Below, piece by piece: positions 1-64,000 of a stretch of DNA of 64,000 nucleotides. The translations under genes were made by a program, and so were the position numbers. Source of the DNA: Candidatus Eiseniibacteriota bacterium (GTDB lineage: Bacteria > Eisenbacteria > RBG-16-71-46 > SZUA-252). Below the pieces are notes generated by a model that saw only the letters and a list, made by a program, of their open reading frames with translations, was not told where the DNA came from and did not search any database. The stretch's first letter is position 1. Each line of letters begins with the position of its first letter. The stretch lies in contig DASTKC010000169.1 in assembly GCA_035716085.1 (NCBI GenBank), positions 11,162 to 75,161 on the forward strand, in the 5' to 3' direction.

Positions 1-229
1 GAAGAGAAGAATCGCGAGGCCCGGGAACAAGAGAATGGGACGCATGAGCGTCATCTCCGCGACGTGCGCCGGCCCGCGGGGGAGATATCGAATATCTTAC
101 TCCCCTCGTTCGCGGCAAGCCATGCGGAAGCCTTCGTGACCCTCGCGAGGCCCGTCTTGACCCCCGCGCAACTCCCCGCTAAACTCTTACGGTTTCGCTA
201 CTTTCCTCCTGAATTGAGGAGACCCTCCG

Positions 230-1624
230 TTGAGCCTGCGCCCACCGCGCGCCCTCATCGTGGACAAGGACTCGTCCGAGACAGCCGAGCTGAAAGCGTT
301 CCTGTCCGCCAACGACATCGACGTCGAGTGGGCGAAGGACGGGGAGCAGGCGTTCAACATCCTCGATGGCGCCAGCGCCAACGGCTCCGGCGAGACGGCG
401 CCCCCCGGCCCCGAGGTCGTGATCACCGAGCTCAAGGCGCACCGCGTGGACGGCATGCGCCTCCTCGAGGTGGCGAAGAAGCGGAATCCCGAGGTCTGCG
501 TGATCTTCATCGCGGACCAGGGCTCGCTCGAGCTCGCGACCGAAGCGATGCGGCAAGGGGCCTACGACTTCCAGCACCGTCCCCTCAACCGGGACAAGAT
601 GCTCGCCGTCATCCGCCGCGCGCTCTCGCACCAGCAGCTCGTGAGCCGCGCGGAGGACCTCGCCGACCGCCTCGACCGGAGGCTCCGCATCCCGAGCCTC
701 ACGGGGCAGTCGCGCGTGATGGAAGACCTCAAGGACAAGATCCTCCAGATCGCGCCGACGCGCGCCACCGTGCTCATCTACGGTGAGACCGGGACGGGCA
801 AGGAGCTGATCGCACAGGCCATCCACCAGCTCTCGCCCCGGAAGGACGAGCGCTTCGTGAAGCTTCACTGCGCGGAGCTCTCGGCCAACATCATCGAGAG
901 CGAGCTCTTCGGGCACGAGAAGGGGTCGTTCACCGGCGCCGATCAGCAGCGGAAAGGGCGTTTCGAGATCGCGGACCACGGGACGCTCTTCATCGACGAG
1001 ATCTCCGAGATCTCGGCCCCGATCCAGACGAAGCTCCTCCGCGTGCTTCAAGACCGGCAATTCGAGCGCGTCGGCGGGAACGAGACCGTGACCGTGGACG
1101 TGCGCGTGATCGCGGCGACGAACCGCCGGCTCGACCTCATGGCCGCGCGGGGGTTGTTCCGCGAGGACCTCTTCTACCGGCTCAAGGTGATCCAGCTCGA
1201 GGTGCCGCCGCTTCGCGACCGGCGGGAGGACATCCCGCTCCTGATCGAGGCCTTCATCCGGGAGTTCGACAAGGAGCACGGACGCAAGGTCACCGGTGTC
1301 ACCCGCGGGGTGGTGGACCGGATGATGGAGTACGAATGGCCGGGCATCGTGCGCGAGCTCAAGAACACGATCGAAGAGATGGTGATCTTCGCCCAAGGGC
1401 GGAAGCTCCTCGACGTGTCCGATCTCCCGATCACGATCCGCCAGCAGCGCGCCTCCGCGGCGACGGCCATGCCCGTGTCGGTGGGCATGTCGATGAACGA
1501 GATCGAGCGCGCGGCGCTCGAGGCGACGCTCCGCTCCGTGGGCTACGACAAGCAGCGCGCGGCGAAGATCCTCGGGATCGGACTTCGGACCCTCTACCGG
1601 AAGCAGAAGGAGTACGGACTGTGA
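230..1624 (+). CDS. Sigma-54-dependent response regulator (NtrC family): receiver + AAA+ sigma54-interaction + HTH
   Basis: Walker A GETGTGKELIAQAIH, GAFTGA-like ESELFGHEKGSFTGA, C-terminal Fis-type HTH (KQRAAKILGIGLRTLYRK). TTG start with GAGGAG RBS 8 nt upstream. Confidence 0.85.
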   Translation: MSLRPPRALIVDKDSSETAELKAFLSANDIDVEWAKDGEQAFNILDGASANGSGETAPPGPEVVITELKAHRVDGMRLLEVAKKRNPEVCVIFIADQGSLELATEAMRQGAYDFQHRPLNRDKMLAVIRRALSHQQLVSRAEDLADRLDRRLRIPSLTGQSRVMEDLKDKILQIAPTRATVLIYGETGTGKELIAQAIHQLSPRKDERFVKLHCAELSANIIESELFGHEKGSFTGADQQRKGRFEIADHGTLFIDEISEISAPIQTKLLRVLQDRQFERVGGNETVTVDVRVIAATNRRLDLMAARGLFREDLFYRLKVIQLEVPPLRDRREDIPLLIEAFIREFDKEHGRKVTGVTRGVVDRMMEYEWPGIVRELKNTIEEMVIFAQGRKLLDVSDLPITIRQQRASAATAMPVSVGMSMNEIERAALEATLRSVGYDKQRAAKILGIGLRTLYRKQKEYGL

Positions 1625-2085
1625 GCGAGCGGACCGAGACCGCGGCTCCGGCTCTGGGCGGACGCCCGGCCCAGGGCATCTCCGAGGTCATCCTGGTCGT
1701 GAAGGACGTCGCGCGGTCGTTCGCGTTCTATCGCGACGTCGTCGGGCTCGCCGTCGACAACGCCGGCAACGAGAAGTTCGCCTGGCTCTGGGCGGGCCCG
1801 CCGGGGAAGTCGCAACGGATCGGGATCACGACGGGGCCCTTGTCGTTCGGCGCGGCGCACGTGAAAGGGCCGCTCCATTTCGCGTTCGGGACCGAGGACG
1901 AGCGCATCGAGGAGCTCAAGGCCGCGCTCGAGCGCCATGGGCTCGAGGTGGAGGGGCCGGTCTCGTTCCCGTTCTGGGGCGCGCGATCGATCTACTTCAG
2001 CGATCCCGACGGCAATCGCGTCGAGTTCTGCGGCTTCGGCCCGACGCAGGGCACGGGGCGGGTCCACATCAAAGCCAAGCGCTGA
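1621..2085 (+). CDS. VOC/glyoxalase-bleomycin resistance family protein
   Basis: GTG start overlapping the NtrC stop (GTGA). About 150 aa with a VOC-like fold pattern (…VKDVARSFAFYRDVVGL…, …IYFSDPDGNRVEF…). Confidence 0.65.
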   Translation: MSERTETAAPALGGRPAQGISEVILVVKDVARSFAFYRDVVGLAVDNAGNEKFAWLWAGPPGKSQRIGITTGPLSFGAAHVKGPLHFAFGTEDERIEELKAALERHGLEVEGPVSFPFWGARSIYFSDPDGNRVEFCGFGPTQGTGRVHIKAKR

Positions 2086-2118
2086 CCTCCGTCGCGGCAG
2101 ACTCTCTCGTTAGGCTCA

Positions 2119-2793
2119 CTACAACGACGACAAGACTAGGGCGATGAAGATGACCGAGGCCGCCAGCACCACTCCGGTGCCGGCCAACCCCGCCGCCGAC
2201 CCGAGCTGAGCTCCGACATACGACCCGCGCTCCTTCACCTCCCCATGGGTATCCCGTCGCTTGGTCTCGAAGATCTGGTACGCGATGCCGAACGAGGCGG
2301 AGGGATTGACACCGACTCGCAGAATCGGTGCGGGTGTCACCAGCTCCTTGTTGTCCTCCTCATGCCCGAACAGGATCAGGCCCGGCGCCAGGTCCACGCT
2401 CGCGCTCTTGCCGAGCCAGTATCGAAGCCTGCCACGCAAACCGAAGTGCGTTCTGTCGGAGCCGTCCCCTCCCGCGAACAGGGAGCCGCCGATCGAGATG
2501 CGGCTCGTGACGTTGTGCGCCGCTCCCCCGTCGAAGGAGAGGTAGTAGCGCTCCTCGGACGCGTGACGCTCATCCTCGTTCAGCCGGCGGAGCACCGTCA
2601 GCTCGGTGACTCCGAACGTGCCGCAGTGCGCCCGGGGTCCAGCGTGCCAGGAGAACGACTTCCTTGGCGGCGCGTCCCCCTCCGCCAGGTCGAGCACAGC
2701 ACCGCACCCCGCAGCGGAGGCGACACCGGCGGCCAGCGTGAGCCCTCGAAGGGTTCGAAGGCCGGCACGAATCAAGGCGACGTTGGCGCTCAT
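2119..2793 (-). CDS. Hypothetical lipoprotein with C-terminal hydrophobic anchor
   Basis: Signal peptide with lipobox-like AAGC after internal Met (MSANVALIRAG…AGCG). C-terminal TM segment. No recognisable family. Confidence 0.4.
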   Translation of the reverse strand: MSANVALIRAGLRTLRGLTLAAGVASAAGCGAVLDLAEGDAPPRKSFSWHAGPRAHCGTFGVTELTVLRRLNEDERHASEERYYLSFDGGAAHNVTSRISIGGSLFAGGDGSDRTHFGLRGRLRYWLGKSASVDLAPGLILFGHEEDNKELVTPAPILRVGVNPSASFGIAYQIFETKRRDTHGEVKERGSYVGAQLGSAAGLAGTGVVLAASVIFIALVLSSL

Positions 2794-2833
2794 GCCCACT
2801 CCAACGCCACCGGTCATCAAAAACGCACGCCGC

Positions 2834-5170
2834 CTACCGCGCCGCCCGCAGCTCCCCGGCGATCCGCGCGATCTCCTGGTTGATCCTCGCCGCCTCGGCA
2901 GGATCCCGAGCCAGGCGCGCCGCCTCCTGGAGCGCCGCGATCCCCTCCGCCGGCTTGTGCATCCCGTTGATCAGGATCAGCGCCGCCTCGCGCGCCGCGG
3001 CGAAGCGGTCCGGATGGTCTTCGGGAATCTGGCCGAGTACTTGAAGCGCCTCGTCGAATCGCTCCAGCTCCGCGAGCACCGAGCCCATGCGGATCAGCGC
3101 GCGCGCGTCGTGAGAGATCTCGTAGCACCTCCGGTATTCGGCGAGCGCCTCGTTCGGCTTGCCGAGCGCCTGGAGCGCGATGCCGTGATAGAGGTGGATG
3201 ACGCCGTCGTTGGGTGAGCGCTCCACGCCGAGCGCGGCCACGCGCTCCGCCTCTCCGTACTTCTCGAGCTGGAGCTTGGCGTAGGCGAGCGTGTTGAGGA
3301 GCCGGGGCGTCATCTGCGCGGCGCGCACCTGGAGTCCTCGATCAGCCCATTCCTCCGCGCGGTCGTCCTGGTTCAGCCGGCCGAAGAGCACCGCGTAATC
3401 GGCGCACCAGAGCCCGACGCGGGTCACCGCGGTGGGCGCGGGCATCGCGGCCCGGAACACGCTGTCCCGCTCGGCTCGCGTGCTCACCTTGGGCGGGACG
3501 CGGCGCACCTCGATGATCGGACCGGACATCGTCCTGGGGTCCGCCTTCCAGACGACCGGCGCGTTCGCGTGAATCCAGCGGTAGTACGCCGACTCGACCG
3601 GATACGCGAGGGAGTCGACCGCGAAGCGGTGCGACACCTCCTGCGACGTGACGTAGTACTCGAGTCCGTCCAGGAATTCACGGTGGTAGGCCGGGCGCAC
3701 GAGGGGCGCGCGCGTCGCGAAGAAGGGCCAGATCACGATCGACCGCTCGTCGGCGCGGAACACCGGCCCGTACAGCTCGACCCCCATCGGGGCGGTGGCC
3801 GGGATGTTCTCGAGGATCCATCGCCGCACGACGTGCCGCGTATCGGGAAGCGCGAGCGCGCGCCGGAGCCCGACGTACTCGGGGAGCGGCCACGCGACCG
3901 CGGTCAGGGCGAGGAGGGCCGGCGCGAGCACGACCGCGCGGCGTCCTGCCTCCCGGGCCATGAGCCAGCGCCCCGCTTCGATCACGGCGAGCGCGGCCGC
4001 GATGAAGAGCACCGGCATCGCGACCAGCATGTACCGCTCCTGCGCCGCCTTGAGCACGCCGTTCGCGAGCACCATCACCGCTGGGATCAAAGCGATGGCC
4101 TGCGCCGCCCGTCCGCGGCGCCAGAGGTAGCCGCTCCCCGCGATCCCGAGCAGGTAGGCCGCCCACCCCATCGCGTGCGGCAGCGACACGGTGATGTACG
4201 TGGGGAGCGAGAACGGAAACGTGGTCTGCCCGACCCAATCCGAGAAGAGCGCGCTCCGCTGCGTGCCGATGTCGCGGAGGGTCGTCTTCCAGTCGATGAA
4301 CGTGAACGGAGTCGCCACGACGAGCGCGGCGAAGACCGCCAGGAGCGCCAGCCCGTACCCGCGGCTCCGCCAGAAGTCCCGTCCGTACGCCACCGCCAGC
4401 GGAATCACGAGGATCAACGGCACGTACTTGCATGCGCCCGCGAAGCCGATCATCGCGCCGGCGATGATGGCGTCCCGCTCGGAGCCCGTTTCGGCGAGGC
4501 GAGTCATCGCGATGGCGGCGAGGAGGACGAAGAGGAGCGCCAGGAGATTGGGGTCGGCGACGTGCTGCGACGTCTGGATGTGGAGCGGGTTGAGCGCGAG
4601 GAGGAGTCCGCCCAGGAGCCCCACCTCGCGTCCGGCCAGCCGCTGGCCGAGCCGGAACGTAAGGAACACCGTGACCGCTCCCACGAGCACGCCCGCGAGG
4701 CGCGCGAGCAGGAAGCACTGATCCACGTGCTCCGTGAAGAACTCGACGAAGTCCCTCGCGCTGCCGTCCGGATGCGACAGGCCCCACCACGCCTTGAACG
4801 CGATCTGGCAGACGAGCGCGAAGTAGAAGCTGAAGGCGGGCCAGCCGCCGGTGTGCGGGTTGAGGTCCCAGTGCCGGAGGCCGCCGCTCCACATGACCCA
4901 GGCCCGGCCCATCGTCGTGCGGTCGGTCTCCTCGACCACGGAGTCGTCGAGGACGTTGATCTTGAGGGTCGGGTCGGGCAGACGGTCGGCGACCCCCCAG
5001 AGCCGGATCGCGATCGAGAGCGCCACGAGCAGGAGCGCCAGCCGGTCCGCCTTCCGCAGGCGATCCATCCAGGACGGGCCCTTGGCCTTGGGCGGAGCGG
5101 GGTGAGGCGCCTTAGCTCCGCGCGCGCCTCTAGCTTGCAGCCGGTTCTTCTGTCGCGAGCCACCTGCCAT
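2834..5170 (-). CDS. Glycosyltransferase family 39/83 (ArnT/PMT-like) membrane protein with C-terminal TPR repeats
   Basis: Multi-TM N-terminal region typical of the ArnT/PMT_2 family. C-terminal TPR motifs (…AYAKLQLEKYGEAERVAA…, ALQALGKPNEALAEYRRCYEI…). Confidence 0.75.
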   Translation of the reverse strand: MAGGSRQKNRLQARGARGAKAPHPAPPKAKGPSWMDRLRKADRLALLLVALSIAIRLWGVADRLPDPTLKINVLDDSVVEETDRTTMGRAWVMWSGGLRHWDLNPHTGGWPAFSFYFALVCQIAFKAWWGLSHPDGSARDFVEFFTEHVDQCFLLARLAGVLVGAVTVFLTFRLGQRLAGREVGLLGGLLLALNPLHIQTSQHVADPNLLALLFVLLAAIAMTRLAETGSERDAIIAGAMIGFAGACKYVPLILVIPLAVAYGRDFWRSRGYGLALLAVFAALVVATPFTFIDWKTTLRDIGTQRSALFSDWVGQTTFPFSLPTYITVSLPHAMGWAAYLLGIAGSGYLWRRGRAAQAIALIPAVMVLANGVLKAAQERYMLVAMPVLFIAAALAVIEAGRWLMAREAGRRAVVLAPALLALTAVAWPLPEYVGLRRALALPDTRHVVRRWILENIPATAPMGVELYGPVFRADERSIVIWPFFATRAPLVRPAYHREFLDGLEYYVTSQEVSHRFAVDSLAYPVESAYYRWIHANAPVVWKADPRTMSGPIIEVRRVPPKVSTRAERDSVFRAAMPAPTAVTRVGLWCADYAVLFGRLNQDDRAEEWADRGLQVRAAQMTPRLLNTLAYAKLQLEKYGEAERVAALGVERSPNDGVIHLYHGIALQALGKPNEALAEYRRCYEISHDARALIRMGSVLAELERFDEALQVLGQIPEDHPDRFAAAREAALILINGMHKPAEGIAALQEAARLARDPAEAARINQEIARIAGELRAAR

Positions 5171-5268
5171 ATGGGCAATCTCCTCGACCGACCGGGATCG
5201 CGCCGCGGGGGCGCGCCGAAGGCCGGGTCAGTCTATGTGGATGCCTGCCAAGGGGCTAGTCCCGAAAG

Positions 5269-5295
5269 TTAGCACTCCGGCATGGGGATTGCGCA
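5269..5295 (+). promoter_or_regulatory. Degenerate CIRCE-like inverted repeat upstream of groES
   Basis: TTAGCACTC-N9-GATTGCGCA versus consensus TTAGCACTC-N9-GAGTGCTAA. Left arm is perfect, right arm matches 6 of 9 positions. Confidence 0.3.
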
Positions 5296-5376
5296 TCTAA
5301 GGCTCACGGGAAGGGGCAGAGGCTCCTCCTTTGCCCATTTGTCACCCAACCACAATCCACAAGGAGTACTCGAATC

Positions 5377-5664
5377 ATGAATGTGAAGCCGCTCGCTGAC
5401 CGTATTCTCGTCCGCCGTCTCGAGGACACCGAGGTGAAGCGCGGTGGGATCATCATTCCCGACACCGCCAAGGAGAAGCCCCAGCAGGCCGAGGTCGTGG
5501 CCGTCGGCCCGGGCCGCATCACCGACGACGGCAAGCGCGTCGCCCTCGAGGTGAAGACGGGCGACAAGATCCTCATGGGCAAGTACTCGGGCACCGAGGT
5601 CAAGATCGACGGCAACGAGTACCTCATCATGCGCGAGGACGACGTCCTCGCGATCGTCGGCTAA
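5377..5664 (+). CDS. groES: Co-chaperonin GroES
   Basis: 95 aa, [46 protein letters not shown]… AAGGAG RBS 10 nt upstream. Confidence 0.95.
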
Positions 5665-7341
<1,677 letters not shown>

Positions 7342-7415
7342 AACTTCCCACGGCCGGCCTCGGCCGGGCGCGTCCGCTATGGAAGGCTAGCGCGCTGAAG
7401 AGGTGATGAACGGAA

Positions 7416-7452
7416 GGGGGTGGAGCGAAAGCTCCACCCCGTTTCTATTTCT
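7416..7452 (+). terminator. Rho-independent terminator downstream of groEL
   Basis: Stem GGGGTGGAGC / GCTCCACCCC with GAAA loop, followed by GTTTCTATTTCT. Confidence 0.6.
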
Positions 7453-7544
7453 GGTATCGCCCGTTCGCTTTGGACTCCACGATGCGTTGTTCCCCAAGCA
7501 AGGAGATAGCTTCCCCGCAAACCGTCCGGAGGGAGAGGCGACCG

Positions 7545-8279
7545 ATGAACGCATGGCGCGGCGTGCTCCGATCTGCCGTCGTGGGTCTGGCATTCCTGTT
7601 CACCGGGGGATGCGGGCCGAGGGTGGACTTCCTCCACAGGGAGCCCGATTTCGGGTACCCCACCCTCAAGCAAGGAGGGATCGCCGCACTCGGGGGGGTC
7701 ACCACCCAGGGGAGCCCTGAGGGCCGGCGCTCGCTCCGCGAGCCTCTATCCCAGGGTCTGGAAACCGCTCTCCGGGGGGAGCGCCGCGACCTGACGGTGC
7801 TCGGGGTCGACCAGGTTCTCTGGGAGATCGGGGATGGCTTCCGCGAGGACCTGCTCGATGCCTTCGATCGAGACGGCGGGCTGGAACAGGAGGACCTGGC
7901 GCTTCTGGACAGCCTGGTGGGGGACCAGGCCCGGTACGTCGCGCTCGCCAGGGTCGAGGACCAGTGGATCACCCGGGACGAGGCGGAAGACGAATCCGAG
8001 CCCAACGAGACCAAGACCACCGTGACGGTTTCGCTCACGATTCGCGTCGCGTTCGTGGTCTACGACCTTCAGGCCGGTCGCTCGGTCTGGAGCGCGACCC
8101 TAACGGGCTCCGACAAGAACTCCTCGACCTTCACCGATAAGGAGCAGGGTTTCTGGGCAACCCTCGCGAGCGCGGTCCTGGGCCTCGATGATCACGACGA
8201 CCCGTCGGCTCCCAACGCGGCCGGCACCCTCCGGAAGATCTTCTCCAAGTTCGCCAAGGAGCTGCCGAGCGACGACTAG
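7545..8279 (+). CDS. Hypothetical acidic lipoprotein
   Basis: GGAGGGAGAGG RBS then ATG. Signal peptide MNAWRGVLRSAVVGLAFLFTGGC (lipobox). Acidic Asp/Glu-rich body. No family recognised. Confidence 0.5.
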   Translation: MNAWRGVLRSAVVGLAFLFTGGCGPRVDFLHREPDFGYPTLKQGGIAALGGVTTQGSPEGRRSLREPLSQGLETALRGERRDLTVLGVDQVLWEIGDGFREDLLDAFDRDGGLEQEDLALLDSLVGDQARYVALARVEDQWITRDEAEDESEPNETKTTVTVSLTIRVAFVVYDLQAGRSVWSATLTGSDKNSSTFTDKEQGFWATLASAVLGLDDHDDPSAPNAAGTLRKIFSKFAKELPSDD

Positions 8280-8485
8280 CCGCTCCGCACCCGTCCTCGT
8301 TCTGCCCCGATGGCTCGACCGAGCCACGACACGTCGCGAGATCACCCTACGCGGCGGCCCCGAAATCGCGATCTCACCCACTCGTGCGGCAGGCTGCTTC
8401 GAGCCATTGCAAGACATTGCCGCACAGCCACTTCGTAAGAGTTCGACCATGATCCCGTGGTCGATTCCTTGCATTCGACTCAGGC

Positions 8486-10879
8486 ATGATTCGCCGGGTG
8501 CTTCCGCTCCTGATCGCGTGCTCCATCGGTGTGCCCTCGGGTCGCGCCGCGGCTCAGATGGTCCGAGCCGATTTTCCGGTGACGGACGGCCCTGTCTACG
8601 TCACGGCGCTCTCGGGAAACACGCTCTACCTGGCCGGCGCGTTCACGCGCGTCGGGACGGCGCTCGGCAGCGCAGTCCCGGTCGATTCCGGCAGCGGCGC
8701 GGCGCTCCCCAACTTCCCCAAGTTCGACGGACCGGTGCACGCCATCCTCGCGGACGGCGCGGGCGGGTGGTACGTCGGCGGCGAGTTCACCAAGGCCGGC
8801 GGCGTGTCGCGCGCCAACCTGGCGCGCGTACTCTCGAACCTCACGGTCGCGTCCTGGAATCCGGGAGCCGATGGTGCTGTTCGCGCGCTCGCGCTGAGCG
8901 GCACCACGGTGTATGTCGGCGGTGACTTCTCCAACGTGGCGGGCCAGGGTCGAAGCCGGATCGCCGCGGTGGATGCATCCACGGGAGCCTTGAGCAGCTG
9001 GAATCCGAGCGCCATCGGCACGGCGGTCCGGACGCTCGCGGTGAGCGGCGCGACGGTCTATGCCGGCGGCGATTTCAGCACTATCGGTGGGCAGTCGCGC
9101 GCCAACATCGCGGCGCTGAGCACCGCCACCGGTCTGGCCATGGCGTGGAATCCCAGCGCGAGCACCGTCGTGGACGTCATCGTCGTGAACGGCCCCACGG
9201 TCTATGCCGGGGGTCTCTTCACGACCATCGGCGGACAGACGCGGCGTCGCATCGCCGCGCTCAACGCCTCGGACGGGCTGGCCACGAGCTGGAACCCCAA
9301 CGTGACGATCGGCGAGGTTTGCGCGATCGCGGTGAGCGGCTCCACGGTCTACGCGGGTGGGAGCTTCAGCACGATCGGCGGGCAATCGCGCCAGAACCTG
9401 GCGGCGCTGAACGCGTCCGACGGCCTCGCGACGTCGCTGATCGCCACGACGAACGGCATCGTTCGCGTGCTTCAGATCCAAGGCCCGAAGCTCTTCGTGG
9501 GCGGGGAGTTCAACTCGTTCCGCTCGGAGGAGCGGCGATACCTGGCGGCTCTCGACACGGGCACGGGTCTGACGTTGCCGTGGAATCCGGCAGCGAACAA
9601 TCCCGTGCACGCGATCGCGGTGAATGGAGCCTCCGTGTGCGTCGGCGGACTCTTCACGACGCTCGGGGGCCAGATCCGAAATCGCCTGGCCGCGGTCGAC
9701 GCCGGCACCGGAGCCTTGCTGCCGTGGAATCCCGACAGCGACTCGGAGGTCTACGCTCTTGTCGTGAGCGGAGGCACGGTCTACGTCGGAGGCTACTTCG
9801 CATCGATCGGCGGTCAGCTCCGAAGCTTCATCGCGGCCGTCGATGCGGTCACCGGCGTGCCGACCGCGTGGGACCCGAACTCGAACGGGCAGATTCTCAG
9901 CCTGGCCGTCGCGAACGGCGTGGTCTACGTCGGCGGCAGCTACACGTCGATCGGAGGCGCCGCGCGCAATTCCCTGGCGGCGCTCGACCCCGCCACGGGC
10001 CTCGCCACGGCCTGGAATCCCGGCGCCAACGATTGGGTGATGTCGCTCCTTCCGGGAACGGGCGTCATCTATGCCGGCGGTTATTTCACGTCGATCGGAG
10101 GGCAGTCTCGCTCCTACATCGCGGCCCTGAGCACCTCGACCGGCCTGGCGACGAGCTGGAATCCAGCGGCAAGCGCCCATGTGGAAGCGCTCGCCATGGG
10201 CACCTCGGTCGTCTACGCCGGGGGAGCCTTCACGACGATCGGAGGACAGCCGCGGAACCGGCTGGCCGCGGTCGCGACGGGGACGGGACTCGCCACCTCC
10301 TGGAATCCCAATGCGGACGACATCGTCTACTCCATGGCCGTCAACGGGAGCACGATGTACGTGGGCGGGAGCTTCACGACCATGGGAGTGTCCGGGCGAA
10401 GCCGCGTGGCGGCCGTCGATATCGCGAGCGGTGCCACGACCTCGTGGAATCCCTCGGCGGACGGCCCGGTGTACTCGATCGCCGCCACGGGCAGCCGGGT
10501 CTACCTGGGCGGTGAGTTCCTCGAAGTCGGAGGACTGCCGCAGAGCGGCGTCGCGAGCATCTTCCCGAACATCACCGCCGTCATCGAAGCCCCGAGCGCC
10601 GTCGAGACCGTGCTCGGTCCGCCTTCACCGAACCCGTTCGTCCAATCGACCTCGATTCGGCTCTCGCTCCAGAAGGATGCGGTCGTCACACTCCGCGTCT
10701 TCGACGTCCACGGCCGGCAGGTCGCCGTGCTGGCCGACGGCAGCTACCCCGCTGGGACGCATGTGTTTGGGTGGGACGGGAGGACCCGGGCCGGCCAGGC
10801 TGCGATGAGCGGCGTCTACTTCTGCGAGCTCAGGACCGCGACCGCTTCCCTCAAGCGAAAGCTCGTCCTCGTTCGCTAG
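8486..10879 (+). CDS. Large secreted repeat protein (about 15 tandem ~47-aa beta-propeller-like repeats) with FlgD-Ig/T9SS-type C-terminal domain
   Basis: Signal peptide. Repeat unit tVYaGGxFttIGGqsRxxIAAldasTGlatsWNP recurs across about 1.9 kb. C-terminus …PNPF…RVFDVHGRQVAVL…SGVYFCEL…KLVLVR matches the T9SS/FlgD-Ig sorting-domain pattern. Confidence 0.7.
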   Translation: MIRRVLPLLIACSIGVPSGRAAAQMVRADFPVTDGPVYVTALSGNTLYLAGAFTRVGTALGSAVPVDSGSGAALPNFPKFDGPVHAILADGAGGWYVGGEFTKAGGVSRANLARVLSNLTVASWNPGADGAVRALALSGTTVYVGGDFSNVAGQGRSRIAAVDASTGALSSWNPSAIGTAVRTLAVSGATVYAGGDFSTIGGQSRANIAALSTATGLAMAWNPSASTVVDVIVVNGPTVYAGGLFTTIGGQTRRRIAALNASDGLATSWNPNVTIGEVCAIAVSGSTVYAGGSFSTIGGQSRQNLAALNASDGLATSLIATTNGIVRVLQIQGPKLFVGGEFNSFRSEERRYLAALDTGTGLTLPWNPAANNPVHAIAVNGASVCVGGLFTTLGGQIRNRLAAVDAGTGALLPWNPDSDSEVYALVVSGGTVYVGGYFASIGGQLRSFIAAVDAVTGVPTAWDPNSNGQILSLAVANGVVYVGGSYTSIGGAARNSLAALDPATGLATAWNPGANDWVMSLLPGTGVIYAGGYFTSIGGQSRSYIAALSTSTGLATSWNPAASAHVEALAMGTSVVYAGGAFTTIGGQPRNRLAAVATGTGLATSWNPNADDIVYSMAVNGSTMYVGGSFTTMGVSGRSRVAAVDIASGATTSWNPSADGPVYSIAATGSRVYLGGEFLEVGGLPQSGVASIFPNITAVIEAPSAVETVLGPPSPNPFVQSTSIRLSLQKDAVVTLRVFDVHGRQVAVLADGSYPAGTHVFGWDGRTRAGQAAMSGVYFCELRTATASLKRKLVLVR

Positions 10880-10885
10880 CGCGGC

Positions 10886-11372
10886 TCAAGGCGTTCGTAA
10901 GATTGTCGAGTCCGCGATCGCGACGAGCCTGTGGATGCGCCAGGACTTGTCGGACGCCTGCTCCGCCAGCAGCGTGTACCGCCCCGACTCCACCTTCGGT
11001 TTCCCCTCCTCCGTGAATTCCTCCTGGAACGTCCCGCTCTGCGCCGCGAGCCCGCCCACGACCTTCATGTCCTCCGGCACCACGCGGAAATTCGTCACGT
11101 CGACGCTCGCGTAGAGGGACGAGAGGAACTCCTGAACGGCCTGGCGGCCGTTGGCGGTGGCCGCGTTCGAGTAAACGACCGAGGCGTCCTCGGTGAAGAT
11201 GCTCTCGAACAGGATCGGGTCGCGCCGGTCCGCCGCTTCGGCGTAGTGGATCCAGAGCGTGTCGATGGCGGCCTTGGCGTTGGCCGCCTGGGAGGCGGTA
11301 TCGAGGTCGGATGTGGCGGAGCACGAAGCCAGGGCGACGAGCAGAGCAACCAGGCCGAGCAGGGTCCGCATA
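10886..11372 (-). CDS. Lipoprotein with NTF2/SnoaL-like (DUF4440-type) domain
   Basis: GGAGGAG RBS. Signal peptide MRTLLGLVALLVALASCSA. About 140-aa alpha+beta domain resembling SnoaL-like proteins (weak, by eye). Confidence 0.45.
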
Positions 11373-11407
11373 GCTCCTCCGTGGAGACGTCGGGTCGAGC
11401 GGCTCCC

Positions 11408-11448
11408 AGGATAACAAAAGGGCCCGGCGCGTGTTGCGCGCCGGGCCC
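11408..11448 (-). terminator. Strong rho-independent terminator (minus strand)
   Basis: Minus-strand read: GGGCCCGGCGCGC aaca GCGCGCCGGGCCC followed by TTTTGTTAT. 12-bp GC stem. Confidence 0.65.
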
Positions 11449-11720
11449 GGTAGGGACCCCCACGTCCCCTTACCCCCCACTGCGTACGGCGTCCCGTCGC
11501 TCCGACCGCCTGCACGCAGGCGCTTTCGCTCGGGGACGCGCGTCGGCCTGACCCCCGTGCAGGCACGACGTCGAAATCGGCGAAGGGGGGACGAGAGCGT
11601 TGCTCACCGATGAGCGCCCCCACGGCGTCCACGTCGGTCCGGCCGCTCACCGGCAGCGCACCGGATCGTCCCCCCTACCCGACTTCGATCGGTTGCGGTC
11701 TCATCGACGCCCGCCCGTCT

Positions 11721-11737
11721 TGGCACCAGCCGTGCCA
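11721..11737. promoter_or_regulatory. Perfect 6-5-6 palindrome TGGCAC-cagcc-GTGCCA in ORF-free region
   Basis: Read directly. Left half equals the sigma-54 -24 element, but the symmetry argues for a dimeric-regulator operator. Confidence 0.35.
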
Positions 11738-11929
11738 GCCTCCCTCGACTGTGCCGCGCGCGGCAAACGCAAGGCGTCCACGGTCTGAAACCGCGTAGCA
11801 ATACCCATTCCTGATCGCCCGAACGTGGAACATTCCACAAAGGGGATGGAGGGAATTGCCGGACTTGTATCCAGGAAAACGTCGGCCGAGGGGTCGAACG
11901 AACAGAAAATGTCGCGAGGTTGGCCGCCT

Positions 11930-12838
11930 CTAGCGAGCCGAGGAGCGGAACGCCTCTTCGACCATGTCGGCGTGGATCGCGACCGTGTCCTCGACGCGTT
12001 GCGCGTAGCCCCCGGCGAGATAGGCCGCGACCGGAACGGAGCGCTCGCGCGCCGCGTCGAAGACGAGCTTGTCCCGCGCGCGCAGGTCCTCGCGCGTCAG
12101 CTTGAGCCCACCGAGCTGGTCCTCCTCGAACGGGTCCGCGCCCGCCACATAGGCCACCAGGTCGGGACGGTGACTCTCGAGGATGCGCGGCACCCAGTGT
12201 CCGAGCGCAGCCAGGTAGACCTTGCCGTCTGCCCCCCGGTCTAGACCGACGTCCTGATCGCTCGGTGGCTTCACGAGCGGGTAGTTGTCCTCCTCGTGGA
12301 TCGAGAAGGTGAAGACACTGGGATCGCCCCGGAAGATGGCGGCCGTCCCGTTTCCCTGATGGACGTCCACGTCGATCACGGCCGCGCGCTGGATCGTCCC
12401 ATCGTGGAGCAGATCGCGGATCGCGATCGCGACGTCGTTCAGCACGCAAAAGCCCTCGCCGTGATCCGCGAACGCGTGGTGGAAGCCTCCCCCGAAGTTC
12501 ACGGCCGCGCCGCGCTCCCTTGCCAGGCGCGCCGCGAGAATGCTCCCTCCCGCACAGAGAAACGAGGCGTCCACGAGCTTCTTCGAGTAGGGAAGCTCGA
12601 GAATGGCCTCCTCGAGCTCGGTGAGCGTCCCCCGCACGAGCTTCTCGATGTACTCCTCGTCGTGAACCCGGGCGACCTGCGCCCGCGTGGCGGGAACGGG
12701 CTCCGCGAAATCGGTCTCGGATGCGAGCCCGCGGCGAACGACCTCGTCCCGGAGCATCCGGAATTTCCGCATGGGAAAGACGTGGAGCCCGATCTCGGCG
12801 AAGTACGCGTGGCTGTGGACGAGCCCAGGCTTGGGCAC
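11930..12838 (-). CDS. Histone deacetylase-family (HDAC/acetoin utilisation/acetylpolyamine amidohydrolase-like) protein
   Basis: GTG start placed at domain boundary (…GLVHSHAYFAEIGLHVFPMRKF…). Motifs FGGGFHHA, CVLNDVAIA, DVDVHQGNGT are typical of the arginase/deacetylase fold. Confidence 0.8.
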   Translation of the reverse strand: MPKPGLVHSHAYFAEIGLHVFPMRKFRMLRDEVVRRGLASETDFAEPVPATRAQVARVHDEEYIEKLVRGTLTELEEAILELPYSKKLVDASFLCAGGSILAARLARERGAAVNFGGGFHHAFADHGEGFCVLNDVAIAIRDLLHDGTIQRAAVIDVDVHQGNGTAAIFRGDPSVFTFSIHEEDNYPLVKPPSDQDVGLDRGADGKVYLAALGHWVPRILESHRPDLVAYVAGADPFEEDQLGGLKLTREDLRARDKLVFDAARERSVPVAAYLAGGYAQRVEDTVAIHADMVEEAFRSSAR

Positions 12839-12843
12839 GGGTC

Positions 12844-13788
12844 CTACTCGAACTGGAACGGGGAGCTGACGCGGTGCGCTTCCGGCACGGCCACCGCGGC
12901 TCCGGCCGGGACGGCGGAGCCGGACGCGGCGGGGACGAGCGCGCGATACAGGACCACGAGCGAGGCCATCACGAATGGGAAGAGGAAGGCCGAGACGGCC
13001 GACGTCCAGACCACGGTCGCGACCTTGAGGAGCGGGTGGTCCCCTCCTGCCACTGCCGTCACAACCTGAAGGATCTCGGCGGGGAAGGAAAGAACCAGGG
13101 CCGCGAGGACGACGAAAAAGAGCACCACGATCAGCCGTCCCAGGATGCCGCCGAAGTGCGACGCGACGAGGCTGAAGCTCACGCGAATCGACCGGAACGG
13201 TCCGCGCCGGTCGAGCACGAGCGCCGGAAACGCGAACCAAAGCATGAAGAGCATCAGGATGGCGTAGATGAGACACGGCACCATCGCGAGGAGCCCGATC
13301 GCTCTCGTCAGCTCTTCCGGCCGCGTTGGAATCGTGCGGACGAGAATGGCAGCCCCGGCGAAAAGGAGGAACGGAGGTCCGGCCACGATGACGAGCTGCG
13401 CGACCGCGCACACGAGGAACGCGAGCATCCGCTCGAGCACCGAGCGGACGGAGCTCCCCAGCGTGGTCGCGACCCCGCGCAAAATTCCGTCCTGGAGCAG
13501 GAGGAATGGCATGTAGATCAGCACGAGGACGGGGATGTAGGCGGGAATCTGGACGAGCGCCGCGCTCGTGACCGCCTGACTGCTCGCCTCGTCGATCGAC
13601 TGCACCCGGTCCATGGAGAGCGCGACGTAGAGGCCCATCCCGAGGCGGTAGAAGTAGAGAAAGATGAGCGCCGGGAATCCGGGCTTGATGGATGCCTTGC
13701 CCAGCGCGAGGACGGTGCGCAGATAGGTGGAGACGGGCGGAAGCGAAGGACGGCTCGCCGGCCGGGGCAGCGTCACCTGATCGTCCAT
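12844..13788 (-). CDS. Integral membrane protein (6-7 TM; GP-PDE-membrane/DUF975-like)
   Basis: Hydrophobic segments throughout. Ends 6 nt before the HDAC-like gene (operon). Family assignment weak. Confidence 0.45.
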   Translation of the reverse strand: MDDQVTLPRPASRPSLPPVSTYLRTVLALGKASIKPGFPALIFLYFYRLGMGLYVALSMDRVQSIDEASSQAVTSAALVQIPAYIPVLVLIYMPFLLLQDGILRGVATTLGSSVRSVLERMLAFLVCAVAQLVIVAGPPFLLFAGAAILVRTIPTRPEELTRAIGLLAMVPCLIYAILMLFMLWFAFPALVLDRRGPFRSIRVSFSLVASHFGGILGRLIVVLFFVVLAALVLSFPAEILQVVTAVAGGDHPLLKVATVVWTSAVSAFLFPFVMASLVVLYRALVPAASGSAVPAGAAVAVPEAHRVSSPFQFE

Positions 13789-13840
13789 CGCTGCATCATA
13801 CCCGGTCGGGCCGAGACGCCCAAGGGGCGCTTCGGTTAGG

Positions 13841-15196
13841 ATGCCGCCGATGATCCGAGGCATGTCGCGAGCCGCGGTCAAGATCAACGAGTGGACGGAG
13901 CGCTGGGTCCCCGGCGCGTTCACCATCGCGTGGATCCTCACGCTCATCGTGATCGTCCTCGCGCTCATCCTGGCCAGAGCCTCGTTCCTGGATTGCGCGC
14001 GCGCCTGGGGCGACGGCTTCTGGGAGCTCCTCCCGTTCTCCATGCAGATGTGCCTCGTGATGTTCACGGGGTCGATCGTCGCCGTGTCTCCCCCCGTCGC
14101 GCGTCTTCTCGCGCGGCTCGCCGCGCTCCCGAAGAGCCCGCGCCAGTCGATCCTCCTCACCGCGCTCGTCTCGATGCTCCTGGCGCTCGTTCACTGGGGG
14201 CTCAGCATCGTGGGAAGCGCCGTGCTCGTGCGCGAGATCGGCCGCGGCCGGACGCGCGTGGACTACCGGCTCCTCGTCGCGGCCGCCTATCTCGGCATGG
14301 GGACGACCTGGCACGCGGGGCTCTCCGCCTCCGCGCCGCTCCTCGTGGCCACGCCAGGGCACTTCCTCGAGAAGGAGATCGGGCTCATTCCGGTGGGTCA
14401 GACGATCTTCTCGCCCTTCAACCTCGTGCTCGTGGCCGTCGTGATCGCCGTGTTCACCGTGATCACGCCGCTCCTCCATCCGTCGCCGGAGCGCACCGTG
14501 ACCGTGGGGGAGGCGCAGCTCGCCGCAATCCGGAGCTTCGCGCCTCCGCGCAAGCCGGCCGGTCCCCTCGCGCCGGCAGCGCGGCTCGAGTACTCGCCGC
14601 TCGTCAACTGGACCTTCGGAGCGCTCGCGCTGGTGTGGCTGGGAGCCTACCTGGCCAAGCCGCAGCACCCGATCACGCTCAACGTCTTGAATTTCGTGAT
14701 GCTCGGGCTCGCGGTGCTCCTCCATCCGTCGGCGGCGTCGCTCGTGGCCGCGGCCGAGGAGGCGGGAGCGCTCGTGTTCGGGATCATCCTCCAGTTCCCG
14801 CTCTACGCCGGCATGTACGGGATCATCCAGTCCACCAAGCTCGCCGAGATCCTCGCGGACGGCTTCGTCCGCATCGCGAACGGATCGACGTACCCGCTCC
14901 TCGTCTACTGGTACTCGGGAATCGTGAACTACTTCGTTCCCTCGGGCGGCTCGAAGTGGGCGATCGAGGCGCCGTACATCCTCGCCGCGGGGAAGAGCCT
15001 CGGCGTCCCGGCCGCGAAGGTGGTGACCGCGTACGCGTGGGGGGACATGATGACCGACATCATCCAGCCCTTCTGGGCGATCCCGCTCCTCGCCGCGGCC
15101 AAGCTCGACTTCCGGGAGATCCTCGGCTTCTGCATGGTGCTTTTCTGCGTCTACGCGCCCATCGTGTCGCTCGCCTTCCTCTTCTTCCCGCGGTAG
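13841..15196 (+). CDS. Short-chain fatty acid transporter (AtoE family)
   Basis: About 450 aa polytopic protein. N-terminus MSRAAVKINEWTERWVPGAFTIAW… and overall architecture resemble AtoE/TIGR00366. By-eye similarity. Confidence 0.65.
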   Translation: MPPMIRGMSRAAVKINEWTERWVPGAFTIAWILTLIVIVLALILARASFLDCARAWGDGFWELLPFSMQMCLVMFTGSIVAVSPPVARLLARLAALPKSPRQSILLTALVSMLLALVHWGLSIVGSAVLVREIGRGRTRVDYRLLVAAAYLGMGTTWHAGLSASAPLLVATPGHFLEKEIGLIPVGQTIFSPFNLVLVAVVIAVFTVITPLLHPSPERTVTVGEAQLAAIRSFAPPRKPAGPLAPAARLEYSPLVNWTFGALALVWLGAYLAKPQHPITLNVLNFVMLGLAVLLHPSAASLVAAAEEAGALVFGIILQFPLYAGMYGIIQSTKLAEILADGFVRIANGSTYPLLVYWYSGIVNYFVPSGGSKWAIEAPYILAAGKSLGVPAAKVVTAYAWGDMMTDIIQPFWAIPLLAAAKLDFREILGFCMVLFCVYAPIVSLAFLFFPR

Positions 15197-15221
15197 ACTT
15201 CGGGCGCGCACAGCGCCCGCC

Positions 15222-18116
15222 ATGACCACCCAGACCACGCTTCCGCTCTTCGAGGAGATCCAGCTCGACCCCGAGCAGCGCGCCGCCGTCGAGCACGGCG
15301 ACGGTCCGCTCCTGATCGTGGCCGGCGCGGGCACGGGAAAGACCGCCGTCATCGCCCGCCGGATCGCGCATCTCATCGCGACCAAGCGCGCCCGTCCGTC
15401 GCAGATCCTCGCGCTCGCGTTCAACGAGAAGGCCGCGGCCGAGATGCAGGAGCGGGTCGACGTGCTCGTCCCCTACGGCTACGCGGACGTCACGATCCGC
15501 ACCTTCCACTCCTTTGGCGAGGACGTCCTGTCCGGGCATGGCATGGAGATCGGGATCGCCCCCGGATTCTCCGTGCTCGACCAGACGGCGCAGGCGCTCT
15601 TCCTCGCGGAGCGGCTCGACGAGCTGGGGCTCGCGCGCTACGCGCCGCTCTCCGACCCCACGCGCTATCTCTCGTCCCTCGCCACGTACTTCGGCCGGGC
15701 CAAGGACGAGCCGATCTGGCCCGAAGGGCTCAGGGACCGCGCGGCGTGGCTCGACGAGGAGGACTCACGCGACCGTGTCCTCGAGCTGGCCCACGCGTAC
15801 GAGCGCTACAACCAGCTCCTCTGGGAAGCCGGCTTCGTCGATTTCGGCGACCTCCTCGCGCTCACGCTCAAGCTCTTCGACGAGAGCCCGGGCACGCTCC
15901 GCCGCTTCCAGGAGCGCTTCACGCATGTGCTCGTCGACGAGTTCCAGGACACGAATCCCGTCCAGTTCGAGATCGTGAAGCGCCTCACGGCGCTCCACCG
16001 GAACCTCGTGGTCGTCGGGGACGACGACCAGTCGATCTACGGATTCCGGGGCGCGCACTTGAAGAACATCCTCGACTTCCACGACCAGTACCCGGACGCG
16101 AAGGGAATCGTTTTGCGCCGGAACTACCGGAGCACGAAGCCGATCCTCGAGGTGTCCCGGCGGCTCATCGTCACGAACAGGGAGCGCCTCGAGACGCGCA
16201 TCGGGATCTCGAAGCTCCTGACGACGGATGTCGAAGGCGAGTTCCCCCGCTGGCGCGAGTTCGCGACCGAAGCGGAGGAGGCCGAGTGGATCGCGGAGCA
16301 GATGGCGGAGGCCGTGGCTTCGGGGCGCCGGCGCTACCGGGATTTCGCCATCCTCGTCCGCACCAACCGCACGGCCGAGCCCTTCCTGCGCGCGCTCGAC
16401 CAGCGCGGCATTCCCTACTACTTCTCGGGCAGCCGCGGCCTCTTCCAGCGGCCCGAAGTGAAGGAGCTGGTCGCGCTCCTCCGCTCGCTCTTCCAGGAAT
16501 CGAGGCCGGAATACCTCTACCTGCTCGCGGCCGAGGGCTACGGCGTCGCCGAGGACGACCTCGCGCGCCTCATCGACCGGCTCCCGATGGAGCCGCTCTC
16601 CTTCAAGTCCGTGCTCGAGCGCGCCGCCCAAGGGACCGGTATCTTCCGGGATCTCGTCTCGGACGACGCACGCGGGAAGCTGGGCGAGATGCTCGCCCAC
16701 CTGAGCGAGCTCCACGACTTCGCGAAGGGCAAGCGGACGGGCGAGGTGCTCTACCGCTACCTCGAGCTCCGCGGCGTGCTCCGGAAGCTCGTCTCGTCCG
16801 AGCGGTTCGAGGACGAGGCGCGCGCGCGGAACATCGTGAAGTTCTTCTCCATCGTGCGCTCGTTCGAGAAGGTCGCCGTCTCCGATCGCGTCGCGCTCTT
16901 CCTCCGGCACCTGGACGCGATCCAGGACTACGGCGAGGATCCCGCGGTCGCCGACATCGACAGCGCACTCGACGTGGTTCAGGTCTTGACGGTGCACAAG
17001 GCGAAGGGGCTCGAGTTCCCGGTCGTCTTCCTGGTGCAGCTCGCCGCGGGCAAGTTCCCGACGAACAACCGAAGCGGCGGCCTCGATCTTCCGGCGCCGC
17101 GCGGCGACGCCGCGGCTGACTCCGAAACGCACCGCGAGGAAGAGCGCCGCCTTTGCTACGTCGCCTTCACGCGCGCGCGGGAGGAGCTGGTCCTGACCTT
17201 CGCGCGGGACTACGGCGGTTTCGGGCGCGAGCGGCAGCCGAGCCTGTTCCTGCAGGAGGCGTTCGATCTCGGCAAGCCCCTGCCGCCGAAGCGGCGGAAG
17301 CGGGCGATCGAGGAGCTGGAGGAGCATCGGCCGGGACTGCCGGCGCTCGCGCTCGTGGACGCGCACGCCACGCGGGATCCTCTGGAGCTCAGCGTGCGGC
17401 GTCTCGAGGACTACGAGACGTGTCCGCTCAAGTACCGCTTCCTCCACGAGATCTCCGTCGACCCCATTCTCACGCGCGATCACCGCGTGAACTTCGGGAA
17501 CGCGATGCACCAGGCGGTCGCCCATGCGCTGAATCAGCGGATGCTGGGGCGCGCGGCGCCGTTCGACGAAGTGGCCGGGGTGTTCCAGCGGGCATGGCGG
17601 CGCGAGGGCTATCGCTCCGAGGAGCACGAGCGCCGCCGGTTCGAGCAGGGGCTGGACGCGATCCGCGATTTCGTGGCGCGGGAGATCGACGCGGGGCCCG
17701 TGCCGTCCGCGGTGGAGCGGCACTTCCGCGTGAAGCTCGATGACGTCATCGTCACGGGGAGGATGGACCGGGTCGACGACCAGGACGGGGAGATCGTGCT
17801 GATCGACTACAAGACGACCGATCTGGACGATCCGGAGAAGGGAGACGCGGAGGCGAAGGACAGTCTTCAGCTCTCCGTCTACGCGCTCGCGTATCGCGAG
17901 CTGACGGGGCGCACGCCCCAGCGGGTCGAGCTGCGATACGTGCTCACGGGAGACGTGGGGCGGGCCGGGCCCGACGACAAGCGCCTCGAAAAGACGCGCG
18001 CGAAGATCGCCGCCATCGCGGCGTCGATCCGTGCGGGCGATTTCGAGGCGCGTCCGAGCGAGCGGAACTGCTCGATCTGCGCGTGCCGGCCGATCTGCAG
18101 CCGGTCGGTGCGCTAG
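15222..18116 (+). CDS. UvrD/PcrA-family helicase fused to C-terminal PD-(D/E)xK nuclease with Cas4/AddB-type Fe-S cysteine motif
   Basis: Walker A AGAGTGKTAVIARR, helicase motifs (DEFQDTN, VGDDDQSIYGFRGA). C-terminal …YETCPLKYRF…LIDYKTT…QLSVYALAY…CSICACRPIC. Confidence 0.85.
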   Translation: MTTQTTLPLFEEIQLDPEQRAAVEHGDGPLLIVAGAGTGKTAVIARRIAHLIATKRARPSQILALAFNEKAAAEMQERVDVLVPYGYADVTIRTFHSFGEDVLSGHGMEIGIAPGFSVLDQTAQALFLAERLDELGLARYAPLSDPTRYLSSLATYFGRAKDEPIWPEGLRDRAAWLDEEDSRDRVLELAHAYERYNQLLWEAGFVDFGDLLALTLKLFDESPGTLRRFQERFTHVLVDEFQDTNPVQFEIVKRLTALHRNLVVVGDDDQSIYGFRGAHLKNILDFHDQYPDAKGIVLRRNYRSTKPILEVSRRLIVTNRERLETRIGISKLLTTDVEGEFPRWREFATEAEEAEWIAEQMAEAVASGRRRYRDFAILVRTNRTAEPFLRALDQRGIPYYFSGSRGLFQRPEVKELVALLRSLFQESRPEYLYLLAAEGYGVAEDDLARLIDRLPMEPLSFKSVLERAAQGTGIFRDLVSDDARGKLGEMLAHLSELHDFAKGKRTGEVLYRYLELRGVLRKLVSSERFEDEARARNIVKFFSIVRSFEKVAVSDRVALFLRHLDAIQDYGEDPAVADIDSALDVVQVLTVHKAKGLEFPVVFLVQLAAGKFPTNNRSGGLDLPAPRGDAAADSETHREEERRLCYVAFTRAREELVLTFARDYGGFGRERQPSLFLQEAFDLGKPLPPKRRKRAIEELEEHRPGLPALALVDAHATRDPLELSVRRLEDYETCPLKYRFLHEISVDPILTRDHRVNFGNAMHQAVAHALNQRMLGRAAPFDEVAGVFQRAWRREGYRSEEHERRRFEQGLDAIRDFVAREIDAGPVPSAVERHFRVKLDDVIVTGRMDRVDDQDGEIVLIDYKTTDLDDPEKGDAEAKDSLQLSVYALAYRELTGRTPQRVELRYVLTGDVGRAGPDDKRLEKTRAKIAAIAASIRAGDFEARPSERNCSICACRPICSRSVR

Positions 18117-18158
18117 GCCCGCGCGCGACGAGACGCGGCGGGCCGTGCCGCGGCTGCG

Positions 18159-18491
18159 CTAGGCCGCGAGGACGTTGTCGAGGATCGACGTGATCTGGTG
18201 CTTGGGCACCGCGCCGACGATCTGCTCGACGATCTTCCCACCCTTGAAGATGTAGAGGCTCGGAATGCTCGTGATGCGAAACTGGCTCGCGACGCGTTGA
18301 TTGGCGTCCACGTCCACCTTGGCGACCTTGACCTTCCCCAGATACAGCTTCGCCACTTCCTCCACCACCGGAGCCACCATGCGGCAGGGGCCGCACCATT
18401 CGGCCCAGAAATCCACGAGAACGGGGATCTGCGACTGGAGGACCTCCGAATCGAAGGTCTTGTCACTCACCTGGAGTACCGCGTCGGACAT
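18159..18491 (-). CDS. trxA: Thioredoxin
   Basis: 110 aa, [10 protein letters not shown] active site. Confidence 0.92.
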
Positions 18492-18619
18492 CGCTCAGGC
18501 TCCTTACCATGATGTGGAACACGTTGGGTCGCCGTCTGTTACGTAAGACCGAAAGGCTAACGTCTTAGATGCCCGGGATCAAGGCCGGATTCGAGGGGTC
18601 CTACGCGGGCGGGCGCTCG

Positions 18620-18648
18620 TTGACACTCCCGCCCCGGGTTCCTAGACT
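18620..18648 (+). promoter_or_regulatory. Candidate sigma-70 promoter for ABC transporter operon
   Basis: TTGACA-N17-TAGACT about 35 nt upstream of the TTG start at 18685. In trxA/ABC divergent intergenic region. Confidence 0.35.
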
Positions 18649-18684
18649 CACCCGCTTGCCATCCCACCCAGACTTGGAGACCCC

Positions 18685-19440
18685 TTGATCGAAGTCCAGA
18701 ACCTCGTCAAGACGTTCCACGACCGGAAGAAGGGCGAGATTCCGGCGGTGAAGGGCGTGTCGTTCACGTGCCCCTCGGGCAAGATCTTCGGACTTCTGGG
18801 CCGAAACGGCGCGGGCAAGACGACGACGCTGCGCATGCTCGCGACGATCCTCCAGCCGACGTCGGGCACGGCGCGCATCAACGGGCACGACATCCATCAG
18901 CGCCCCGCCGAGGTGCGGCGCTCGATCGGCTATCTGTCGGGCGACACGAAGCTCTACGACCGTCTCACCGGCCGCGATCTCCTTCAGTACTTCGGGGCTC
19001 TCGCCGGGATGCACGGCGACCGGATCGCCAAGCGGATCCAGGAGCTTCGTGAGACCTTCCAGCTCGATGAGCTCCTCGACAAGCGCGTGGGCAAGATGTC
19101 CACCGGCATGAAGCAGCGGCTCTCGATCGCGCGCGTCCTCTTCCACGAGCCACAGGTACTGATCCTGGACGAGCCCACGGCGGGCCTCGACACGGTCGCG
19201 GCGCGCCGACTGATCAACCTGATCGGCGACATGGGGAAGCGCGGGCTCACGGTCATCTTCTCGACCCACATCATGACCGAGGCCGAGCGGATCTGCGACG
19301 AGATCGCGATCATCGACCGGGGGGAGATCCTGGCCCAGGGGACGGTCGACGCGCTCTGTCACCGGAACGGATCGGGGACCGGCGAGTCGCTCGAGGACGT
19401 CTTCATCCATGCGGTGGAGGAGGTGTCCGTTGAGCGCTAA
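18685..19440 (+). CDS. ABC transporter ATP-binding protein (ABC-2 type)
   Basis: Walker A GRNGAGKTTTL, signature LSTGMKQRLSIA, Walker B ILILDEPTAGLD. Confidence 0.85.
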   Translation: MIEVQNLVKTFHDRKKGEIPAVKGVSFTCPSGKIFGLLGRNGAGKTTTLRMLATILQPTSGTARINGHDIHQRPAEVRRSIGYLSGDTKLYDRLTGRDLLQYFGALAGMHGDRIAKRIQELRETFQLDELLDKRVGKMSTGMKQRLSIARVLFHEPQVLILDEPTAGLDTVAARRLINLIGDMGKRGLTVIFSTHIMTEAERICDEIAIIDRGEILAQGTVDALCHRNGSGTGESLEDVFIHAVEEVSVER

Positions 19441-20620
19441 GACCTTCGCGGTGTTCCGGAAGGAGATCACGGACACCCTGCGCGACGGTCGCTCGGTCTT
19501 CGCCATCTTCATCTTCCCGTTCATCCTCTACCCGGCGATGCTCTTCTTCTCGAGCTGGATCCAGTCCAAGAACATGGAGGCGGCGAAGGAGCTTCAGGTC
19601 CGGGTCGGGGTCGTGGGCTCGGAGGCGCTTCCGTTCGTCGTCGATTCGCTGGCCGCGATCCAGGGCGTCACGCCGGTGCCGATGACCGCGGTCCCGTCCG
19701 ACATCGAGGGCTCGGGCGTGAACGCCGTGCTCGTGATCCCGCACGACCTCTCGGCAGCGCTCGCGCGCGGGGACAGCACCAAGGTCGAGCTCCTCTACAA
19801 GGACGCGGAGAACAAGTCCTCGGCCGCGGAGCGGCGGGTCCGGCCCTTCCTCGACCGGCTGGATCTCATGCTGACGCTCGACTGGGCGAGGGCGCAGGGC
19901 GCGCACGCCGAAGCGGGGCCCGCCTTCACGGTGGAAAGCCGCGACACATCGTCCAAGACCGAGGTCGGCCGATACATCGCGGCGCTCGTGATCCCGTACA
20001 TCCTCATCTTCATGATCACGGCGGGAGCGATGCACACCGCGGTCGACGCGACGACGGGGGAGAAGGAGAGGAGCACGCTCGAGACCCTGCTCGCGACCTC
20101 CGCCACGAGGGCCGAGCTCGTGCTCGGCAAGGTGATGGCCGTGCTCGCCGCGGCCCTGACCGGAGCCATCACAGGAATCACGGGGCTCTGGCTCACGTTT
20201 TCGGTGGTCGCGAAGGCGTTCCCGACCATGGAGTCGAGGACGCTGGACATCGCGATCAGCCCCGACAAGCTCGTGATGATCTTCCTCACGCTCATCCCGG
20301 TCGCGGTCTTCCTGAGCGCGACCCTGGTCGCGATCGGCTGCTTCGCGCGGAGCATGCGCGAGGGCCAGACCTACGCGACGTACGTCTACATGGCGGCCGT
20401 CTTCCTGGGGCTGGGGAGCTTCGGGGAGCAGACGCCTCCCTTGAAGAACTTCATGATCCCGATCTTGAACACCGCGCTCCTCCAGCGCGAGATCTTGACC
20501 GGCACCGTGCAGGCGGCGCATGCGACCGCGGCCATCGGCGTGACCGTCGGTGCCGCCATCATCATGCTGGCCATGGCGGTCCGTTTGTTTTCCAATGAAG
20601 GGGTGCTGTTCCGGAACTGA
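19409..20620 (+). CDS. ABC-2 family transporter permease
   Basis: Overlaps the upstream ATPase. Six predicted TM segments with large first extracytoplasmic loop. Start could be TTG at 19430. Confidence 0.75.
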   Translation: MRWRRCPLSAKTFAVFRKEITDTLRDGRSVFAIFIFPFILYPAMLFFSSWIQSKNMEAAKELQVRVGVVGSEALPFVVDSLAAIQGVTPVPMTAVPSDIEGSGVNAVLVIPHDLSAALARGDSTKVELLYKDAENKSSAAERRVRPFLDRLDLMLTLDWARAQGAHAEAGPAFTVESRDTSSKTEVGRYIAALVIPYILIFMITAGAMHTAVDATTGEKERSTLETLLATSATRAELVLGKVMAVLAAALTGAITGITGLWLTFSVVAKAFPTMESRTLDIAISPDKLVMIFLTLIPVAVFLSATLVAIGCFARSMREGQTYATYVYMAAVFLGLGSFGEQTPPLKNFMIPILNTALLQREILTGTVQAAHATAAIGVTVGAAIIMLAMAVRLFSNEGVLFRN

Positions 20621-20655
20621 GACCACGCGGGTCCGTGAGCCCGCCGGGAGGTGGC

Positions 20656-21891
20656 ATGAAGCGCGACGTCGACACCCTGCTTCGAGAGCGCGGTCTTTCC
20701 GCCGCGCTCATCATCAAGGGGGAGATCCCCAACTTCACCTTCCGCTATCTCGTCGGGCCGCCCGCGGCGCATCTCTCGACGGGCATCCTCGTCTGGAAGC
20801 CGGGGCAGACGCCGCACCTCGTGCACGGCCTGATGGAGCGCGACTCGGCCGCCGCGACCGGATTCGAGCGGAGCGACTTCGGATCCCACCGCTTCCGCCA
20901 GATGCTGGAGGACGAGGGATCGCGCGACGGCGCGATGGCGCGCCTCCTTGCGAAGGTCCTGAGCGACATGGAGGTCCGCGGGCCGGTGCTCGTGCACGGC
21001 ACGGCCGATGTCGGGCGCTACTACCACGTGCTGAACCGGCTCCGCTCGATGGCGCCGCAGATCGAGATCGCGCAGGACGAGGATCTCGGCCTCTTCGAGC
21101 TGGCCCGCGCCACGAAGGATCCCGAGGAGATCGAGGCGGTGCGCGGCGTCGCGGCCGTGTGCAGTCGCGCCTACGAGCGCATCCGCGCGGTCATCGGCGG
21201 AGGCAGACTCGAAGGGAAGAAGCTCAAGGACAAGGAAGGCTGGGTCACCGTCGGCCGCCTTCGCCGCGAGGTGCGGCGGGTGTTCTTCGAGGCGAACCTC
21301 GAGGAGCCGCACGGCAACATCATCGCGATGGGGCGTGACGCGGGCGTGCCGCACAACGAAGGGAACGACGCGGACGTGCTGGAGGAAGGGCGCCCGATCG
21401 TGATCGACCTCTATCCCGCGCAGTCCGGCGGCGGCTACTACTTCGACGTGACGCGAACCTTCTGCGTCGGGCGCGCGCCGGCCGAGCTCAAGGAGATGCA
21501 CGGTGTCGTGCGCGAAGCGGTCGAGCGCACGATGGACTCGCTCTCGTCCGAGGCTCCGGCGCGGATGTATCAGGAGAAGGTCTGTGATTTCTTCGAATCG
21601 AAGGGACACAAGACCATTCGCCAGGACGAGCGACTGGAGGAGGGTTACATCCACGGCCTCGGCCACGGGATCGGTCTCGAGGTCCACGAGCGGCCCAATC
21701 TCGGCGGCACGTCGCAGAACAGGGACCGCCTCTCGCCGGGCTCCCTCTTCACGGTCGAGCCTGGCCTCTACTACCCGTCGCGTCAGATCGGAATTCGGAT
21801 CGAGGACGTGGTCTACGCCCGCCCGGACGGGACGTTCGAAAACTTGACGCCGGTGCCGTACGACCTGGAGGTCGCCCCCGCGTCGTCTTGA
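20656..21891 (+). CDS. M24 family metallopeptidase (Xaa-Pro aminopeptidase/creatinase-like)
   Basis: Pita-bread motifs HGLGHGIGLEVHE, EPGLY. Creatinase-like N-terminal domain. Start (MKRDV) uncertain by a few codons. Confidence 0.8.
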   Translation: MKRDVDTLLRERGLSAALIIKGEIPNFTFRYLVGPPAAHLSTGILVWKPGQTPHLVHGLMERDSAAATGFERSDFGSHRFRQMLEDEGSRDGAMARLLAKVLSDMEVRGPVLVHGTADVGRYYHVLNRLRSMAPQIEIAQDEDLGLFELARATKDPEEIEAVRGVAAVCSRAYERIRAVIGGGRLEGKKLKDKEGWVTVGRLRREVRRVFFEANLEEPHGNIIAMGRDAGVPHNEGNDADVLEEGRPIVIDLYPAQSGGGYYFDVTRTFCVGRAPAELKEMHGVVREAVERTMDSLSSEAPARMYQEKVCDFFESKGHKTIRQDERLEEGYIHGLGHGIGLEVHERPNLGGTSQNRDRLSPGSLFTVEPGLYYPSRQIGIRIEDVVYARPDGTFENLTPVPYDLEVAPASS

Positions 21892-21925
21892 TCTCCCTCA
21901 GCTTCCCGCGCGCACGAGGAATCGA

Positions 21926-23065
21926 ATGAGCCCGCCCGCCGCAAGGCGGCGCGGGAAGGAGCGCGCGATTCTCGCGGGGCGGGCTCCGTCGCGCGTCGAC
22001 CACGACGGCGACACGCTGACCGAGCTCCGCCTCCTCGCGGAGACAGCGGGGGCCTTGGTCCTCGGCGAGGTGCTCCAGCGGCGCGGCTCCGTGCGCTCCT
22101 CCACGTTCCTGAGCAAGGGGAAGATCGAGGAGATCCGCACGCTCGGAGACGAGCAGAACGCCAACCTCCTCCTCCTCGACGACGACCTCTCGCCCGCCCA
22201 GAACCGGAATCTCGAGGAGGACTTGAAGCTCCGCGTCGTGGACCGGAGCGGGCTCATCCTCGACATCTTCGCCCGCCGCGCGCGCACGCGCGAGGCCCGC
22301 CTCCAGGTCGAGCTCGCGCAGCTCGAGTACATGCTCCCGCGCCTGACGCGCATGTGGGAGCACCTCGGTCGTCTCGGGGGCGGCATCGGGACGCGAGGCC
22401 CCGGCGAGACCCAGCTCGAGGTGGACCGCCGGCGCATCCGCGAGCGGATCGCCAAGCTGAAGCGCGAGCTCGAAGGCGTCGTGCGCGAGCGGCGCGTGCA
22501 GCGACGCGGACGCCGGAGCTGCCACAAGGTCTCGCTCGTCGGCTACACGAACGCGGGGAAGTCGACGCTCTTCAACGCGCTCACGCGCGCCAAGGTCTAC
22601 GTCGAGGACCAGCTCTTCGCGACGCTCGATCCCACGACGCGGGTCTTCGCCGCGAAGCAGGGGACGCAGGCCCTTCTCACGGACACGGTGGGATTCATCC
22701 GGAAGCTCCCGTCGCACCTCGTCGCGTCCTTCCGCGCGACCTTGGAAGAGGTGACCGAAGCCGATCTCCTGCTCCACGTGGTGGACGCGTCGGAGCCCGA
22801 TCCCGAGCGCCACATCGAGGCGGTACACACCGTCCTCGAGGAGATCGGCGCGCTCCACCGCCCGCGCCTTCTCGTTTTCAACAAGGTCGATGCGCTTCCG
22901 GACGAGGTGGCGTGGCTCGGCCTTCGCGCGCGGTATCCGGGCGCTTCGTTCGTCTCGGCCGTGACGCGCGAGGGCATTCCCGAGCTGCGTGACGCGACTC
23001 TCGCGCGGCTCGCGGAGGAGAGCCGGCCCGCGCGGCGTGTGAACGGGGAGGAGCCGAGGGCGTGA
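21926..23065 (+). CDS. hflX: GTPase HflX
   Basis: HflX N-terminal domain plus G-domain: G1 GYTNAGKSTL, G3 DTVGF, G4 NKVD. Confidence 0.85.
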   Translation: MSPPAARRRGKERAILAGRAPSRVDHDGDTLTELRLLAETAGALVLGEVLQRRGSVRSSTFLSKGKIEEIRTLGDEQNANLLLLDDDLSPAQNRNLEEDLKLRVVDRSGLILDIFARRARTREARLQVELAQLEYMLPRLTRMWEHLGRLGGGIGTRGPGETQLEVDRRRIRERIAKLKRELEGVVRERRVQRRGRRSCHKVSLVGYTNAGKSTLFNALTRAKVYVEDQLFATLDPTTRVFAAKQGTQALLTDTVGFIRKLPSHLVASFRATLEEVTEADLLLHVVDASEPDPERHIEAVHTVLEEIGALHRPRLLVFNKVDALPDEVAWLGLRARYPGASFVSAVTREGIPELRDATLARLAEESRPARRVNGEEPRA

Positions 23066-24297
23066 CCGTCGCGGGAGTGGGCGCCGCGGTGGGCGCCGAG
23101 CGCGTCCGGCGGATCCAGGAGGCGCTTCGCGAGGACGGCGTCCCGGCGTGGCTCCTCTTCGATTTCCACGGCTCCAATCCCATTTCGCGCAAGGTCGCCG
23201 GCATGGTGTCCGGTCCCGACGGTCCGAAGACGACGCGCCGATGGTTCTACCTCGTCCCCGCGCAAGGCGAGCCGGTCAAGATCGTGCACCGGATCGAGCC
23301 TTCATCGCTCGATCATCTCCCGGGCGAAGCGCTGGTCTATCTCCGCTGGCAGGAGCTAAGGGACGCGCTGGCCAAGGCGGTCGCCAGCGTTCCGGGCCCG
23401 GATCGCGTCGTCGCCATGGAGTACTCGCCGGACGCCGCGCTCCCGTATCTCTCGCGCGTCGACGCGGGCACGGTCGAGATGGTGCGCGCGGCGGGGGCGG
23501 GCGTCGTCTCCTCGGCCGACCTCGCGCAGCGCTTCGACGGCACGCTCGCGCCGGAGGCGAGGGAGGATCACAAGCGCACCGGCCTCGTCCTGAACGGGAT
23601 CATGGCCGCCGCGTTCGCGAGGGTGCGGGACCGCGTGCGCGCCGGCGCGCCTCTCACCGAGGTATCGCTCCAGGCGTGGATCCTCGAGCAATTCCAGGCC
23701 GAGGGGCTCGTGGCCGACGATCCCCCCGCGGTCGCGGTCAACGACCACGCGGGCGATCCCCATTTCACGACGCGGGCCGAGCACGACCGGCCGCTCCGGC
23801 GGGGCGATCTCCTCATGATCGACGCCTGGTGCAGGCGGCCCGCGCCGGGGTCGGTGTACGCCGACTACACGCAGGTCGCGATGGTCGACTCCACGGTGCC
23901 CGAGAAACAGGCGGAGATCTTCGCCGTGGTGCGGGACGCACGCGACGCGGCTATCGAGACGGTGCGCCGCGCGCTTCGCGCGGACACTTCCATCCGCGGA
24001 TGCGATGTGGACGACGCCGCGCGCGGCGTGATCCAGGCCCGCGGGTATGGCGACCGCTTCCTCCACCGCACGGGCCATTCGATCGGCGAGGAGGTGCACG
24101 CGAACGGCGTCCATCTCGACAATCTCGAGACGAGGGACGAGCGTCGCCTCATCGACGGCACGCTCGTGTCGGTGGAGCCCGGCATCTACCTCCCCGAATT
24201 CGGCATCCGGAGCGAGGTCAACCTCCTCATCGATCGCGGCGACGCGATCGTCACCGCCGAGCCCTACCAGCGGGAGCTCCCCGCGCTCCTCGCCTAG
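23062..24297 (+). CDS. M24 family metallopeptidase (second paralog)
   Basis: HRTGHSIGEEVHA, VEPGIY. 4-nt overlap with hflX. Confidence 0.8.
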   Translation: MTVAGVGAAVGAERVRRIQEALREDGVPAWLLFDFHGSNPISRKVAGMVSGPDGPKTTRRWFYLVPAQGEPVKIVHRIEPSSLDHLPGEALVYLRWQELRDALAKAVASVPGPDRVVAMEYSPDAALPYLSRVDAGTVEMVRAAGAGVVSSADLAQRFDGTLAPEAREDHKRTGLVLNGIMAAAFARVRDRVRAGAPLTEVSLQAWILEQFQAEGLVADDPPAVAVNDHAGDPHFTTRAEHDRPLRRGDLLMIDAWCRRPAPGSVYADYTQVAMVDSTVPEKQAEIFAVVRDARDAAIETVRRALRADTSIRGCDVDDAARGVIQARGYGDRFLHRTGHSIGEEVHANGVHLDNLETRDERRLIDGTLVSVEPGIYLPEFGIRSEVNLLIDRGDAIVTAEPYQRELPALLA

Positions 24298-24704
24298 TGG
24301 CCGCACGCGACGTACCGGAAGCCGAGATCCGGTTTCGCACCTCGCGCGCCGGCGGTCCCGGCGGTCAGAACGTGAACAAGGTGGAAACGCGCGTCGAGGC
24401 TCTGTGGAATCTCGACGCGTCGCTTACGTACACCGACGCGCAGAAGGCCCGCATCCGAAGCGAGCTCCAAACCCGGGTCGGCGCGGACGGCACGATTCGC
24501 GTCGTGAGTCAGCGCCACCGGAGCCAGTCGCGAAATCGCGACGCCGCAGTCGAGCGTCTCCGCGCGCTGGTGGCTGGGGCGCTCAGGCCGAGGCGCAAGA
24601 GGAAGGCGACCCGCCCCACAAAGGCCTCGCGCGAATCCCGAATGGAGTCGAAGCGCCGGCGCGCCGAGACGAAGCGGGACCGAAGGTCGATCCCCGAGGA
24701 CTGA
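24297..24704 (+). CDS. arfB: Peptidyl-tRNA hydrolase ArfB (alternative ribosome-rescue factor B)
   Basis: GTG start overlapping the upstream stop. GGQ motif (RAGGPGGQNVNKVET). Basic Arg/Lys-rich C-terminal tail typical of ArfB/YaeJ. Confidence 0.85.
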   Translation: MAARDVPEAEIRFRTSRAGGPGGQNVNKVETRVEALWNLDASLTYTDAQKARIRSELQTRVGADGTIRVVSQRHRSQSRNRDAAVERLRALVAGALRPRRKRKATRPTKASRESRMESKRRRAETKRDRRSIPED

Positions 24705-24896
24705 GCGCGAGGACCACCCACTCAACACGTTGTACCTAGGGCACTTAAGAGCCTATCCGCCCGCCTCCGCCCGCCCCTTCGACCCAGAAATCCCCTCAAC
24801 AAGACCTCCTCCCAAGTCGATATGTAGCAAGAGAAATCGCGGTCGCATGCCCGGCTCGCGCCGGTCCATGCCCGAGACACCTGGAGGCCGTCCCCC

Positions 24897-26609
24897 ATGA
24901 AGTCGTTTCCGACGCAGGCAGGTCCGCGCGCGATCGTCGGCGCGGCGCTCGTGATCCTCGCCCTCGCCGTGGCCGTCCCGATCGTGTGGAAGCGTCCCAC
25001 GAGCGAACCCGGCGTCTCGTCGGGTGAAGGATCGAGCGAGCCGGCACCGCCCGTGCTCGGCCCGCCGTCCGGTCCGCGGGTCTTCCGCTTCTATCAGGAA
25101 TCCCCCACGACGCTCGATCCCGCGCTCGCCGCAGACGCGTACTCCTCGACGGTGGTGGCGCAGATCTACAGCCCGCTCGTAGGGCTCACGTCGAATCTCG
25201 AGCCCACGCCGCAGGTCGCGGATTCCTGGACCATCTCCCGCGACGGGAAGACCTACGTCTTCCACATCCGCGAAGGCGTGCGCTTTCACAACGGCCGCGA
25301 GGTCACGGCCGGGGACTTCGTGTACACGCTGACCCGCTGCTTCCAGGAGCCGTTCCGCTCGGAGGGGCTCGCGGCGGGCTACCTCGACGCCATCGACGGC
25401 GTGCCCGAGTTCCTCGCCGGCAAGGCGACCAGCATCCGCGGCATCCACGCGCTCGACGAGAAGCGCCTCGAGATCAAGCTGAGCCGCCCGTACCGTCCGC
25501 TCCTCTCGGCGCTGGCGCTCGACCAGACCTCGGTCGTGCCGCGCGAGCTCATGGACCGGCACGGGAACGCGATCCTCGAGGTGAAGCCGACCGGCTGCGG
25601 GCCGTTCAAGTACGTGCGCCGCGACGATCGGAGCGTTGTCCTCGCCGCGAATCCCGACTATTTCATGGGAGCCCCGGCGATCGATTCGCTCGTGTTCTTC
25701 ACGCCGGTCGGCGACGTGATCTCGCAGGGGGCGAACGCGCTCCTGGACGGGCGCGCCACGCTGTCGACGTTGCCGATCGACCGGGTGGAGGAGTTCCGGG
25801 CCCGGGCCGGCATCACGATGCTCCGCTGGCAGGATCTCACGCTCGCCTTTCTCGGCATGAACGCGACGATCCCGCCCCTCGACGATCGCCGCGTCCGTCA
25901 GGCCATCGCGTTCGCGGTGGACCGTCAGGCGATGATCCACTTCCAGCCCGAGGGGAAGACGCTCGCCACCGGGATCCTCGCGCCGGGCGTGCCGGGCTAT
26001 TCGCCCGCGACGCGCACGTATCCATGCGACGTCGCGAAGGCGAAGGCTCTGCTCCACCAGGCAGGCTACGGGCCGGATCATCCCCTGCCCACGCTGAAGC
26101 TCTACAAGTCGGTCACGTCGAATTCAGGGGTCCGGGCGCTCGACTCGCTCCTGGTGCGCTCGCTCGCCGAGGCCGGAATCAAGGTCGAGATCCAGTACGT
26201 CACCTGGAAGGTGCTGGACGACGCGATTACCGGACGCAAGGCGCAGCTCTTCAGCCTCTCGTGGGTCGCGGACATTCCCGACCCCGACACGTTCCTCCGC
26301 GCGCTCTTCTACTCGTCGAGCTCGACCAACTACTTCAAGTACCGGAACGCGACCGTGGACTCGCTCCTCGACGCCGCCCGGAGCGCGGAAGATCCGAAAG
26401 TGGCCCAGGCGGCCTATCAGAAGGCCGAGGAGCGGATTCTCCGCGACGCGCCGTTCGTGCCGCTCTTCCATCCCACGAACTTCATCGGGCTGCGCAGCAA
26501 CGTCGTCGGTCTCCAGATGAACCCGCTCGGCATCTCGACCCTGGCCATGGAGAAGCTCCGCTTTGCGGAGCCGAAGGCGGATGGCGACAACCGAAGCGCG
26601 ACCCGCTGA
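24897..26609 (+). CDS. Solute-binding protein, family 5 (OppA/DppA/NikA-like), secreted
   Basis: Signal/anchor, then …FRFYQESPTTLDPALAADAYSSTVVAQIYSPLVG…DGKTYVFHIREGVRFHNG…, typical of SBP_bac_5. Confidence 0.8.
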   Translation: MKSFPTQAGPRAIVGAALVILALAVAVPIVWKRPTSEPGVSSGEGSSEPAPPVLGPPSGPRVFRFYQESPTTLDPALAADAYSSTVVAQIYSPLVGLTSNLEPTPQVADSWTISRDGKTYVFHIREGVRFHNGREVTAGDFVYTLTRCFQEPFRSEGLAAGYLDAIDGVPEFLAGKATSIRGIHALDEKRLEIKLSRPYRPLLSALALDQTSVVPRELMDRHGNAILEVKPTGCGPFKYVRRDDRSVVLAANPDYFMGAPAIDSLVFFTPVGDVISQGANALLDGRATLSTLPIDRVEEFRARAGITMLRWQDLTLAFLGMNATIPPLDDRRVRQAIAFAVDRQAMIHFQPEGKTLATGILAPGVPGYSPATRTYPCDVAKAKALLHQAGYGPDHPLPTLKLYKSVTSNSGVRALDSLLVRSLAEAGIKVEIQYVTWKVLDDAITGRKAQLFSLSWVADIPDPDTFLRALFYSSSSTNYFKYRNATVDSLLDAARSAEDPKVAQAAYQKAEERILRDAPFVPLFHPTNFIGLRSNVVGLQMNPLGISTLAMEKLRFAEPKADGDNRSATR

Positions 26610-28926
26610 CGCTCCTCGCCGCTCGCGCGGCGGTCTGCAGGCGCGAATCTTCCTCACGTTCGGCGTCATCGTCGTGGGGCTGGTCACGGCCGCGGTCACG
26701 TTCTTTGTCCGGAGCGAGTCCGATTCGCTCCTTCGCGAGACGAAGAAGCGCGGCTTCGCCGTGGCCCGAAGCATCGCCTGGCTCTCCACGCCGGCTCTCC
26801 TCTCCTACAACTACATCGCGCTGAACCAGGCCGCGAGCCGCTCGCAGGCAGGGAGCGAGATCGCGTACGTCGTCATCTACGACAAAGAGGGCCAGATCGC
26901 GGCGGACAGCCGGTCCCCCAATTCCTTCGGCCAGCCCCCGCGGGAGACCGCCGACTTCGCCGCCCAGACCGCACGGGAGGAGCGGTGGAGCTTCATCGAG
27001 CCGCGGCGTCCCGGCGACGCGCGCATTCTCGAGATCCTCCTTCCCGTCTACGTCGAGGGTTACGAGGTGAAGTGGGGCACGGTCCGCGTCGGGATCTCGC
27101 TCGAAGGGCTGGACAACGAGGTGGCGGCGCTCACGAAGAACCTCATCATCGCGGGCTTCCTGGCGTCGATCCTGTGCCTCCTCGGCGCGCGGTTCGCGTC
27201 GGGGCGCATCACGAGGCCGATCGGCCGGCTGGTCGGCGCGACACGCGCCATTGCGCAGGGGGACTACTCGCAGCGGCTGAATCTGAAGAGCGGCGACGAG
27301 ATCGAGACCCTGGCGTGGCACTTCGACCACATGGCCGACGAGGTGCAGCGCCAGCAGGCCGAGATCCTGGCGAGCCGGGAGAATCTCGCCCGCATGAACC
27401 AGACCCTCGAGGCCGCCGTCGAGGCGCGGACGCACGCGCTCACCGAATCGGAGGCCAAGTACCGGATCCTCGTCGACAGCTCGCCGCAGGGTCTTCTGAT
27501 CGTGCAGTCCGGGAAGGCGGTCTTCGCGAACCCGACCCTCGAGCCGATGACCGGGCGCCCCGCGTCCGCTCTCGTCCGGCCCGACTTCGATCCGATGCAG
27601 CTCTTCGCCCTCGAGTCGCGGGCTCTCGTGCGCGAGGCGATCCAATCGCCCGCTCGCGACCGGGCGCCGGTCCAGGCCGAGATGGTCCATGCGTCCGGGC
27701 GGAAGGTCTTCGCCGAGGTCCAGGTCGTGCCGCTCGTCTTCCAGAACGCGCCGGCCTCGATGCTCCTCCTGTCCGACGTCACCGCGGTCCGCGATCTCCA
27801 AGACCGGCTCCTCCGCGGCGAGAAGCTCCGCGCGCTCGGTGAGCTGGCGGCCGGGGTGGCGCACGACTTCAACAACAACCTCGGGATCATCCTCGGTCGC
27901 ACGCAGCTCCTTCTCATGAAGACGTCCGACCCGGAGGTCTCGTCCGGCCTCAACGTGATCCGCCAGGCGGCGATGGACGGCGGCGAGGCCGTGCGCCGGA
28001 TCCAGCAGTTCAGCCGCGTCCGCGAGGACCGCGCGCACGAAGTTCTGGAGCTGGGCGAGATCGTCGTGGAGGTCGTGGAGATCACGCGCGGCAAGTGGAA
28101 GAACGAGAGCGAGCGGCGCGGCGTCAAGGTGGACGTGACGGTGGAAGCGTCGAATCCGAGCCCCATCCTCGGCTCCCGCGCGGAGATTCGCGAGGCGCTC
28201 ACCAACCTCATCTTCAACTCCGTGGATGCGCTCCCGGAGGGCGGGACCATCACCATCCGCTGCCGCTCGGACCAAAAGGAGTCGATCGTCGAGGTGGCCG
28301 ACACGGGGATCGGGATGAGCGAGGACGTGAAGAGCCGGATGTTCGAGCCCTTCTTCACGACGAAGGGCATGTCCGGGAACGGGCTCGGACTCTCGATGGT
28401 CTACGGCATCGTATCCCGCCACAAGGGGACGGTCGAAGTCGAGACCGCGCCCGGCGCCGGCACCGTCGTTCGCATGCGCCTGCCGGCGACCGATCTCGAG
28501 GGAACCGTCATGCCCGCGCGTCCGCGGTACGAGGCCCCGGCGCGCGCACGCATCCTCGTTGTGGACGACGAGACCGAGATCCTCGCGGTGCTGCGCGAGG
28601 CGCTCGAGCGCGTGGGGCACACCGTCGAAACCGCCTCCTCGGGGAGGGAAGGCATCGAGCGCTTCCGGAACGGAGCCTTCGACGTCGTGCTCTCGGATCT
28701 CGGGATGGCGGACGTCGGTGGATGGGACGTGGCGCGCGCGGTGCGCGAGAAGGGCCCGCGGCGCGTGGTCCTGGGGCTCGTCACCGGATGGGGAGCCACG
28801 ATCAGCGAGGAGATGGTCAACGCCCACGCGGTGAACTTCGTGATCGCGAAGCCTTTCGACGTGGACGATCTCGTGTCGAAGGTGAATCAGTCCCTGGAGG
28901 CGGTCGCTATGCCTCCAGCCGCTTGA
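26581..28926 (+). CDS. Hybrid sensor histidine kinase (2 TM, periplasmic sensor, HAMP, PAS, HisKA, HATPase_c, C-terminal receiver)
   Basis: HAMP (…RPIGRLVGATRAIAQGDYSQRL), H-box ELAAGVAHDFNNNL, G-boxes DTGIGM and GNGLGLS, REC RILVVDDE…DVVLSDLGMADVGG. Overlaps the SBP gene by about 29 nt. Confidence 0.85.
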   Translation: MATTEARPADAPRRSRGGLQARIFLTFGVIVVGLVTAAVTFFVRSESDSLLRETKKRGFAVARSIAWLSTPALLSYNYIALNQAASRSQAGSEIAYVVIYDKEGQIAADSRSPNSFGQPPRETADFAAQTAREERWSFIEPRRPGDARILEILLPVYVEGYEVKWGTVRVGISLEGLDNEVAALTKNLIIAGFLASILCLLGARFASGRITRPIGRLVGATRAIAQGDYSQRLNLKSGDEIETLAWHFDHMADEVQRQQAEILASRENLARMNQTLEAAVEARTHALTESEAKYRILVDSSPQGLLIVQSGKAVFANPTLEPMTGRPASALVRPDFDPMQLFALESRALVREAIQSPARDRAPVQAEMVHASGRKVFAEVQVVPLVFQNAPASMLLLSDVTAVRDLQDRLLRGEKLRALGELAAGVAHDFNNNLGIILGRTQLLLMKTSDPEVSSGLNVIRQAAMDGGEAVRRIQQFSRVREDRAHEVLELGEIVVEVVEITRGKWKNESERRGVKVDVTVEASNPSPILGSRAEIREALTNLIFNSVDALPEGGTITIRCRSDQKESIVEVADTGIGMSEDVKSRMFEPFFTTKGMSGNGLGLSMVYGIVSRHKGTVEVETAPGAGTVVRMRLPATDLEGTVMPARPRYEAPARARILVVDDETEILAVLREALERVGHTVETASSGREGIERFRNGAFDVVLSDLGMADVGGWDVARAVREKGPRRVVLGLVTGWGATISEEMVNAHAVNFVIAKPFDVDDLVSKVNQSLEAVAMPPAA

Positions 28927-29410
28927 TCCAGCGCACGTCCCCCGACTTGAGCCGCCGCTCCCGGTAGCCCACCGCTTCGAGGAATCGCTCCCCGTCGTCG
29001 AGCCCCATCGGGACCTCCGCCGTGATCGACTGCGCCGCGTGCTCCTCGGCGAGGAACGCTTCCACCATCTCGAGCGCGGCGCGGCCGTATCCATGGCCCC
29101 GCTCCGCCTGCGAGAGCACGAGGCCGCGCAGCACGGACGGCACCTCGTCGGAGCCGACCTCGACTTCGATCGTCCCGATCAGCGCCTTCGTGTCCGTGCG
29201 CCGGATGGCGAAGTAGTAGCGGCTGTCGTCGGCGATCGCCTCTTCATACATCTCTTCCACGGTATTCGGATCGAAGTCCGAGGTGCCGCTCAAGGCCTCG
29301 AAGTAGTCTGGTGCGTCGAGGTAGACCTTCCAGATGGTGGGCAGATGCTCCGGTCCCGGCACCTCCAGCGTGACCAGGGGACCGTCGAGACGGGTGGTGG
29401 ATTCGCTCAT
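28907..29410 (-). CDS. GNAT family N-acetyltransferase
   Basis: About 167 aa. GHGYGRAALE motif-A-like segment. ATGA-type overlap with the upstream protease gene. Confidence 0.6.
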   Translation of the reverse strand: MSESTTRLDGPLVTLEVPGPEHLPTIWKVYLDAPDYFEALSGTSDFDPNTVEEMYEEAIADDSRYYFAIRRTDTKALIGTIEVEVGSDEVPSVLRGLVLSQAERGHGYGRAALEMVEAFLAEEHAAQSITAEVPMGLDDGERFLEAVGYRERRLKSGDVRWIKRLEA

Positions 29411-32331
29411 CGTAGGAGAACGGCCTTTTGCGTGCGCACCCGGTGCCCGGACCGTAGCTGGATGAAGTAGACGCCGGTCCCGACCGGATTCCCCCGGTCG
29501 TCGGTGCCGTCCCACGTGAACGGCGAAGTACCCGCGCGGCCGGACAGGTCAGCGAGGGTGCGCACGAGCGACCCGTCGGCACGATAGACCCGTACCATAA
29601 AGCGGCCGTCCTGGTCCAGGGACACCGGGAACGAAGCGGCGCGCGCGAACGGATTGGGCTGCACGCGGCCGATCGCGAACACGCGCGGCGCGCCGCCAGG
29701 GCCCACGCCTGCCGTCACCGCCGCGTTCACGGGGCCCGCCGTGCTCGACGGCTCACCGTCGCGTGACACCGTGAGCCAGTAGTCGTAGTCCACGCCCGCG
29801 GTCACGTGTTCGTCGACATAGGTGCCGCTCCGGGACTCCCAAGGAAGAATCGCGACTGTCTTCCGGCCGTCGTCCGCGCTCGCCCGCTCGATTTGAACGG
29901 TCGAGCCCGTATTCTCGGACAGATTCCATTCGAGCCGCACGCCCGGCCGATCCAGGAGCGCGATCGCGTTGAAGCTGTTGATCGCGATCGCCGTCGCGGC
30001 GCAGTCGTCCGTGCCGGCCACCTGCACGTCGTCGATCCACCAGCCCAGACCTTCGTTCGGGGGGACGGACCGGAAGTGGAACGCGAACTGGACGGGACCG
30101 CTCAGACCGTCGAGCGGGAAGACCGCTTCGGCGAACGTTGCCTGCGTGCCGGTCCAGCGGAAGCCGTTCGAGTAGCCGCCCACCGGGACGATCGTCGTCC
30201 ATGTCTCCCCAGCGTCGACGGATACCTCCACGTTGAGGCCGTCCACGCCGGGCTCGGTCGAGTACCGCTGCCAGAAGCGGAGCGTGTCGGCGGGACCGGC
30301 CAGCCAGACGGGCTGGCTCACGAGGCGCGCGTCCTCAGCCGGTGCGTATGTGTCGAGGGTGCCCGGCTTTCCGAGACGCCACGCCCACGTGCCCTTCGGC
30401 GTGTGGTTGATGCCGGCCTCGCGATGCCACTCGTTCACGCCGTCGCAGCCGAGCGGCACCGAGATCCAGCGGCGGATCGTGCCCTCGAAGGAATCGCAGA
30501 TCCCCGTCTTCGCGCCGACCAGGACCTGCACGCTGTCGCTGTCGACGAGGCCCGCGGACGCATGGACTCCGTGCGACACGCTCACGCCCCGCGGGTCCGG
30601 AGTGGGAAGGATCGTGGCCGTGATGCTGGAGCCCAGGCTGGTCGAGCTCGCGGCGATCGACCCGTACGTGATCGTGTCCGTGTCCACGCTCATGAAGGCG
30701 GGCTCGGGCCGGATCTTCGCGCCGAGGGATCCGGTGGCCGTGGGGCCGATGTTCAGGAGGGGGAAGTTGAGATGCACGACCTCGCCCGGCTCGGCGCGGC
30801 CGTTTCCGTTGTTGGGCGTGCCCAAAAGGGGAGCGTCGTCGACGACGATGGGCAGACGCCGCACGTCCACGCCGGTCACGAAGAAGCTCGCCATCACGTC
30901 CCCTCCGGCCTCGGCGATGTTCCGGATCGCGACCTGGCTCGGTACGTGGAAGCAGGAGGTCGCGCTGCTCGGACACGAGTTGCCGTTGAACGCGGTGGTG
31001 CCGAGCGGGCCCGGCCACGGATCGTAGCGATCGCCTCGATTGCCGTTCACCGAGGTGGAGACGCCGCAGACCTCCTTCGTGCCGAGCGCGCCCGCCGGTA
31101 GGTCGAGGTTCTGGTTTCCGGGGTGCCCTCCCTGCTCGGGCCCTCCCGCTTCGACCACGTCGACCATCTTGTGGGCGGGGTCGTCGTTGTTGGAGCGGTT
31201 CTCGTCGATGTGGTAGATGACGAGGCCGTGCGCGGGGCCGAGTCCCGCCTCGACCGAGGAGCGGACGAGCGTGGAATCGAAGCCGACCGGCTGCCGGTTC
31301 TCCACGAGGAAGTATTCGTTCGACTCCTGGCCGTTCGTCCACAAGCGGAAGACCTGGCCCGAGCTTTCGACGGGCGGGATGGTCACGCCCGATGAGTCCT
31401 GCGTCACCCAGGTCGGCTGGACCCAGCCGAGCCTCGCCTTGCACCACGCCGACATGTGCGCCGGCGTCGTGCCGGGCGCATGCGCGGGGGAGTGCGTGTA
31501 GAGCCCGTACGCCATCAGATCCCACTCGCCGTCGCCCGAGCTCTGGTTGTCGTCCAGGTCGTAGAGGTCAGGAAGCCCCAGGATGTGGCCGAACTCGTGG
31601 CAGAAGACGCCGATCGAGATGAGATCGCCCGCGCTGTAGTACGCCGAGTTGAGCCCCCACTCCTCGGGCTCCGTCGTGAATGCGTAGAGCGTGGTCCCGT
31701 CCAGCGTGACTCCCCCGGGGAGGTTCCACTTGAGCGACCAGATCTGGTCGACGCTCCCCGTCTCCTCGCCCCCTGGCCCCGCGTGCACGACGAACACGCC
31801 GTCCACGAAGCCGTCGCCGTCGCCGTCGAACTGGGACCAGTCGATGTCGGGGTCCGCGAGAAGCATCGCGTCCTGCGCCATCCCCTGCGCGTTCGTGGGA
31901 AAGGCGCCGAATCCCGACTGGCTGTTCACGTAGTACGAGTAGGGGTGGGGCGCCGTGTACCAGCGCGTCACCACGCCCTGCACGTCGAGCTGATTGCGCG
32001 AGACTTCGCGATAGTAGTCGCGGAAGCTTCCGGTCGGACGCGTGCCGACGCTGAAGAGGAGGCTGTCGTACGCCTCGGGCGGGTGCGCCAGCGTGTCCGC
32101 CGCGAGGTCGGGGAACTGGAGCAGGACGACGACCACTCGCTTGATGCCGGTCGTGGTCGCGCGCGCTTCCGCGAGATCCACCTCGGGAGCGCGATGAAGC
32201 TGTGAGTAGAGCGCGCGGGCGCGGGACACCGTGCGGGCGCCCGGCCCTGTGTTGTCGAGAGGAGGTGCGGCGTGAGCGGCGGTCGCGCCCAGGGCCAGGC
32301 ACACTCCAAGGAGCAGCCCTTGAAGGCGCAA
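29407..32331 (-). CDS. Secreted M6-like (InhA/immune inhibitor A-type) zinc metalloprotease with FlgD-Ig/T9SS-type C-terminal domain
   Basis: Signal peptide MRLQGLLLGVCLALGATAAHA. HEXXHXXGXXD = HEFGHILGLPD. C-terminus PNPFARAASFPVSL…RVYRADGSLVRTL…GVYFIQL…KAVLLR. Confidence 0.7.
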   Translation of the reverse strand: MRLQGLLLGVCLALGATAAHAAPPLDNTGPGARTVSRARALYSQLHRAPEVDLAEARATTTGIKRVVVVLLQFPDLAADTLAHPPEAYDSLLFSVGTRPTGSFRDYYREVSRNQLDVQGVVTRWYTAPHPYSYYVNSQSGFGAFPTNAQGMAQDAMLLADPDIDWSQFDGDGDGFVDGVFVVHAGPGGEETGSVDQIWSLKWNLPGGVTLDGTTLYAFTTEPEEWGLNSAYYSAGDLISIGVFCHEFGHILGLPDLYDLDDNQSSGDGEWDLMAYGLYTHSPAHAPGTTPAHMSAWCKARLGWVQPTWVTQDSSGVTIPPVESSGQVFRLWTNGQESNEYFLVENRQPVGFDSTLVRSSVEAGLGPAHGLVIYHIDENRSNNDDPAHKMVDVVEAGGPEQGGHPGNQNLDLPAGALGTKEVCGVSTSVNGNRGDRYDPWPGPLGTTAFNGNSCPSSATSCFHVPSQVAIRNIAEAGGDVMASFFVTGVDVRRLPIVVDDAPLLGTPNNGNGRAEPGEVVHLNFPLLNIGPTATGSLGAKIRPEPAFMSVDTDTITYGSIAASSTSLGSSITATILPTPDPRGVSVSHGVHASAGLVDSDSVQVLVGAKTGICDSFEGTIRRWISVPLGCDGVNEWHREAGINHTPKGTWAWRLGKPGTLDTYAPAEDARLVSQPVWLAGPADTLRFWQRYSTEPGVDGLNVEVSVDAGETWTTIVPVGGYSNGFRWTGTQATFAEAVFPLDGLSGPVQFAFHFRSVPPNEGLGWWIDDVQVAGTDDCAATAIAINSFNAIALLDRPGVRLEWNLSENTGSTVQIERASADDGRKTVAILPWESRSGTYVDEHVTAGVDYDYWLTVSRDGEPSSTAGPVNAAVTAGVGPGGAPRVFAIGRVQPNPFARAASFPVSLDQDGRFMVRVYRADGSLVRTLADLSGRAGTSPFTWDGTDDRGNPVGTGVYFIQLRSGHRVRTQKAVLLR

Positions 32332-32378
32332 ACTCGAGAACTCCTTCCGGCGGTGAGGCGGTTAAGTTACGGGTGGGG

Positions 32379-33830
32379 TTATAGTTCGGCGGGAGCCGGC
32401 TTCGTGCGCCCGAAGCTCGAGCGCTCCTGCTTCCCCCAGCCACCACGCCCGAGAAGCATATCGACGAGCGCGCCCAAGCGGAAGAGGAGAGTCAGGATAC
32501 GGTAGGAGAAGTTTTCGAGGATGCCGATGGCCACCATCTGCGCGAAGTCCCCCCAGGACCGGTAGAGGCCGAACGAAAGCTCCTCGAGGAACACGGCGGA
32601 AATGGACAGGAACGCGCCCGACGTGATGGCGAGGAAGAGGAAGGCCCAGAAGTAGAGCGGATCGAGAAAGCCCATGAAGTACGCGATCGGGATGATGATG
32701 TAGCCCACCAGCTCCACGATCGGTCCCAGAAACTCGAACAGGAAGTAGTACGGGATGCCGATCCAGCGAAGCGTCCCGGAGTGCTTGCCCCAGATCAGGC
32801 TCTTGTGGCACCAGAGCGAATGGACCATCCCTCGGTGCCACCGGCTCCGCTGCCGCGCGAGCGCGCCCAACCCCTCGGGGACTTCGGTCCAGCAGATGGG
32901 ATCGGGCAGAAAGACGACCGAGTACTCGCGGTTCATCTCCCGCATGCGGCGGTGCAGCCGGAGCACGAGCTCCATGTCCTCGGTGACCGTGCTCGCGTCG
33001 TAGCCCCCGGCCTCGATCACCACATCCTTCCGGAACAGACTGAACACGCCCGAGAGAATGAGGAGGCTGTTCAGGGCGGACAGCCCGAGCCGGCTCGCCA
33101 CGAACGCGCGAAGGTATTCGACCACCTGGAACGCGGCGAGGATGTTCGTGGGGAGCTTGGGCTCGACCACGCGGCCGCGCTGGATCTTGCAGCCGTTCGC
33201 AACGCGCACCTGGCCACCGACCGCGATCACGCGATCCGGATCCTCGAGGAACGGGCGCACGACGCGCAGGAGCGCGTTCTCCTGGAAGACCGAGTCCGCG
33301 TCGACCGTGCAGAAGAGCGGATACCGGGACAGGTTGAGCCCCATGTTGAGCGCGTCGGACTTTCCGCCGTGCTCCTTGTCCACGACCACGAGGTTGGGCA
33401 CCGCGGACGAGCGATAGATCCCGCCGATCGCGCCCAGGGTCGTAAGCCTCCGCCGGTAGACGGCCTCGCGGCGCTCGAGCCCGAACTCCCGGACCAGCTT
33501 CTGGAGCGTGTCGTCCGTCGACCCGTCATTGATCACGATCACCTCGTGCTGCGGGTAATCGAGCGACAGCACCGAGCGCACCGAGTCGACGATGCCGGCC
33601 GATTCGTTGTACGCGGGCACGAGCACGCTGATCGGGAAGGTGAAGTGCGACTTCGCGACCGCCTCGTAGTCCGCGTAGAAGTTCTGCGCGAGGCGGCGGC
33701 GCATGTCGAAGAAGGAGAGGATCAGGAGCCCGAACAGGACGAGCTGGAGCGCGCTGAAGTAGAGCAGGATCACGAGGCTGATCGTGTTGATCAGATGCAT
33801 CGCCCAGGGCTCGAGGACGTAGCCGCTCAT
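32379..33830 (-). CDS. Processive family-2 glycosyltransferase (PgaC/IcaA/cellulose-synthase-like exopolysaccharide synthase)
   Basis: N-terminal TM helices. GT-A core (VLVPAYNES…DGSTDDT…TVDADS), QxxRW = QRSRW. C-terminal TM bundle. ATGA overlap with upstream HEAT gene. Confidence 0.8.
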   Translation of the reverse strand: MSGYVLEPWAMHLINTISLVILLYFSALQLVLFGLLILSFFDMRRRLAQNFYADYEAVAKSHFTFPISVLVPAYNESAGIVDSVRSVLSLDYPQHEVIVINDGSTDDTLQKLVREFGLERREAVYRRRLTTLGAIGGIYRSSAVPNLVVVDKEHGGKSDALNMGLNLSRYPLFCTVDADSVFQENALLRVVRPFLEDPDRVIAVGGQVRVANGCKIQRGRVVEPKLPTNILAAFQVVEYLRAFVASRLGLSALNSLLILSGVFSLFRKDVVIEAGGYDASTVTEDMELVLRLHRRMREMNREYSVVFLPDPICWTEVPEGLGALARQRSRWHRGMVHSLWCHKSLIWGKHSGTLRWIGIPYYFLFEFLGPIVELVGYIIIPIAYFMGFLDPLYFWAFLFLAITSGAFLSISAVFLEELSFGLYRSWGDFAQMVAIGILENFSYRILTLLFRLGALVDMLLGRGGWGKQERSSFGRTKPAPAEL

Positions 33831-34894
33831 CACGCCGTCTCCCGGTGGGGCGTCGGAACGATGCCCATGGCCGAGAGCCCCTCGGCGGCGCTGTCCCGCG
33901 CGAAGCGGTCCTCGCTCGTCAGGGTGCGGAGGAGGACGTCCTTCGACGGCTCGCCCAGCGAGACGAGCGCGTCCAGCGCGTTCTTCCTGACCCACCACGA
34001 CCGGTCGCGAAGAAGCTCGCCGAGCGCGTCGACATAGGCGGTGTCCTGGATCTTCCCGAGCGCCTCCGCCGCGTGCGCGCGCACGAACCAGATCGGGTCG
34101 TGGAGCAGAGGTGCTAAGAGCGGCGCCGTCGAGCGGTCGCCCACGTGCCCCAGCGCCCACGTCGCGGCGGAGCGCACGTCGGAATCGGTGTCGAGGAGCG
34201 CGTCCGCGAGCGACCGCGTCGCGCGCGGATCCTTGATCTCGCCGAGGATGCGGGCAGCCCAGAACCGCGCCTTGGGCGAGCCGTCGCGGAGCGTCTTGAT
34301 GAGGAGCGGCGCCGTGCGCGAGCCCATCTCGATGCAGATGGCCGCGATGCGCGCGGAGACGGCCTGATCGTGCTTGCCCAGGAGCGCGACCAGGGCTTCC
34401 TCCGTCGCCTGGAGGCGCATCCGCCCGAGGGAGCGCGCCGCGACGTTCCGGACGTCGGGGTCCCGGTCCTCGAGCGCGCTCAAGAGCGTCGGCACGGACT
34501 GCGGCAGCTTGAGCTCCCCCAGGATCCGCAGCGCGTGCGCGCGCGTCCACTTGAGCCGGCTCTTCGCGTCCTTCAGGTGCCGGTTCACCGCCCCCGACTC
34601 CTCGAGCGTGCGGAGCACGTCGAGGCGAAGGGACAGCTCGAGCTGGCTGATCTCCTCGGCCGCGAGCTCCGACCAGCGCCCCGAGAGCGACTGGACGATC
34701 CAGGGGAGCGCCTCGCGCTGCCCTTCGGGCGACCGGAGGAGGAGGAACCGCTTCCTCAGATTCTCGAGGAAGCGCTGCTTCGAATCCTCTTCCCGGTTCG
34801 AGTAGATCTTGTTGACGATGGCCGCGATGGTGGTGAGCGCGACGATCCCGAGGAGGAGGAGCAGCGTGAAGATGAGGGACTGGTAGTCGATCAT
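33830..34894 (-). CDS. Membrane-anchored HEAT-repeat (PBS-lyase type) protein
   Basis: N-terminal TM (LIFTLLLLLGIVALTTIAAI). At least 4 HEAT-like repeats (DPDVRNVAARSLG, DSDVRSAATWALG, DPIWFVRAHAAEALG, DRSWWVRKNALDAL). Confidence 0.65.
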   Translation of the reverse strand: MIDYQSLIFTLLLLLGIVALTTIAAIVNKIYSNREEDSKQRFLENLRKRFLLLRSPEGQREALPWIVQSLSGRWSELAAEEISQLELSLRLDVLRTLEESGAVNRHLKDAKSRLKWTRAHALRILGELKLPQSVPTLLSALEDRDPDVRNVAARSLGRMRLQATEEALVALLGKHDQAVSARIAAICIEMGSRTAPLLIKTLRDGSPKARFWAARILGEIKDPRATRSLADALLDTDSDVRSAATWALGHVGDRSTAPLLAPLLHDPIWFVRAHAAEALGKIQDTAYVDALGELLRDRSWWVRKNALDALVSLGEPSKDVLLRTLTSEDRFARDSAAEGLSAMGIVPTPHRETA

Positions 34895-34895
34895 C

Positions 34896-36554
34896 TCACC
34901 ACCGCGCCGATCCCGAGACCCCGAGGTACCAGGTCTCGTAGGAATTGTTGTCGACGGAGTAGGAGGCCTCGAGGCCGAGCGGGAGCGTGCCGAACGCGGT
35001 CAGGTTCAGATAGCCGCTCCAGGTGTGCGTCCAGATGTCCGCGAAGTTGGTGGAGTTGATTCCGGCGAACTCGTAGCGGAATCCGTAGTCGATCGCCGAG
35101 CGCTCCTCGTAGCCCGCGATGGAGACTCCGGCGGAGCCTCGAACGCTTCCGAGCGGGGTGAAGTAGCTCCGGCTCGTGAAGTCCCAGTCGCGATAGGTGA
35201 GCCGGCTGTCCACCGTGACGCTCGGAGTCCCCGTCTTCGCCCGGTAGGACGCGCCACCTCCCGCCGTCCAGCGGCGGTTGTCGTCGGAGTAGACCCCGCG
35301 GGAGACCAGGGCGTCCGCCGTGCCGCGCGCGCTCCACTGCCAGCCGACGCCGCCCTCGTACTCGTCCACGTGCCCCGGCACGAACGCGGTGTCGGGCGCC
35401 GTCTCCTTGAGCGCGATGTAGTCGCGATGAATGGCCCCGCGCGGCGTGAAGCGCCCCGAGAAGCGCCAGACGCGCGCGCCCCACCCGAAGAACGTGTCGT
35501 CCTCGCCGAGCGGGAAGAGCATCGTTCCGGGGTTCTGATCGAACGATCGATACTCGACCGAAGCCGCGGCCTGCCACGGATACCCTCGGAGGAACGAGCC
35601 GTCGATGCGCGTCACCACGCTCGACAGGTCGTAGTTCTTGGCGCTGCCGGCGCCCGGCGTTTCGACGAGATCGAGCCAGGAGACGCGTCCCGTGAACGTG
35701 GCTCTGCGGGCCATCGTGCCGCGCCCCTGGATGTAGGGGCCGTCGGTCTCGAGCGTGAAGTCGGGCGCGAGATCGACGTACTCGCGCTCGTGGGACGCGC
35801 TCCATCCCGTGCCCAGGGACGGCCTGAGGGCGGTCGCGACCGCGCCCTTTTCCTCGGCCATGGCCTCCGGGTCCGCATGCAGGGACTCGGCGCGCGTCAC
35901 GAAGCGGTCCGACGCGGTCGCGGCGCCCCGCCAGCGTGCGACCGACGCGAGGCCGAGCCACGCGTCGCCGGTGCGCGGATCCGCGGCGAGGATGCGCTGG
36001 TACTCGGTGGACGCCTCGGCGAGATCGCCGCTCCAGGAGAGGACGCGCGCGTAGCCGACCCGCGTCTCGAGATTCGTCGAGTCGGCCTGGATCGCGGTGC
36101 GGAACTCGCGCGCCGCTTCCGTGTGGCGTCCGGACCACGCGAGCACGCGCGCGTAGCTCGCGCGAAGCGTGGCGTCGTTCGGCTTCTTGGCGAGGAGCTC
36201 CCGGTACTCGGCGAGCGACTCGTCGTAGCGCCGCTGCCACGAGAGCACGCGCGCGAGGAGGAGCCGCGCGTCGTCGTTGTTCGGACGCATGCGGAGCTCC
36301 GACTGGAGGAGCGGGATCGCTTCGGCTTGCCGGTCTTCGCGAAGGCGCGCGCGCGCGGCATCGTAAGGGCTCACGCCCGCCGTCTGGGCGAGGGCGGGCG
36401 CGGTGTGCGCGAGGATGGCGATGAGGAGCGCCGCGCGGATCGCCGCGCGGAACGGCCTACGGCCGGTCGGCGTCGACCTTCTGGCTTCGGCTGGCTTCAC
36501 GGGCTTCCATTCCCTCGAAGGCGCGCTGGATGATGTCGGCGGAACGCTTGACAC
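34896..36554 (-). CDS. Outer-membrane exopolysaccharide export protein: N-terminal TPR repeats + C-terminal beta-barrel (PgaA/BcsC/PelB-like)
   Basis: Signal peptide. TPR region (…RLLLARVLSWQRRYDESLAEYRELLAKKPND…). C-terminal alternating amphipathic beta-strands ending in aromatic residue W. Alternative GTG start at 36500. Overlaps upstream gene by 44-98 nt. Confidence 0.6.
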   Translation of the reverse strand: MSSVPPTSSSAPSREWKPVKPAEARRSTPTGRRPFRAAIRAALLIAILAHTAPALAQTAGVSPYDAARARLREDRQAEAIPLLQSELRMRPNNDDARLLLARVLSWQRRYDESLAEYRELLAKKPNDATLRASYARVLAWSGRHTEAAREFRTAIQADSTNLETRVGYARVLSWSGDLAEASTEYQRILAADPRTGDAWLGLASVARWRGAATASDRFVTRAESLHADPEAMAEEKGAVATALRPSLGTGWSASHEREYVDLAPDFTLETDGPYIQGRGTMARRATFTGRVSWLDLVETPGAGSAKNYDLSSVVTRIDGSFLRGYPWQAAASVEYRSFDQNPGTMLFPLGEDDTFFGWGARVWRFSGRFTPRGAIHRDYIALKETAPDTAFVPGHVDEYEGGVGWQWSARGTADALVSRGVYSDDNRRWTAGGGASYRAKTGTPSVTVDSRLTYRDWDFTSRSYFTPLGSVRGSAGVSIAGYEERSAIDYGFRYEFAGINSTNFADIWTHTWSGYLNLTAFGTLPLGLEASYSVDNNSYETWYLGVSGSARW

Positions 36555-38796
36555 GTTCTTTAGTTATCGGCGTTTCCCACGTCGTCCATGAGTAGGACGC
36601 CTGAGGCGGTGTCTTGACCGTAAGCTCTTCATTCATAGTGCTTTGGATGGATCCGGCCGGACCCAGGACGAAGACCTCGCCTGGCTTCACGGGTTTGGCT
36701 CCGGCCAGGGTCGGCCCCAGCGAATCGGGACGGAAGCAGGCGGCCGTCGTGGCCCAGGCGAGAAGGCCGACGCCCGGCGTCTGGGTCGTCTCGATGTCCG
36801 CTGTTCCGTCCTTGTCGTCCAGCGCGGCGCGGGACGAGGGGTCGCCGACAACAAGGCCCCACGGAATTGCGATCTCCACCGTGGTCCCCAGCGAATCGAA
36901 GGCGCACTCGAGCCGCCCCCAATCGAAGTACTTCGCCGGAAAGAACAAGCCGTTCCGCGCGACGCGCTCGCGGTTCGTCTCCACGACGAGGGGAACGTAC
37001 GCGCCCGCAGCGTTCGCCACGGGTCGCGCCGGCGCGCGACCTCGCCGCCGCCAGTCGCGTCCGTCCCATTCCCTCATGAAGGACGAGACGTTCATCGCGC
37101 GATCCTGGTAGAGCTCCGCGCCCCCGCGCGGGCTGCCCTTGCTCGGAGGCGTGACCAGGAGCGCGAGCTCGGCGCCGCGGGACCACGAGACGGGAAGCGG
37201 CTGCGGAAGGCGACGGTCGCCGCGCGCGGGATCGAGCACGTCGAACGAGACTCCGAACGTGCGCACCGCGGGTTTGCGCGGCGCGACGTCGAGTCGCAGA
37301 TAGAGGGAGGTTTGATCGGATGTGACGTAGAGAGCGCGAAGCGGGGCTCCGCCCTGGACGGCGTCGGACGCCGCGTAAGGCGAAATCCCGCTCCAGTCGT
37401 CGATCGCGCCGTCGATACGAATGGGCGCGGGAGGGTCGAACGCCAGGAGACCGTAGTTCTCCTCGGGGTCGAGACGGTTCAGCCAGAGCGGATCGCGATC
37501 GCGTGGGCGCTCGCTTCGCTCGACGAGCCAGTTCACCTTGTACCACTCATCGAAGAGCGAGAACAGCAGCGATCCCGATGCGCCGGACTCGGCGATGTCC
37601 TCGAGGAGCCGGACGTCGTCCTGTCCCTGCTGGATCTCGGTGGCGCCACCGTGGTGGATGCCCTGCGGCTGCTGGTGTGCGACCCCGCGGCTGGTCGGCA
37701 CGCCGTATTCCCCGATCAGGAGCGGGATCCCGCGCGTGTGCGCCTTGAGGTCCGCGAGATAGCCGGCGTACGAGCAGACGCCGTGGCGGTCGTGGAACGC
37801 CTGGTAGTTCGGGTCGAGGTTCATGAAGTCGGGGTAGTAGGGATACGCATGGTAGTTCGCGAAGTAGCCGAGGAAGCCCGACGTGAGCGTGGCGGAATCG
37901 ACCGGCACGAGATGCGATGGATCGACGGAGTAAGCGTCCTCGTCGTGCTCCGCTTCGCCGCCACCCCGCTCGGTCTCCGTCGGGTGGCGCATCGGATCCA
38001 GCGTGGGCCAGTTCACGAACGAGACCGCGTGCGCGCGCGCGTAGTGGACCCGTTCGTAGGACACCGTGAGATCGCAGACGCGGCCGAGCCACGCTTCCAT
38101 CGCCGTGCCGTGCTCGACTTTGAACCGAGTGCCCGCGAATTCGGTGATGTCCGGATGGAGCCGCTGCGTCTCGCGCACGGCGTAGGGCTCCCATTCGCGG
38201 CCGATGAGCCACCCCGCCAGCCACGGGGAGACGTCCGCCTCGTAGCGCCCCGAGGCGTGCCCCGGGCGCTCGTCGACGATCGCGTTCCCGTGCACGGCGT
38301 CGATCGCGAGCCGGAGCTCGTTCTCGAATCCACGCGTGTACGCTTCGTCCCAGAAGTCGTTCCCGTCGGGCAGCTCGGTCCAGACTTCCTGGAAGAGCCA
38401 GATGGGATCGTTCGGATGCGCCTCGTTCTCCTCGCGCAGCGCTTCGTAGAAGCGGGGCGGATGGAGCGCGTACACGCGGATCGAGTTCGCGTGCATCGAG
38501 CGCGCGAACCGGAGCCAGCGGCGATAGTCTTCCTTCGTGATCGCGAATTCGCCGGGGTAATGCCCCGGGGGCGCGGCGCCCAGGTTGAGCCCGCGGAAGA
38601 AGACGGTTCGGGAGCCGGAGGGCGTCGCGATCTCGAATCGGTCCCCGCGCGCGAGCACCGCGCGTGTCGGTGGGGAGGGAATGGGCGCGCGTGGATCCCG
38701 GATGGTCTTCCACGGGCGCGGCCCGGCGTCTCCCGCGAGAGCGGGAAGGGCGCAGCCCAGGATCAGGACGGGGACCAGGATGTCGCGCAGCCGCAT
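36457..38796 (-). CDS. Secreted putative glycoside hydrolase (TIM-barrel, GH5/GH-like), probable polysaccharide-processing enzyme
   Basis: Signal peptide MRLRDILVPVLILGCALPALA. N-terminal region …FFRGLNLGAAPPGHY…ANSIRVYALHPPRFYEAL…IWLFQEVW… is TIM-barrel hydrolase-like. Family not assignable by eye. Confidence 0.45.
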   Translation of the reverse strand: MRLRDILVPVLILGCALPALAGDAGPRPWKTIRDPRAPIPSPPTRAVLARGDRFEIATPSGSRTVFFRGLNLGAAPPGHYPGEFAITKEDYRRWLRFARSMHANSIRVYALHPPRFYEALREENEAHPNDPIWLFQEVWTELPDGNDFWDEAYTRGFENELRLAIDAVHGNAIVDERPGHASGRYEADVSPWLAGWLIGREWEPYAVRETQRLHPDITEFAGTRFKVEHGTAMEAWLGRVCDLTVSYERVHYARAHAVSFVNWPTLDPMRHPTETERGGGEAEHDEDAYSVDPSHLVPVDSATLTSGFLGYFANYHAYPYYPDFMNLDPNYQAFHDRHGVCSYAGYLADLKAHTRGIPLLIGEYGVPTSRGVAHQQPQGIHHGGATEIQQGQDDVRLLEDIAESGASGSLLFSLFDEWYKVNWLVERSERPRDRDPLWLNRLDPEENYGLLAFDPPAPIRIDGAIDDWSGISPYAASDAVQGGAPLRALYVTSDQTSLYLRLDVAPRKPAVRTFGVSFDVLDPARGDRRLPQPLPVSWSRGAELALLVTPPSKGSPRGGAELYQDRAMNVSSFMREWDGRDWRRRGRAPARPVANAAGAYVPLVVETNRERVARNGLFFPAKYFDWGRLECAFDSLGTTVEIAIPWGLVVGDPSSRAALDDKDGTADIETTQTPGVGLLAWATTAACFRPDSLGPTLAGAKPVKPGEVFVLGPAGSIQSTMNEELTVKTPPQASYSWTTWETPITKERVKRSADIIQRAFEGMEAREASRSQKVDADRP

Positions 38797-38874
38797 GGAG
38801 ATTCTCCCGATGGGGTATTCGGGAACGATCGGCAGCTCAAGCCCCGTTCTGCAGCGGACGCCGCTCCGCGCGGC

Positions 38875-39561
38875 TCACGGAAAGAGCGCCCGGAGCGCGG
38901 CCTCGTGGTCCTCGAAGGAGTCGAGGAGCGCGTCCGGATCGCACGCGGCCAGCGCTTCACGGCTGATCGAGCCGGTCGCAACCGCGACGGCGCGCGCGCC
39001 GATGGCGCGGGCGCAGGCGATGTCCTTCGGCGTGTCGCCGATGACCGTCGTCTCGGAGCCGGAGAAGGCCCGGCCGGAGAGGACGCGCGCCTTCTCGAGC
39101 GCGATCTGCGCGAGGACGGCGCGATTCTCGTGATCGTCGCCGAAGGCGCCGAAGCGGAAGTACGGCTCGAGATTCCAGCGCCGAAGCTTGAGCCGGGCAC
39201 CCTGGTGCACGTTGCCGGTCAAGAGGCCCACGAGCACGCTGTCGAGCTTGTTGAGCCGCTCGAGCAGCTCCCGGACGCCGGGATAGAGGTGCGCGTCCTG
39301 ATGCTCGCGGACCTCCACAGCGAGTAGCTCCACGTAGCGCCGCAGGCACTCGTCGCGTCGAGCCAGGATGGTGCGCTCGTCGACGCCGGCCAGCCGCATG
39401 ATCTCGGTCACGCACTCCGGATCGGTCATGCCCGCGAAGCGAAAGCCCTCGATGGGTCCGGCGGTCTGATAGGTGTCGCGCAGCGCCCGGGCAAAGGCGA
39501 TCTTGGCCGCGATGCCGTCCCGTAGGAGCGTGCCGTCGATGTCGAAGAGGATGAGTCGCAT
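38875..39561 (-). CDS. HAD-superfamily hydrolase (phosphoglycolate phosphatase-like)
   Basis: Motif I LILFDIDGTL, motif IV GDTPKDIACA. Confidence 0.75.
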   Translation of the reverse strand: MRLILFDIDGTLLRDGIAAKIAFARALRDTYQTAGPIEGFRFAGMTDPECVTEIMRLAGVDERTILARRDECLRRYVELLAVEVREHQDAHLYPGVRELLERLNKLDSVLVGLLTGNVHQGARLKLRRWNLEPYFRFGAFGDDHENRAVLAQIALEKARVLSGRAFSGSETTVIGDTPKDIACARAIGARAVAVATGSISREALAACDPDALLDSFEDHEAALRALFP

Positions 39562-39610
39562 GAGGGGGCGCGGGGCGCCCCCCAGAAGTATCACGCGGCC
39601 CGAGGGCCGG

Positions 39611-40702
39611 TCAACGCGCGGCGGCGGGCTGCGCCGCTTGAGCCGCGGCCATCCCGCTCTCGAAGAGCTTCGGGTTGGTGGACCGTGAGAGCGCGGCCTG
39701 GGCCGTGATCTTGCCCGAGGTCACGAGATCCTTGAGCGCCTGGTCCAGCATGACCATGCCGTCCTTGGCTCCCACCTGCATCATGCTCGGGATCTGGGCG
39801 GTCTTGCCCTCCCGGATCAGGTTCCGGAGCGCGGGCACGCCGACCAGGATCTCGTGCGCGGCGACGCGCCCCTTGCCGTCGGCGGTCGGGATCAGGGTCT
39901 GCGCGACGACTCCCTCGAGCGACTCGCTCAGCATCGTTCGGATCTGTGCCTGGCGGTCGGCGGGGAAGATGTCGACGAGGCGGTCGATGGTCTTGGGCGC
40001 CGAGTTCGTGTGGAGCGTGCCGAACACGAGATGTCCCGTCTCCGCGGCGGTGATCGCGAGCGACGTCGTCTCGAGATCGCGGAGCTCGCCCACGAGGAGA
40101 ATATCCGGATCCTCGCGGAGCGCGCCCCGAAGCGCGGCCGCGAAGCTCGTCGTGTGCGCGCCCACCTCGCGCTGGTTGATGAGGCATCGCTTCCGCTCGT
40201 GAACGAACTCGAGCGGGTCCTCGATCGTGATGATGTGCTTGGGGAACGTGGCGTTCACGTAGTCGATCATCGCCGCGAGCGTCGTCGACTTGCCGCTCCC
40301 GGTCGGTCCCGTCACGAGCACGAGTCCGCGCTCCTTCGACGCGAGATCGCGGAGGATGGCTGGCCCCTTCAGCTCCTCGAGGGTCGGGACCTTCGTCGCG
40401 ATGACCCGGAACACGGCGCCGACGCCGCGGCGCTGCTCGAAATAGTTCGCCCGGAAGCGGGAGAGCCCCGGGATTTCGATGGCGAAGTCGAGCTCGTGCC
40501 GCTCTTCGAAGTCGGCCTTCTGGGCCGGGGTCAGCAAGGAGTAGAGCGCGTCCCGCGTCTCCTTCGGATCGAGCGGCGGCGTCTGGAACGGAACGATGTC
40601 GCCTCGCATGCGCGCCATGGGCGGCGACGCCGTCGAGATGTGAAGGTCGGACGCCTTCGCCTCGACGATCGCCTTGAGGAGCGCCTGGATGTCGACGGGC
40701 AT
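39611..40702 (-). CDS. pilT: Type IV pilus retraction ATPase PilT
   Basis: Walker A GPTGSGKSTT, Asp box, Walker B ILLVGELRD, His box GHLVFGTLHTNSA. Confidence 0.85.
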   Translation of the reverse strand: MPVDIQALLKAIVEAKASDLHISTASPPMARMRGDIVPFQTPPLDPKETRDALYSLLTPAQKADFEERHELDFAIEIPGLSRFRANYFEQRRGVGAVFRVIATKVPTLEELKGPAILRDLASKERGLVLVTGPTGSGKSTTLAAMIDYVNATFPKHIITIEDPLEFVHERKRCLINQREVGAHTTSFAAALRGALREDPDILLVGELRDLETTSLAITAAETGHLVFGTLHTNSAPKTIDRLVDIFPADRQAQIRTMLSESLEGVVAQTLIPTADGKGRVAAHEILVGVPALRNLIREGKTAQIPSMMQVGAKDGMVMLDQALKDLVTSGKITAQAALSRSTNPKLFESGMAAAQAAQPAAAR

Positions 40703-42189
40703 CAGCGTCCCTGACCTTTCCAGAGGCGCTCGCGGTCCTCGTCGCTCAGGATCGTGACTTCGAGAATGCCGGCCCGGTGCTCGGCCTCTTCCGGCTCCGC
40801 CCACGCCGAGGAGCCTTCATGGCGCGCGGTCGGCAGCGCGATCATCGCGAACGGACGATCGCGCAGCACGGCACGCCCGTTCGGGCTGTCTGCGAGGCAC
40901 TGGAGGAGGGCTTTCCCGTCCAGCCATCCCGTGCGGGCGAAGACGAGCCGCCCCACCGCGGCTCCGTCCAGGAGCTCCGCCACGGAATCGCCGTGAAGGA
41001 GGTCGTCCAGCACGACGATGTCCGCTCCGAGACCGACCGAGGCACGACGCCAGTTCACGCTGGAGGGGTCTCCGGCCTGGAACTGGATCCGGGTCACTCC
41101 CGCGGGATAGGGCGCCGTGGGCCACGGCTCGAAGGCGACGACGCGGCGCTCGGGCTTCATGGCGAGAGACGCGAGCGAGGCGAGCACGGTCGAGCCGCCC
41201 GCCCGCGGCGGGCCGTACACGATCACGAGCCCCTCCGGGCCCTCGACGAATTCGCGAATCTCGCCCTCGCCGAGCGGAGAGAGCCCGAGCAGCGAGAGAT
41301 CGGGCGCCTCGGCTCGATCGGGGTGGAGTCGAAGCACCGTCGTCACGCCGGAAGCGCCGCGAGCGTGGCAGACGCCGACGTGCACGCGATCGCCGCTCAG
41401 GTCGGCCATCACGTGCCCCTGGACTGCGAGCTCACCCATCTCCAGATCCGGCGCGCCCAGGTGCGCGAGGCGCGTGCGCAGGTAGAGCATGGTCTCCGGC
41501 TGCTCGACCCCGCGGGGCTCGAGTCCCTTGTCGGTCCGGTAGTGCACCGCGATGCCGCCCTTTTCCGGCACGAAGTGGATCTCGGACGCACGGTCGTTGC
41601 GCGCGGTATAGACGTGATAGAGGAGGAAGGTCGATCCAGAGCGCTCCCAGACCACCCGGTGGCGCGGCTCGCCCCCGGCCGCGGCCGCTATCGTGGCCGC
41701 CTCGGCCGCGCTCGCGCGCGCGGCGACCTTGTCCCGCGATGGCCGCTCCGGCCCGTAGACGTTGTCGAGCACCCGGCGGATCGACCCCTGGCAGCCGATG
41801 ACGAGCGAGACGGGCATCCCCGCCGCCTGCTCGATCTCCCTCACGGCCTCGGAGTCGGTGGGATCGGACATCGCGATGACCATCTCCTCCGGGTTCTGGA
41901 AGAGGGGCATCGCCTGGATGCGACGAAGGAGCGATTCGGGGAAGCGCCGGACGAGATCCATGTCGGCGGCGCCGGACGCGAGGTCCACATACGGAATGCC
42001 GAGCTGCTTGGAGAGGGCCCAGCCGATGTTCTCCTCGGTCGTGAAGCCCATCTCGACGAGGCTCTCGCCGATCAGGCGGCCGGTCTCGAGCTGCTGCTGG
42101 AACGCGGCATCCACCTGTTCCGGAGTCACGATCCCGCCGTCGATCAGGATCGACGCCAGGGTCCGCTTCGTCTGACCGGTCTCGCTCAC
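40702..42189 (-). CDS. MshEN-domain (c-di-GMP receptor type) protein fused to degenerate GspE/PilB-like ATPase domain
   Basis: N-terminus has two MshEN motifs (RTLASILIDGGIVTPEQVDAAFQQQ; RLIGESLVEMGFTTEENIGWALSKQ). C-terminal P-loop region degenerate (GPPRAGGST instead of GPTGSGKT; Walker B/His box not conserved). Start uncertain (GTG 42189, or ATG 42249/42288). ATGA overlap with pilT. Confidence 0.6.
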   Translation of the reverse strand: MSETGQTKRTLASILIDGGIVTPEQVDAAFQQQLETGRLIGESLVEMGFTTEENIGWALSKQLGIPYVDLASGAADMDLVRRFPESLLRRIQAMPLFQNPEEMVIAMSDPTDSEAVREIEQAAGMPVSLVIGCQGSIRRVLDNVYGPERPSRDKVAARASAAEAATIAAAAGGEPRHRVVWERSGSTFLLYHVYTARNDRASEIHFVPEKGGIAVHYRTDKGLEPRGVEQPETMLYLRTRLAHLGAPDLEMGELAVQGHVMADLSGDRVHVGVCHARGASGVTTVLRLHPDRAEAPDLSLLGLSPLGEGEIREFVEGPEGLVIVYGPPRAGGSTVLASLASLAMKPERRVVAFEPWPTAPYPAGVTRIQFQAGDPSSVNWRRASVGLGADIVVLDDLLHGDSVAELLDGAAVGRLVFARTGWLDGKALLQCLADSPNGRAVLRDRPFAMIALPTARHEGSSAWAEPEEAEHRAGILEVTILSDEDRERLWKGQGR

Positions 42190-42485
42190 GAGGCACCTCT
42201 GCGTCCGGGGGTTGGGAATCGATTCGGCCCTGGGCGAATCGCAAGGCATGTGCCATGCGTACCCCACGGCATGGCGCGCCAGGGCCATGGCCGCCGCCTT
42301 GCTCGATTCGGAGGGAACGCGGTGCGAAATGGCGAGTTGAGAAGCGATGAGCGGTGGGTCGCAGCCCCTGGCGGGGACCTCTACGCGGCTCCCGGGGCGG
42401 CGCAATGCTTGCCCCTTGCTCGGCCAGCGGTTATTTTCTGCGCGGTTTCCATGCAGCGCATCGACACCTCATCGGACGGGAGCCC

Positions 42486-44150
42486 ATGGCGCACGCACAA
42501 ATGAAACGGAAATCCGCCGACGCCACTGGAAAGAAACGGAAGTCCGGCTCCACCGAGCCCGAAGCCGCCGCTCCGTCGAAGAAGCAGCCCAAGATCGTGC
42601 GGCTCACCGCCACCGATCTCGCGGAGAAGCAGCGCGAGATCTCGGTCAGCGAGTTCTTCACCAAGAACCGCCATCTCCTCGGATTCGACAGCCCCGCGAA
42701 GGCCTTGTTGACGACGGTGAAGGAAGCCGTCGACAACGCGCTCGACGCGTGCGAGGAGGCGGGCATCCTTCCCGACCTCCTGCTCGAGATCCAGGAGATC
42801 TCCGAGACCCGTTACCGTATCGCGGTCCAGGACAACGGCCCCGGCATCGTGAAGGCTCAAATCCCCAAGATCTTTGGCCAGCTCCTCTCTGGATCGAAGT
42901 TCCACAGGCTGCGCCAGTCGCGCGGCCAGCAGGGGATCGGCATCTCCGCGGCCGGGATGTACGGCCAGCTCACGACCGGCAAGCCGATCACCGTGATCTC
43001 GCGGATCGGCGCCGGGAAGCCCGCGCACAAGTTCGACATCCAGATCGACACGCGGCAGAACCGGCCGGTCGTCGTGGCGGATCACGAAGTCGAGTGGACG
43101 CCGCAGCACGGCACGCGCGTGGAGCTCGAGATCGAGGCCACCTACAAGAAAGGGCGCCACTCGGTCGACGGCTACGTCGAGCAGACGGCGATGGCCAATC
43201 CGCACGCGCAGATCACGTACGTGGCGCCGACGGGCGAACGGACGGAGCTGCCGCGCGTCGCGAACGAGCTGCCGAAGCCCCCGCAGGAGATCAAGCCGCA
43301 CCCGCACGGCGTGGAGCTGGGCATCCTCTTGAAGATGCTCCACGACACGAAGGCCAGGAACCTCCGCGGCTTCCTGACCAGCGAGTTCTCGCGTGTGAGC
43401 GCCGCGGTGGCCGAGGAAATCGCCACCACGGCCGGCCTCTCCGGAGGCATGACCACGCAGAAGGCGGCGCGCGAGCAGGCCGAGGCGCTCTACAAGGCGA
43501 TCCAGGCCACGAAGCTCATGGCCCCACCGTCGAACGTGCTCTCGCCGATCGGCGAGGAGCTGTTGCTCGAGGGCTTGAGGAAGCAGATCGACGCCCGCTT
43601 CTACGCCGCGACCTCGCGGTCACCGTCGGTGTATCGCGGGAACCCGTTTCTCGTGGAGGCTGCCATCGCCTTCGGGGCGGAGCAGCTTCCGGCCGACGAG
43701 CCGATCACGCTGATCCGATTCGCGAACCGGGTGCCACTCCTCTACCAGCAGTCCGCCTGCGCGGTCACGAAGTCGGTGATCCAGACCAACTGGAAGTCGT
43801 ACGGCATCCAGCAGTCGCGCGGCGCGCTCCCGTCCGGCCCGATGATCATCATGGTGCACATCGCGTCCGTGTGGGTGCCGTTCACGTCGGAGTCGAAGGA
43901 AGCGGTCGCCTCGTATCCCGAGATCATGAAGGAGATCAAGCTCGCGCTTCAGGACGTCGGGCGGAAGCTCGGCATCTTCATCCGGCGCGGGATGCGGGAG
44001 GCGGACGCGGAGAAGAAGCGGTCCTATATCGAGAAGTACATCCCGCACATCGGGATCGCGCTTCAGGAAATCCTGAGCATCAGCGACAAGGAAAAGGACA
44101 AGGTCTGCGCGACCTTGAAGGACACCCTAGAGCGGAGCCGGAAGCTATGA
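42486..44150 (+). CDS. top6B: DNA topoisomerase VI subunit B (GHKL ATPase + transducer)
   Basis: Bergerat-fold motifs: N-box [10 protein letters not shown]1 DNGPGI, G2 [12 protein letters not shown]…KN…GF N-terminal signature. Lys-rich 40-aa N-terminal extension. Confidence 0.85.
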
Positions 44151-45235
44151 GCGATACCAACGTCGTTCCCAAGATCAAGAAAGAGGCGAAGGCCGTCGAG
44201 GAGTCGATCCTCAAGAAGAAGACGCCCTCGTTGAAGTTTCCCATCCGTTCGCTCGCGAACGTGAGGTATCTCGAGAAGGAAGGCTACTTCGAGATCCGCG
44301 GGAAGAAGAAGGAGCGGACGCTCACGGTCAACACCGTGAAGACGTTCGCGCAGACGTTGAGAATGATGGCCCTGTCCAAGACCTTGGTCGAGACGGACGA
44401 CATGGCGACCAAGCGAGAGGCGTACTACGTCTCCAAGAACTGGGACGACGCACGGTTCTTGGAGCAGACCGAGTCCGACACGGTGATGGACGACGTCGAG
44501 GCCTTGTTCGAGGTCAACCGCGAGCAGCTCGGATTCGTCCCCGAGGAGAAGGGGGGCGACGTCGCCGGCACCTTGGTCGTCGTGGACAAGGACCCCGATA
44601 CCGGCAAGTCGATCCGGATCGACTGCACCAAGTTCGGCTCCGGCGCGTACTCGATCCCGATTTCCGTGGAAGACTTGAAGTTCGAGACCAAGGCCAAGTT
44701 CATCCTCGTCATCGAGACCGCCGGCATGTTCCAGCGCCTCGTGAAGCACGGCTACTGGAAGAAGGCCAACTGCATCCTGGTCTCGATGGGAGGCGTGCCC
44801 ACGCGCGCCTGCCGCCGGTTCATCCGCCGGCTCGCCGACTCGATGAAGATCCCTGTCTACGTCTTCGTCGACGGCGATCCCTACGGCATCAGCAACATCT
44901 ACCGCACGTTCAAGGTGGGCTCCGGAAACGCGGCGCACATCAACGAGTTCTTCTGCGTTCCGCAGGCGAGGTTCCTCGGCATCACGCCCCAGGACATCAT
45001 CGACTACAAGCTCCCGACGCACCCCTTGAAGGACGTCGACGTGAAGCGCGCCAAGGACGCGGTCAAGAACGACCCGTTCTTCCAGCACCACAAGCCCTGG
45101 GTGAAGGCCATGGAGCAGCTCATGAGCATGGGGGTCCGCGCGGAGCAGCAGGCGCTCGCGGCCCATGGCTTGAACTACGTGATGGACACGTACCTGCCCG
45201 AGAAGATCGCGCACCCTGAGCGGTTCCTGCCGTAA
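44147..45235 (+). CDS. top6A: DNA topoisomerase VI subunit A (Spo11-like)
   Basis: CAP-domain catalytic Tyr context KREAYYVS. Toprim motifs ([10 protein letters not shown]; FVDGDPYG). ATGA overlap with top6B. Confidence 0.85.
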
Positions 45236-45274
45236 GGTCGGGAGCGGCAGCAGGCGATTTGTGAATTCATTCTC

Positions 45275-45294
45275 AACTTGCCCCGGGGCAAGTT
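45275..45294. repeat. Perfect palindrome AACTTGCCCCGGGGCAAGTT (copy 1)
   Basis: Intergenic, 12 nt upstream of the VOC gene ATG. Same 18-bp core as 59817..59834. Confidence 0.8.
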
Positions 45295-45305
45295 GACGAG
45301 GACCC

Positions 45306-45671
45306 ATGCCGATCCGCGGCGTCCATACGATGTTCTACACGTCGGAGCCCGAGGCGATGCGCGTCTTCCTGCGCGACAAGCTCGGGCTTCACGGCGTCGA
45401 CGTCGGCGGCGGCTGGCTGATCTTCGACGTCCCTGAGGCGGACATGGGCTGCCATCCCGCGGACCCGAACAGCGTCCATGGCGAGCCCTCCGGGACGAAC
45501 CACATCTCGTTCTACTGCGACGACGTGCGGAAGACGGTGGAGGAGCTGAAGGGGCGAGGCGTCGAGTTCGTGGACGGGATCGTGGATCGCGGCTACGGCC
45601 TCGTCACGCACTTCAAGGTGCCGGGTGGGTTCGAGGTCGAGCTCTACCAGCCGAAGTACGAGAAGGGTTGA
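45306..45671 (+). CDS. VOC/glyoxalase family protein
   Basis: 121 aa, single betaalphabetabetabeta-type module pattern (…VHTMFYTSEPEAMRVFLRDKLGL…). Confidence 0.65.
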   Translation: MPIRGVHTMFYTSEPEAMRVFLRDKLGLHGVDVGGGWLIFDVPEADMGCHPADPNSVHGEPSGTNHISFYCDDVRKTVEELKGRGVEFVDGIVDRGYGLVTHFKVPGGFEVELYQPKYEKG

Positions 45672-45683
45672 TCGCTCGAAGAA

Positions 45684-46430
45684 CTACGGGTGGGCCAGGA
45701 AGAAGTAGTTCAGCCGCCTTTCGAACTGCTCGATGAACTGATCGCGGGTCAGCGGCGAACGGCCAGCGAGCCAGTCCGGTAAGAGCGAGATGCGGAGCGG
45801 AGCCTCACCCAGGACATCGAATATCTCGCCCGCTCCGCTACCGAAATGATCCGCCCCGCCTAGGCCGCATTCGAAGAGCACGTGCGGTCGTTGGCGTCGC
45901 AGCATCTGAAGCCCTCCCCGGAACACTCCGAGCTCGGCTCCTTCCACGTCCACCTTCACCAGTTTCACAGGCACGTCCCGGGGCAAAACGCGGTCGAGCG
46001 TCTCGACCGTGACATCGATCTGGCGCCGGGTTTCGTTCCCCAGGTCCCGTTCCCGCGCGCTCAGCCCGCTCAACGCCGGATGCTCCACCATGCAATGGAA
46101 CACGGCCGAGCCAGGTTCGGAGCCGATCGCGTACGGATACACATTCATTCCGGGGAATCGCGCCTGAAGCTTCGCGAACTGATCCGGATTCGGCTCGAAC
46201 GCGAAGTGCTTCACCCCTGGAGCGAGTCGCATCATGTGCCGCAGGTAGGCGCCCTCGAACGAGCCGACATCGACGCCGATCCCTCCGCGCCGCAACACCC
46301 GCCGCATGACAGCGATTGTCTGGGAGTCGTAGAGGCTGCCCTTGTGCCCGGTCAGCTTGGCGTGGACGTAACGGAAGGGCTCTTCCCAACGGGTACCGAC
46401 GAGGGTTCGCTTGGCGAGGTCGGCGAGCAT
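45684..46430 (-). CDS. FkbM-family methyltransferase
   Basis: SAM motif-I region GIGVDVGSFEGAY and FkbM-like length/pattern. Confidence 0.7.
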   Translation of the reverse strand: MLADLAKRTLVGTRWEEPFRYVHAKLTGHKGSLYDSQTIAVMRRVLRRGGIGVDVGSFEGAYLRHMMRLAPGVKHFAFEPNPDQFAKLQARFPGMNVYPYAIGSEPGSAVFHCMVEHPALSGLSARERDLGNETRRQIDVTVETLDRVLPRDVPVKLVKVDVEGAELGVFRGGLQMLRRQRPHVLFECGLGGADHFGSGAGEIFDVLGEAPLRISLLPDWLAGRSPLTRDQFIEQFERRLNYFFLAHP

Positions 46431-46502
46431 TCGGGAAGTGTACCCGTGCCTGGCGGCGGCTTCCTAGGGGTCACCCTCGCTTGGCGCCGACGCGCCACCG
46501 GG

Positions 46503-47216
46503 TCACGTCACCGCAGGCTCCGCCTCCGTCTCCGCATGCTCCGCCGGGTCCCGGGCCCCCATGAAGGGCAGCCACAGCACCATCCCCAGCTCGCCGAAAT
46601 AGAGGGGCGACATCACCCGCGATACCGCCGCGATGTGCTCGGGGAAGGCGATGATCGTCACCGAAGTGACCACGTACCCCACGCCCGAGGCGAAGAGCAG
46701 GTATCCGAGGATCTTGGGGAAATAGCCCGACTTGATCGTCAGGATGCCAAACGGGAAGAGCCAGAGTCCCCAGAAGATGGTGAGGATGCGGGCGAGGTTG
46801 TTGCCCCAGAGGATCGAGCCCATGACCAGCGCGTCGAGCTGGGGCTTGGTGAACGCGGAGAGATAGCTCTCGCCGCTCAGGAGGATCAGCGGCGTCATCC
46901 GGTTCGCGATCGTCACGAGCTCCGCTGCGATCGCGACTCCTACGAGCCCCACCATCAATCGCGCGAGCGCGCGGTCGACGTCACGGAACAGCCGGTACAG
47001 CGTCAGCGCCACGACGACGAACAAGATCTGGGATACGAGCGAGATCAGGATGGTCAGGCGGTAGAGCGAGGCCCCGTCGGCAATGTTGCGGGCCGTCGTC
47101 GCAGCGTCGTCGGAGAGGAACCGGGAGGGGACGTACATGTAGCTGAAGATCATCAGGGCGGACATCACGACGTACAGGAATCCGGCGAGTCGGGCGGTCG
47201 ACTTGGGTGAGTCCAT
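46503..47216 (-). CDS. DUF4386-like polytopic membrane protein
   Basis: Six hydrophobic helices, …AGFLYVVMSALMIFSYMYV… pattern. Confidence 0.45.
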   Translation of the reverse strand: MDSPKSTARLAGFLYVVMSALMIFSYMYVPSRFLSDDAATTARNIADGASLYRLTILISLVSQILFVVVALTLYRLFRDVDRALARLMVGLVGVAIAAELVTIANRMTPLILLSGESYLSAFTKPQLDALVMGSILWGNNLARILTIFWGLWLFPFGILTIKSGYFPKILGYLLFASGVGYVVTSVTIIAFPEHIAAVSRVMSPLYFGELGMVLWLPFMGARDPAEHAETEAEPAVT

Positions 47217-47261
47217 GGCTTCCTCCAGCTACCGGCGAATTACGCCACCGCACCCCTCACG

Positions 47262-47684
47262 CTAGAAATCCGCCGCCTTCGTGGAGTCCAGCGGCGGCCG
47301 CCAGGTGCTATCCACCGGCGTCCCCCTCTCCTCGATCCAGATGTAGACGTCGGCTTCCTCCTCGTCCATGTGCAGGCGTTGCCCCTTCGGGAGCCGCTGG
47401 ATCTTGGACCACAGCTCGTCGATGTTGATGCGGTAGTCGTGAGCGAGGCCGATCTCGGACTTGAGGTTGAAGGCGTGCATATAGTCGAGCGCCTTCTTGG
47501 GCACGGTCACCGCCACGGTGGCCAGGTCCTTCCCGGGCTCCCAGACCTCGACTCGTACCACGGTGTCCCTGCCGTACCACCAGGGCTTGGGGTTCGGGAT
47601 GTCGAGGCGGGCCGTCCAGGCGTAGCCGATCCCGAGACAGACGAGGAGGCCCAAGGCCAGGGCTATCCAGAACTTGCGATTCAT
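47262..47684 (-). CDS. Hypothetical secreted/periplasmic protein
   Basis: N-terminal signal/anchor MNRKFWIALALGLLVCLGIGYAW. No family recognised. Confidence 0.4.
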   Translation of the reverse strand: MNRKFWIALALGLLVCLGIGYAWTARLDIPNPKPWWYGRDTVVRVEVWEPGKDLATVAVTVPKKALDYMHAFNLKSEIGLAHDYRINIDELWSKIQRLPKGQRLHMDEEEADVYIWIEERGTPVDSTWRPPLDSTKAADF

Positions 47685-47757
47685 GGATCTTCCTCCTCAT
47701 CCGCTCGGGACCGGCCGGGACCGCGAAGGGGGGACCACCGCGGAGCCCACCCCTCCT

Positions 47758-48615
47758 CTACGCCACCGAACGCTCCTCGGGTTTCAGGGCGACGCTCCGG
47801 GACCCGGCCACGCCCCGCCAGGCCATGGCCAGGGCGAGCGCCAGGCCGAAGGTCGTCACCACGGTCGCTCCCGTGGGCAGGTCGAAGTGGTAGGAGGCGA
47901 GCATCCCGCCGACGCTCACGAGCACCGCAACGATCCAGCCGACGATGAGGCGGCTTCGGGCGCGGTCGGCCAGCAGCATGGCGATCACCGACGGGACGAT
48001 CAAGTACGAGAAAACGAGGAGCACCCCGGCTACCGCCACCGACTGGGTCACGACCAGACCGAACGTGAGGTAGAAAAGGAAATCCCACCAGCGCACGCCG
48101 GCGCGGCTCAGCCCGGCCTCCGCCGGCCGGCCGTGCGTGATGGCGAAGAACGGCCGGCGCCAGATGAAGTGCAGGAAGCCGATCACGAGATAGAGCACGG
48201 CGAGCGTCGCGACTTCCTTGGGTGACGTTGCGAGCAGGTTGCCGACGAACATGAACTTGATGTGCTCGGCGCCTTCGGGCGTGCGGTCCACGATCAGGAT
48301 CGCGGCGGCCGCGGAGACGGCGTACACGATGCCGATGAAGGCTTCCTGCGGGATGCGCCGCTTCTCGGCCTTCAAGAGCGCGAGCAGACCGGCGCCCACG
48401 ACGACCGCCGCGATCGAAAGGTAGTGCGATGCGGGATCGTGGAGATCGAGCCCGAACAGGAACCCGATCGTCGCCCCGAGCGCCGCGACCTGGGCGAGCG
48501 CCAGATCGACGAAGATCACCCCACGCTCGACCACGTGGAATCCGAGATACGCGTGAATGCCCGCAATGACGACGCAGGCGAGGAGCGGCCAGAGAAGGAA
48601 CTGGAAGGCGTCCAT
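47758..48615 (-). CDS. Metal ABC transporter permease (ZnuB/MntB/TroC family)
   Basis: Start trimmed to MDAFQFLLWPL… ABC-3 permease pattern with about 8 TM. Confidence 0.8.
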   Translation of the reverse strand: MDAFQFLLWPLLACVVIAGIHAYLGFHVVERGVIFVDLALAQVAALGATIGFLFGLDLHDPASHYLSIAAVVVGAGLLALLKAEKRRIPQEAFIGIVYAVSAAAAILIVDRTPEGAEHIKFMFVGNLLATSPKEVATLAVLYLVIGFLHFIWRRPFFAITHGRPAEAGLSRAGVRWWDFLFYLTFGLVVTQSVAVAGVLLVFSYLIVPSVIAMLLADRARSRLIVGWIVAVLVSVGGMLASYHFDLPTGATVVTTFGLALALAMAWRGVAGSRSVALKPEERSVA

Positions 48616-49556
48616 CACGACCCCTTTCCCGTGAGCGCGTTCTGGATCAACCCGAGCTGGGCGTCGAAGAGGCCCAGGTAGCTCGTGACCTCCTTCGTCG
48701 CGCCAACCGAGGGAGGCAGGATGACGAGCGCCGCACCGGTGTTTCGGGCGATCTGCTGCGGCATCTTGGGATCGAAGTAGGGCTCGACGAGGAGGAGCTT
48801 CACGTTCTGGGCTTTCATCTCCGTGGTCAGATCCTGGATGTGCTTGGGCGTCGGCGGCACGCCCGGCTTCGGCTCGACGAAATCCATCACCTCGAATCCG
48901 AACGCGCGGGCGAAGTAGGGCCAGGAGCGGTGATACGTCACCACGCGCGTTCCGGTCAGGCCGATCGACTTCGCGCGCTGCTTCCACTCCGCCTCCTTGG
49001 CGCGGACCCGCTTCTCGAAGTCCGCGTACCGTGATGCGAAGGTCGGTGCGTTGGCGGGAGACACGCGGGAGAGTCCGTCGCGGATCGCCGCGGCCATGAT
49101 GATTCCGTTCTCGGGATCGAGCCAGTAGTGGGGGTTTCCGAGCGGGTGCACGTCGCCTTGCTCGCGACCGACCGGCCCGCCGAGCTCGAGGACCTGGATG
49201 TTCTTCGAGGCGTCCACGAAACCGGCGCCGCCGGGGAGGATCTTCGAATTGCGCGCGCTGTTGAGGAGGCCGGGCACCCAGCCCACTTCGAGATCGCGTC
49301 CCACCTCGACGAAGAGATCCGCCTTCTTCAGCTTCACGAGATAGCTCGGCTTGGCATCGACGAAGTGCGGATCCTGATAGCCCCTCGAGAGCGACTCCAC
49401 GGTCACGAGATCGCCGCCGACCTCGTTCGTGATCGAGGCGAGGTCCTCAGTGGTGGTGACGACGTTGATCTTCTTGTCCGCGCGCGCAGCGTGGGGCGCG
49501 GTCATGAGCGCGAGGGTGAGCAGCGGTAGCGCCCACCGTTTTGTGAATCGAGTCAT
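48615..49556 (-). CDS. Metal ABC transporter substrate-binding protein (ZnuA/TroA family)
   Basis: Signal peptide MTRFTKRWALPLLTLALMTAPHAARA. …KINVVTTTEDLASITNEVGGD…DPHFV…NPHYWLDP… is typical of cluster A-I SBPs. Confidence 0.8.
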   Translation of the reverse strand: MTRFTKRWALPLLTLALMTAPHAARADKKINVVTTTEDLASITNEVGGDLVTVESLSRGYQDPHFVDAKPSYLVKLKKADLFVEVGRDLEVGWVPGLLNSARNSKILPGGAGFVDASKNIQVLELGGPVGREQGDVHPLGNPHYWLDPENGIIMAAAIRDGLSRVSPANAPTFASRYADFEKRVRAKEAEWKQRAKSIGLTGTRVVTYHRSWPYFARAFGFEVMDFVEPKPGVPPTPKHIQDLTTEMKAQNVKLLLVEPYFDPKMPQQIARNTGAALVILPPSVGATKEVTSYLGLFDAQLGLIQNALTGKGS

Positions 49557-49570
49557 GGTCGGTCTCCTAT

Positions 49571-50749
49571 CTAGAACGGGTGCTGCCCGTGCGGGCCGAT
49601 GTTGAACGTGGTCTTGAAGAAGTAGCTCATCTCGCTTCCGTCGAAGTCGCGGTCCTGCCCCTGGAGGCTCAGCGACCAGAACTCGCTCGGAGTGAACGTG
49701 AGGAAGCCGAGGCCGCCGGTCGTCGTGTCGTCCGCGATCGCGTCGATCGCCTGCGACCAGTCGTAGCGGGCTCCGAGGTGCCAGCGCCGGGCGAACTGAT
49801 AGTCGGCCCAGGCGAACCCGCCGGTGCGGCGAGGTCCGTCGTCGGGGTCGCGAGCCATCCACTCGAACTGCGCCGTGAGCGAGCGATAGATCGCGCGTTT
49901 CGGATTCTTCCAACGGAACGTGGCGTCCGCGCCGTAGAGCTGGGCGCGCCGCGCGTCGGGAACCGCGAGCGGATCCACCGTTTCCGCCGGCCCGTTCGCG
50001 CCGTTGGCGTACGAGCCGCCCAAGGTGAGATTGGTCGTCTCGCCGAGATCGAAGAACGTCGACGCCCGCGCGAGATACAGGAGGTCCTTCCCGCGGTACT
50101 CGGCGAACGCCGGCACGCTCGTCGAGTCGGGCGTGTTCGTCACCTCGCCGTCGAAGTTGAGGTAGAAGGGAAGCGGCGCGAGCCAGGACACCGACGCCCC
50201 AATTCCAGAGAGCCCTTCCTCACCGAGGAACCGCTCCGCCGCGAGCGGACGATCCGCGAACGGCGTCTCCGGCGGGTGCGTGCGGTTGAACTTTCCGAAG
50301 TTGCTCCGGAATTTACCCAGCTTGGCCGTGAATCCCGCGGGCAACGTGAGGAGCGTGAGGTACCCCTCCTCGACGTCGATCCCTTCGTCCGGACTCACCG
50401 AGATGAAGAAGTCGGCGCGGCTGTACGGGTCGACGGTGGCCTGGTATCCCAGCTCGACCTCGCGGAGCTGGAACGCGCTCGTGTCGGTCCGGTCGAGCGC
50501 GTCGCCGGCCTGACCCTGAAACCATCCGATCGCGCTGATGTTCGGGTTGAGCAAATTCGAGCCCGCGGGCGGCGCCGTGACGCCACCGGACGCCGGCGAA
50601 TCCACGGGCGTGGTTTGCGTCGCGGCCGCGTCGGGCGCGGACACCGTGCTGTCGGAGAACGAGGACGATTCCTGAGCGATCGCGAAGCCCGCGGCGCTTG
50701 AGACCAGCGCGACGGCGAGCACGGCGATCGCCCATGCGTGGTAACGCAT
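49571..50749 (-). CDS. Outer-membrane beta-barrel porin (putative metal/anion uptake porin)
   Basis: Signal peptide. Alternating beta-strand pattern. C-terminal …GPHGQHPF (terminal Phe). Immediately upstream of znuA-like gene. Confidence 0.5.
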   Translation of the reverse strand: MRYHAWAIAVLAVALVSSAAGFAIAQESSSFSDSTVSAPDAAATQTTPVDSPASGGVTAPPAGSNLLNPNISAIGWFQGQAGDALDRTDTSAFQLREVELGYQATVDPYSRADFFISVSPDEGIDVEEGYLTLLTLPAGFTAKLGKFRSNFGKFNRTHPPETPFADRPLAAERFLGEEGLSGIGASVSWLAPLPFYLNFDGEVTNTPDSTSVPAFAEYRGKDLLYLARASTFFDLGETTNLTLGGSYANGANGPAETVDPLAVPDARRAQLYGADATFRWKNPKRAIYRSLTAQFEWMARDPDDGPRRTGGFAWADYQFARRWHLGARYDWSQAIDAIADDTTTGGLGFLTFTPSEFWSLSLQGQDRDFDGSEMSYFFKTTFNIGPHGQHPF

Positions 50750-50820
50750 GAACGTGCCTCCTCTATTCGATTGTCGTGTGAAGCGTGGACCGGCGGACCG
50801 CGCCGGGAAATCGGGGAGAG

Positions 50821-51099
50821 CTAGGTCTGAGGAGGTCCGCGTCCCGTGGGGGCCGCGAGGAGGAGTGCGGGGCTTTCGACGACGACGGCGTCAGCGAGTC
50901 GCTCGGGAGGCGAATCGAGTCGAGGCGGCTCCAGCGGCGAGACGACGTCCACCTGGCTCGCCTGCAGGTCCTTGCAAATCTGACACGGCGGGCCCGGGTG
51001 CTCGTGGAGCACGGCCGATCCCAGCCACGCTCCGAAGAGGAGCAGGGCCAGGAGGGCCATCGCGCGGGATGTCGTTCGAGAGCGCATCATCGTGTCCAA
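50821..51099 (-). CDS. Small secreted His/Cys-motif protein (HEHPGPPCQICK)
   Basis: Signal peptide (MALLALLLFGAWLGSAV). HxH + CxxC. Possible metal-binding. Real start probably the internal Met (about 51060). Confidence 0.35.
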   Translation of the reverse strand: MDTMMRSRTTSRAMALLALLLFGAWLGSAVLHEHPGPPCQICKDLQASQVDVVSPLEPPRLDSPPERLADAVVVESPALLLAAPTGRGPPQT

Positions 51100-51139
51100 C
51101 CGTACCAGCGACCCGCCGGTTCCTGCAACCGTCCGGGCC

Positions 51140-51310
51140 CTAGCCCTTCCGGGCCGCCACGATCATGCCCACCCCCCAGACGATGAGGAGCGCCGGCCAG
51201 TAGCGGAGGAGGTTCCCGTGGAGGTATCCGAACTCCTTCAGGAGGAGGAGGATTCCGACCGCGATCAGCGTGAGGGGAAACGCGATGCTCATGCTTCCTT
51301 TGCCGGGCAT
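51140..51310 (-). CDS. Small membrane protein (56 aa; LiaI/LiaF-N-terminal-like). Not in ORF track.
   Basis: Translated by eye: MPGKGSMSIAFPLTLIAVGILLLLKEFGYLHGNLLRYWPALLIVWGVGMIVAARKG. AGGAG RBS about 7 nt upstream. Two TM helices. Confidence 0.35.
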   Translation of the reverse strand: MPGKGSMSIAFPLTLIAVGILLLLKEFGYLHGNLLRYWPALLIVWGVGMIVAARKG

Positions 51311-51345
51311 CCTCGGGGCTCCTGGGTGGTGGGGTGGCTTCGCCG

Positions 51346-52269
51346 CTAATTCTTCGGGGGCTCTTGGCGCTGGACGCGAATCCGCATGAGATGGCCGCCG
51401 ACGTGGATCACGGTCAGCGGTCCCTTGCCTTCCGCGGTCCAGAAGGCCGCCTTGCCCTTCACGCGTCCGCTCACATGCTCCGTGAAGTCGTTGGTGAACG
51501 AATGCCAGGTGAGCGGGGAGTCGTATTCGACGCGCGCCGCGGCATCCGGGGGCAGCGTGATCTCGACATTCGAGAGGAGTCCGTGCACGTTGATCATTCG
51601 CGGCCGGACCTGACCCACGGCGAGGCGCACGGACGAGCTGATGGCCTTGATCTCGGCTTCGTCGAGGGCGTCCTCACGGAGATTGATCGTCCCGAACGCG
51701 AAGTAATTCGATGAGCGAAGCGACACGCGCTGATGCTCCGGGAGCCTCGCGTCCACGATGCTGCCGAAGAGGCTCATGTCCCCGGCGATGGGCGTCGTGG
51801 GCCACACCAGGTAGCCCACGCCGTTCTTCGCCTCGTAGCCGTGCGCGATCATGTCCTTCCCGAGAATGCTCTTGGCGTTCATGCGCGCTTCATCGGGATC
51901 GCCGGGCTGTGTATGGATCGCGAAGGAACCTCCCACCGCGCGCTGCTGGACCCGGAGCATGCGGATGCCGGGATTCGTGAAGTTGATCACCGTGGCCTGC
52001 GTCGGCGGGAGGCCCATCTCCGTGTGCTTGGAGATCCACCATCCCCCGAACACGAAGGCGGCCGCGACCAGGGCGAGTGCGAAAACGCCGAGAAGTGCGT
52101 TCTTGAGAGCGTTGGCGAGGAGGGCGAGGCCGAAGCCGACGAGGAGCACCGGCCAGAAGCGGGCGAGCCACGGCCAGACGCCATGGGGGAGATAGCCCAG
52201 GGCCGCGCCGAGAAGGAGCGCTCCCATTCCGACCAGGAAGAACCCGAAGACGAGCTTCCCGAATCCCAT
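51346..52269 (-). CDS. LiaF-like protein: N-terminal TM domain + DUF4097 (toastrack) beta domain
   Basis: Four N-terminal TM helices followed by repetitive beta-rich C-terminal region. By-eye family call. Confidence 0.5.
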   Translation of the reverse strand: MGFGKLVFGFFLVGMGALLLGAALGYLPHGVWPWLARFWPVLLVGFGLALLANALKNALLGVFALALVAAAFVFGGWWISKHTEMGLPPTQATVINFTNPGIRMLRVQQRAVGGSFAIHTQPGDPDEARMNAKSILGKDMIAHGYEAKNGVGYLVWPTTPIAGDMSLFGSIVDARLPEHQRVSLRSSNYFAFGTINLREDALDEAEIKAISSSVRLAVGQVRPRMINVHGLLSNVEITLPPDAAARVEYDSPLTWHSFTNDFTEHVSGRVKGKAAFWTAEGKGPLTVIHVGGHLMRIRVQRQEPPKN

Positions 52270-52394
52270 GTGGCACTACGGGTACCACGCGGGCGAGCGG
52301 GTTGCAAGCAGCGAGAGGACGGCTGAGTGCGCGGCCCAAGGAGATCGAGGTGAGAGCGGGATCGAGCCGGGCAAGACACATCGTGGGCCGTGGA

Positions 52395-52787
52395 ATGGCG
52401 CTGGCTGCCGCCGCGATCGTGGTCGCGACGGCTGGCTGCATGAGCGGCGTGCGCTCGCCCATGGAGCACGAGATCACGAAACGGGTCACCCCCGAGAAGC
52501 CGGAATTCGATATCGAAGGCTGGACCGACAGCACGGGAACCCACCACAAGCTCCACGGCCGCGCCCGAATCGTCGGCGATTCGATCCAGCTCTACCAGCG
52601 GAACTACGTGACCAACGCAAACCCAACGGTTACCACCAAGCTGGTGGCGACCGTACTGAGGTCGGACGTCGCGGAAGTGACCGTCGAAAGGTTCGACCCG
52701 GTGAAAACTGGGATGCTCCTCGCCACACCAGTGTTGCTCTACGGGCTGCTCATCCTGATCATCGTCTCAAGTGGGTACGAGCCGTAA
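52395..52787 (+). CDS. Hypothetical lipoprotein with C-terminal TM anchor
   Basis: MALAAAAIVVATAGC lipobox. C-terminal LLATPVLLYGLLILIIV. Confidence 0.4.
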   Translation: MALAAAAIVVATAGCMSGVRSPMEHEITKRVTPEKPEFDIEGWTDSTGTHHKLHGRARIVGDSIQLYQRNYVTNANPTVTTKLVATVLRSDVAEVTVERFDPVKTGMLLATPVLLYGLLILIIVSSGYEP

Positions 52788-52977
52788 GTAGCTGTCTTAT
52801 AGCGGCTAACCCGCCATTACCCACGCCATATCGTCCAAATTAAGGTACCTAAACTTTTTCTTGCCTCGCCGGATTCGAGCGGGCATTCTCCCCGAGTTGC
52901 TAGTGCTTAACTTTTTCGGCTGCTGACGAGGGGCGGCCGGCCCGGCTCTCGGACCCGAAAGGAACTCGACTCCCCGC

Positions 52978-54105
52978 ATGCGCTCCAAGCCCTTCGCCGC
53001 CGCCCTGCTCGCCGCCGCCGTACTGACGATGACTTCGAGCTTCGCCGCCGCCCAGGACTCCATCGAGGACAAGCTCCACTTCTCCGGCTACGGCGAGGTC
53101 CATTACAACAGCCACGAGCTTTCGGAGAATGGAATCATCGAGAACGATCCGCCCGCCGAGGTCGACGTGCATCGCTTCGTGCTCGGCTGGCGCTACGACT
53201 TCACCCCGAAGATCCGGATGGATGCAGAAGTGGACTTCGAGCACGCGGCGACGGAGATCGAGCTGGAGTACGCGTACCTCGAATACGATCTCGCGGCGGC
53301 GACCAGCCTCCGCGCCGGTGCGGTGCTCATGCCGATCGGGCCGCTCAACGAGTTCCACGAGCCGCCCAACTACTATTCGGTCGAGCGGCCGTACGTGGAG
53401 AGCTCGATCATGCCGACCACGTGGCAGGAGATCGGGATCGGTCTCGTGGGACGGCTCGGCGGCGGAGGGTTAGGGTATCGCGCGTACGTGGTCACGGGGC
53501 TCAATGCCTCCGGTTTCGATACGTTCAACGGCATCCGCGAGGGACGCGGACACGGGGCCGAGGCGCCCGCGGAAGATCTCGCGGGTGTGGCCCGGCTCGA
53601 GTACTCGACGAAGAACGGTCTCAACCTCGGCGGCTCCGCCTACTACGGCGGCGCGGACCAGGGGGACTCGACCCTCGGCGACGTCACCGTCACGATCCTG
53701 AACGCGGACGCTCGATTCCGACGCGCCGGATTCGACCTGAAGGGCGTCCTCTATCACGAGTCCGTCGGCGACGCCGACGTGCTGAGCAACGAGCTGGGAA
53801 CCACGATTGGAGAGTCGATGCTCGCCTGGTACGGCGAAGCGGCGTACGACGTCCTGCGGCGGGACCGCGAGGGATCGAGCGGCCGCGCCCTTTTCCTATT
53901 CGGTCGCTATGAAGACTTCGATACGAACACGGACGTTCCGACTGGCTTCGTCGCCAATCCCGCCGCCAACCGTACCGTGATCACCGGCGGCGTCTCCTAC
54001 ATGCCAATCGACAAGATCGCGTTCAAGGCGGACGTCGAGCACTGGACGGACGACACCGACGCCGATCTCACGCGCTTCAATCTCGGCGCTGCGTTTCAGT
54101 TCTAG
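52978..54105 (+). CDS. Outer-membrane beta-barrel porin (OprO/P-like)
   Basis: Signal peptide MRSKPFAAALLAAAVLTMTSSFAAA. Beta-strand periodicity. C-terminal …NLGAAFQF. Confidence 0.5.
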   Translation: MRSKPFAAALLAAAVLTMTSSFAAAQDSIEDKLHFSGYGEVHYNSHELSENGIIENDPPAEVDVHRFVLGWRYDFTPKIRMDAEVDFEHAATEIELEYAYLEYDLAAATSLRAGAVLMPIGPLNEFHEPPNYYSVERPYVESSIMPTTWQEIGIGLVGRLGGGGLGYRAYVVTGLNASGFDTFNGIREGRGHGAEAPAEDLAGVARLEYSTKNGLNLGGSAYYGGADQGDSTLGDVTVTILNADARFRRAGFDLKGVLYHESVGDADVLSNELGTTIGESMLAWYGEAAYDVLRRDREGSSGRALFLFGRYEDFDTNTDVPTGFVANPAANRTVITGGVSYMPIDKIAFKADVEHWTDDTDADLTRFNLGAAFQF

Positions 54106-54690
54106 ATGAAGGAGAGCACCATGCTTTCGAAACTTGCGAAGTCCGCGCTTCTCGCCGCGGTCCTCGGTAACGTCTCGATTCCGGCCGCCCAAGCGGGCAC
54201 GCCCCGCGCCGCGCAGGCTGGCGGGCCGGCGGCGGCGGCGACGGAGCCCGCTCCGTTCGCCCGCGTCTATCTTGCCATTCGCGGCTGCACGTCCTGCGCG
54301 CACTGCCGCACCGCGATCCGCCAGATGGTGAACACGAAGTCCGCCGGCGGCGAAGCGCGCCTGAGCGCTGATCAGGTCGAGGTTCGATATCCTAAGCCGA
54401 GCCCGGTGCCGCTCAAGGACGTGATCCACTCGCTCGCGGAGAACCGCCTCCACGATCTGAGCCTCGTCGACGTGCTCTTCGAAGCCCGCGGGACGATCGC
54501 TCCGGGTCCGAACGGCACCGCGACCTTCAAGCTCTCCGAGACGGGGCAAGCGTTCCCCATCACGATCGACCGCGCGGTGCGCCGGCCGGTGGACGGCACG
54601 GCCGTGCACCTCACGGCGGTCGTGGACGGATGGCGAACCAAGGACAAGTCGGGCCTCTCGCTCGCCGCGCGTACGATCGAGACGAACTGA
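54106..54690 (+). CDS. Secreted protein with CxxCxxC motif (possible metal-binding)
   Basis: Signal peptide. YLAIRGCTSCAHCRTAI. Begins 1 nt after the porin stop (operon). Confidence 0.4.
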   Translation: MKESTMLSKLAKSALLAAVLGNVSIPAAQAGTPRAAQAGGPAAAATEPAPFARVYLAIRGCTSCAHCRTAIRQMVNTKSAGGEARLSADQVEVRYPKPSPVPLKDVIHSLAENRLHDLSLVDVLFEARGTIAPGPNGTATFKLSETGQAFPITIDRAVRRPVDGTAVHLTAVVDGWRTKDKSGLSLAARTIETN

Positions 54691-54770
54691 CGGGACCTCG
54701 TTCCCGGGTTGACAAGACCGGGGCTTGCTCTCAGAATTCGCACCCGTCCAAGGACTTACAAGGAGGTGCC

Positions 54771-55520
54771 GTGGATGATCTGAGGGGCAAGTCGGCGCTC
54801 GTCACCGGCGGAACGCGTGGAATCGGCAAGGCCATCGCGCTCGCGCTCGCGGACATGGGCGCGGACGTCGCGATCAACTTCTTCCGAAGCCGCGAATCGG
54901 CCAAGGCCGCCGTCGCGGAGATCCAGGCGAAGGGCGTCAAGGCTCTCGCGGTGCGCGCGAACATGGGAAACGAGGAACAGATCCCACCCATGTTCGAAGA
55001 GATCAAGAAGAGCTTCGGCAAGCTCGACATCCTCGTCTCGAACGCCGCGCTCGGACACTTCGGCAACGTCCTCGAGGTGACCGACAAGATGTGGGACGTG
55101 GCCATGGCGACCAACGCCAAGGCGCTCCTCTTCTGCGCGCAAGAAGCCGCCAAGATGATGCCGGAAGGCGGCAAGATGGTCGCACTCACCTCGCTCGGCT
55201 CGCACCGCTACATCCCAGGGTACGCCGCGATCGGCGTCTCCAAGGCGGCCATCGAGACGCTCGTGCGGTATCTCGCCTACGAGCTCGCGCCGCGGAAGAT
55301 CAACGTGAACGCGGTGTCGGGCGGGTTCATCGACACCGACTCGCTCAAGATCTTCCCGAGCTACGACCAGATCATCCGGGAATCGACCGCGCGGACGCCG
55401 TTCGGACGGGTGGGCACGCCGGAGGAGGTCGCGAACGTCGCCGCGTTCCTGTGCACCAGCCGGGCATCGTGGGTAACGGGGCAGGTCCTGATCGTGGACG
55501 GGGGCTACACGCTGGGGTAG
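54771..55520 (+). CDS. SDR-family oxidoreductase (FabG/FabL-like)
   Basis: AAGGAGG RBS then GTG. TGGTRGIGKAIA Rossmann motif, NAA, YAAIGVSKAA catalytic Tyr-x3-Lys. Confidence 0.8.
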   Translation: MDDLRGKSALVTGGTRGIGKAIALALADMGADVAINFFRSRESAKAAVAEIQAKGVKALAVRANMGNEEQIPPMFEEIKKSFGKLDILVSNAALGHFGNVLEVTDKMWDVAMATNAKALLFCAQEAAKMMPEGGKMVALTSLGSHRYIPGYAAIGVSKAAIETLVRYLAYELAPRKINVNAVSGGFIDTDSLKIFPSYDQIIRESTARTPFGRVGTPEEVANVAAFLCTSRASWVTGQVLIVDGGYTLG

Positions 55521-55524
55521 GACG

Positions 55525-56043
55525 CTAGCGGTGGCGCGCCGACCACCAACCCGTAAGGCGCGTGCTTCCCAAGAACGCGGCCAGCTTCTGGTCGAAGAGC
55601 AGAAACGCCGTGATCCCGAGATTCACGATGCTCGCGACGACGACGTATCGGACGAGCGTCACCATTCCGCCGAATTCGGGCGGCCGCGTGATGAGGTAGG
55701 CCAGAACCGCGATCTGGCTCAGCATTGCGAACACCACCCCCCACGATCGCGCGGGGCGCTTTCCCAGCCACAAAGCGCCCATCACGTAGAAGTTCCCCGC
55801 CGTGAGCACTGCAGAGAAGAGAAGGCTCTGGATCGCGACCTGGAGCGCGTAGCCGAAGAGGAGCCCTTTGGTGGCCTGCGCGTAGACGTAGAAACCGGTT
55901 CCGAGGATCCCGCGCAGAAGCTCCTCGGCTCCCTTGATCGCCCAGAGCGCGGTGAGCGCCCAGACCTGCCACGGGCGATCCACGGTGCGAGCCTCCCGCA
56001 TGCGGCGGGCCTCGATCCGCTCGCGAGCGCCCCCGGGCGAAGC
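55525..56043 (-). CDS. Hypothetical membrane protein
   Basis: Four hydrophobic helices. Start uncertain (ATG 56043 or 56001). Confidence 0.3.
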   Translation of the reverse strand, partial: ASPGGARERIEARRMREARTVDRPWQVWALTALWAIKGAEELLRGILGTGFYVYAQATKGLLFGYALQVAIQSLLFSAVLTAGNFYVMGALWLGKRPARSWGVVFAMLSQIAVLAYLITRPPEFGGMVTLVRYVVVASIVNLGITAFLLFDQKLAAFLGSTRLTGWWSARHR

Positions 56044-56051
56044 CATCTCGG

Positions 56052-56531
56052 CTACACCGCCGCCATCACGGTGATCGTCGGCTCGTGCCGTACGGGGAAG
56101 TTCACCGAGGCGGCGATGAAGCATTCGGCGTGCGCGTCCTCGTGCAGCGCCCGCGCCTTCTCGGCATCCGAGCCGGCCGCGAGTGTGACGCGCGGCTTCA
56201 GGAGCACGTCCGTGAACTTGAACGTCCGTCCGCCCGCGCGCTCCATCACGCCGGAGGCGTCGTCCTCGTAGGAGATCACCTGGATCTTCGCGCGCGCGCA
56301 GAGCGCCGCGTAGCTCAGGAAGTGGCACGCGGAGAGCGCCGCGACGAGCAGATCCTCCGGATCGTGAATCGCCGGATCCCCCCGGAACACGGCGGCCGAG
56401 GACATCTTGAGCGAGGGCTTGCCCGGGAAATCGACGCGAACCTCGCGCGAGTACGTTTCGTACTTCACGATCGGGCCCTCGCGGGCACCGGTCCAGACGA
56501 GTCTGCAATCGAAGCGATGGGACGGGGGCAT
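56052..56531 (-). CDS. OsmC/Ohr-family peroxiredoxin-like protein
   Basis: About 159 aa, …LVAALSACHFLSYAALCA… with conserved Cys pair spacing of the OsmC family. Confidence 0.7.
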   Translation of the reverse strand: MPPSHRFDCRLVWTGAREGPIVKYETYSREVRVDFPGKPSLKMSSAAVFRGDPAIHDPEDLLVAALSACHFLSYAALCARAKIQVISYEDDASGVMERAGGRTFKFTDVLLKPRVTLAAGSDAEKARALHEDAHAECFIAASVNFPVRHEPTITVMAAV

Positions 56532-56551
56532 CGGTGGTTCCTCCTGCGGCC

Positions 56552-57880
56552 CTAGGCCACGGCGGTCCTGGCGTGCGCGGTCTCGAGATCGCGGTCGAGC
56601 GAGCGCGGCAGCCGCCGGCGCAAATCCAGGAATCCGACCGCGGCCAGGAACGCGAGCGCCATGATCACGCTCCAGACGATGAGCGGCCGGCCGTGGAACG
56701 AGTCGAGAAGGGCGCCCCCCACGACCGGTCCGAGCGACCACCCGATCGAGTTGAAGACGCCGAAGAGTCCCATGTAGCGCCCCCGCGTCGTCTCGCCCGA
56801 GAAGTTCGCCACGAGCTGGAGCGAGGGGGGCGTCGCGATGATCTCCCCGAGCGACACGACGAACGTCGCGACGATCAAGAGCGCCATCCCCCGGCCCCAA
56901 CCCATCATGCCATATCCGAGGCCGTAAAGGACCGCACCCAGCGCGAGCGACGTCGTGAGCCGGAGCGTGCGCGTGAGCTTGACCGCAGGGAACTGGAGGA
57001 ACACCACAGTGAGCCCGTTCAGGGCGTAGAGCGTGCCGAGCTGTATCTTGGTGAGCCCGCCCCACTCCACCGCGTAGACCGACAGCGTCACGATGAGCTG
57101 CGCCATCACGACGAAGAGGACCGTCGAAACGAGGAGATAGCGAAGGAAATTCGGCTCGCGGAGCGCCCTCAGGGATTCCTGGAATTGGAATTTGGGCGGC
57201 GCGGCGGCCTGCCCGATGTCGGGGATCTCCGCGATGCCCGGTTCAGGTCGTGGCCTCCGGCGGCGATGCATCGGTGACGTCTCTTCCACTGCGAACGCCA
57301 TGATCGAGGCCGCGCCGAGCATGACGCCGGAGCCGACCAGGAAGAGGGACGAGTAGGAGAGCGCCGCGAGAAACCCGCCGATCGCGGGTCCGAGCGCCCA
57401 GCCAAGGTTGCCTGCGATCCTGAGCACGCCGTAGTACTCCGCCTGGCGGTCCGCCCCGGCCATGTCGGCGACCATCGCGCCCGACGGCGGCTCGAACATG
57501 CGCCCGCCGAACGCGCTCAACGACGTCGCGAGCACGAAGACGTAGAACGGTGCGTGCGTGAGCACGGCGAAACCGAGCGATGCGAACGCGGCCGCGCGGA
57601 GGAGCTGCGACGCGATGAGCACGATTTTCCGGCCGCTTCGGTCGCTCCACTCGCCTCCCACAACCTGGCCGAGCGCGCCCCCGAGCGCCGCGATGAGGAA
57701 GAGCGCGCCCACCGCGGTCATGGGAATGCCGCGCGTGCCGTGGAGGTAGAGGCTCAGGAACGGGAGGACGATCGCGAATCCCGTCGAGCTCAAGACGCGC
57801 CCGACGAAGAGGTGCAGGAGCCGCCGATCCTCCTCGAAGAGGAGCCGGCGGGGGAAAAGGGTGTCGATCCAGCGGAGCAT
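56552..57880 (-). CDS. MFS transporter
   Basis: 12-TM pattern, …GEWSDRSGRK… MFS motif A. Confidence 0.8.
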   Translation of the reverse strand: MLRWIDTLFPRRLLFEEDRRLLHLFVGRVLSSTGFAIVLPFLSLYLHGTRGIPMTAVGALFLIAALGGALGQVVGGEWSDRSGRKIVLIASQLLRAAAFASLGFAVLTHAPFYVFVLATSLSAFGGRMFEPPSGAMVADMAGADRQAEYYGVLRIAGNLGWALGPAIGGFLAALSYSSLFLVGSGVMLGAASIMAFAVEETSPMHRRRRPRPEPGIAEIPDIGQAAAPPKFQFQESLRALREPNFLRYLLVSTVLFVVMAQLIVTLSVYAVEWGGLTKIQLGTLYALNGLTVVFLQFPAVKLTRTLRLTTSLALGAVLYGLGYGMMGWGRGMALLIVATFVVSLGEIIATPPSLQLVANFSGETTRGRYMGLFGVFNSIGWSLGPVVGGALLDSFHGRPLIVWSVIMALAFLAAVGFLDLRRRLPRSLDRDLETAHARTAVA

Positions 57881-57916
57881 GGCCAAGCGTATCACAAACG
57901 CAGTAGGCTCCCGCCG

Positions 57917-58798
57917 ATGCTGCCGGTCGATGGTGTCGTCGCGGGATACAACCTCGTCCTCGCACTCGTGTGGCTCGGACTTCGCGACCGCGCGCCACAC
58001 GCGTGGGTGGTCGCGCTGTGCCATCTCGTCGCGGCGGGCTTGCCGTGGCTCTTCGCTGGGGCGCGCCCGCGGGGCGTGTGGCGCGCGGTCCGGGAAGGCT
58101 ATCCGCTCGTCGGATTTGCCGTGTTCTGGGGAGAGCTGGGCGTCGTGCAGCGCCTGCGCGGACTGCCGCCGCACGACGAGGCGATCCGCGCGCTGGATCT
58201 CCGTTTGTTCCACGCGCACTGGAGCGATCTGTGGATGGCACGCATGCCTTACCTTGCGCTCCAAGAGGTGATGTTCTTCTGCTACTTCCTCTACTACTTC
58301 CTACTGGTCGTGCCGCCCGTCGCGATTGGCGTGGCGCGCGGGTGGAAGGCGTTCCGATCGGTCGTGCTCGCGGTGATGCTCACGTATCTGAGCTGCTTCC
58401 TCTTCTACATCGCGTTTCCCGTCTACGGTCCGCGTGCGATGGCCGCGGGCATGGCCACGCCGGCGGTCGGCTTCTTCCACACGCTCGTCGAGCGTGCCAG
58501 AGAGAGCGGGGACTCGCTCGGCACCGCCTTTCCGAGCTCGCACGTCGCAGGGGTTGTGACCATGGCGGTGATGGGGTGGCGGTGGCTCGGCCGTGGCTGG
58601 GGGTTCGTGCTCGCGGTAGCCGCCCTGGCCGTCGCTCTCTCGACGGTCTACACGGGAAACCACTACGTGGTCGACGCAGTCGTGGGTGCCCTCTGGGTCG
58701 TGCCGCTCCAGCTCTGGATCCAGCCGATCTTGGAGCGAAGGGACGTAGGACTCCCTCGCCCGGAACGGGCCGACGCAGAGCTGCCCCGCTCGCTATAA
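57917..58798 (+). CDS. PAP2-family (type 2 phosphatidic acid phosphatase-like) membrane protein
   Basis: PAP2 motifs PSSH (FPSSHVAG) and …NHYVVDAVVGAL (SRxxxxxHxxxD-type). Confidence 0.75.
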   Translation: MLPVDGVVAGYNLVLALVWLGLRDRAPHAWVVALCHLVAAGLPWLFAGARPRGVWRAVREGYPLVGFAVFWGELGVVQRLRGLPPHDEAIRALDLRLFHAHWSDLWMARMPYLALQEVMFFCYFLYYFLLVVPPVAIGVARGWKAFRSVVLAVMLTYLSCFLFYIAFPVYGPRAMAAGMATPAVGFFHTLVERARESGDSLGTAFPSSHVAGVVTMAVMGWRWLGRGWGFVLAVAALAVALSTVYTGNHYVVDAVVGALWVVPLQLWIQPILERRDVGLPRPERADAELPRSL

Positions 58799-58811
58799 TC
58801 TTCGGTCCGCC

Positions 58812-59807
58812 ATGAGCCCCGAGCCGAACGACATCCGGATGGACGACCTCCGTCCCTGGCGCCCGCCCGCCCGCGGGGAGGCGCTCGCGCATTACCCGGC
58901 CACGGACAAGGTCCTGCCGCTCGGGGAAGCGCTCGCTCGGTTCGTCCCTGACGGCTCGACCGTCGCCCTCGGCACGTGCCTCGAGCAAATGATCCCCTTC
59001 GCCGCCGCGCACGAGCTGATCCGTCGCGGCGCCCGCGACCTCACGCTCGTCGGCCCCGTCTCCGACATCGCCTTCGACCAGCTCATCGGCGCCGGGTGCG
59101 CGCGCCGCGTGGCGGCCGCGTGGGTCGGGAACGTGATGATGGGGATCGCCTACTCGTTCCGGCGCGCTGTGGAACGGGGAGCGCTCGAGGTGGTCGAGTT
59201 CTCCAACTTCACGCTGGCGCAGGCGCTCCACGCGGCCGCGATCGGCGCTCCGTTCATCCCTACCCGCTCGACGCTGGGCACCGATCTCATCGCGCGGAAT
59301 CCCTGGCTCCAACCGATCGAGGATCCGCTCGGCGGCGGGCCATTGCTCGCCGTGAAGCCGCTCCATCCGGACGTGACGATCGTCCATGTGCAGCGCTCCG
59401 ATCCGCACGGGAACGCGCAGATGTGGGGAAGCCTGGGTATCACGCTGGACGCGGCCCGCGCCGCGCGCGCGGTGATCGTGACGGCGGAGGAGATCGTCGC
59501 GCCCGAGCAGATCCGCCGCGATCCCAATCGCGTGGTGATTCCCGGGCTCGTCGTCGCGGCCGTGTGCGAGTCGCGGTGGGGCGCGCATCCGTCGCCGGTG
59601 CAGGGCTACTACCGGCGCGATCACGAGGCCTACTCCGACTACCACGCCCGCACGAAGACCGAGGAAGGCTACGCCGCGTGGCGAGGGGAGTGGGTGGACG
59701 CCGTGCGCGATCTCGCCGGCTACCTCGCGCGGCTCGGAAACGAGCGCGTGGCCTCGCTGATTCCGCTGGAGCACCACTACGCGGAGCCCGTCGACTATGG
59801 GTACTGA
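58812..59807 (+). CDS. CoA-transferase family protein (glutaconate/3-oxoacid CoA-transferase subunit A-like)
   Basis: …GSTVALGTCLEQMIP…LTLVGPVSD… resembles CoA_trans A subunits. No B subunit adjacent. Confidence 0.65.
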   Translation: MSPEPNDIRMDDLRPWRPPARGEALAHYPATDKVLPLGEALARFVPDGSTVALGTCLEQMIPFAAAHELIRRGARDLTLVGPVSDIAFDQLIGAGCARRVAAAWVGNVMMGIAYSFRRAVERGALEVVEFSNFTLAQALHAAAIGAPFIPTRSTLGTDLIARNPWLQPIEDPLGGGPLLAVKPLHPDVTIVHVQRSDPHGNAQMWGSLGITLDAARAARAVIVTAEEIVAPEQIRRDPNRVVIPGLVVAAVCESRWGAHPSPVQGYYRRDHEAYSDYHARTKTEEGYAAWRGEWVDAVRDLAGYLARLGNERVASLIPLEHHYAEPVDYGY

Positions 59808-61290
59808 CGCGAGGTCACTTGCCCCGGGGCAAGTCGTCGAGCCCGTTGTGCGCCCGCTACCTCCCGAGTGGACACCGCTCCGGGCACTCGAGATCGTGGG
59901 CCGTGACCCCTACACGCTCTTCTTCGAGAGCGGCGGGCCAGCCGGTGAGGCGAGCGAGTGGACGATCCTCGCCTTCGATCCCCTGTACCGGCTCGTGCTG
60001 CGCGATGGACGGCTTCGACGGATGGACCCCGGCGGCTCGGATCACGAGCTCGACGGGCATCCGCTCGACGCGCTAGCGCGTGCCTGGCCGGCGCCTGTTC
60101 ACGCGGCTGAGGGCCAGGCCGCCGAGATCCCGTTCATCTCCGGCCTCGCGGGCTACCTCTCCTACGACCTCAAGGATTGGATCGAGAGATATCCATCCCA
60201 CGCGGTGCGCGATCTCGACTTCCCGGGCCTCTCGCTCCGGTTCCACGACGTGGTGTGGGCCTGGAAGCGGAGCACCGGCGAGGGTTGGGTCGTTTCGACC
60301 GGGTTGGCGGGAGACGAAGAGGGCCGGACCGCGAATCTCGCATTTCGCGCCGGCGCCCGTCTGGCCGAGCAGTGGATCTTGTTCAAAAAGGAAATGGGGC
60401 GCACACCCGAGCGGACTTCGGTTCCGACGCGGCCGACCACGGTCACGTCCACGTTCACCCGGCTCACGTACGAATCCATGGTCGCGCGAGCACTCGAGTA
60501 CATCGCGGCTGGTGACATCTACCAGGTGAACCTGGCACAGCGATTCCGCGTCGAGCCCGTGCCGCCGGCCCTGGATGTCTACCGCGCGCTGCGCACGATC
60601 GCCCCCGCGCCATTCCTGGCTTTTGCTTCGCTTCCCGACGGCGGCATTGCCAGCTCCTCACCGGAGCGCTTCTTCCGCATCAAAGGCCGCACGATCGAGA
60701 CCTGGCCGATCAAGGGCACGCGCCCACGAGGCCGGACGCCGGAGGAGGATGCACGCCTCCTGGCGGAGCTTCGCGCCAGCGCCAAAGACCACGCCGAGAA
60801 CGTGATGATCGTGGACCTGGAGCGAAACGACCTCGGCCGGGTGTGCGAGACAGGCTCGGTCCGCGTCCCGGCGCTCTGCGACGTCGTGTCGCACTCGAAC
60901 GTGCATCACCTCGAGTCTCGGGTGGAGGGCACGTTGCGTGAGGATGCTCACCCCGTGGACGTGCTGCGCGCGCTCATGCCCGGCGGCTCGATCACGGGCG
61001 CTCCCAAGATCCGCGCGGTCGAGATCATCGACGAGCTCGAGCCCGTGCGGCGAGCCGTATACACGGGAGCGATCGGATACTGGGACGTCCGCGGCGGGTG
61101 CGACTGGAACATCGCCATCCGCACCATCTCGGTCGTGGATGACGTCGCCTACTTCCACGCCGGGGGCGGCGTGGTCGCGGACTCGACCCCGGCCGGCGAA
61201 TATGAAGAGACGCTCGTCAAGGCGAGCGGCATGATGCGCGCGCTCGGCGTCGACGCGCACGCCTTGGACGAGGCGCTCGCGCGGCCGTGA
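59797..61290 (+). CDS. Chorismate-binding enzyme (aminodeoxychorismate synthase/anthranilate synthase component I)
   Basis: C-terminal chorismate-binding domain (…SSPERFFRI…GAPK…, …[17 protein letters not shown]…). Start ATG 59797 or GTG 59848. Confidence 0.8.
59817..59834. repeat. Perfect palindrome ACTTGCCCCGGGGCAAGT (copy 2)
   Basis: Identical 18-bp core to 45277..45294. Lies between CoA-transferase stop (59807) and an alternative GTG start (59848) of the chorismate-binding enzyme gene. Confidence 0.8.
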
Positions 61291-62285
61291 AAGCCGCCGT
61301 CGTCGACGCGCAAGCGCCCGTCGCGACGTCCCCGCTACACCTGCGCGACGTTCCCGATCCCGATCCCGGCCCCGGCGAGGTGCGCGTCCGCGTTCTCGCC
61401 TGCGGCGTCTGCCGCACCGATCTCCACGTGATCGAAGGCGACCTCCCGCCGCACAAGCTCCCGGTCATCCCGGGGCACCAGGTGGTCGGGACCGTGGATC
61501 GTCTCGGTCCCGGTGCCACGCGCTTCCAGGTCGGGGACCGAATCGGGATCGCGTGGCTGCGCCACACGGACGGCACGTGCCGGTATTGCCGCTCCGCGCG
61601 CGAGAATCTCTGCGAGGCACAGCGCTTCACCGGCTACGACGCGGACGGTGGCTATGCCGAGTACGCCGTGGTGCCGGAGGCCTTTGCGTACCGGATTCCC
61701 GACGGTTTCGGCGACGCCGAGGCCACGCCGCTCCTCTGTGCCGGCATCATCGGCTACCGGGCGCTGCAACGGAGTGAAACGCCGCGCGGCGGGAAGCTCG
61801 GCATCTGGGGCTTCGGCTCGAGCGCGCACATCACGATCCAGGTCGCCCTCGCTCGGGGCTGCGAGGTCTTCGTGGCCACTCGAGGCGAAAAGCATCAACA
61901 GCTCGCGCGCGAGCTGGGAGCCGCGTGGGTCGGCGGCGCCGCGGACCCGCTTCCCGTGAAGGTCGACGGCGGAATCCTCTTCGCACCCGCGGGAGAGCTG
62001 GTCCCCGTTGCGCTCCACTCGATCGAGAAGGGAGGATCGCTCGCCGTGGCCGGAATCTGGCTCAGCGACATTCCTGCGATGAATTACGAGCGGGAGCTCT
62101 TCTACGAGCGGAATCTGCGGAGCGTGACGGCGAATACGAGGAAGGATGGGGAAGCGATGCTCGCGGAGGCGGCAGCCGTGAGGCTGCGCCCCCGCGTCAC
62201 CGAATTTCCGCTCGCCGAGGCCAACCGGGTGTTGCAGCTCGCCCGGGAGGACCGCCTGAGCGGTACTGCCGTGCTGCGTCCCTAG
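61287..62285 (+). CDS. Zinc-dependent alcohol dehydrogenase family oxidoreductase
   Basis: GTG start overlapping upstream stop. GHQVVGTV zinc-ligand motif, CGVCRTDLH, GxGxxG-type IWGFGSSAH. Confidence 0.85.
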
Positions 62286-62830
62286 ATCCCCGCGTCCATG
62301 ACCAGGACGAGCGCGCCGTTCTTGACGTCGAAATCGTACGTGCCGGACGAGCCGATCGCGTAGAGCGTGAAGTTGCCATCGCCGTGCCTGGCTTCCTCGA
62401 ACAGCGCATCCTTCCCCGCCTTGGTGAAGAGGTGCGCCGACTCGTTCCAGTCGATCTGCTTCGTCTGATTCCCAGCCAGCGAGAAATTGCCCCAGATCTT
62501 CACGGCGGTCGGATCCGCCTTCATCGACGTCTCGTCCGTGTAGGGCAGGGTCGTCGGCTGGGTCATCCAGACTTCCACCGTGAAGGCGTTCGGTGTGTTG
62601 TTCGTGAACTTGCCCAGGAACGCGAGATCGGACAGGTTCTTGATGTCCTCTTTGTGATCCTGGTACTCCTTTTCATCCGAAAGATTGATCGGCATCCCCA
62701 CGAGGCCGTTGCTCGTGACCGTGCCGTCGTCCACGGCGAAGTCGAGCTGGATCTGGCCGGACGTGAGAATGCAGCCCGAGGCGAGAATTCCAATCCCCAG
62801 GCCGAGGATCAGCCAACGCAGTGATTTCAT
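62282..62830 (-). CDS. Hypothetical lipoprotein
   Basis: MKSLRWLILGLGIGILASGC lipobox. Locally lower GC, Asn/Lys/Thr-rich. Confidence 0.4.
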   Translation of the reverse strand: MKSLRWLILGLGIGILASGCILTSGQIQLDFAVDDGTVTSNGLVGMPINLSDEKEYQDHKEDIKNLSDLAFLGKFTNNTPNAFTVEVWMTQPTTLPYTDETSMKADPTAVKIWGNFSLAGNQTKQIDWNESAHLFTKAGKDALFEEARHGDGNFTLYAIGSSGTYDFDVKNGALVLVMDAGI

Positions 62831-62845
62831 GGGTCTGCCTCCTGG

Positions 62846-63424
62846 CTAGGGCTGGAAGTTGTACTGAAGGCCGGCGGTGACGTCGCCGAACTTGCGCGAC
62901 GTTTCGTCGGTGACCATGAGGTCGAGCTGGCTCCGGACGTGCACGGAGATCTTCTCGTTGACCGAGAAGCCCATCCCGAGCCCGAAGTTCCACGTGAACT
63001 TGCTCAGCTCCTCGTCCGTCCGCTCGAGCTTGGTGCTGCCGATGCCGACGTACGGGTAGAACTTGAATCCGGTCGCGAGGGTGTTCGCGAAAAGGAAATT
63101 CGCACCGATCGCCTTTCGATCCCAACCCTCGCGTGAATACGAGAGGCCGTTGAAGGTCTCAGTGCGGTCGTCGTACGACGACTGAGCGTAGTACGGCTCG
63201 ATGGTGACGACCGGGATGACTCTGACCGGAACGCGAACGCCCCATTCGCCGCCGGTTTCGCCGAGGGCGTCACCGGGGCTGAACGAGCTGGCGTCCACGT
63301 CTTGGAGGACGGGAGCGCTGAGGCCGTAGAAAGCCCCCACGCCGACGCGCAACTCCTCCGTCGCCATCGCCGAGCCCGCTCCCAGGAGAGCGACTGCCGC
63401 GGCGAGCGCGAGCCAACGCTTCAT
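62846..63424 (-). CDS. Small outer-membrane beta-barrel protein (OmpW/OmpA-barrel-like)
   Basis: Signal peptide MKRWLALAAAVALLGAGSAMA. 8-strand-like amphipathic pattern. C-terminal …GLQYNFQP. Confidence 0.5.
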   Translation of the reverse strand: MKRWLALAAAVALLGAGSAMATEELRVGVGAFYGLSAPVLQDVDASSFSPGDALGETGGEWGVRVPVRVIPVVTIEPYYAQSSYDDRTETFNGLSYSREGWDRKAIGANFLFANTLATGFKFYPYVGIGSTKLERTDEELSKFTWNFGLGMGFSVNEKISVHVRSQLDLMVTDETSRKFGDVTAGLQYNFQP

Positions 63425-63598
63425 GATTCCCCCTTATGTGCTGTGAGTGTGCCGCGGTCGCTCCGGCGGGTCTCCATCCATGCTCTCGTCTGGCCGGGGA
63501 TACGGCGGGGGGAATGTAGCATGGGAGAAGGTCCGGCACCATGACTACGGGTCCCTACGTGGACCGAAAGGCTTATCCGGCTGAGCGCCGGTGGGTTA

Positions 63599-64000
63599 TC
63601 AGACCTGCTCCGCCATGCGGTACCCGACGCCGGGTTCGGTCATCAAGATCGTCGGCTGGCTGGGGTCCGCCTCCAGCTTCTGCCGGAGCTGAGCCATGTA
63701 GACCCGCAAGTAGTGCCGCTGGTCGGTGCTGGTCGGACCCCAAACCTCGCGCAGCAGGAATTCGTGCGTGAGGACGCGCCCCGCATGCCGGGCCAGCGTG
63801 GCCAGCAGGCGATACTCGATGGGAGTGAGCTGAACGGCGGCGCCGTGGACCGAGACACGCCGCCGCGCCATGTCGATTCGAAGGCTTCCGGATTCGACGA
63901 TCTCCGCGCCCGCGTCGGGCTCCAAGCGGTGCCGTCGAGCGGCACGAACCCGCGCGAGAAGCTCCAGAACCGAGAACGGTTTGGTCACGTAATCGTCGGC
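63599..64000 (-). CDS. OmpR-family response regulator (KdpE/PhoB-like), partial - N-terminus beyond window
   Basis: Winged-helix output domain: …LTPIEYRLLATLARHAGRVLTHEFLLREVWG…RHYLRVYMAQLRQKLE…GVGYRM. ORF runs off the 3' edge. Confidence 0.75.
   Translation of the reverse strand, partial: ADDYVTKPFSVLELLARVRAARRHRLEPDAGAEIVESGSLRIDMARRRVSVHGAAVQLTPIEYRLLATLARHAGRVLTHEFLLREVWGPTSTDQRHYLRVYMAQLRQKLEADPSQPTILMTEPGVGYRMAEQV

Follow-up and report, generated by a model that had tools for sequence, protein, structure and literature searches.

Among the closest described systems to the palindrome analyzed here are the REP/REPIN–RAYT systems of Escherichia coli, Pseudomonas, and Stenotrophomonas, in which short dispersed palindromes, mainly intergenic, found in multi-type clusters, and varying in ways that keep their symmetry, are tied to a cognate nuclease-type gene with copies of the repeat beside it. 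These traits recur in our case, the last of them in L036, where a gene of an HNH nuclease family is flanked by palindrome-containing inverted repeats. However, the protein concerned here is an HTH–HNH nuclease instead of an HUH/Y1 transposase (IS200/IS605-like), and its repeat is a perfect 22-mer devoid of a GT[AG]G foot, when REPs are imperfect palindromes with a 5′ foot. Moreover, REPs amount to tens to hundreds of essentially extragenic copies per genome, whereas the present repeat is found in 1–18 copies, crosses phyla with its exact sequence and, where associated with the gene, mostly lies inside its ORF, in frame, in the part encoding a disordered linker.

ParB–parS, Noc–NBS, and KorB–OB (13–16-bp palindromes) also resemble our case, both by the palindromic nature of their sites and by the structure of the N-terminal domain of the HNH family. 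parS is a conserved palindrome that can sit within parB itself (as in spo0J of Bacillus subtilis), and a few recognition-helix residues switch the specificity of ParB and Noc between related palindromes, two properties that would find a parallel here. Unlike these proteins, the HNH family has no detected ParB CTPase domain and carries HNH and RuvA-III-like domains instead; the site spans 22 bp, forms linker-coding arrays, and goes with a multi-copy, patchily distributed family, for which we found no evidence of a segregation role. Rickettsia palindromic elements (RPEs), which measure about 100–150 bp and have no known cognate protein, are likewise palindromic repeats lying in frame within genes as tolerated peptides, but the unit is here of 18–24 bp and tied to a nuclease family. 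The dRS3/NIME repeats of Neisseria associate conserved inverted ends with a variable interior in intergenic mosaics that are targets of recombination; their size of roughly 20 bp and their clusters can be compared with the palindrome clusters of genome JBOHUC and with the indels described below, but dRS3 has another sequence and host, goes with phage integration and a recombinase of the Piv/IS110 type instead of an HNH protein, and is not embedded in ORFs. As for HNH homing endonucleases and McrA-like HNH enzymes, they share with our family a conserved catalytic core and solitary genes in varied contexts, but in classical homing systems the endonuclease gene interrupts the target and destroys it, whereas here the presumed target is kept and multiplied inside the gene. 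We found no earlier description of this palindrome/HNH-family system.

In the window (the whole 64,000-nucleotide stretch of DNA analyzed), the exact 18-mer ACTTGCCCCGGGGCAAGT occurs twice, at 45276–45293 (site 1) and at 59817–59834 (site 2); an earlier note on this DNA had located the second copy correctly and the first one base off (45277–45294). Its view that chance would hardly produce such a recurrence is borne out: 0 of 100 dinucleotide shuffles of the window yielded any match, no third copy exists in the window with up to three mismatches allowed, and the 12-mer core TGCCCCGGGGCA is limited in the window to the same two sites. Site 1, an intergenic orphan of the A type (see below), is an unstranded feature whose symmetry extends to a perfect 24-bp palindrome, TCAACTTGCCCCGGGGCAAGTTGA, at 45273–45296. 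It does lie, as had been noticed, between top6A (44147–45235, + strand; 362 aa, assigned by Pfam and by length and synteny in relatives), whose stop codon (45233–45235) is 40 nt earlier, and a VOC/glyoxalase-family gene (45306–45671, + strand; Pfam), whose ATG (45306) comes 12 nt later. Site 2, on the + strand, is symmetric over the 18-mer only. It had been placed between the stop codon of a CoA-transferase family gene (58812–59807, + strand; Pfam) and a GTG start, a placement that we correct: an ATG at 59797 overlaps this stop (ATGGGTACTGA; 11 nt of overlap), and in 33 of 34 relatives the frame that it opens runs uninterrupted as far as the chorismate-binding domain, with an N-terminal part of varying length. 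This open frame is why we read site 2 as being, most probably, translated as codons 8–13 (LAPGQV) of the chorismate-binding enzyme (TrpE/PabB-like; 59797–61290, + strand; Pfam), within the length-variable N-terminal stretch that its first 13 codons belong to.

The perfection of the palindrome and the proximity of both copies to gene 5′ ends had suggested an operator through which a local dimeric transcription factor would control the VOC and chorismate-binding enzyme genes, and a few other solo copies do lie 15–110 nt upstream of likely starts. We now regard this explanation as very improbable, given that site 2 falls inside a CDS, that no sigma-70-like promoter was found at site 1, and that the behavior of both sites in relatives is not that of a promoter element. 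Indeed, site 1 is present in L041, L061, L201, L203, and L204 (L202 bears a one-mismatch allele) and missing in relatives with a Top6A identity of 95% or less. top6A ends a conserved block, to the right of which, past the palindrome, gene content becomes variable: the VOC gene is polymorphic for presence/absence, with breakpoints adjoining site 1, being 5′-truncated in L041 (breakpoint 8 nt past the palindrome) and absent from L061 and L201–L204 (divergence beginning 2 nt past it), and two independent indels end at these distances from the site. The palindrome persists in these close relatives, where the genes on either side converge and no start lies downstream of it. Site 2 has an exact counterpart at the same place in L116 and a three-mismatch version (LASAQV) in L117, with nothing similar in relatives beyond L117, the site being absent at about 83% CoA-transferase identity. 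At the corresponding promoters of somewhat more distant relatives, both sites are missing, and the two window copies are of recent origin, confined to their lineage, and already in decay in relatives.

A 22-bp palindrome, CAACTTGCCCCGGGGCAAGTTG, has the 18-mer at its core; it is a perfect consensus, and we counted 135 exact copies of it, spread over 115 tiles that represent 50 species-level genomes. Of these copies, 88 belong to Eisenbacteria (28 MAGs), the remainder being found in a few other soil phyla, and a species genome holds 1 (the complete 4.16-Mb chromosome of L028) to 18 copies (one MAG). The earlier note had held that a dispersed high-copy repeat would speak against an operator; the repeat is indeed dispersed, over the 50 genomes, albeit at low to moderate copy number. 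The flanks of the copies are unrelated beyond ±2 nt, positions at which CA/TG is retained in 63–83% of arms, and the exact 22-mer is nonetheless kept across phyla. About a third of the copies (47/135, 35%) lie in the linker of an HNH-family ORF, a family that is the only one found with the palindrome in or beside its own gene, where up to five tandem copies are all read in frame as LAPGQV, in-frame copies in general reading (Q/E)LAPGQV, often in tandem. The other copies are mostly intergenic; those that are not sit in frame within variable or disordered stretches of genes outside the family, for example in ParB of L008, in an N-terminal linker predicted to be disordered. By rough gene calls, 22 intergenic copies lie between tandem, 14 between convergent, and 4 between divergent genes, so that divergent promoter regions are the least frequent location, which speaks against an operator. 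No target-site duplication was seen at the copies, and no pair of loci with a clean empty-site/filled-site boundary was obtained.

Such a distribution could also be that of a REP-like selfish or structural hairpin without any dedicated binder, spreading or persisting as DNA or RNA (mRNA 3′-end stabilizer, terminator-like punctuation), with the HNH linker merely offering a permissive, recombination-prone segment. REP-like behavior, the fallback of the earlier note, is close to what we observe: as RNA, site 1 is predicted to fold into a 10-bp stem with a 4-nt loop, stable at −14.3 kcal/mol; variation among palindromes is symmetric (compensatory), and the tolerated change of the center from CCGG to CTGG or CCAG suits a stem-loop; clusters of different palindromes in long non-coding stretches of JBOHUC recall BIMEs; many copies sit near contig ends, as repeats do; and convergent gene ends are over-represented relative to divergent ones (14 vs. 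4). However, the absence of a U-tract that had been noted holds after both copies, neither of which is followed on its 3′ side by the T-run that, with a GC-rich hairpin, makes an intrinsic terminator. No terminator-like site was found in 44900–45700, Rfam covariance models gave no match at E ≤ 1 on either strand of 44800–60300, and L201–L204 have a separate terminator-like hairpin of their own between top6A and the palindrome. A hairpin without a binder would also leave unexplained the identity of the 22-mer across phyla amid unrelated flanks, its concentration in the linker of one family (several-hundred-fold, a rough estimate and not a computed value), and the match, within the same gene, between palindrome type and one protein residue described below. 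We consider this alternative unlikely, although less so than the others.

No HNH-family gene is present in the window. In the genomes that carry it, the family is multi-copy, of about 400–480 aa, patchily distributed, and horizontally spread, its genes being solitary, in varied contexts, next to unrelated housekeeping genes. Its members combine a ParB/KorB-like helix-turn-helix domain at the N-terminus with an HNH nuclease domain and a tail that resembles RuvA domain III. In the AF2 model, the N-terminal domain is confidently predicted, with a helix-turn-helix fold and ParB/KorB-type DNA-binding domains as best structural match, and a disordered linker falls exactly at the palindrome-encoded residues. 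The HNH core is supported by invariant D289–H290, H312–N313, C270, and C309, by matches to PHROGs HNH families (E about 1e-6, down to 6e-7), and by fold matches that include McrA, Gme HNH, and GVE2 HNH; at the Pfam level, HNH (sub-threshold) and RuvA_C are each detected in 11 of 46 members, and ParBc (ParB N-terminal CTPase/ParB-like nuclease domain) in none of the 46. The combination of a ParB N-terminal domain with a ParA partner was not found for the family. In DATEND and JBAZKS, which have several solo copies each, no HNH-family gene was found within the tiles examined.

The link between the palindrome and this family lies on fold similarity and on a covariation. The A-type CAACTTGCCCCGGGGCAAGTTG belongs to a family of palindromes built on the core TGCCCCGGGGCA, whose types differ by symmetric changes and are defined by the nucleotides beside the core: CT (A-type), CA (B-type), or GG (C-type). 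Residue 69 of the HNH family, the variable position X of the otherwise invariant helix LSEDAA-X-KRIQAARAAR (a putative recognition helix), is Tyr/Phe in 57 of 59 A-type genes, Ser/Ala/Leu in all 41 B-type genes, and Lys in all 10 C-type genes. Between A-type and B-type genes, it carries 0.87 bit of mutual information, against at most 0.27 for other columns of the folded domain. The types are interspersed on the tree of N-terminal domains, the pattern recurs in 20 further homologues, and the palindrome-bearing family genes whose helix is translated (about 25 of the translated tiles) all have Tyr/Phe; a few genes elsewhere are of mixed type (AB) or do not match, as P0253, which combines Tyr with HAPGHV. 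A co-inherited recombination block could mimic this covariation, codon 69 being only about 260 nt from the linker and the residues around it too invariant to discriminate between the two at the protein level. On the strength of these sequence comparisons, the likely binder of the palindrome is the ParB/KorB-like domain of these mobile HNH nucleases and not a regulator of the neighboring genes; the dimeric binder that the 9+9 symmetry had evoked would then be probable as such, but not as a regulator.

The resemblance of this domain to ParB/KorB raises the question of a host chromosome-organization site, in the manner of parS, NBS, or matS, bound by a ParB/Noc/KorB-like protein with a cellular role (e.g., segregation, nucleoid occlusion, silencing), of which the HNH genes would be mere carriers. 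The number of copies per genome is within the parS/NBS range, parS is a conserved palindrome that shares the ability to lie inside parB, and the copy detected in parB neighbors three parS sites. Against this stand the wide range of copy number between genomes, the coexistence of several specificity types, the conservation of orthologous positions in very close relatives only, the decay of the sites, and the nature of the candidate binder, which with its multiple copies, varied contexts, and conserved nuclease active site looks selfish rather than housekeeping; we find a role of this kind improbable, more so than a hairpin without a binder.

A last alternative, at the peptide level, would take LAPGQV for a short linear motif with a function of its own, the shared DNA sequence being a by-product. 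The same frame is indeed common to the HNH family, ParB, and the chorismate-binding enzyme, but the nucleotides are identical despite the rarity of CTT, CAA, and GTT among codons here (P = 3.6e-4 for LAPGQ to be so encoded, from window codon usage over five codons), the segment is predicted to be disordered, and copies outside the family are mostly intergenic. Furthermore, homologues picked without regard to the palindrome bear QHAPGHV, QHAPAHV, QHALAHV, or EGAPGHL at this place, and sequences such as HAPGHV, HAPAHV, and EGAPGHL, unrelated as peptides, translate near-perfect sister palindromes. Sister types also co-localize, with 106 palindrome-family members in 773 kb of palindrome-bearing tiles and none in shuffles or in 476 kb of control loci. 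The palindrome is conserved as DNA rather than as peptide, and we give the motif hypothesis almost no credit, the least of all those considered.

On the whole, the two 18-mers of the window are probably orphan solo copies of the cognate site of the HNH family, behaving like REPs. The home of the palindrome family would be the DNA encoding the disordered linker of the HNH family, in single or tandem copies. There, the N-terminal domain, probably as a dimer, would read the palindrome, with one putative recognition-helix residue setting the type, as the covariation suggests, and the HNH domain may nick or cut at or near bound sites, perhaps on an extruded cruciform. Break repair and slippage could in turn generate the own-linker arrays, the indels beside solo sites, and new solo copies, which would survive only where harmless, be it between genes, preferentially at gene ends, or in the LAPGQV frame of disordered or variable segments, before decaying through point mutation. 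Site 1 would be such a copy between genes, bordering a region of variable gene content, and site 2 one that lengthens the chorismate-binding enzyme by six codons at its N-terminus. Neither would regulate its neighbor, and any local effect (for instance, of an mRNA hairpin located 12 nt ahead of the VOC start) would be incidental.

More tentatively, since we hold this broader proposal to be possible but less likely than the reading of the two copies themselves, the ParB/KorB-HTH + HNH + RuvA-III family may represent an undescribed selfish system that keeps arrays of its own site in its linker DNA, uses a one-residue code (Tyr/Phe, Ser/Ala, and Lys for CT, CA, and GG by TGCCCCGGGGCA), and seeds solo palindromes, including in frame in housekeeping proteins, as well as rearrangement hot spots, as an HNH counterpart of REP–RAYT across several soil phyla. 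Should the link hold, a DNA target and a one-residue code could be predicted for thousands of unannotated “HNH endonuclease signature” proteins of uncultivated soil bacteria. A protein whose binding sites are written into the very DNA that encodes its disordered linker would, if true, be a new arrangement; the system would account for a class of short insertions that stay in frame, of the LAPGQV or HAPGHV kind, and for local gene-content breakpoints in Eisenbacteria, and programmable palindrome-specific HTH–nuclease modules could have practical interest. For annotation, it would mean that such palindromes at gene starts are not operators. As to their arrays, which have periods of 36, 48, 60, and 63 nt, we considered and rejected CRISPR arrays: they are in frame inside an ORF, and the spacers of L068 (63-nt period) and L109 (60-nt period) are diverged copies of each other.

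The 18-bp palindrome ACTTGCCCCGGGGCAAGT was found exactly twice in an exact search of the 64 kb, at 45276–45293, one base off the position that the earlier note had assigned to it, and at 59817–59834, as that note had placed it. No further copy with up to three mismatches was found in the window, and none in 100 dinucleotide shuffles, which rules out a chance origin of the pair. At the first site, the symmetry extends to a 24-bp perfect palindrome (TCAACTTGCCCCGGGGCAAGTTGA, 45273–45296), located 40 nt 3' of the top6A stop and 12 nt 5' of the ATG of a VOC/glyoxalase gene. At the second site, symmetry is limited to the 18-mer, which follows closely on a CoA-transferase stop codon, where the gene for a chorismate-binding enzyme begins.

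When GTDB representatives (a single genome for each species) were scanned for exact matches, 135 copies turned up in 115 stretches, whereas by our own estimate about 10 chance matches would be expected in this collection. Candidatus Eisenbacteria account for 88 copies in 28 MAGs, Elusimicrobiota for 14 in five MAGs, and Limnocylindria for 6 in two MAGs, the singletons from other phyla being compatible with chance. Genomes hold between 1 and 18 copies, many of them near contig ends, as is usual for repeats, and the flanks differ between copies save for two positions on each side, mostly CA and TG, so that the repeat unit is the 22-mer CAACTTGCCCCGGGGCAAGTTG. Longer arms are specific to lineages (CACG...CGTGAAACGCC in two MAGs, TTATCCACA...TGTGGATAA in Elusimicrobiota), a pattern that suggests amplification from lineage-specific master copies. 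The window itself belongs to this palindrome-bearing group, since it is 95% identical over 7.7 kb to a tile from Eisenbacteria SMAG_U1378 (L041) and 90% identical to another (L061). Such a dispersal speaks against the operator for a local transcription factor that the earlier note had favored, a reading further contradicted by the location of the second site within a coding sequence and by the retention of the first in relatives lacking the VOC gene.

Site 1 is also present in L041, L061, and three other relatives (L201, L203, and L204), and in L202 with one mismatch in an otherwise identical sequence; relatives at or below 95% Top6A identity have no palindrome at this locus and carry other downstream genes. 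The VOC gene to its right (45306–45671) shows a presence/absence polymorphism among close relatives: it is complete in the window, 5'-truncated in L041 (7709–7850) with a breakpoint 8 nt past the palindrome, and absent in L061 (around 3240) and L201–L204, where sequence divergence starts 2 nt past the palindrome, which there sits between convergent genes. Because the palindrome persists where the VOC gene is truncated or absent, site 1 cannot be a VOC operator, and neither a sigma-70 promoter nor an intrinsic terminator was found there; rather, it marks the break-prone edge of a region of variable content. An integron attC or Xer-type recombination site, raised by these indels, was set aside, since the variable genes are not flanked by a second site, nor was a recombinase seen, and we keep the indels under the general idea of a break-prone site. 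Relative to more distant relatives, genes for an FkbM methyltransferase and a DUF4386 protein are also inserted at the VOC locus. On the other side lies a bacterial topoisomerase VI operon (top6B/top6A, about 42480–45235), conserved in relatives beside a T2SS-E-type ATPase gene; the ORF of 962 aa listed with a start at 42347 is too long, Top6A itself having 362 aa.

The earlier note had placed site 2 between the CoA-transferase stop and a likely GTG start. This was not confirmed: an ATG overlapping the CoA-transferase stop opens a frame, of variable length, that runs into the conserved domain in 33 of 34 relatives, so that the palindrome corresponds to codons 8–13 (LAPGQV) of the chorismate-binding enzyme and is most probably translated as such. 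One relative (L116) carries an exact copy at this locus and another (L117) carries ACTGGCCTCGGCGCAAGT (LASAQV) plus 18 extra bases, the window and both relatives being about 85% identical in DNA there; more distant relatives have nothing similar to the palindrome at this position. The 11-nt start/stop overlap itself (ATGGGTACTGA, 59797–59807) has been retained in 33 of 34 metagenomic relatives, a pattern suggestive of translational coupling between the two genes.

The element is a dispersed palindromic repeat paired with a candidate cognate nuclease gene. By tblastn and signature motifs, 47 of the 135 copies were assigned to the variable linker encoded by an ORF of about 400–480 aa, labeled at NCBI/JGI as "HNH endonuclease signature motif containing protein" or "McrA", whose product combines a ParB/KorB-like N-terminal HTH domain, an HNH nuclease domain, and a RuvA-domain-III-like tail. 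In that linker the palindrome invariably translates as (Q/E)LAPGQV, and up to five tandem copies occur, all in frame and hence at spacings that are multiples of three. Conservation is at the DNA level, because the rare codons CTT, CAA, and GTT are retained (P = 3.6e-4 for LAPGQ being so encoded, given the codon usage of the window). These genes are solitary among unrelated housekeeping genes, and the family is multi-copy, a single MAG having as many as four paralogues; none was found in the 64-kb window, so both of its copies are solo copies, lying outside any family gene. Where both neighbors of an intergenic solo copy were called, the setting is convergent for 14 copies, tandem for 22, and divergent for 4 by gene calls that are rough, coding context having been assigned from rough ORF calls and signatures after a windowed GC-periodicity classifier was dropped as too noisy.

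The linkers of 120 homologues hold a small set of peptides (LAPGQV, HAPGHV, HAPAHV, HALAHV, LAPGRV, EGAPGHL, and similar). In homologues whose DNA was fetched irrespective of the palindrome, the coding DNA of these peptides consists of sister palindromes that are nearly perfect (CAACATGCCCCGGGGCATGTTG, CAACATGCGCCGGCGCATGTTG, and AAGGTGCCCCGGGGCACCTT), in arrays with 36- or 48-nt periods. Changes between sister types are symmetric, and a change at the exact center is tolerated. Sister types co-occur with the type of the window copies (A type), 106 members being counted across 773 kb of tiles that bear the palindrome, against none in shuffles or across control loci totaling 476 kb. Long noncoding stretches of MAG JBOHUC contain mixed clusters of them. 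Partial and hybrid units, such as a 15-nt slipped duplication yielding LAPGQVAPGQV or a half-A/half-B unit yielding HAPGQV (L054, 2987–3021, and homologue P0103), point tentatively to slippage at the center of the palindrome, or to exchange there. In another locus (L036, 200–2400), a family gene without a linker palindrome is flanked by palindrome-containing inverted repeats, with a 24-nt tandem repeat (cttcgattccggctgcggcg...) between the two upstream copies.

The AlphaFold2 model, based on 46 aligned sequences, comprises a confidently predicted helical N-terminal domain (residues 11–133), an HNH domain, and C-terminal helices, the disordered linker (134–185) being exactly the palindrome-encoded part. 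Membership of the N-terminal domain in DUF222, which had been suspected, found no support in Pfam. Within the otherwise invariant helix LSEDAA-X-KRIQAARAAR, residue 69 tracks the palindrome type of the linker of the same gene: Tyr/Phe goes with A type (CT beside TGCCCCGGGGCA; 57/59), Ser/Ala/Leu with B type (CA; 41/41), and Lys with C type (GG; 10/10), the last pairing being chemically sensible. The pattern is repeated in twenty further homologues, and every palindrome-bearing family gene whose translation includes the helix has Tyr/Phe (about 25 of the tiles translated). Mutual information for A- versus B-type genes reaches 0.87 bit at residue 69 and at most 0.27 in any other column of the folded domain. 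Codon 69 lies about 260 nt from the linker, and the two may be co-inherited in recombination blocks, in which case linkage could mimic covariation; palindrome types are interspersed on the folded-domain tree. On this indirect evidence, residue 69 looks like a specificity-determining residue of a putative recognition helix.

On this basis, the Tyr/Phe-69 members of this nuclease family most likely have the palindrome as their cognate site and would carry site arrays in their own linker-coding DNA. The HTH domain would bind the palindrome and the HNH domain would cut or nick it, possibly on a cruciform given the RuvA-III-like module; repair could then drive array dynamics, the seeding of solo copies, and the indels beside site 1. 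If the specificity code were true, a Y69S variant should prefer CAACATGC... and a Y69K variant GAAGGTGC.... What is unusual here is that the putative sites of a protein are embedded, in frame, in the disordered linker of that protein, and that a single residue would set the specificity; we found no description of the sequence, its peptides, a DUF222–HNH–palindrome combination, or Eisenbacteria repeats in the searchable literature. The REP-like element that the earlier note held in reserve is partly supported, the repeat being dispersed, hairpin-capable, clustered, decaying, and found at gene ends, and a hairpin repeat independent of any protein is a less likely alternative, as is a site for the organization of the host chromosome.

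A phage or plasmid origin was rejected, with no exact copy in IMG/VR viral contigs and no relatives of the family protein in PLSDB plasmids except weak HNH-only matches; likewise, PADLOC returned no known defense system and Rfam no known RNA family. Elusimicrobiota copies in five loci (L005, L058, L073, L077, and L088) have the form TTATCCACA-palindrome-TGTGGATAA, resembling DnaA boxes, and in L073 and L088 a family gene lies between two of these units, which are in direct orientation. An association with DnaA boxes was discarded, the flanks being read as a lineage-specific extension of the palindrome arms because the opposite flank is the complement. An association with parS was likewise discarded: parS-like sites occur in three tiles, the clearest case being explained by a palindrome in frame within parB itself, and the GTGAAACGCC flank that recurs in two MAGs is read as a lineage-specific extended unit. 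In that clearest case (L008, 4838–6888), the palindrome encodes QLAPGQV in the ParB N-terminal linker, with three near-perfect parS sites upstream of parA and a fourth inside parB. In L016 (5984–6260), from a MAG labeled Bacteroidota (MAG293) whose binning may be wrong, a 270-nt stretch holds six sister palindromes of the CAAC...GTTG family. Finally, the window has at 8771–10555 a coding stretch with in-frame tandem repeats of 144 nt (at least 8 units at 60–76% identity), which probably encodes a repeat-domain, propeller-like protein.
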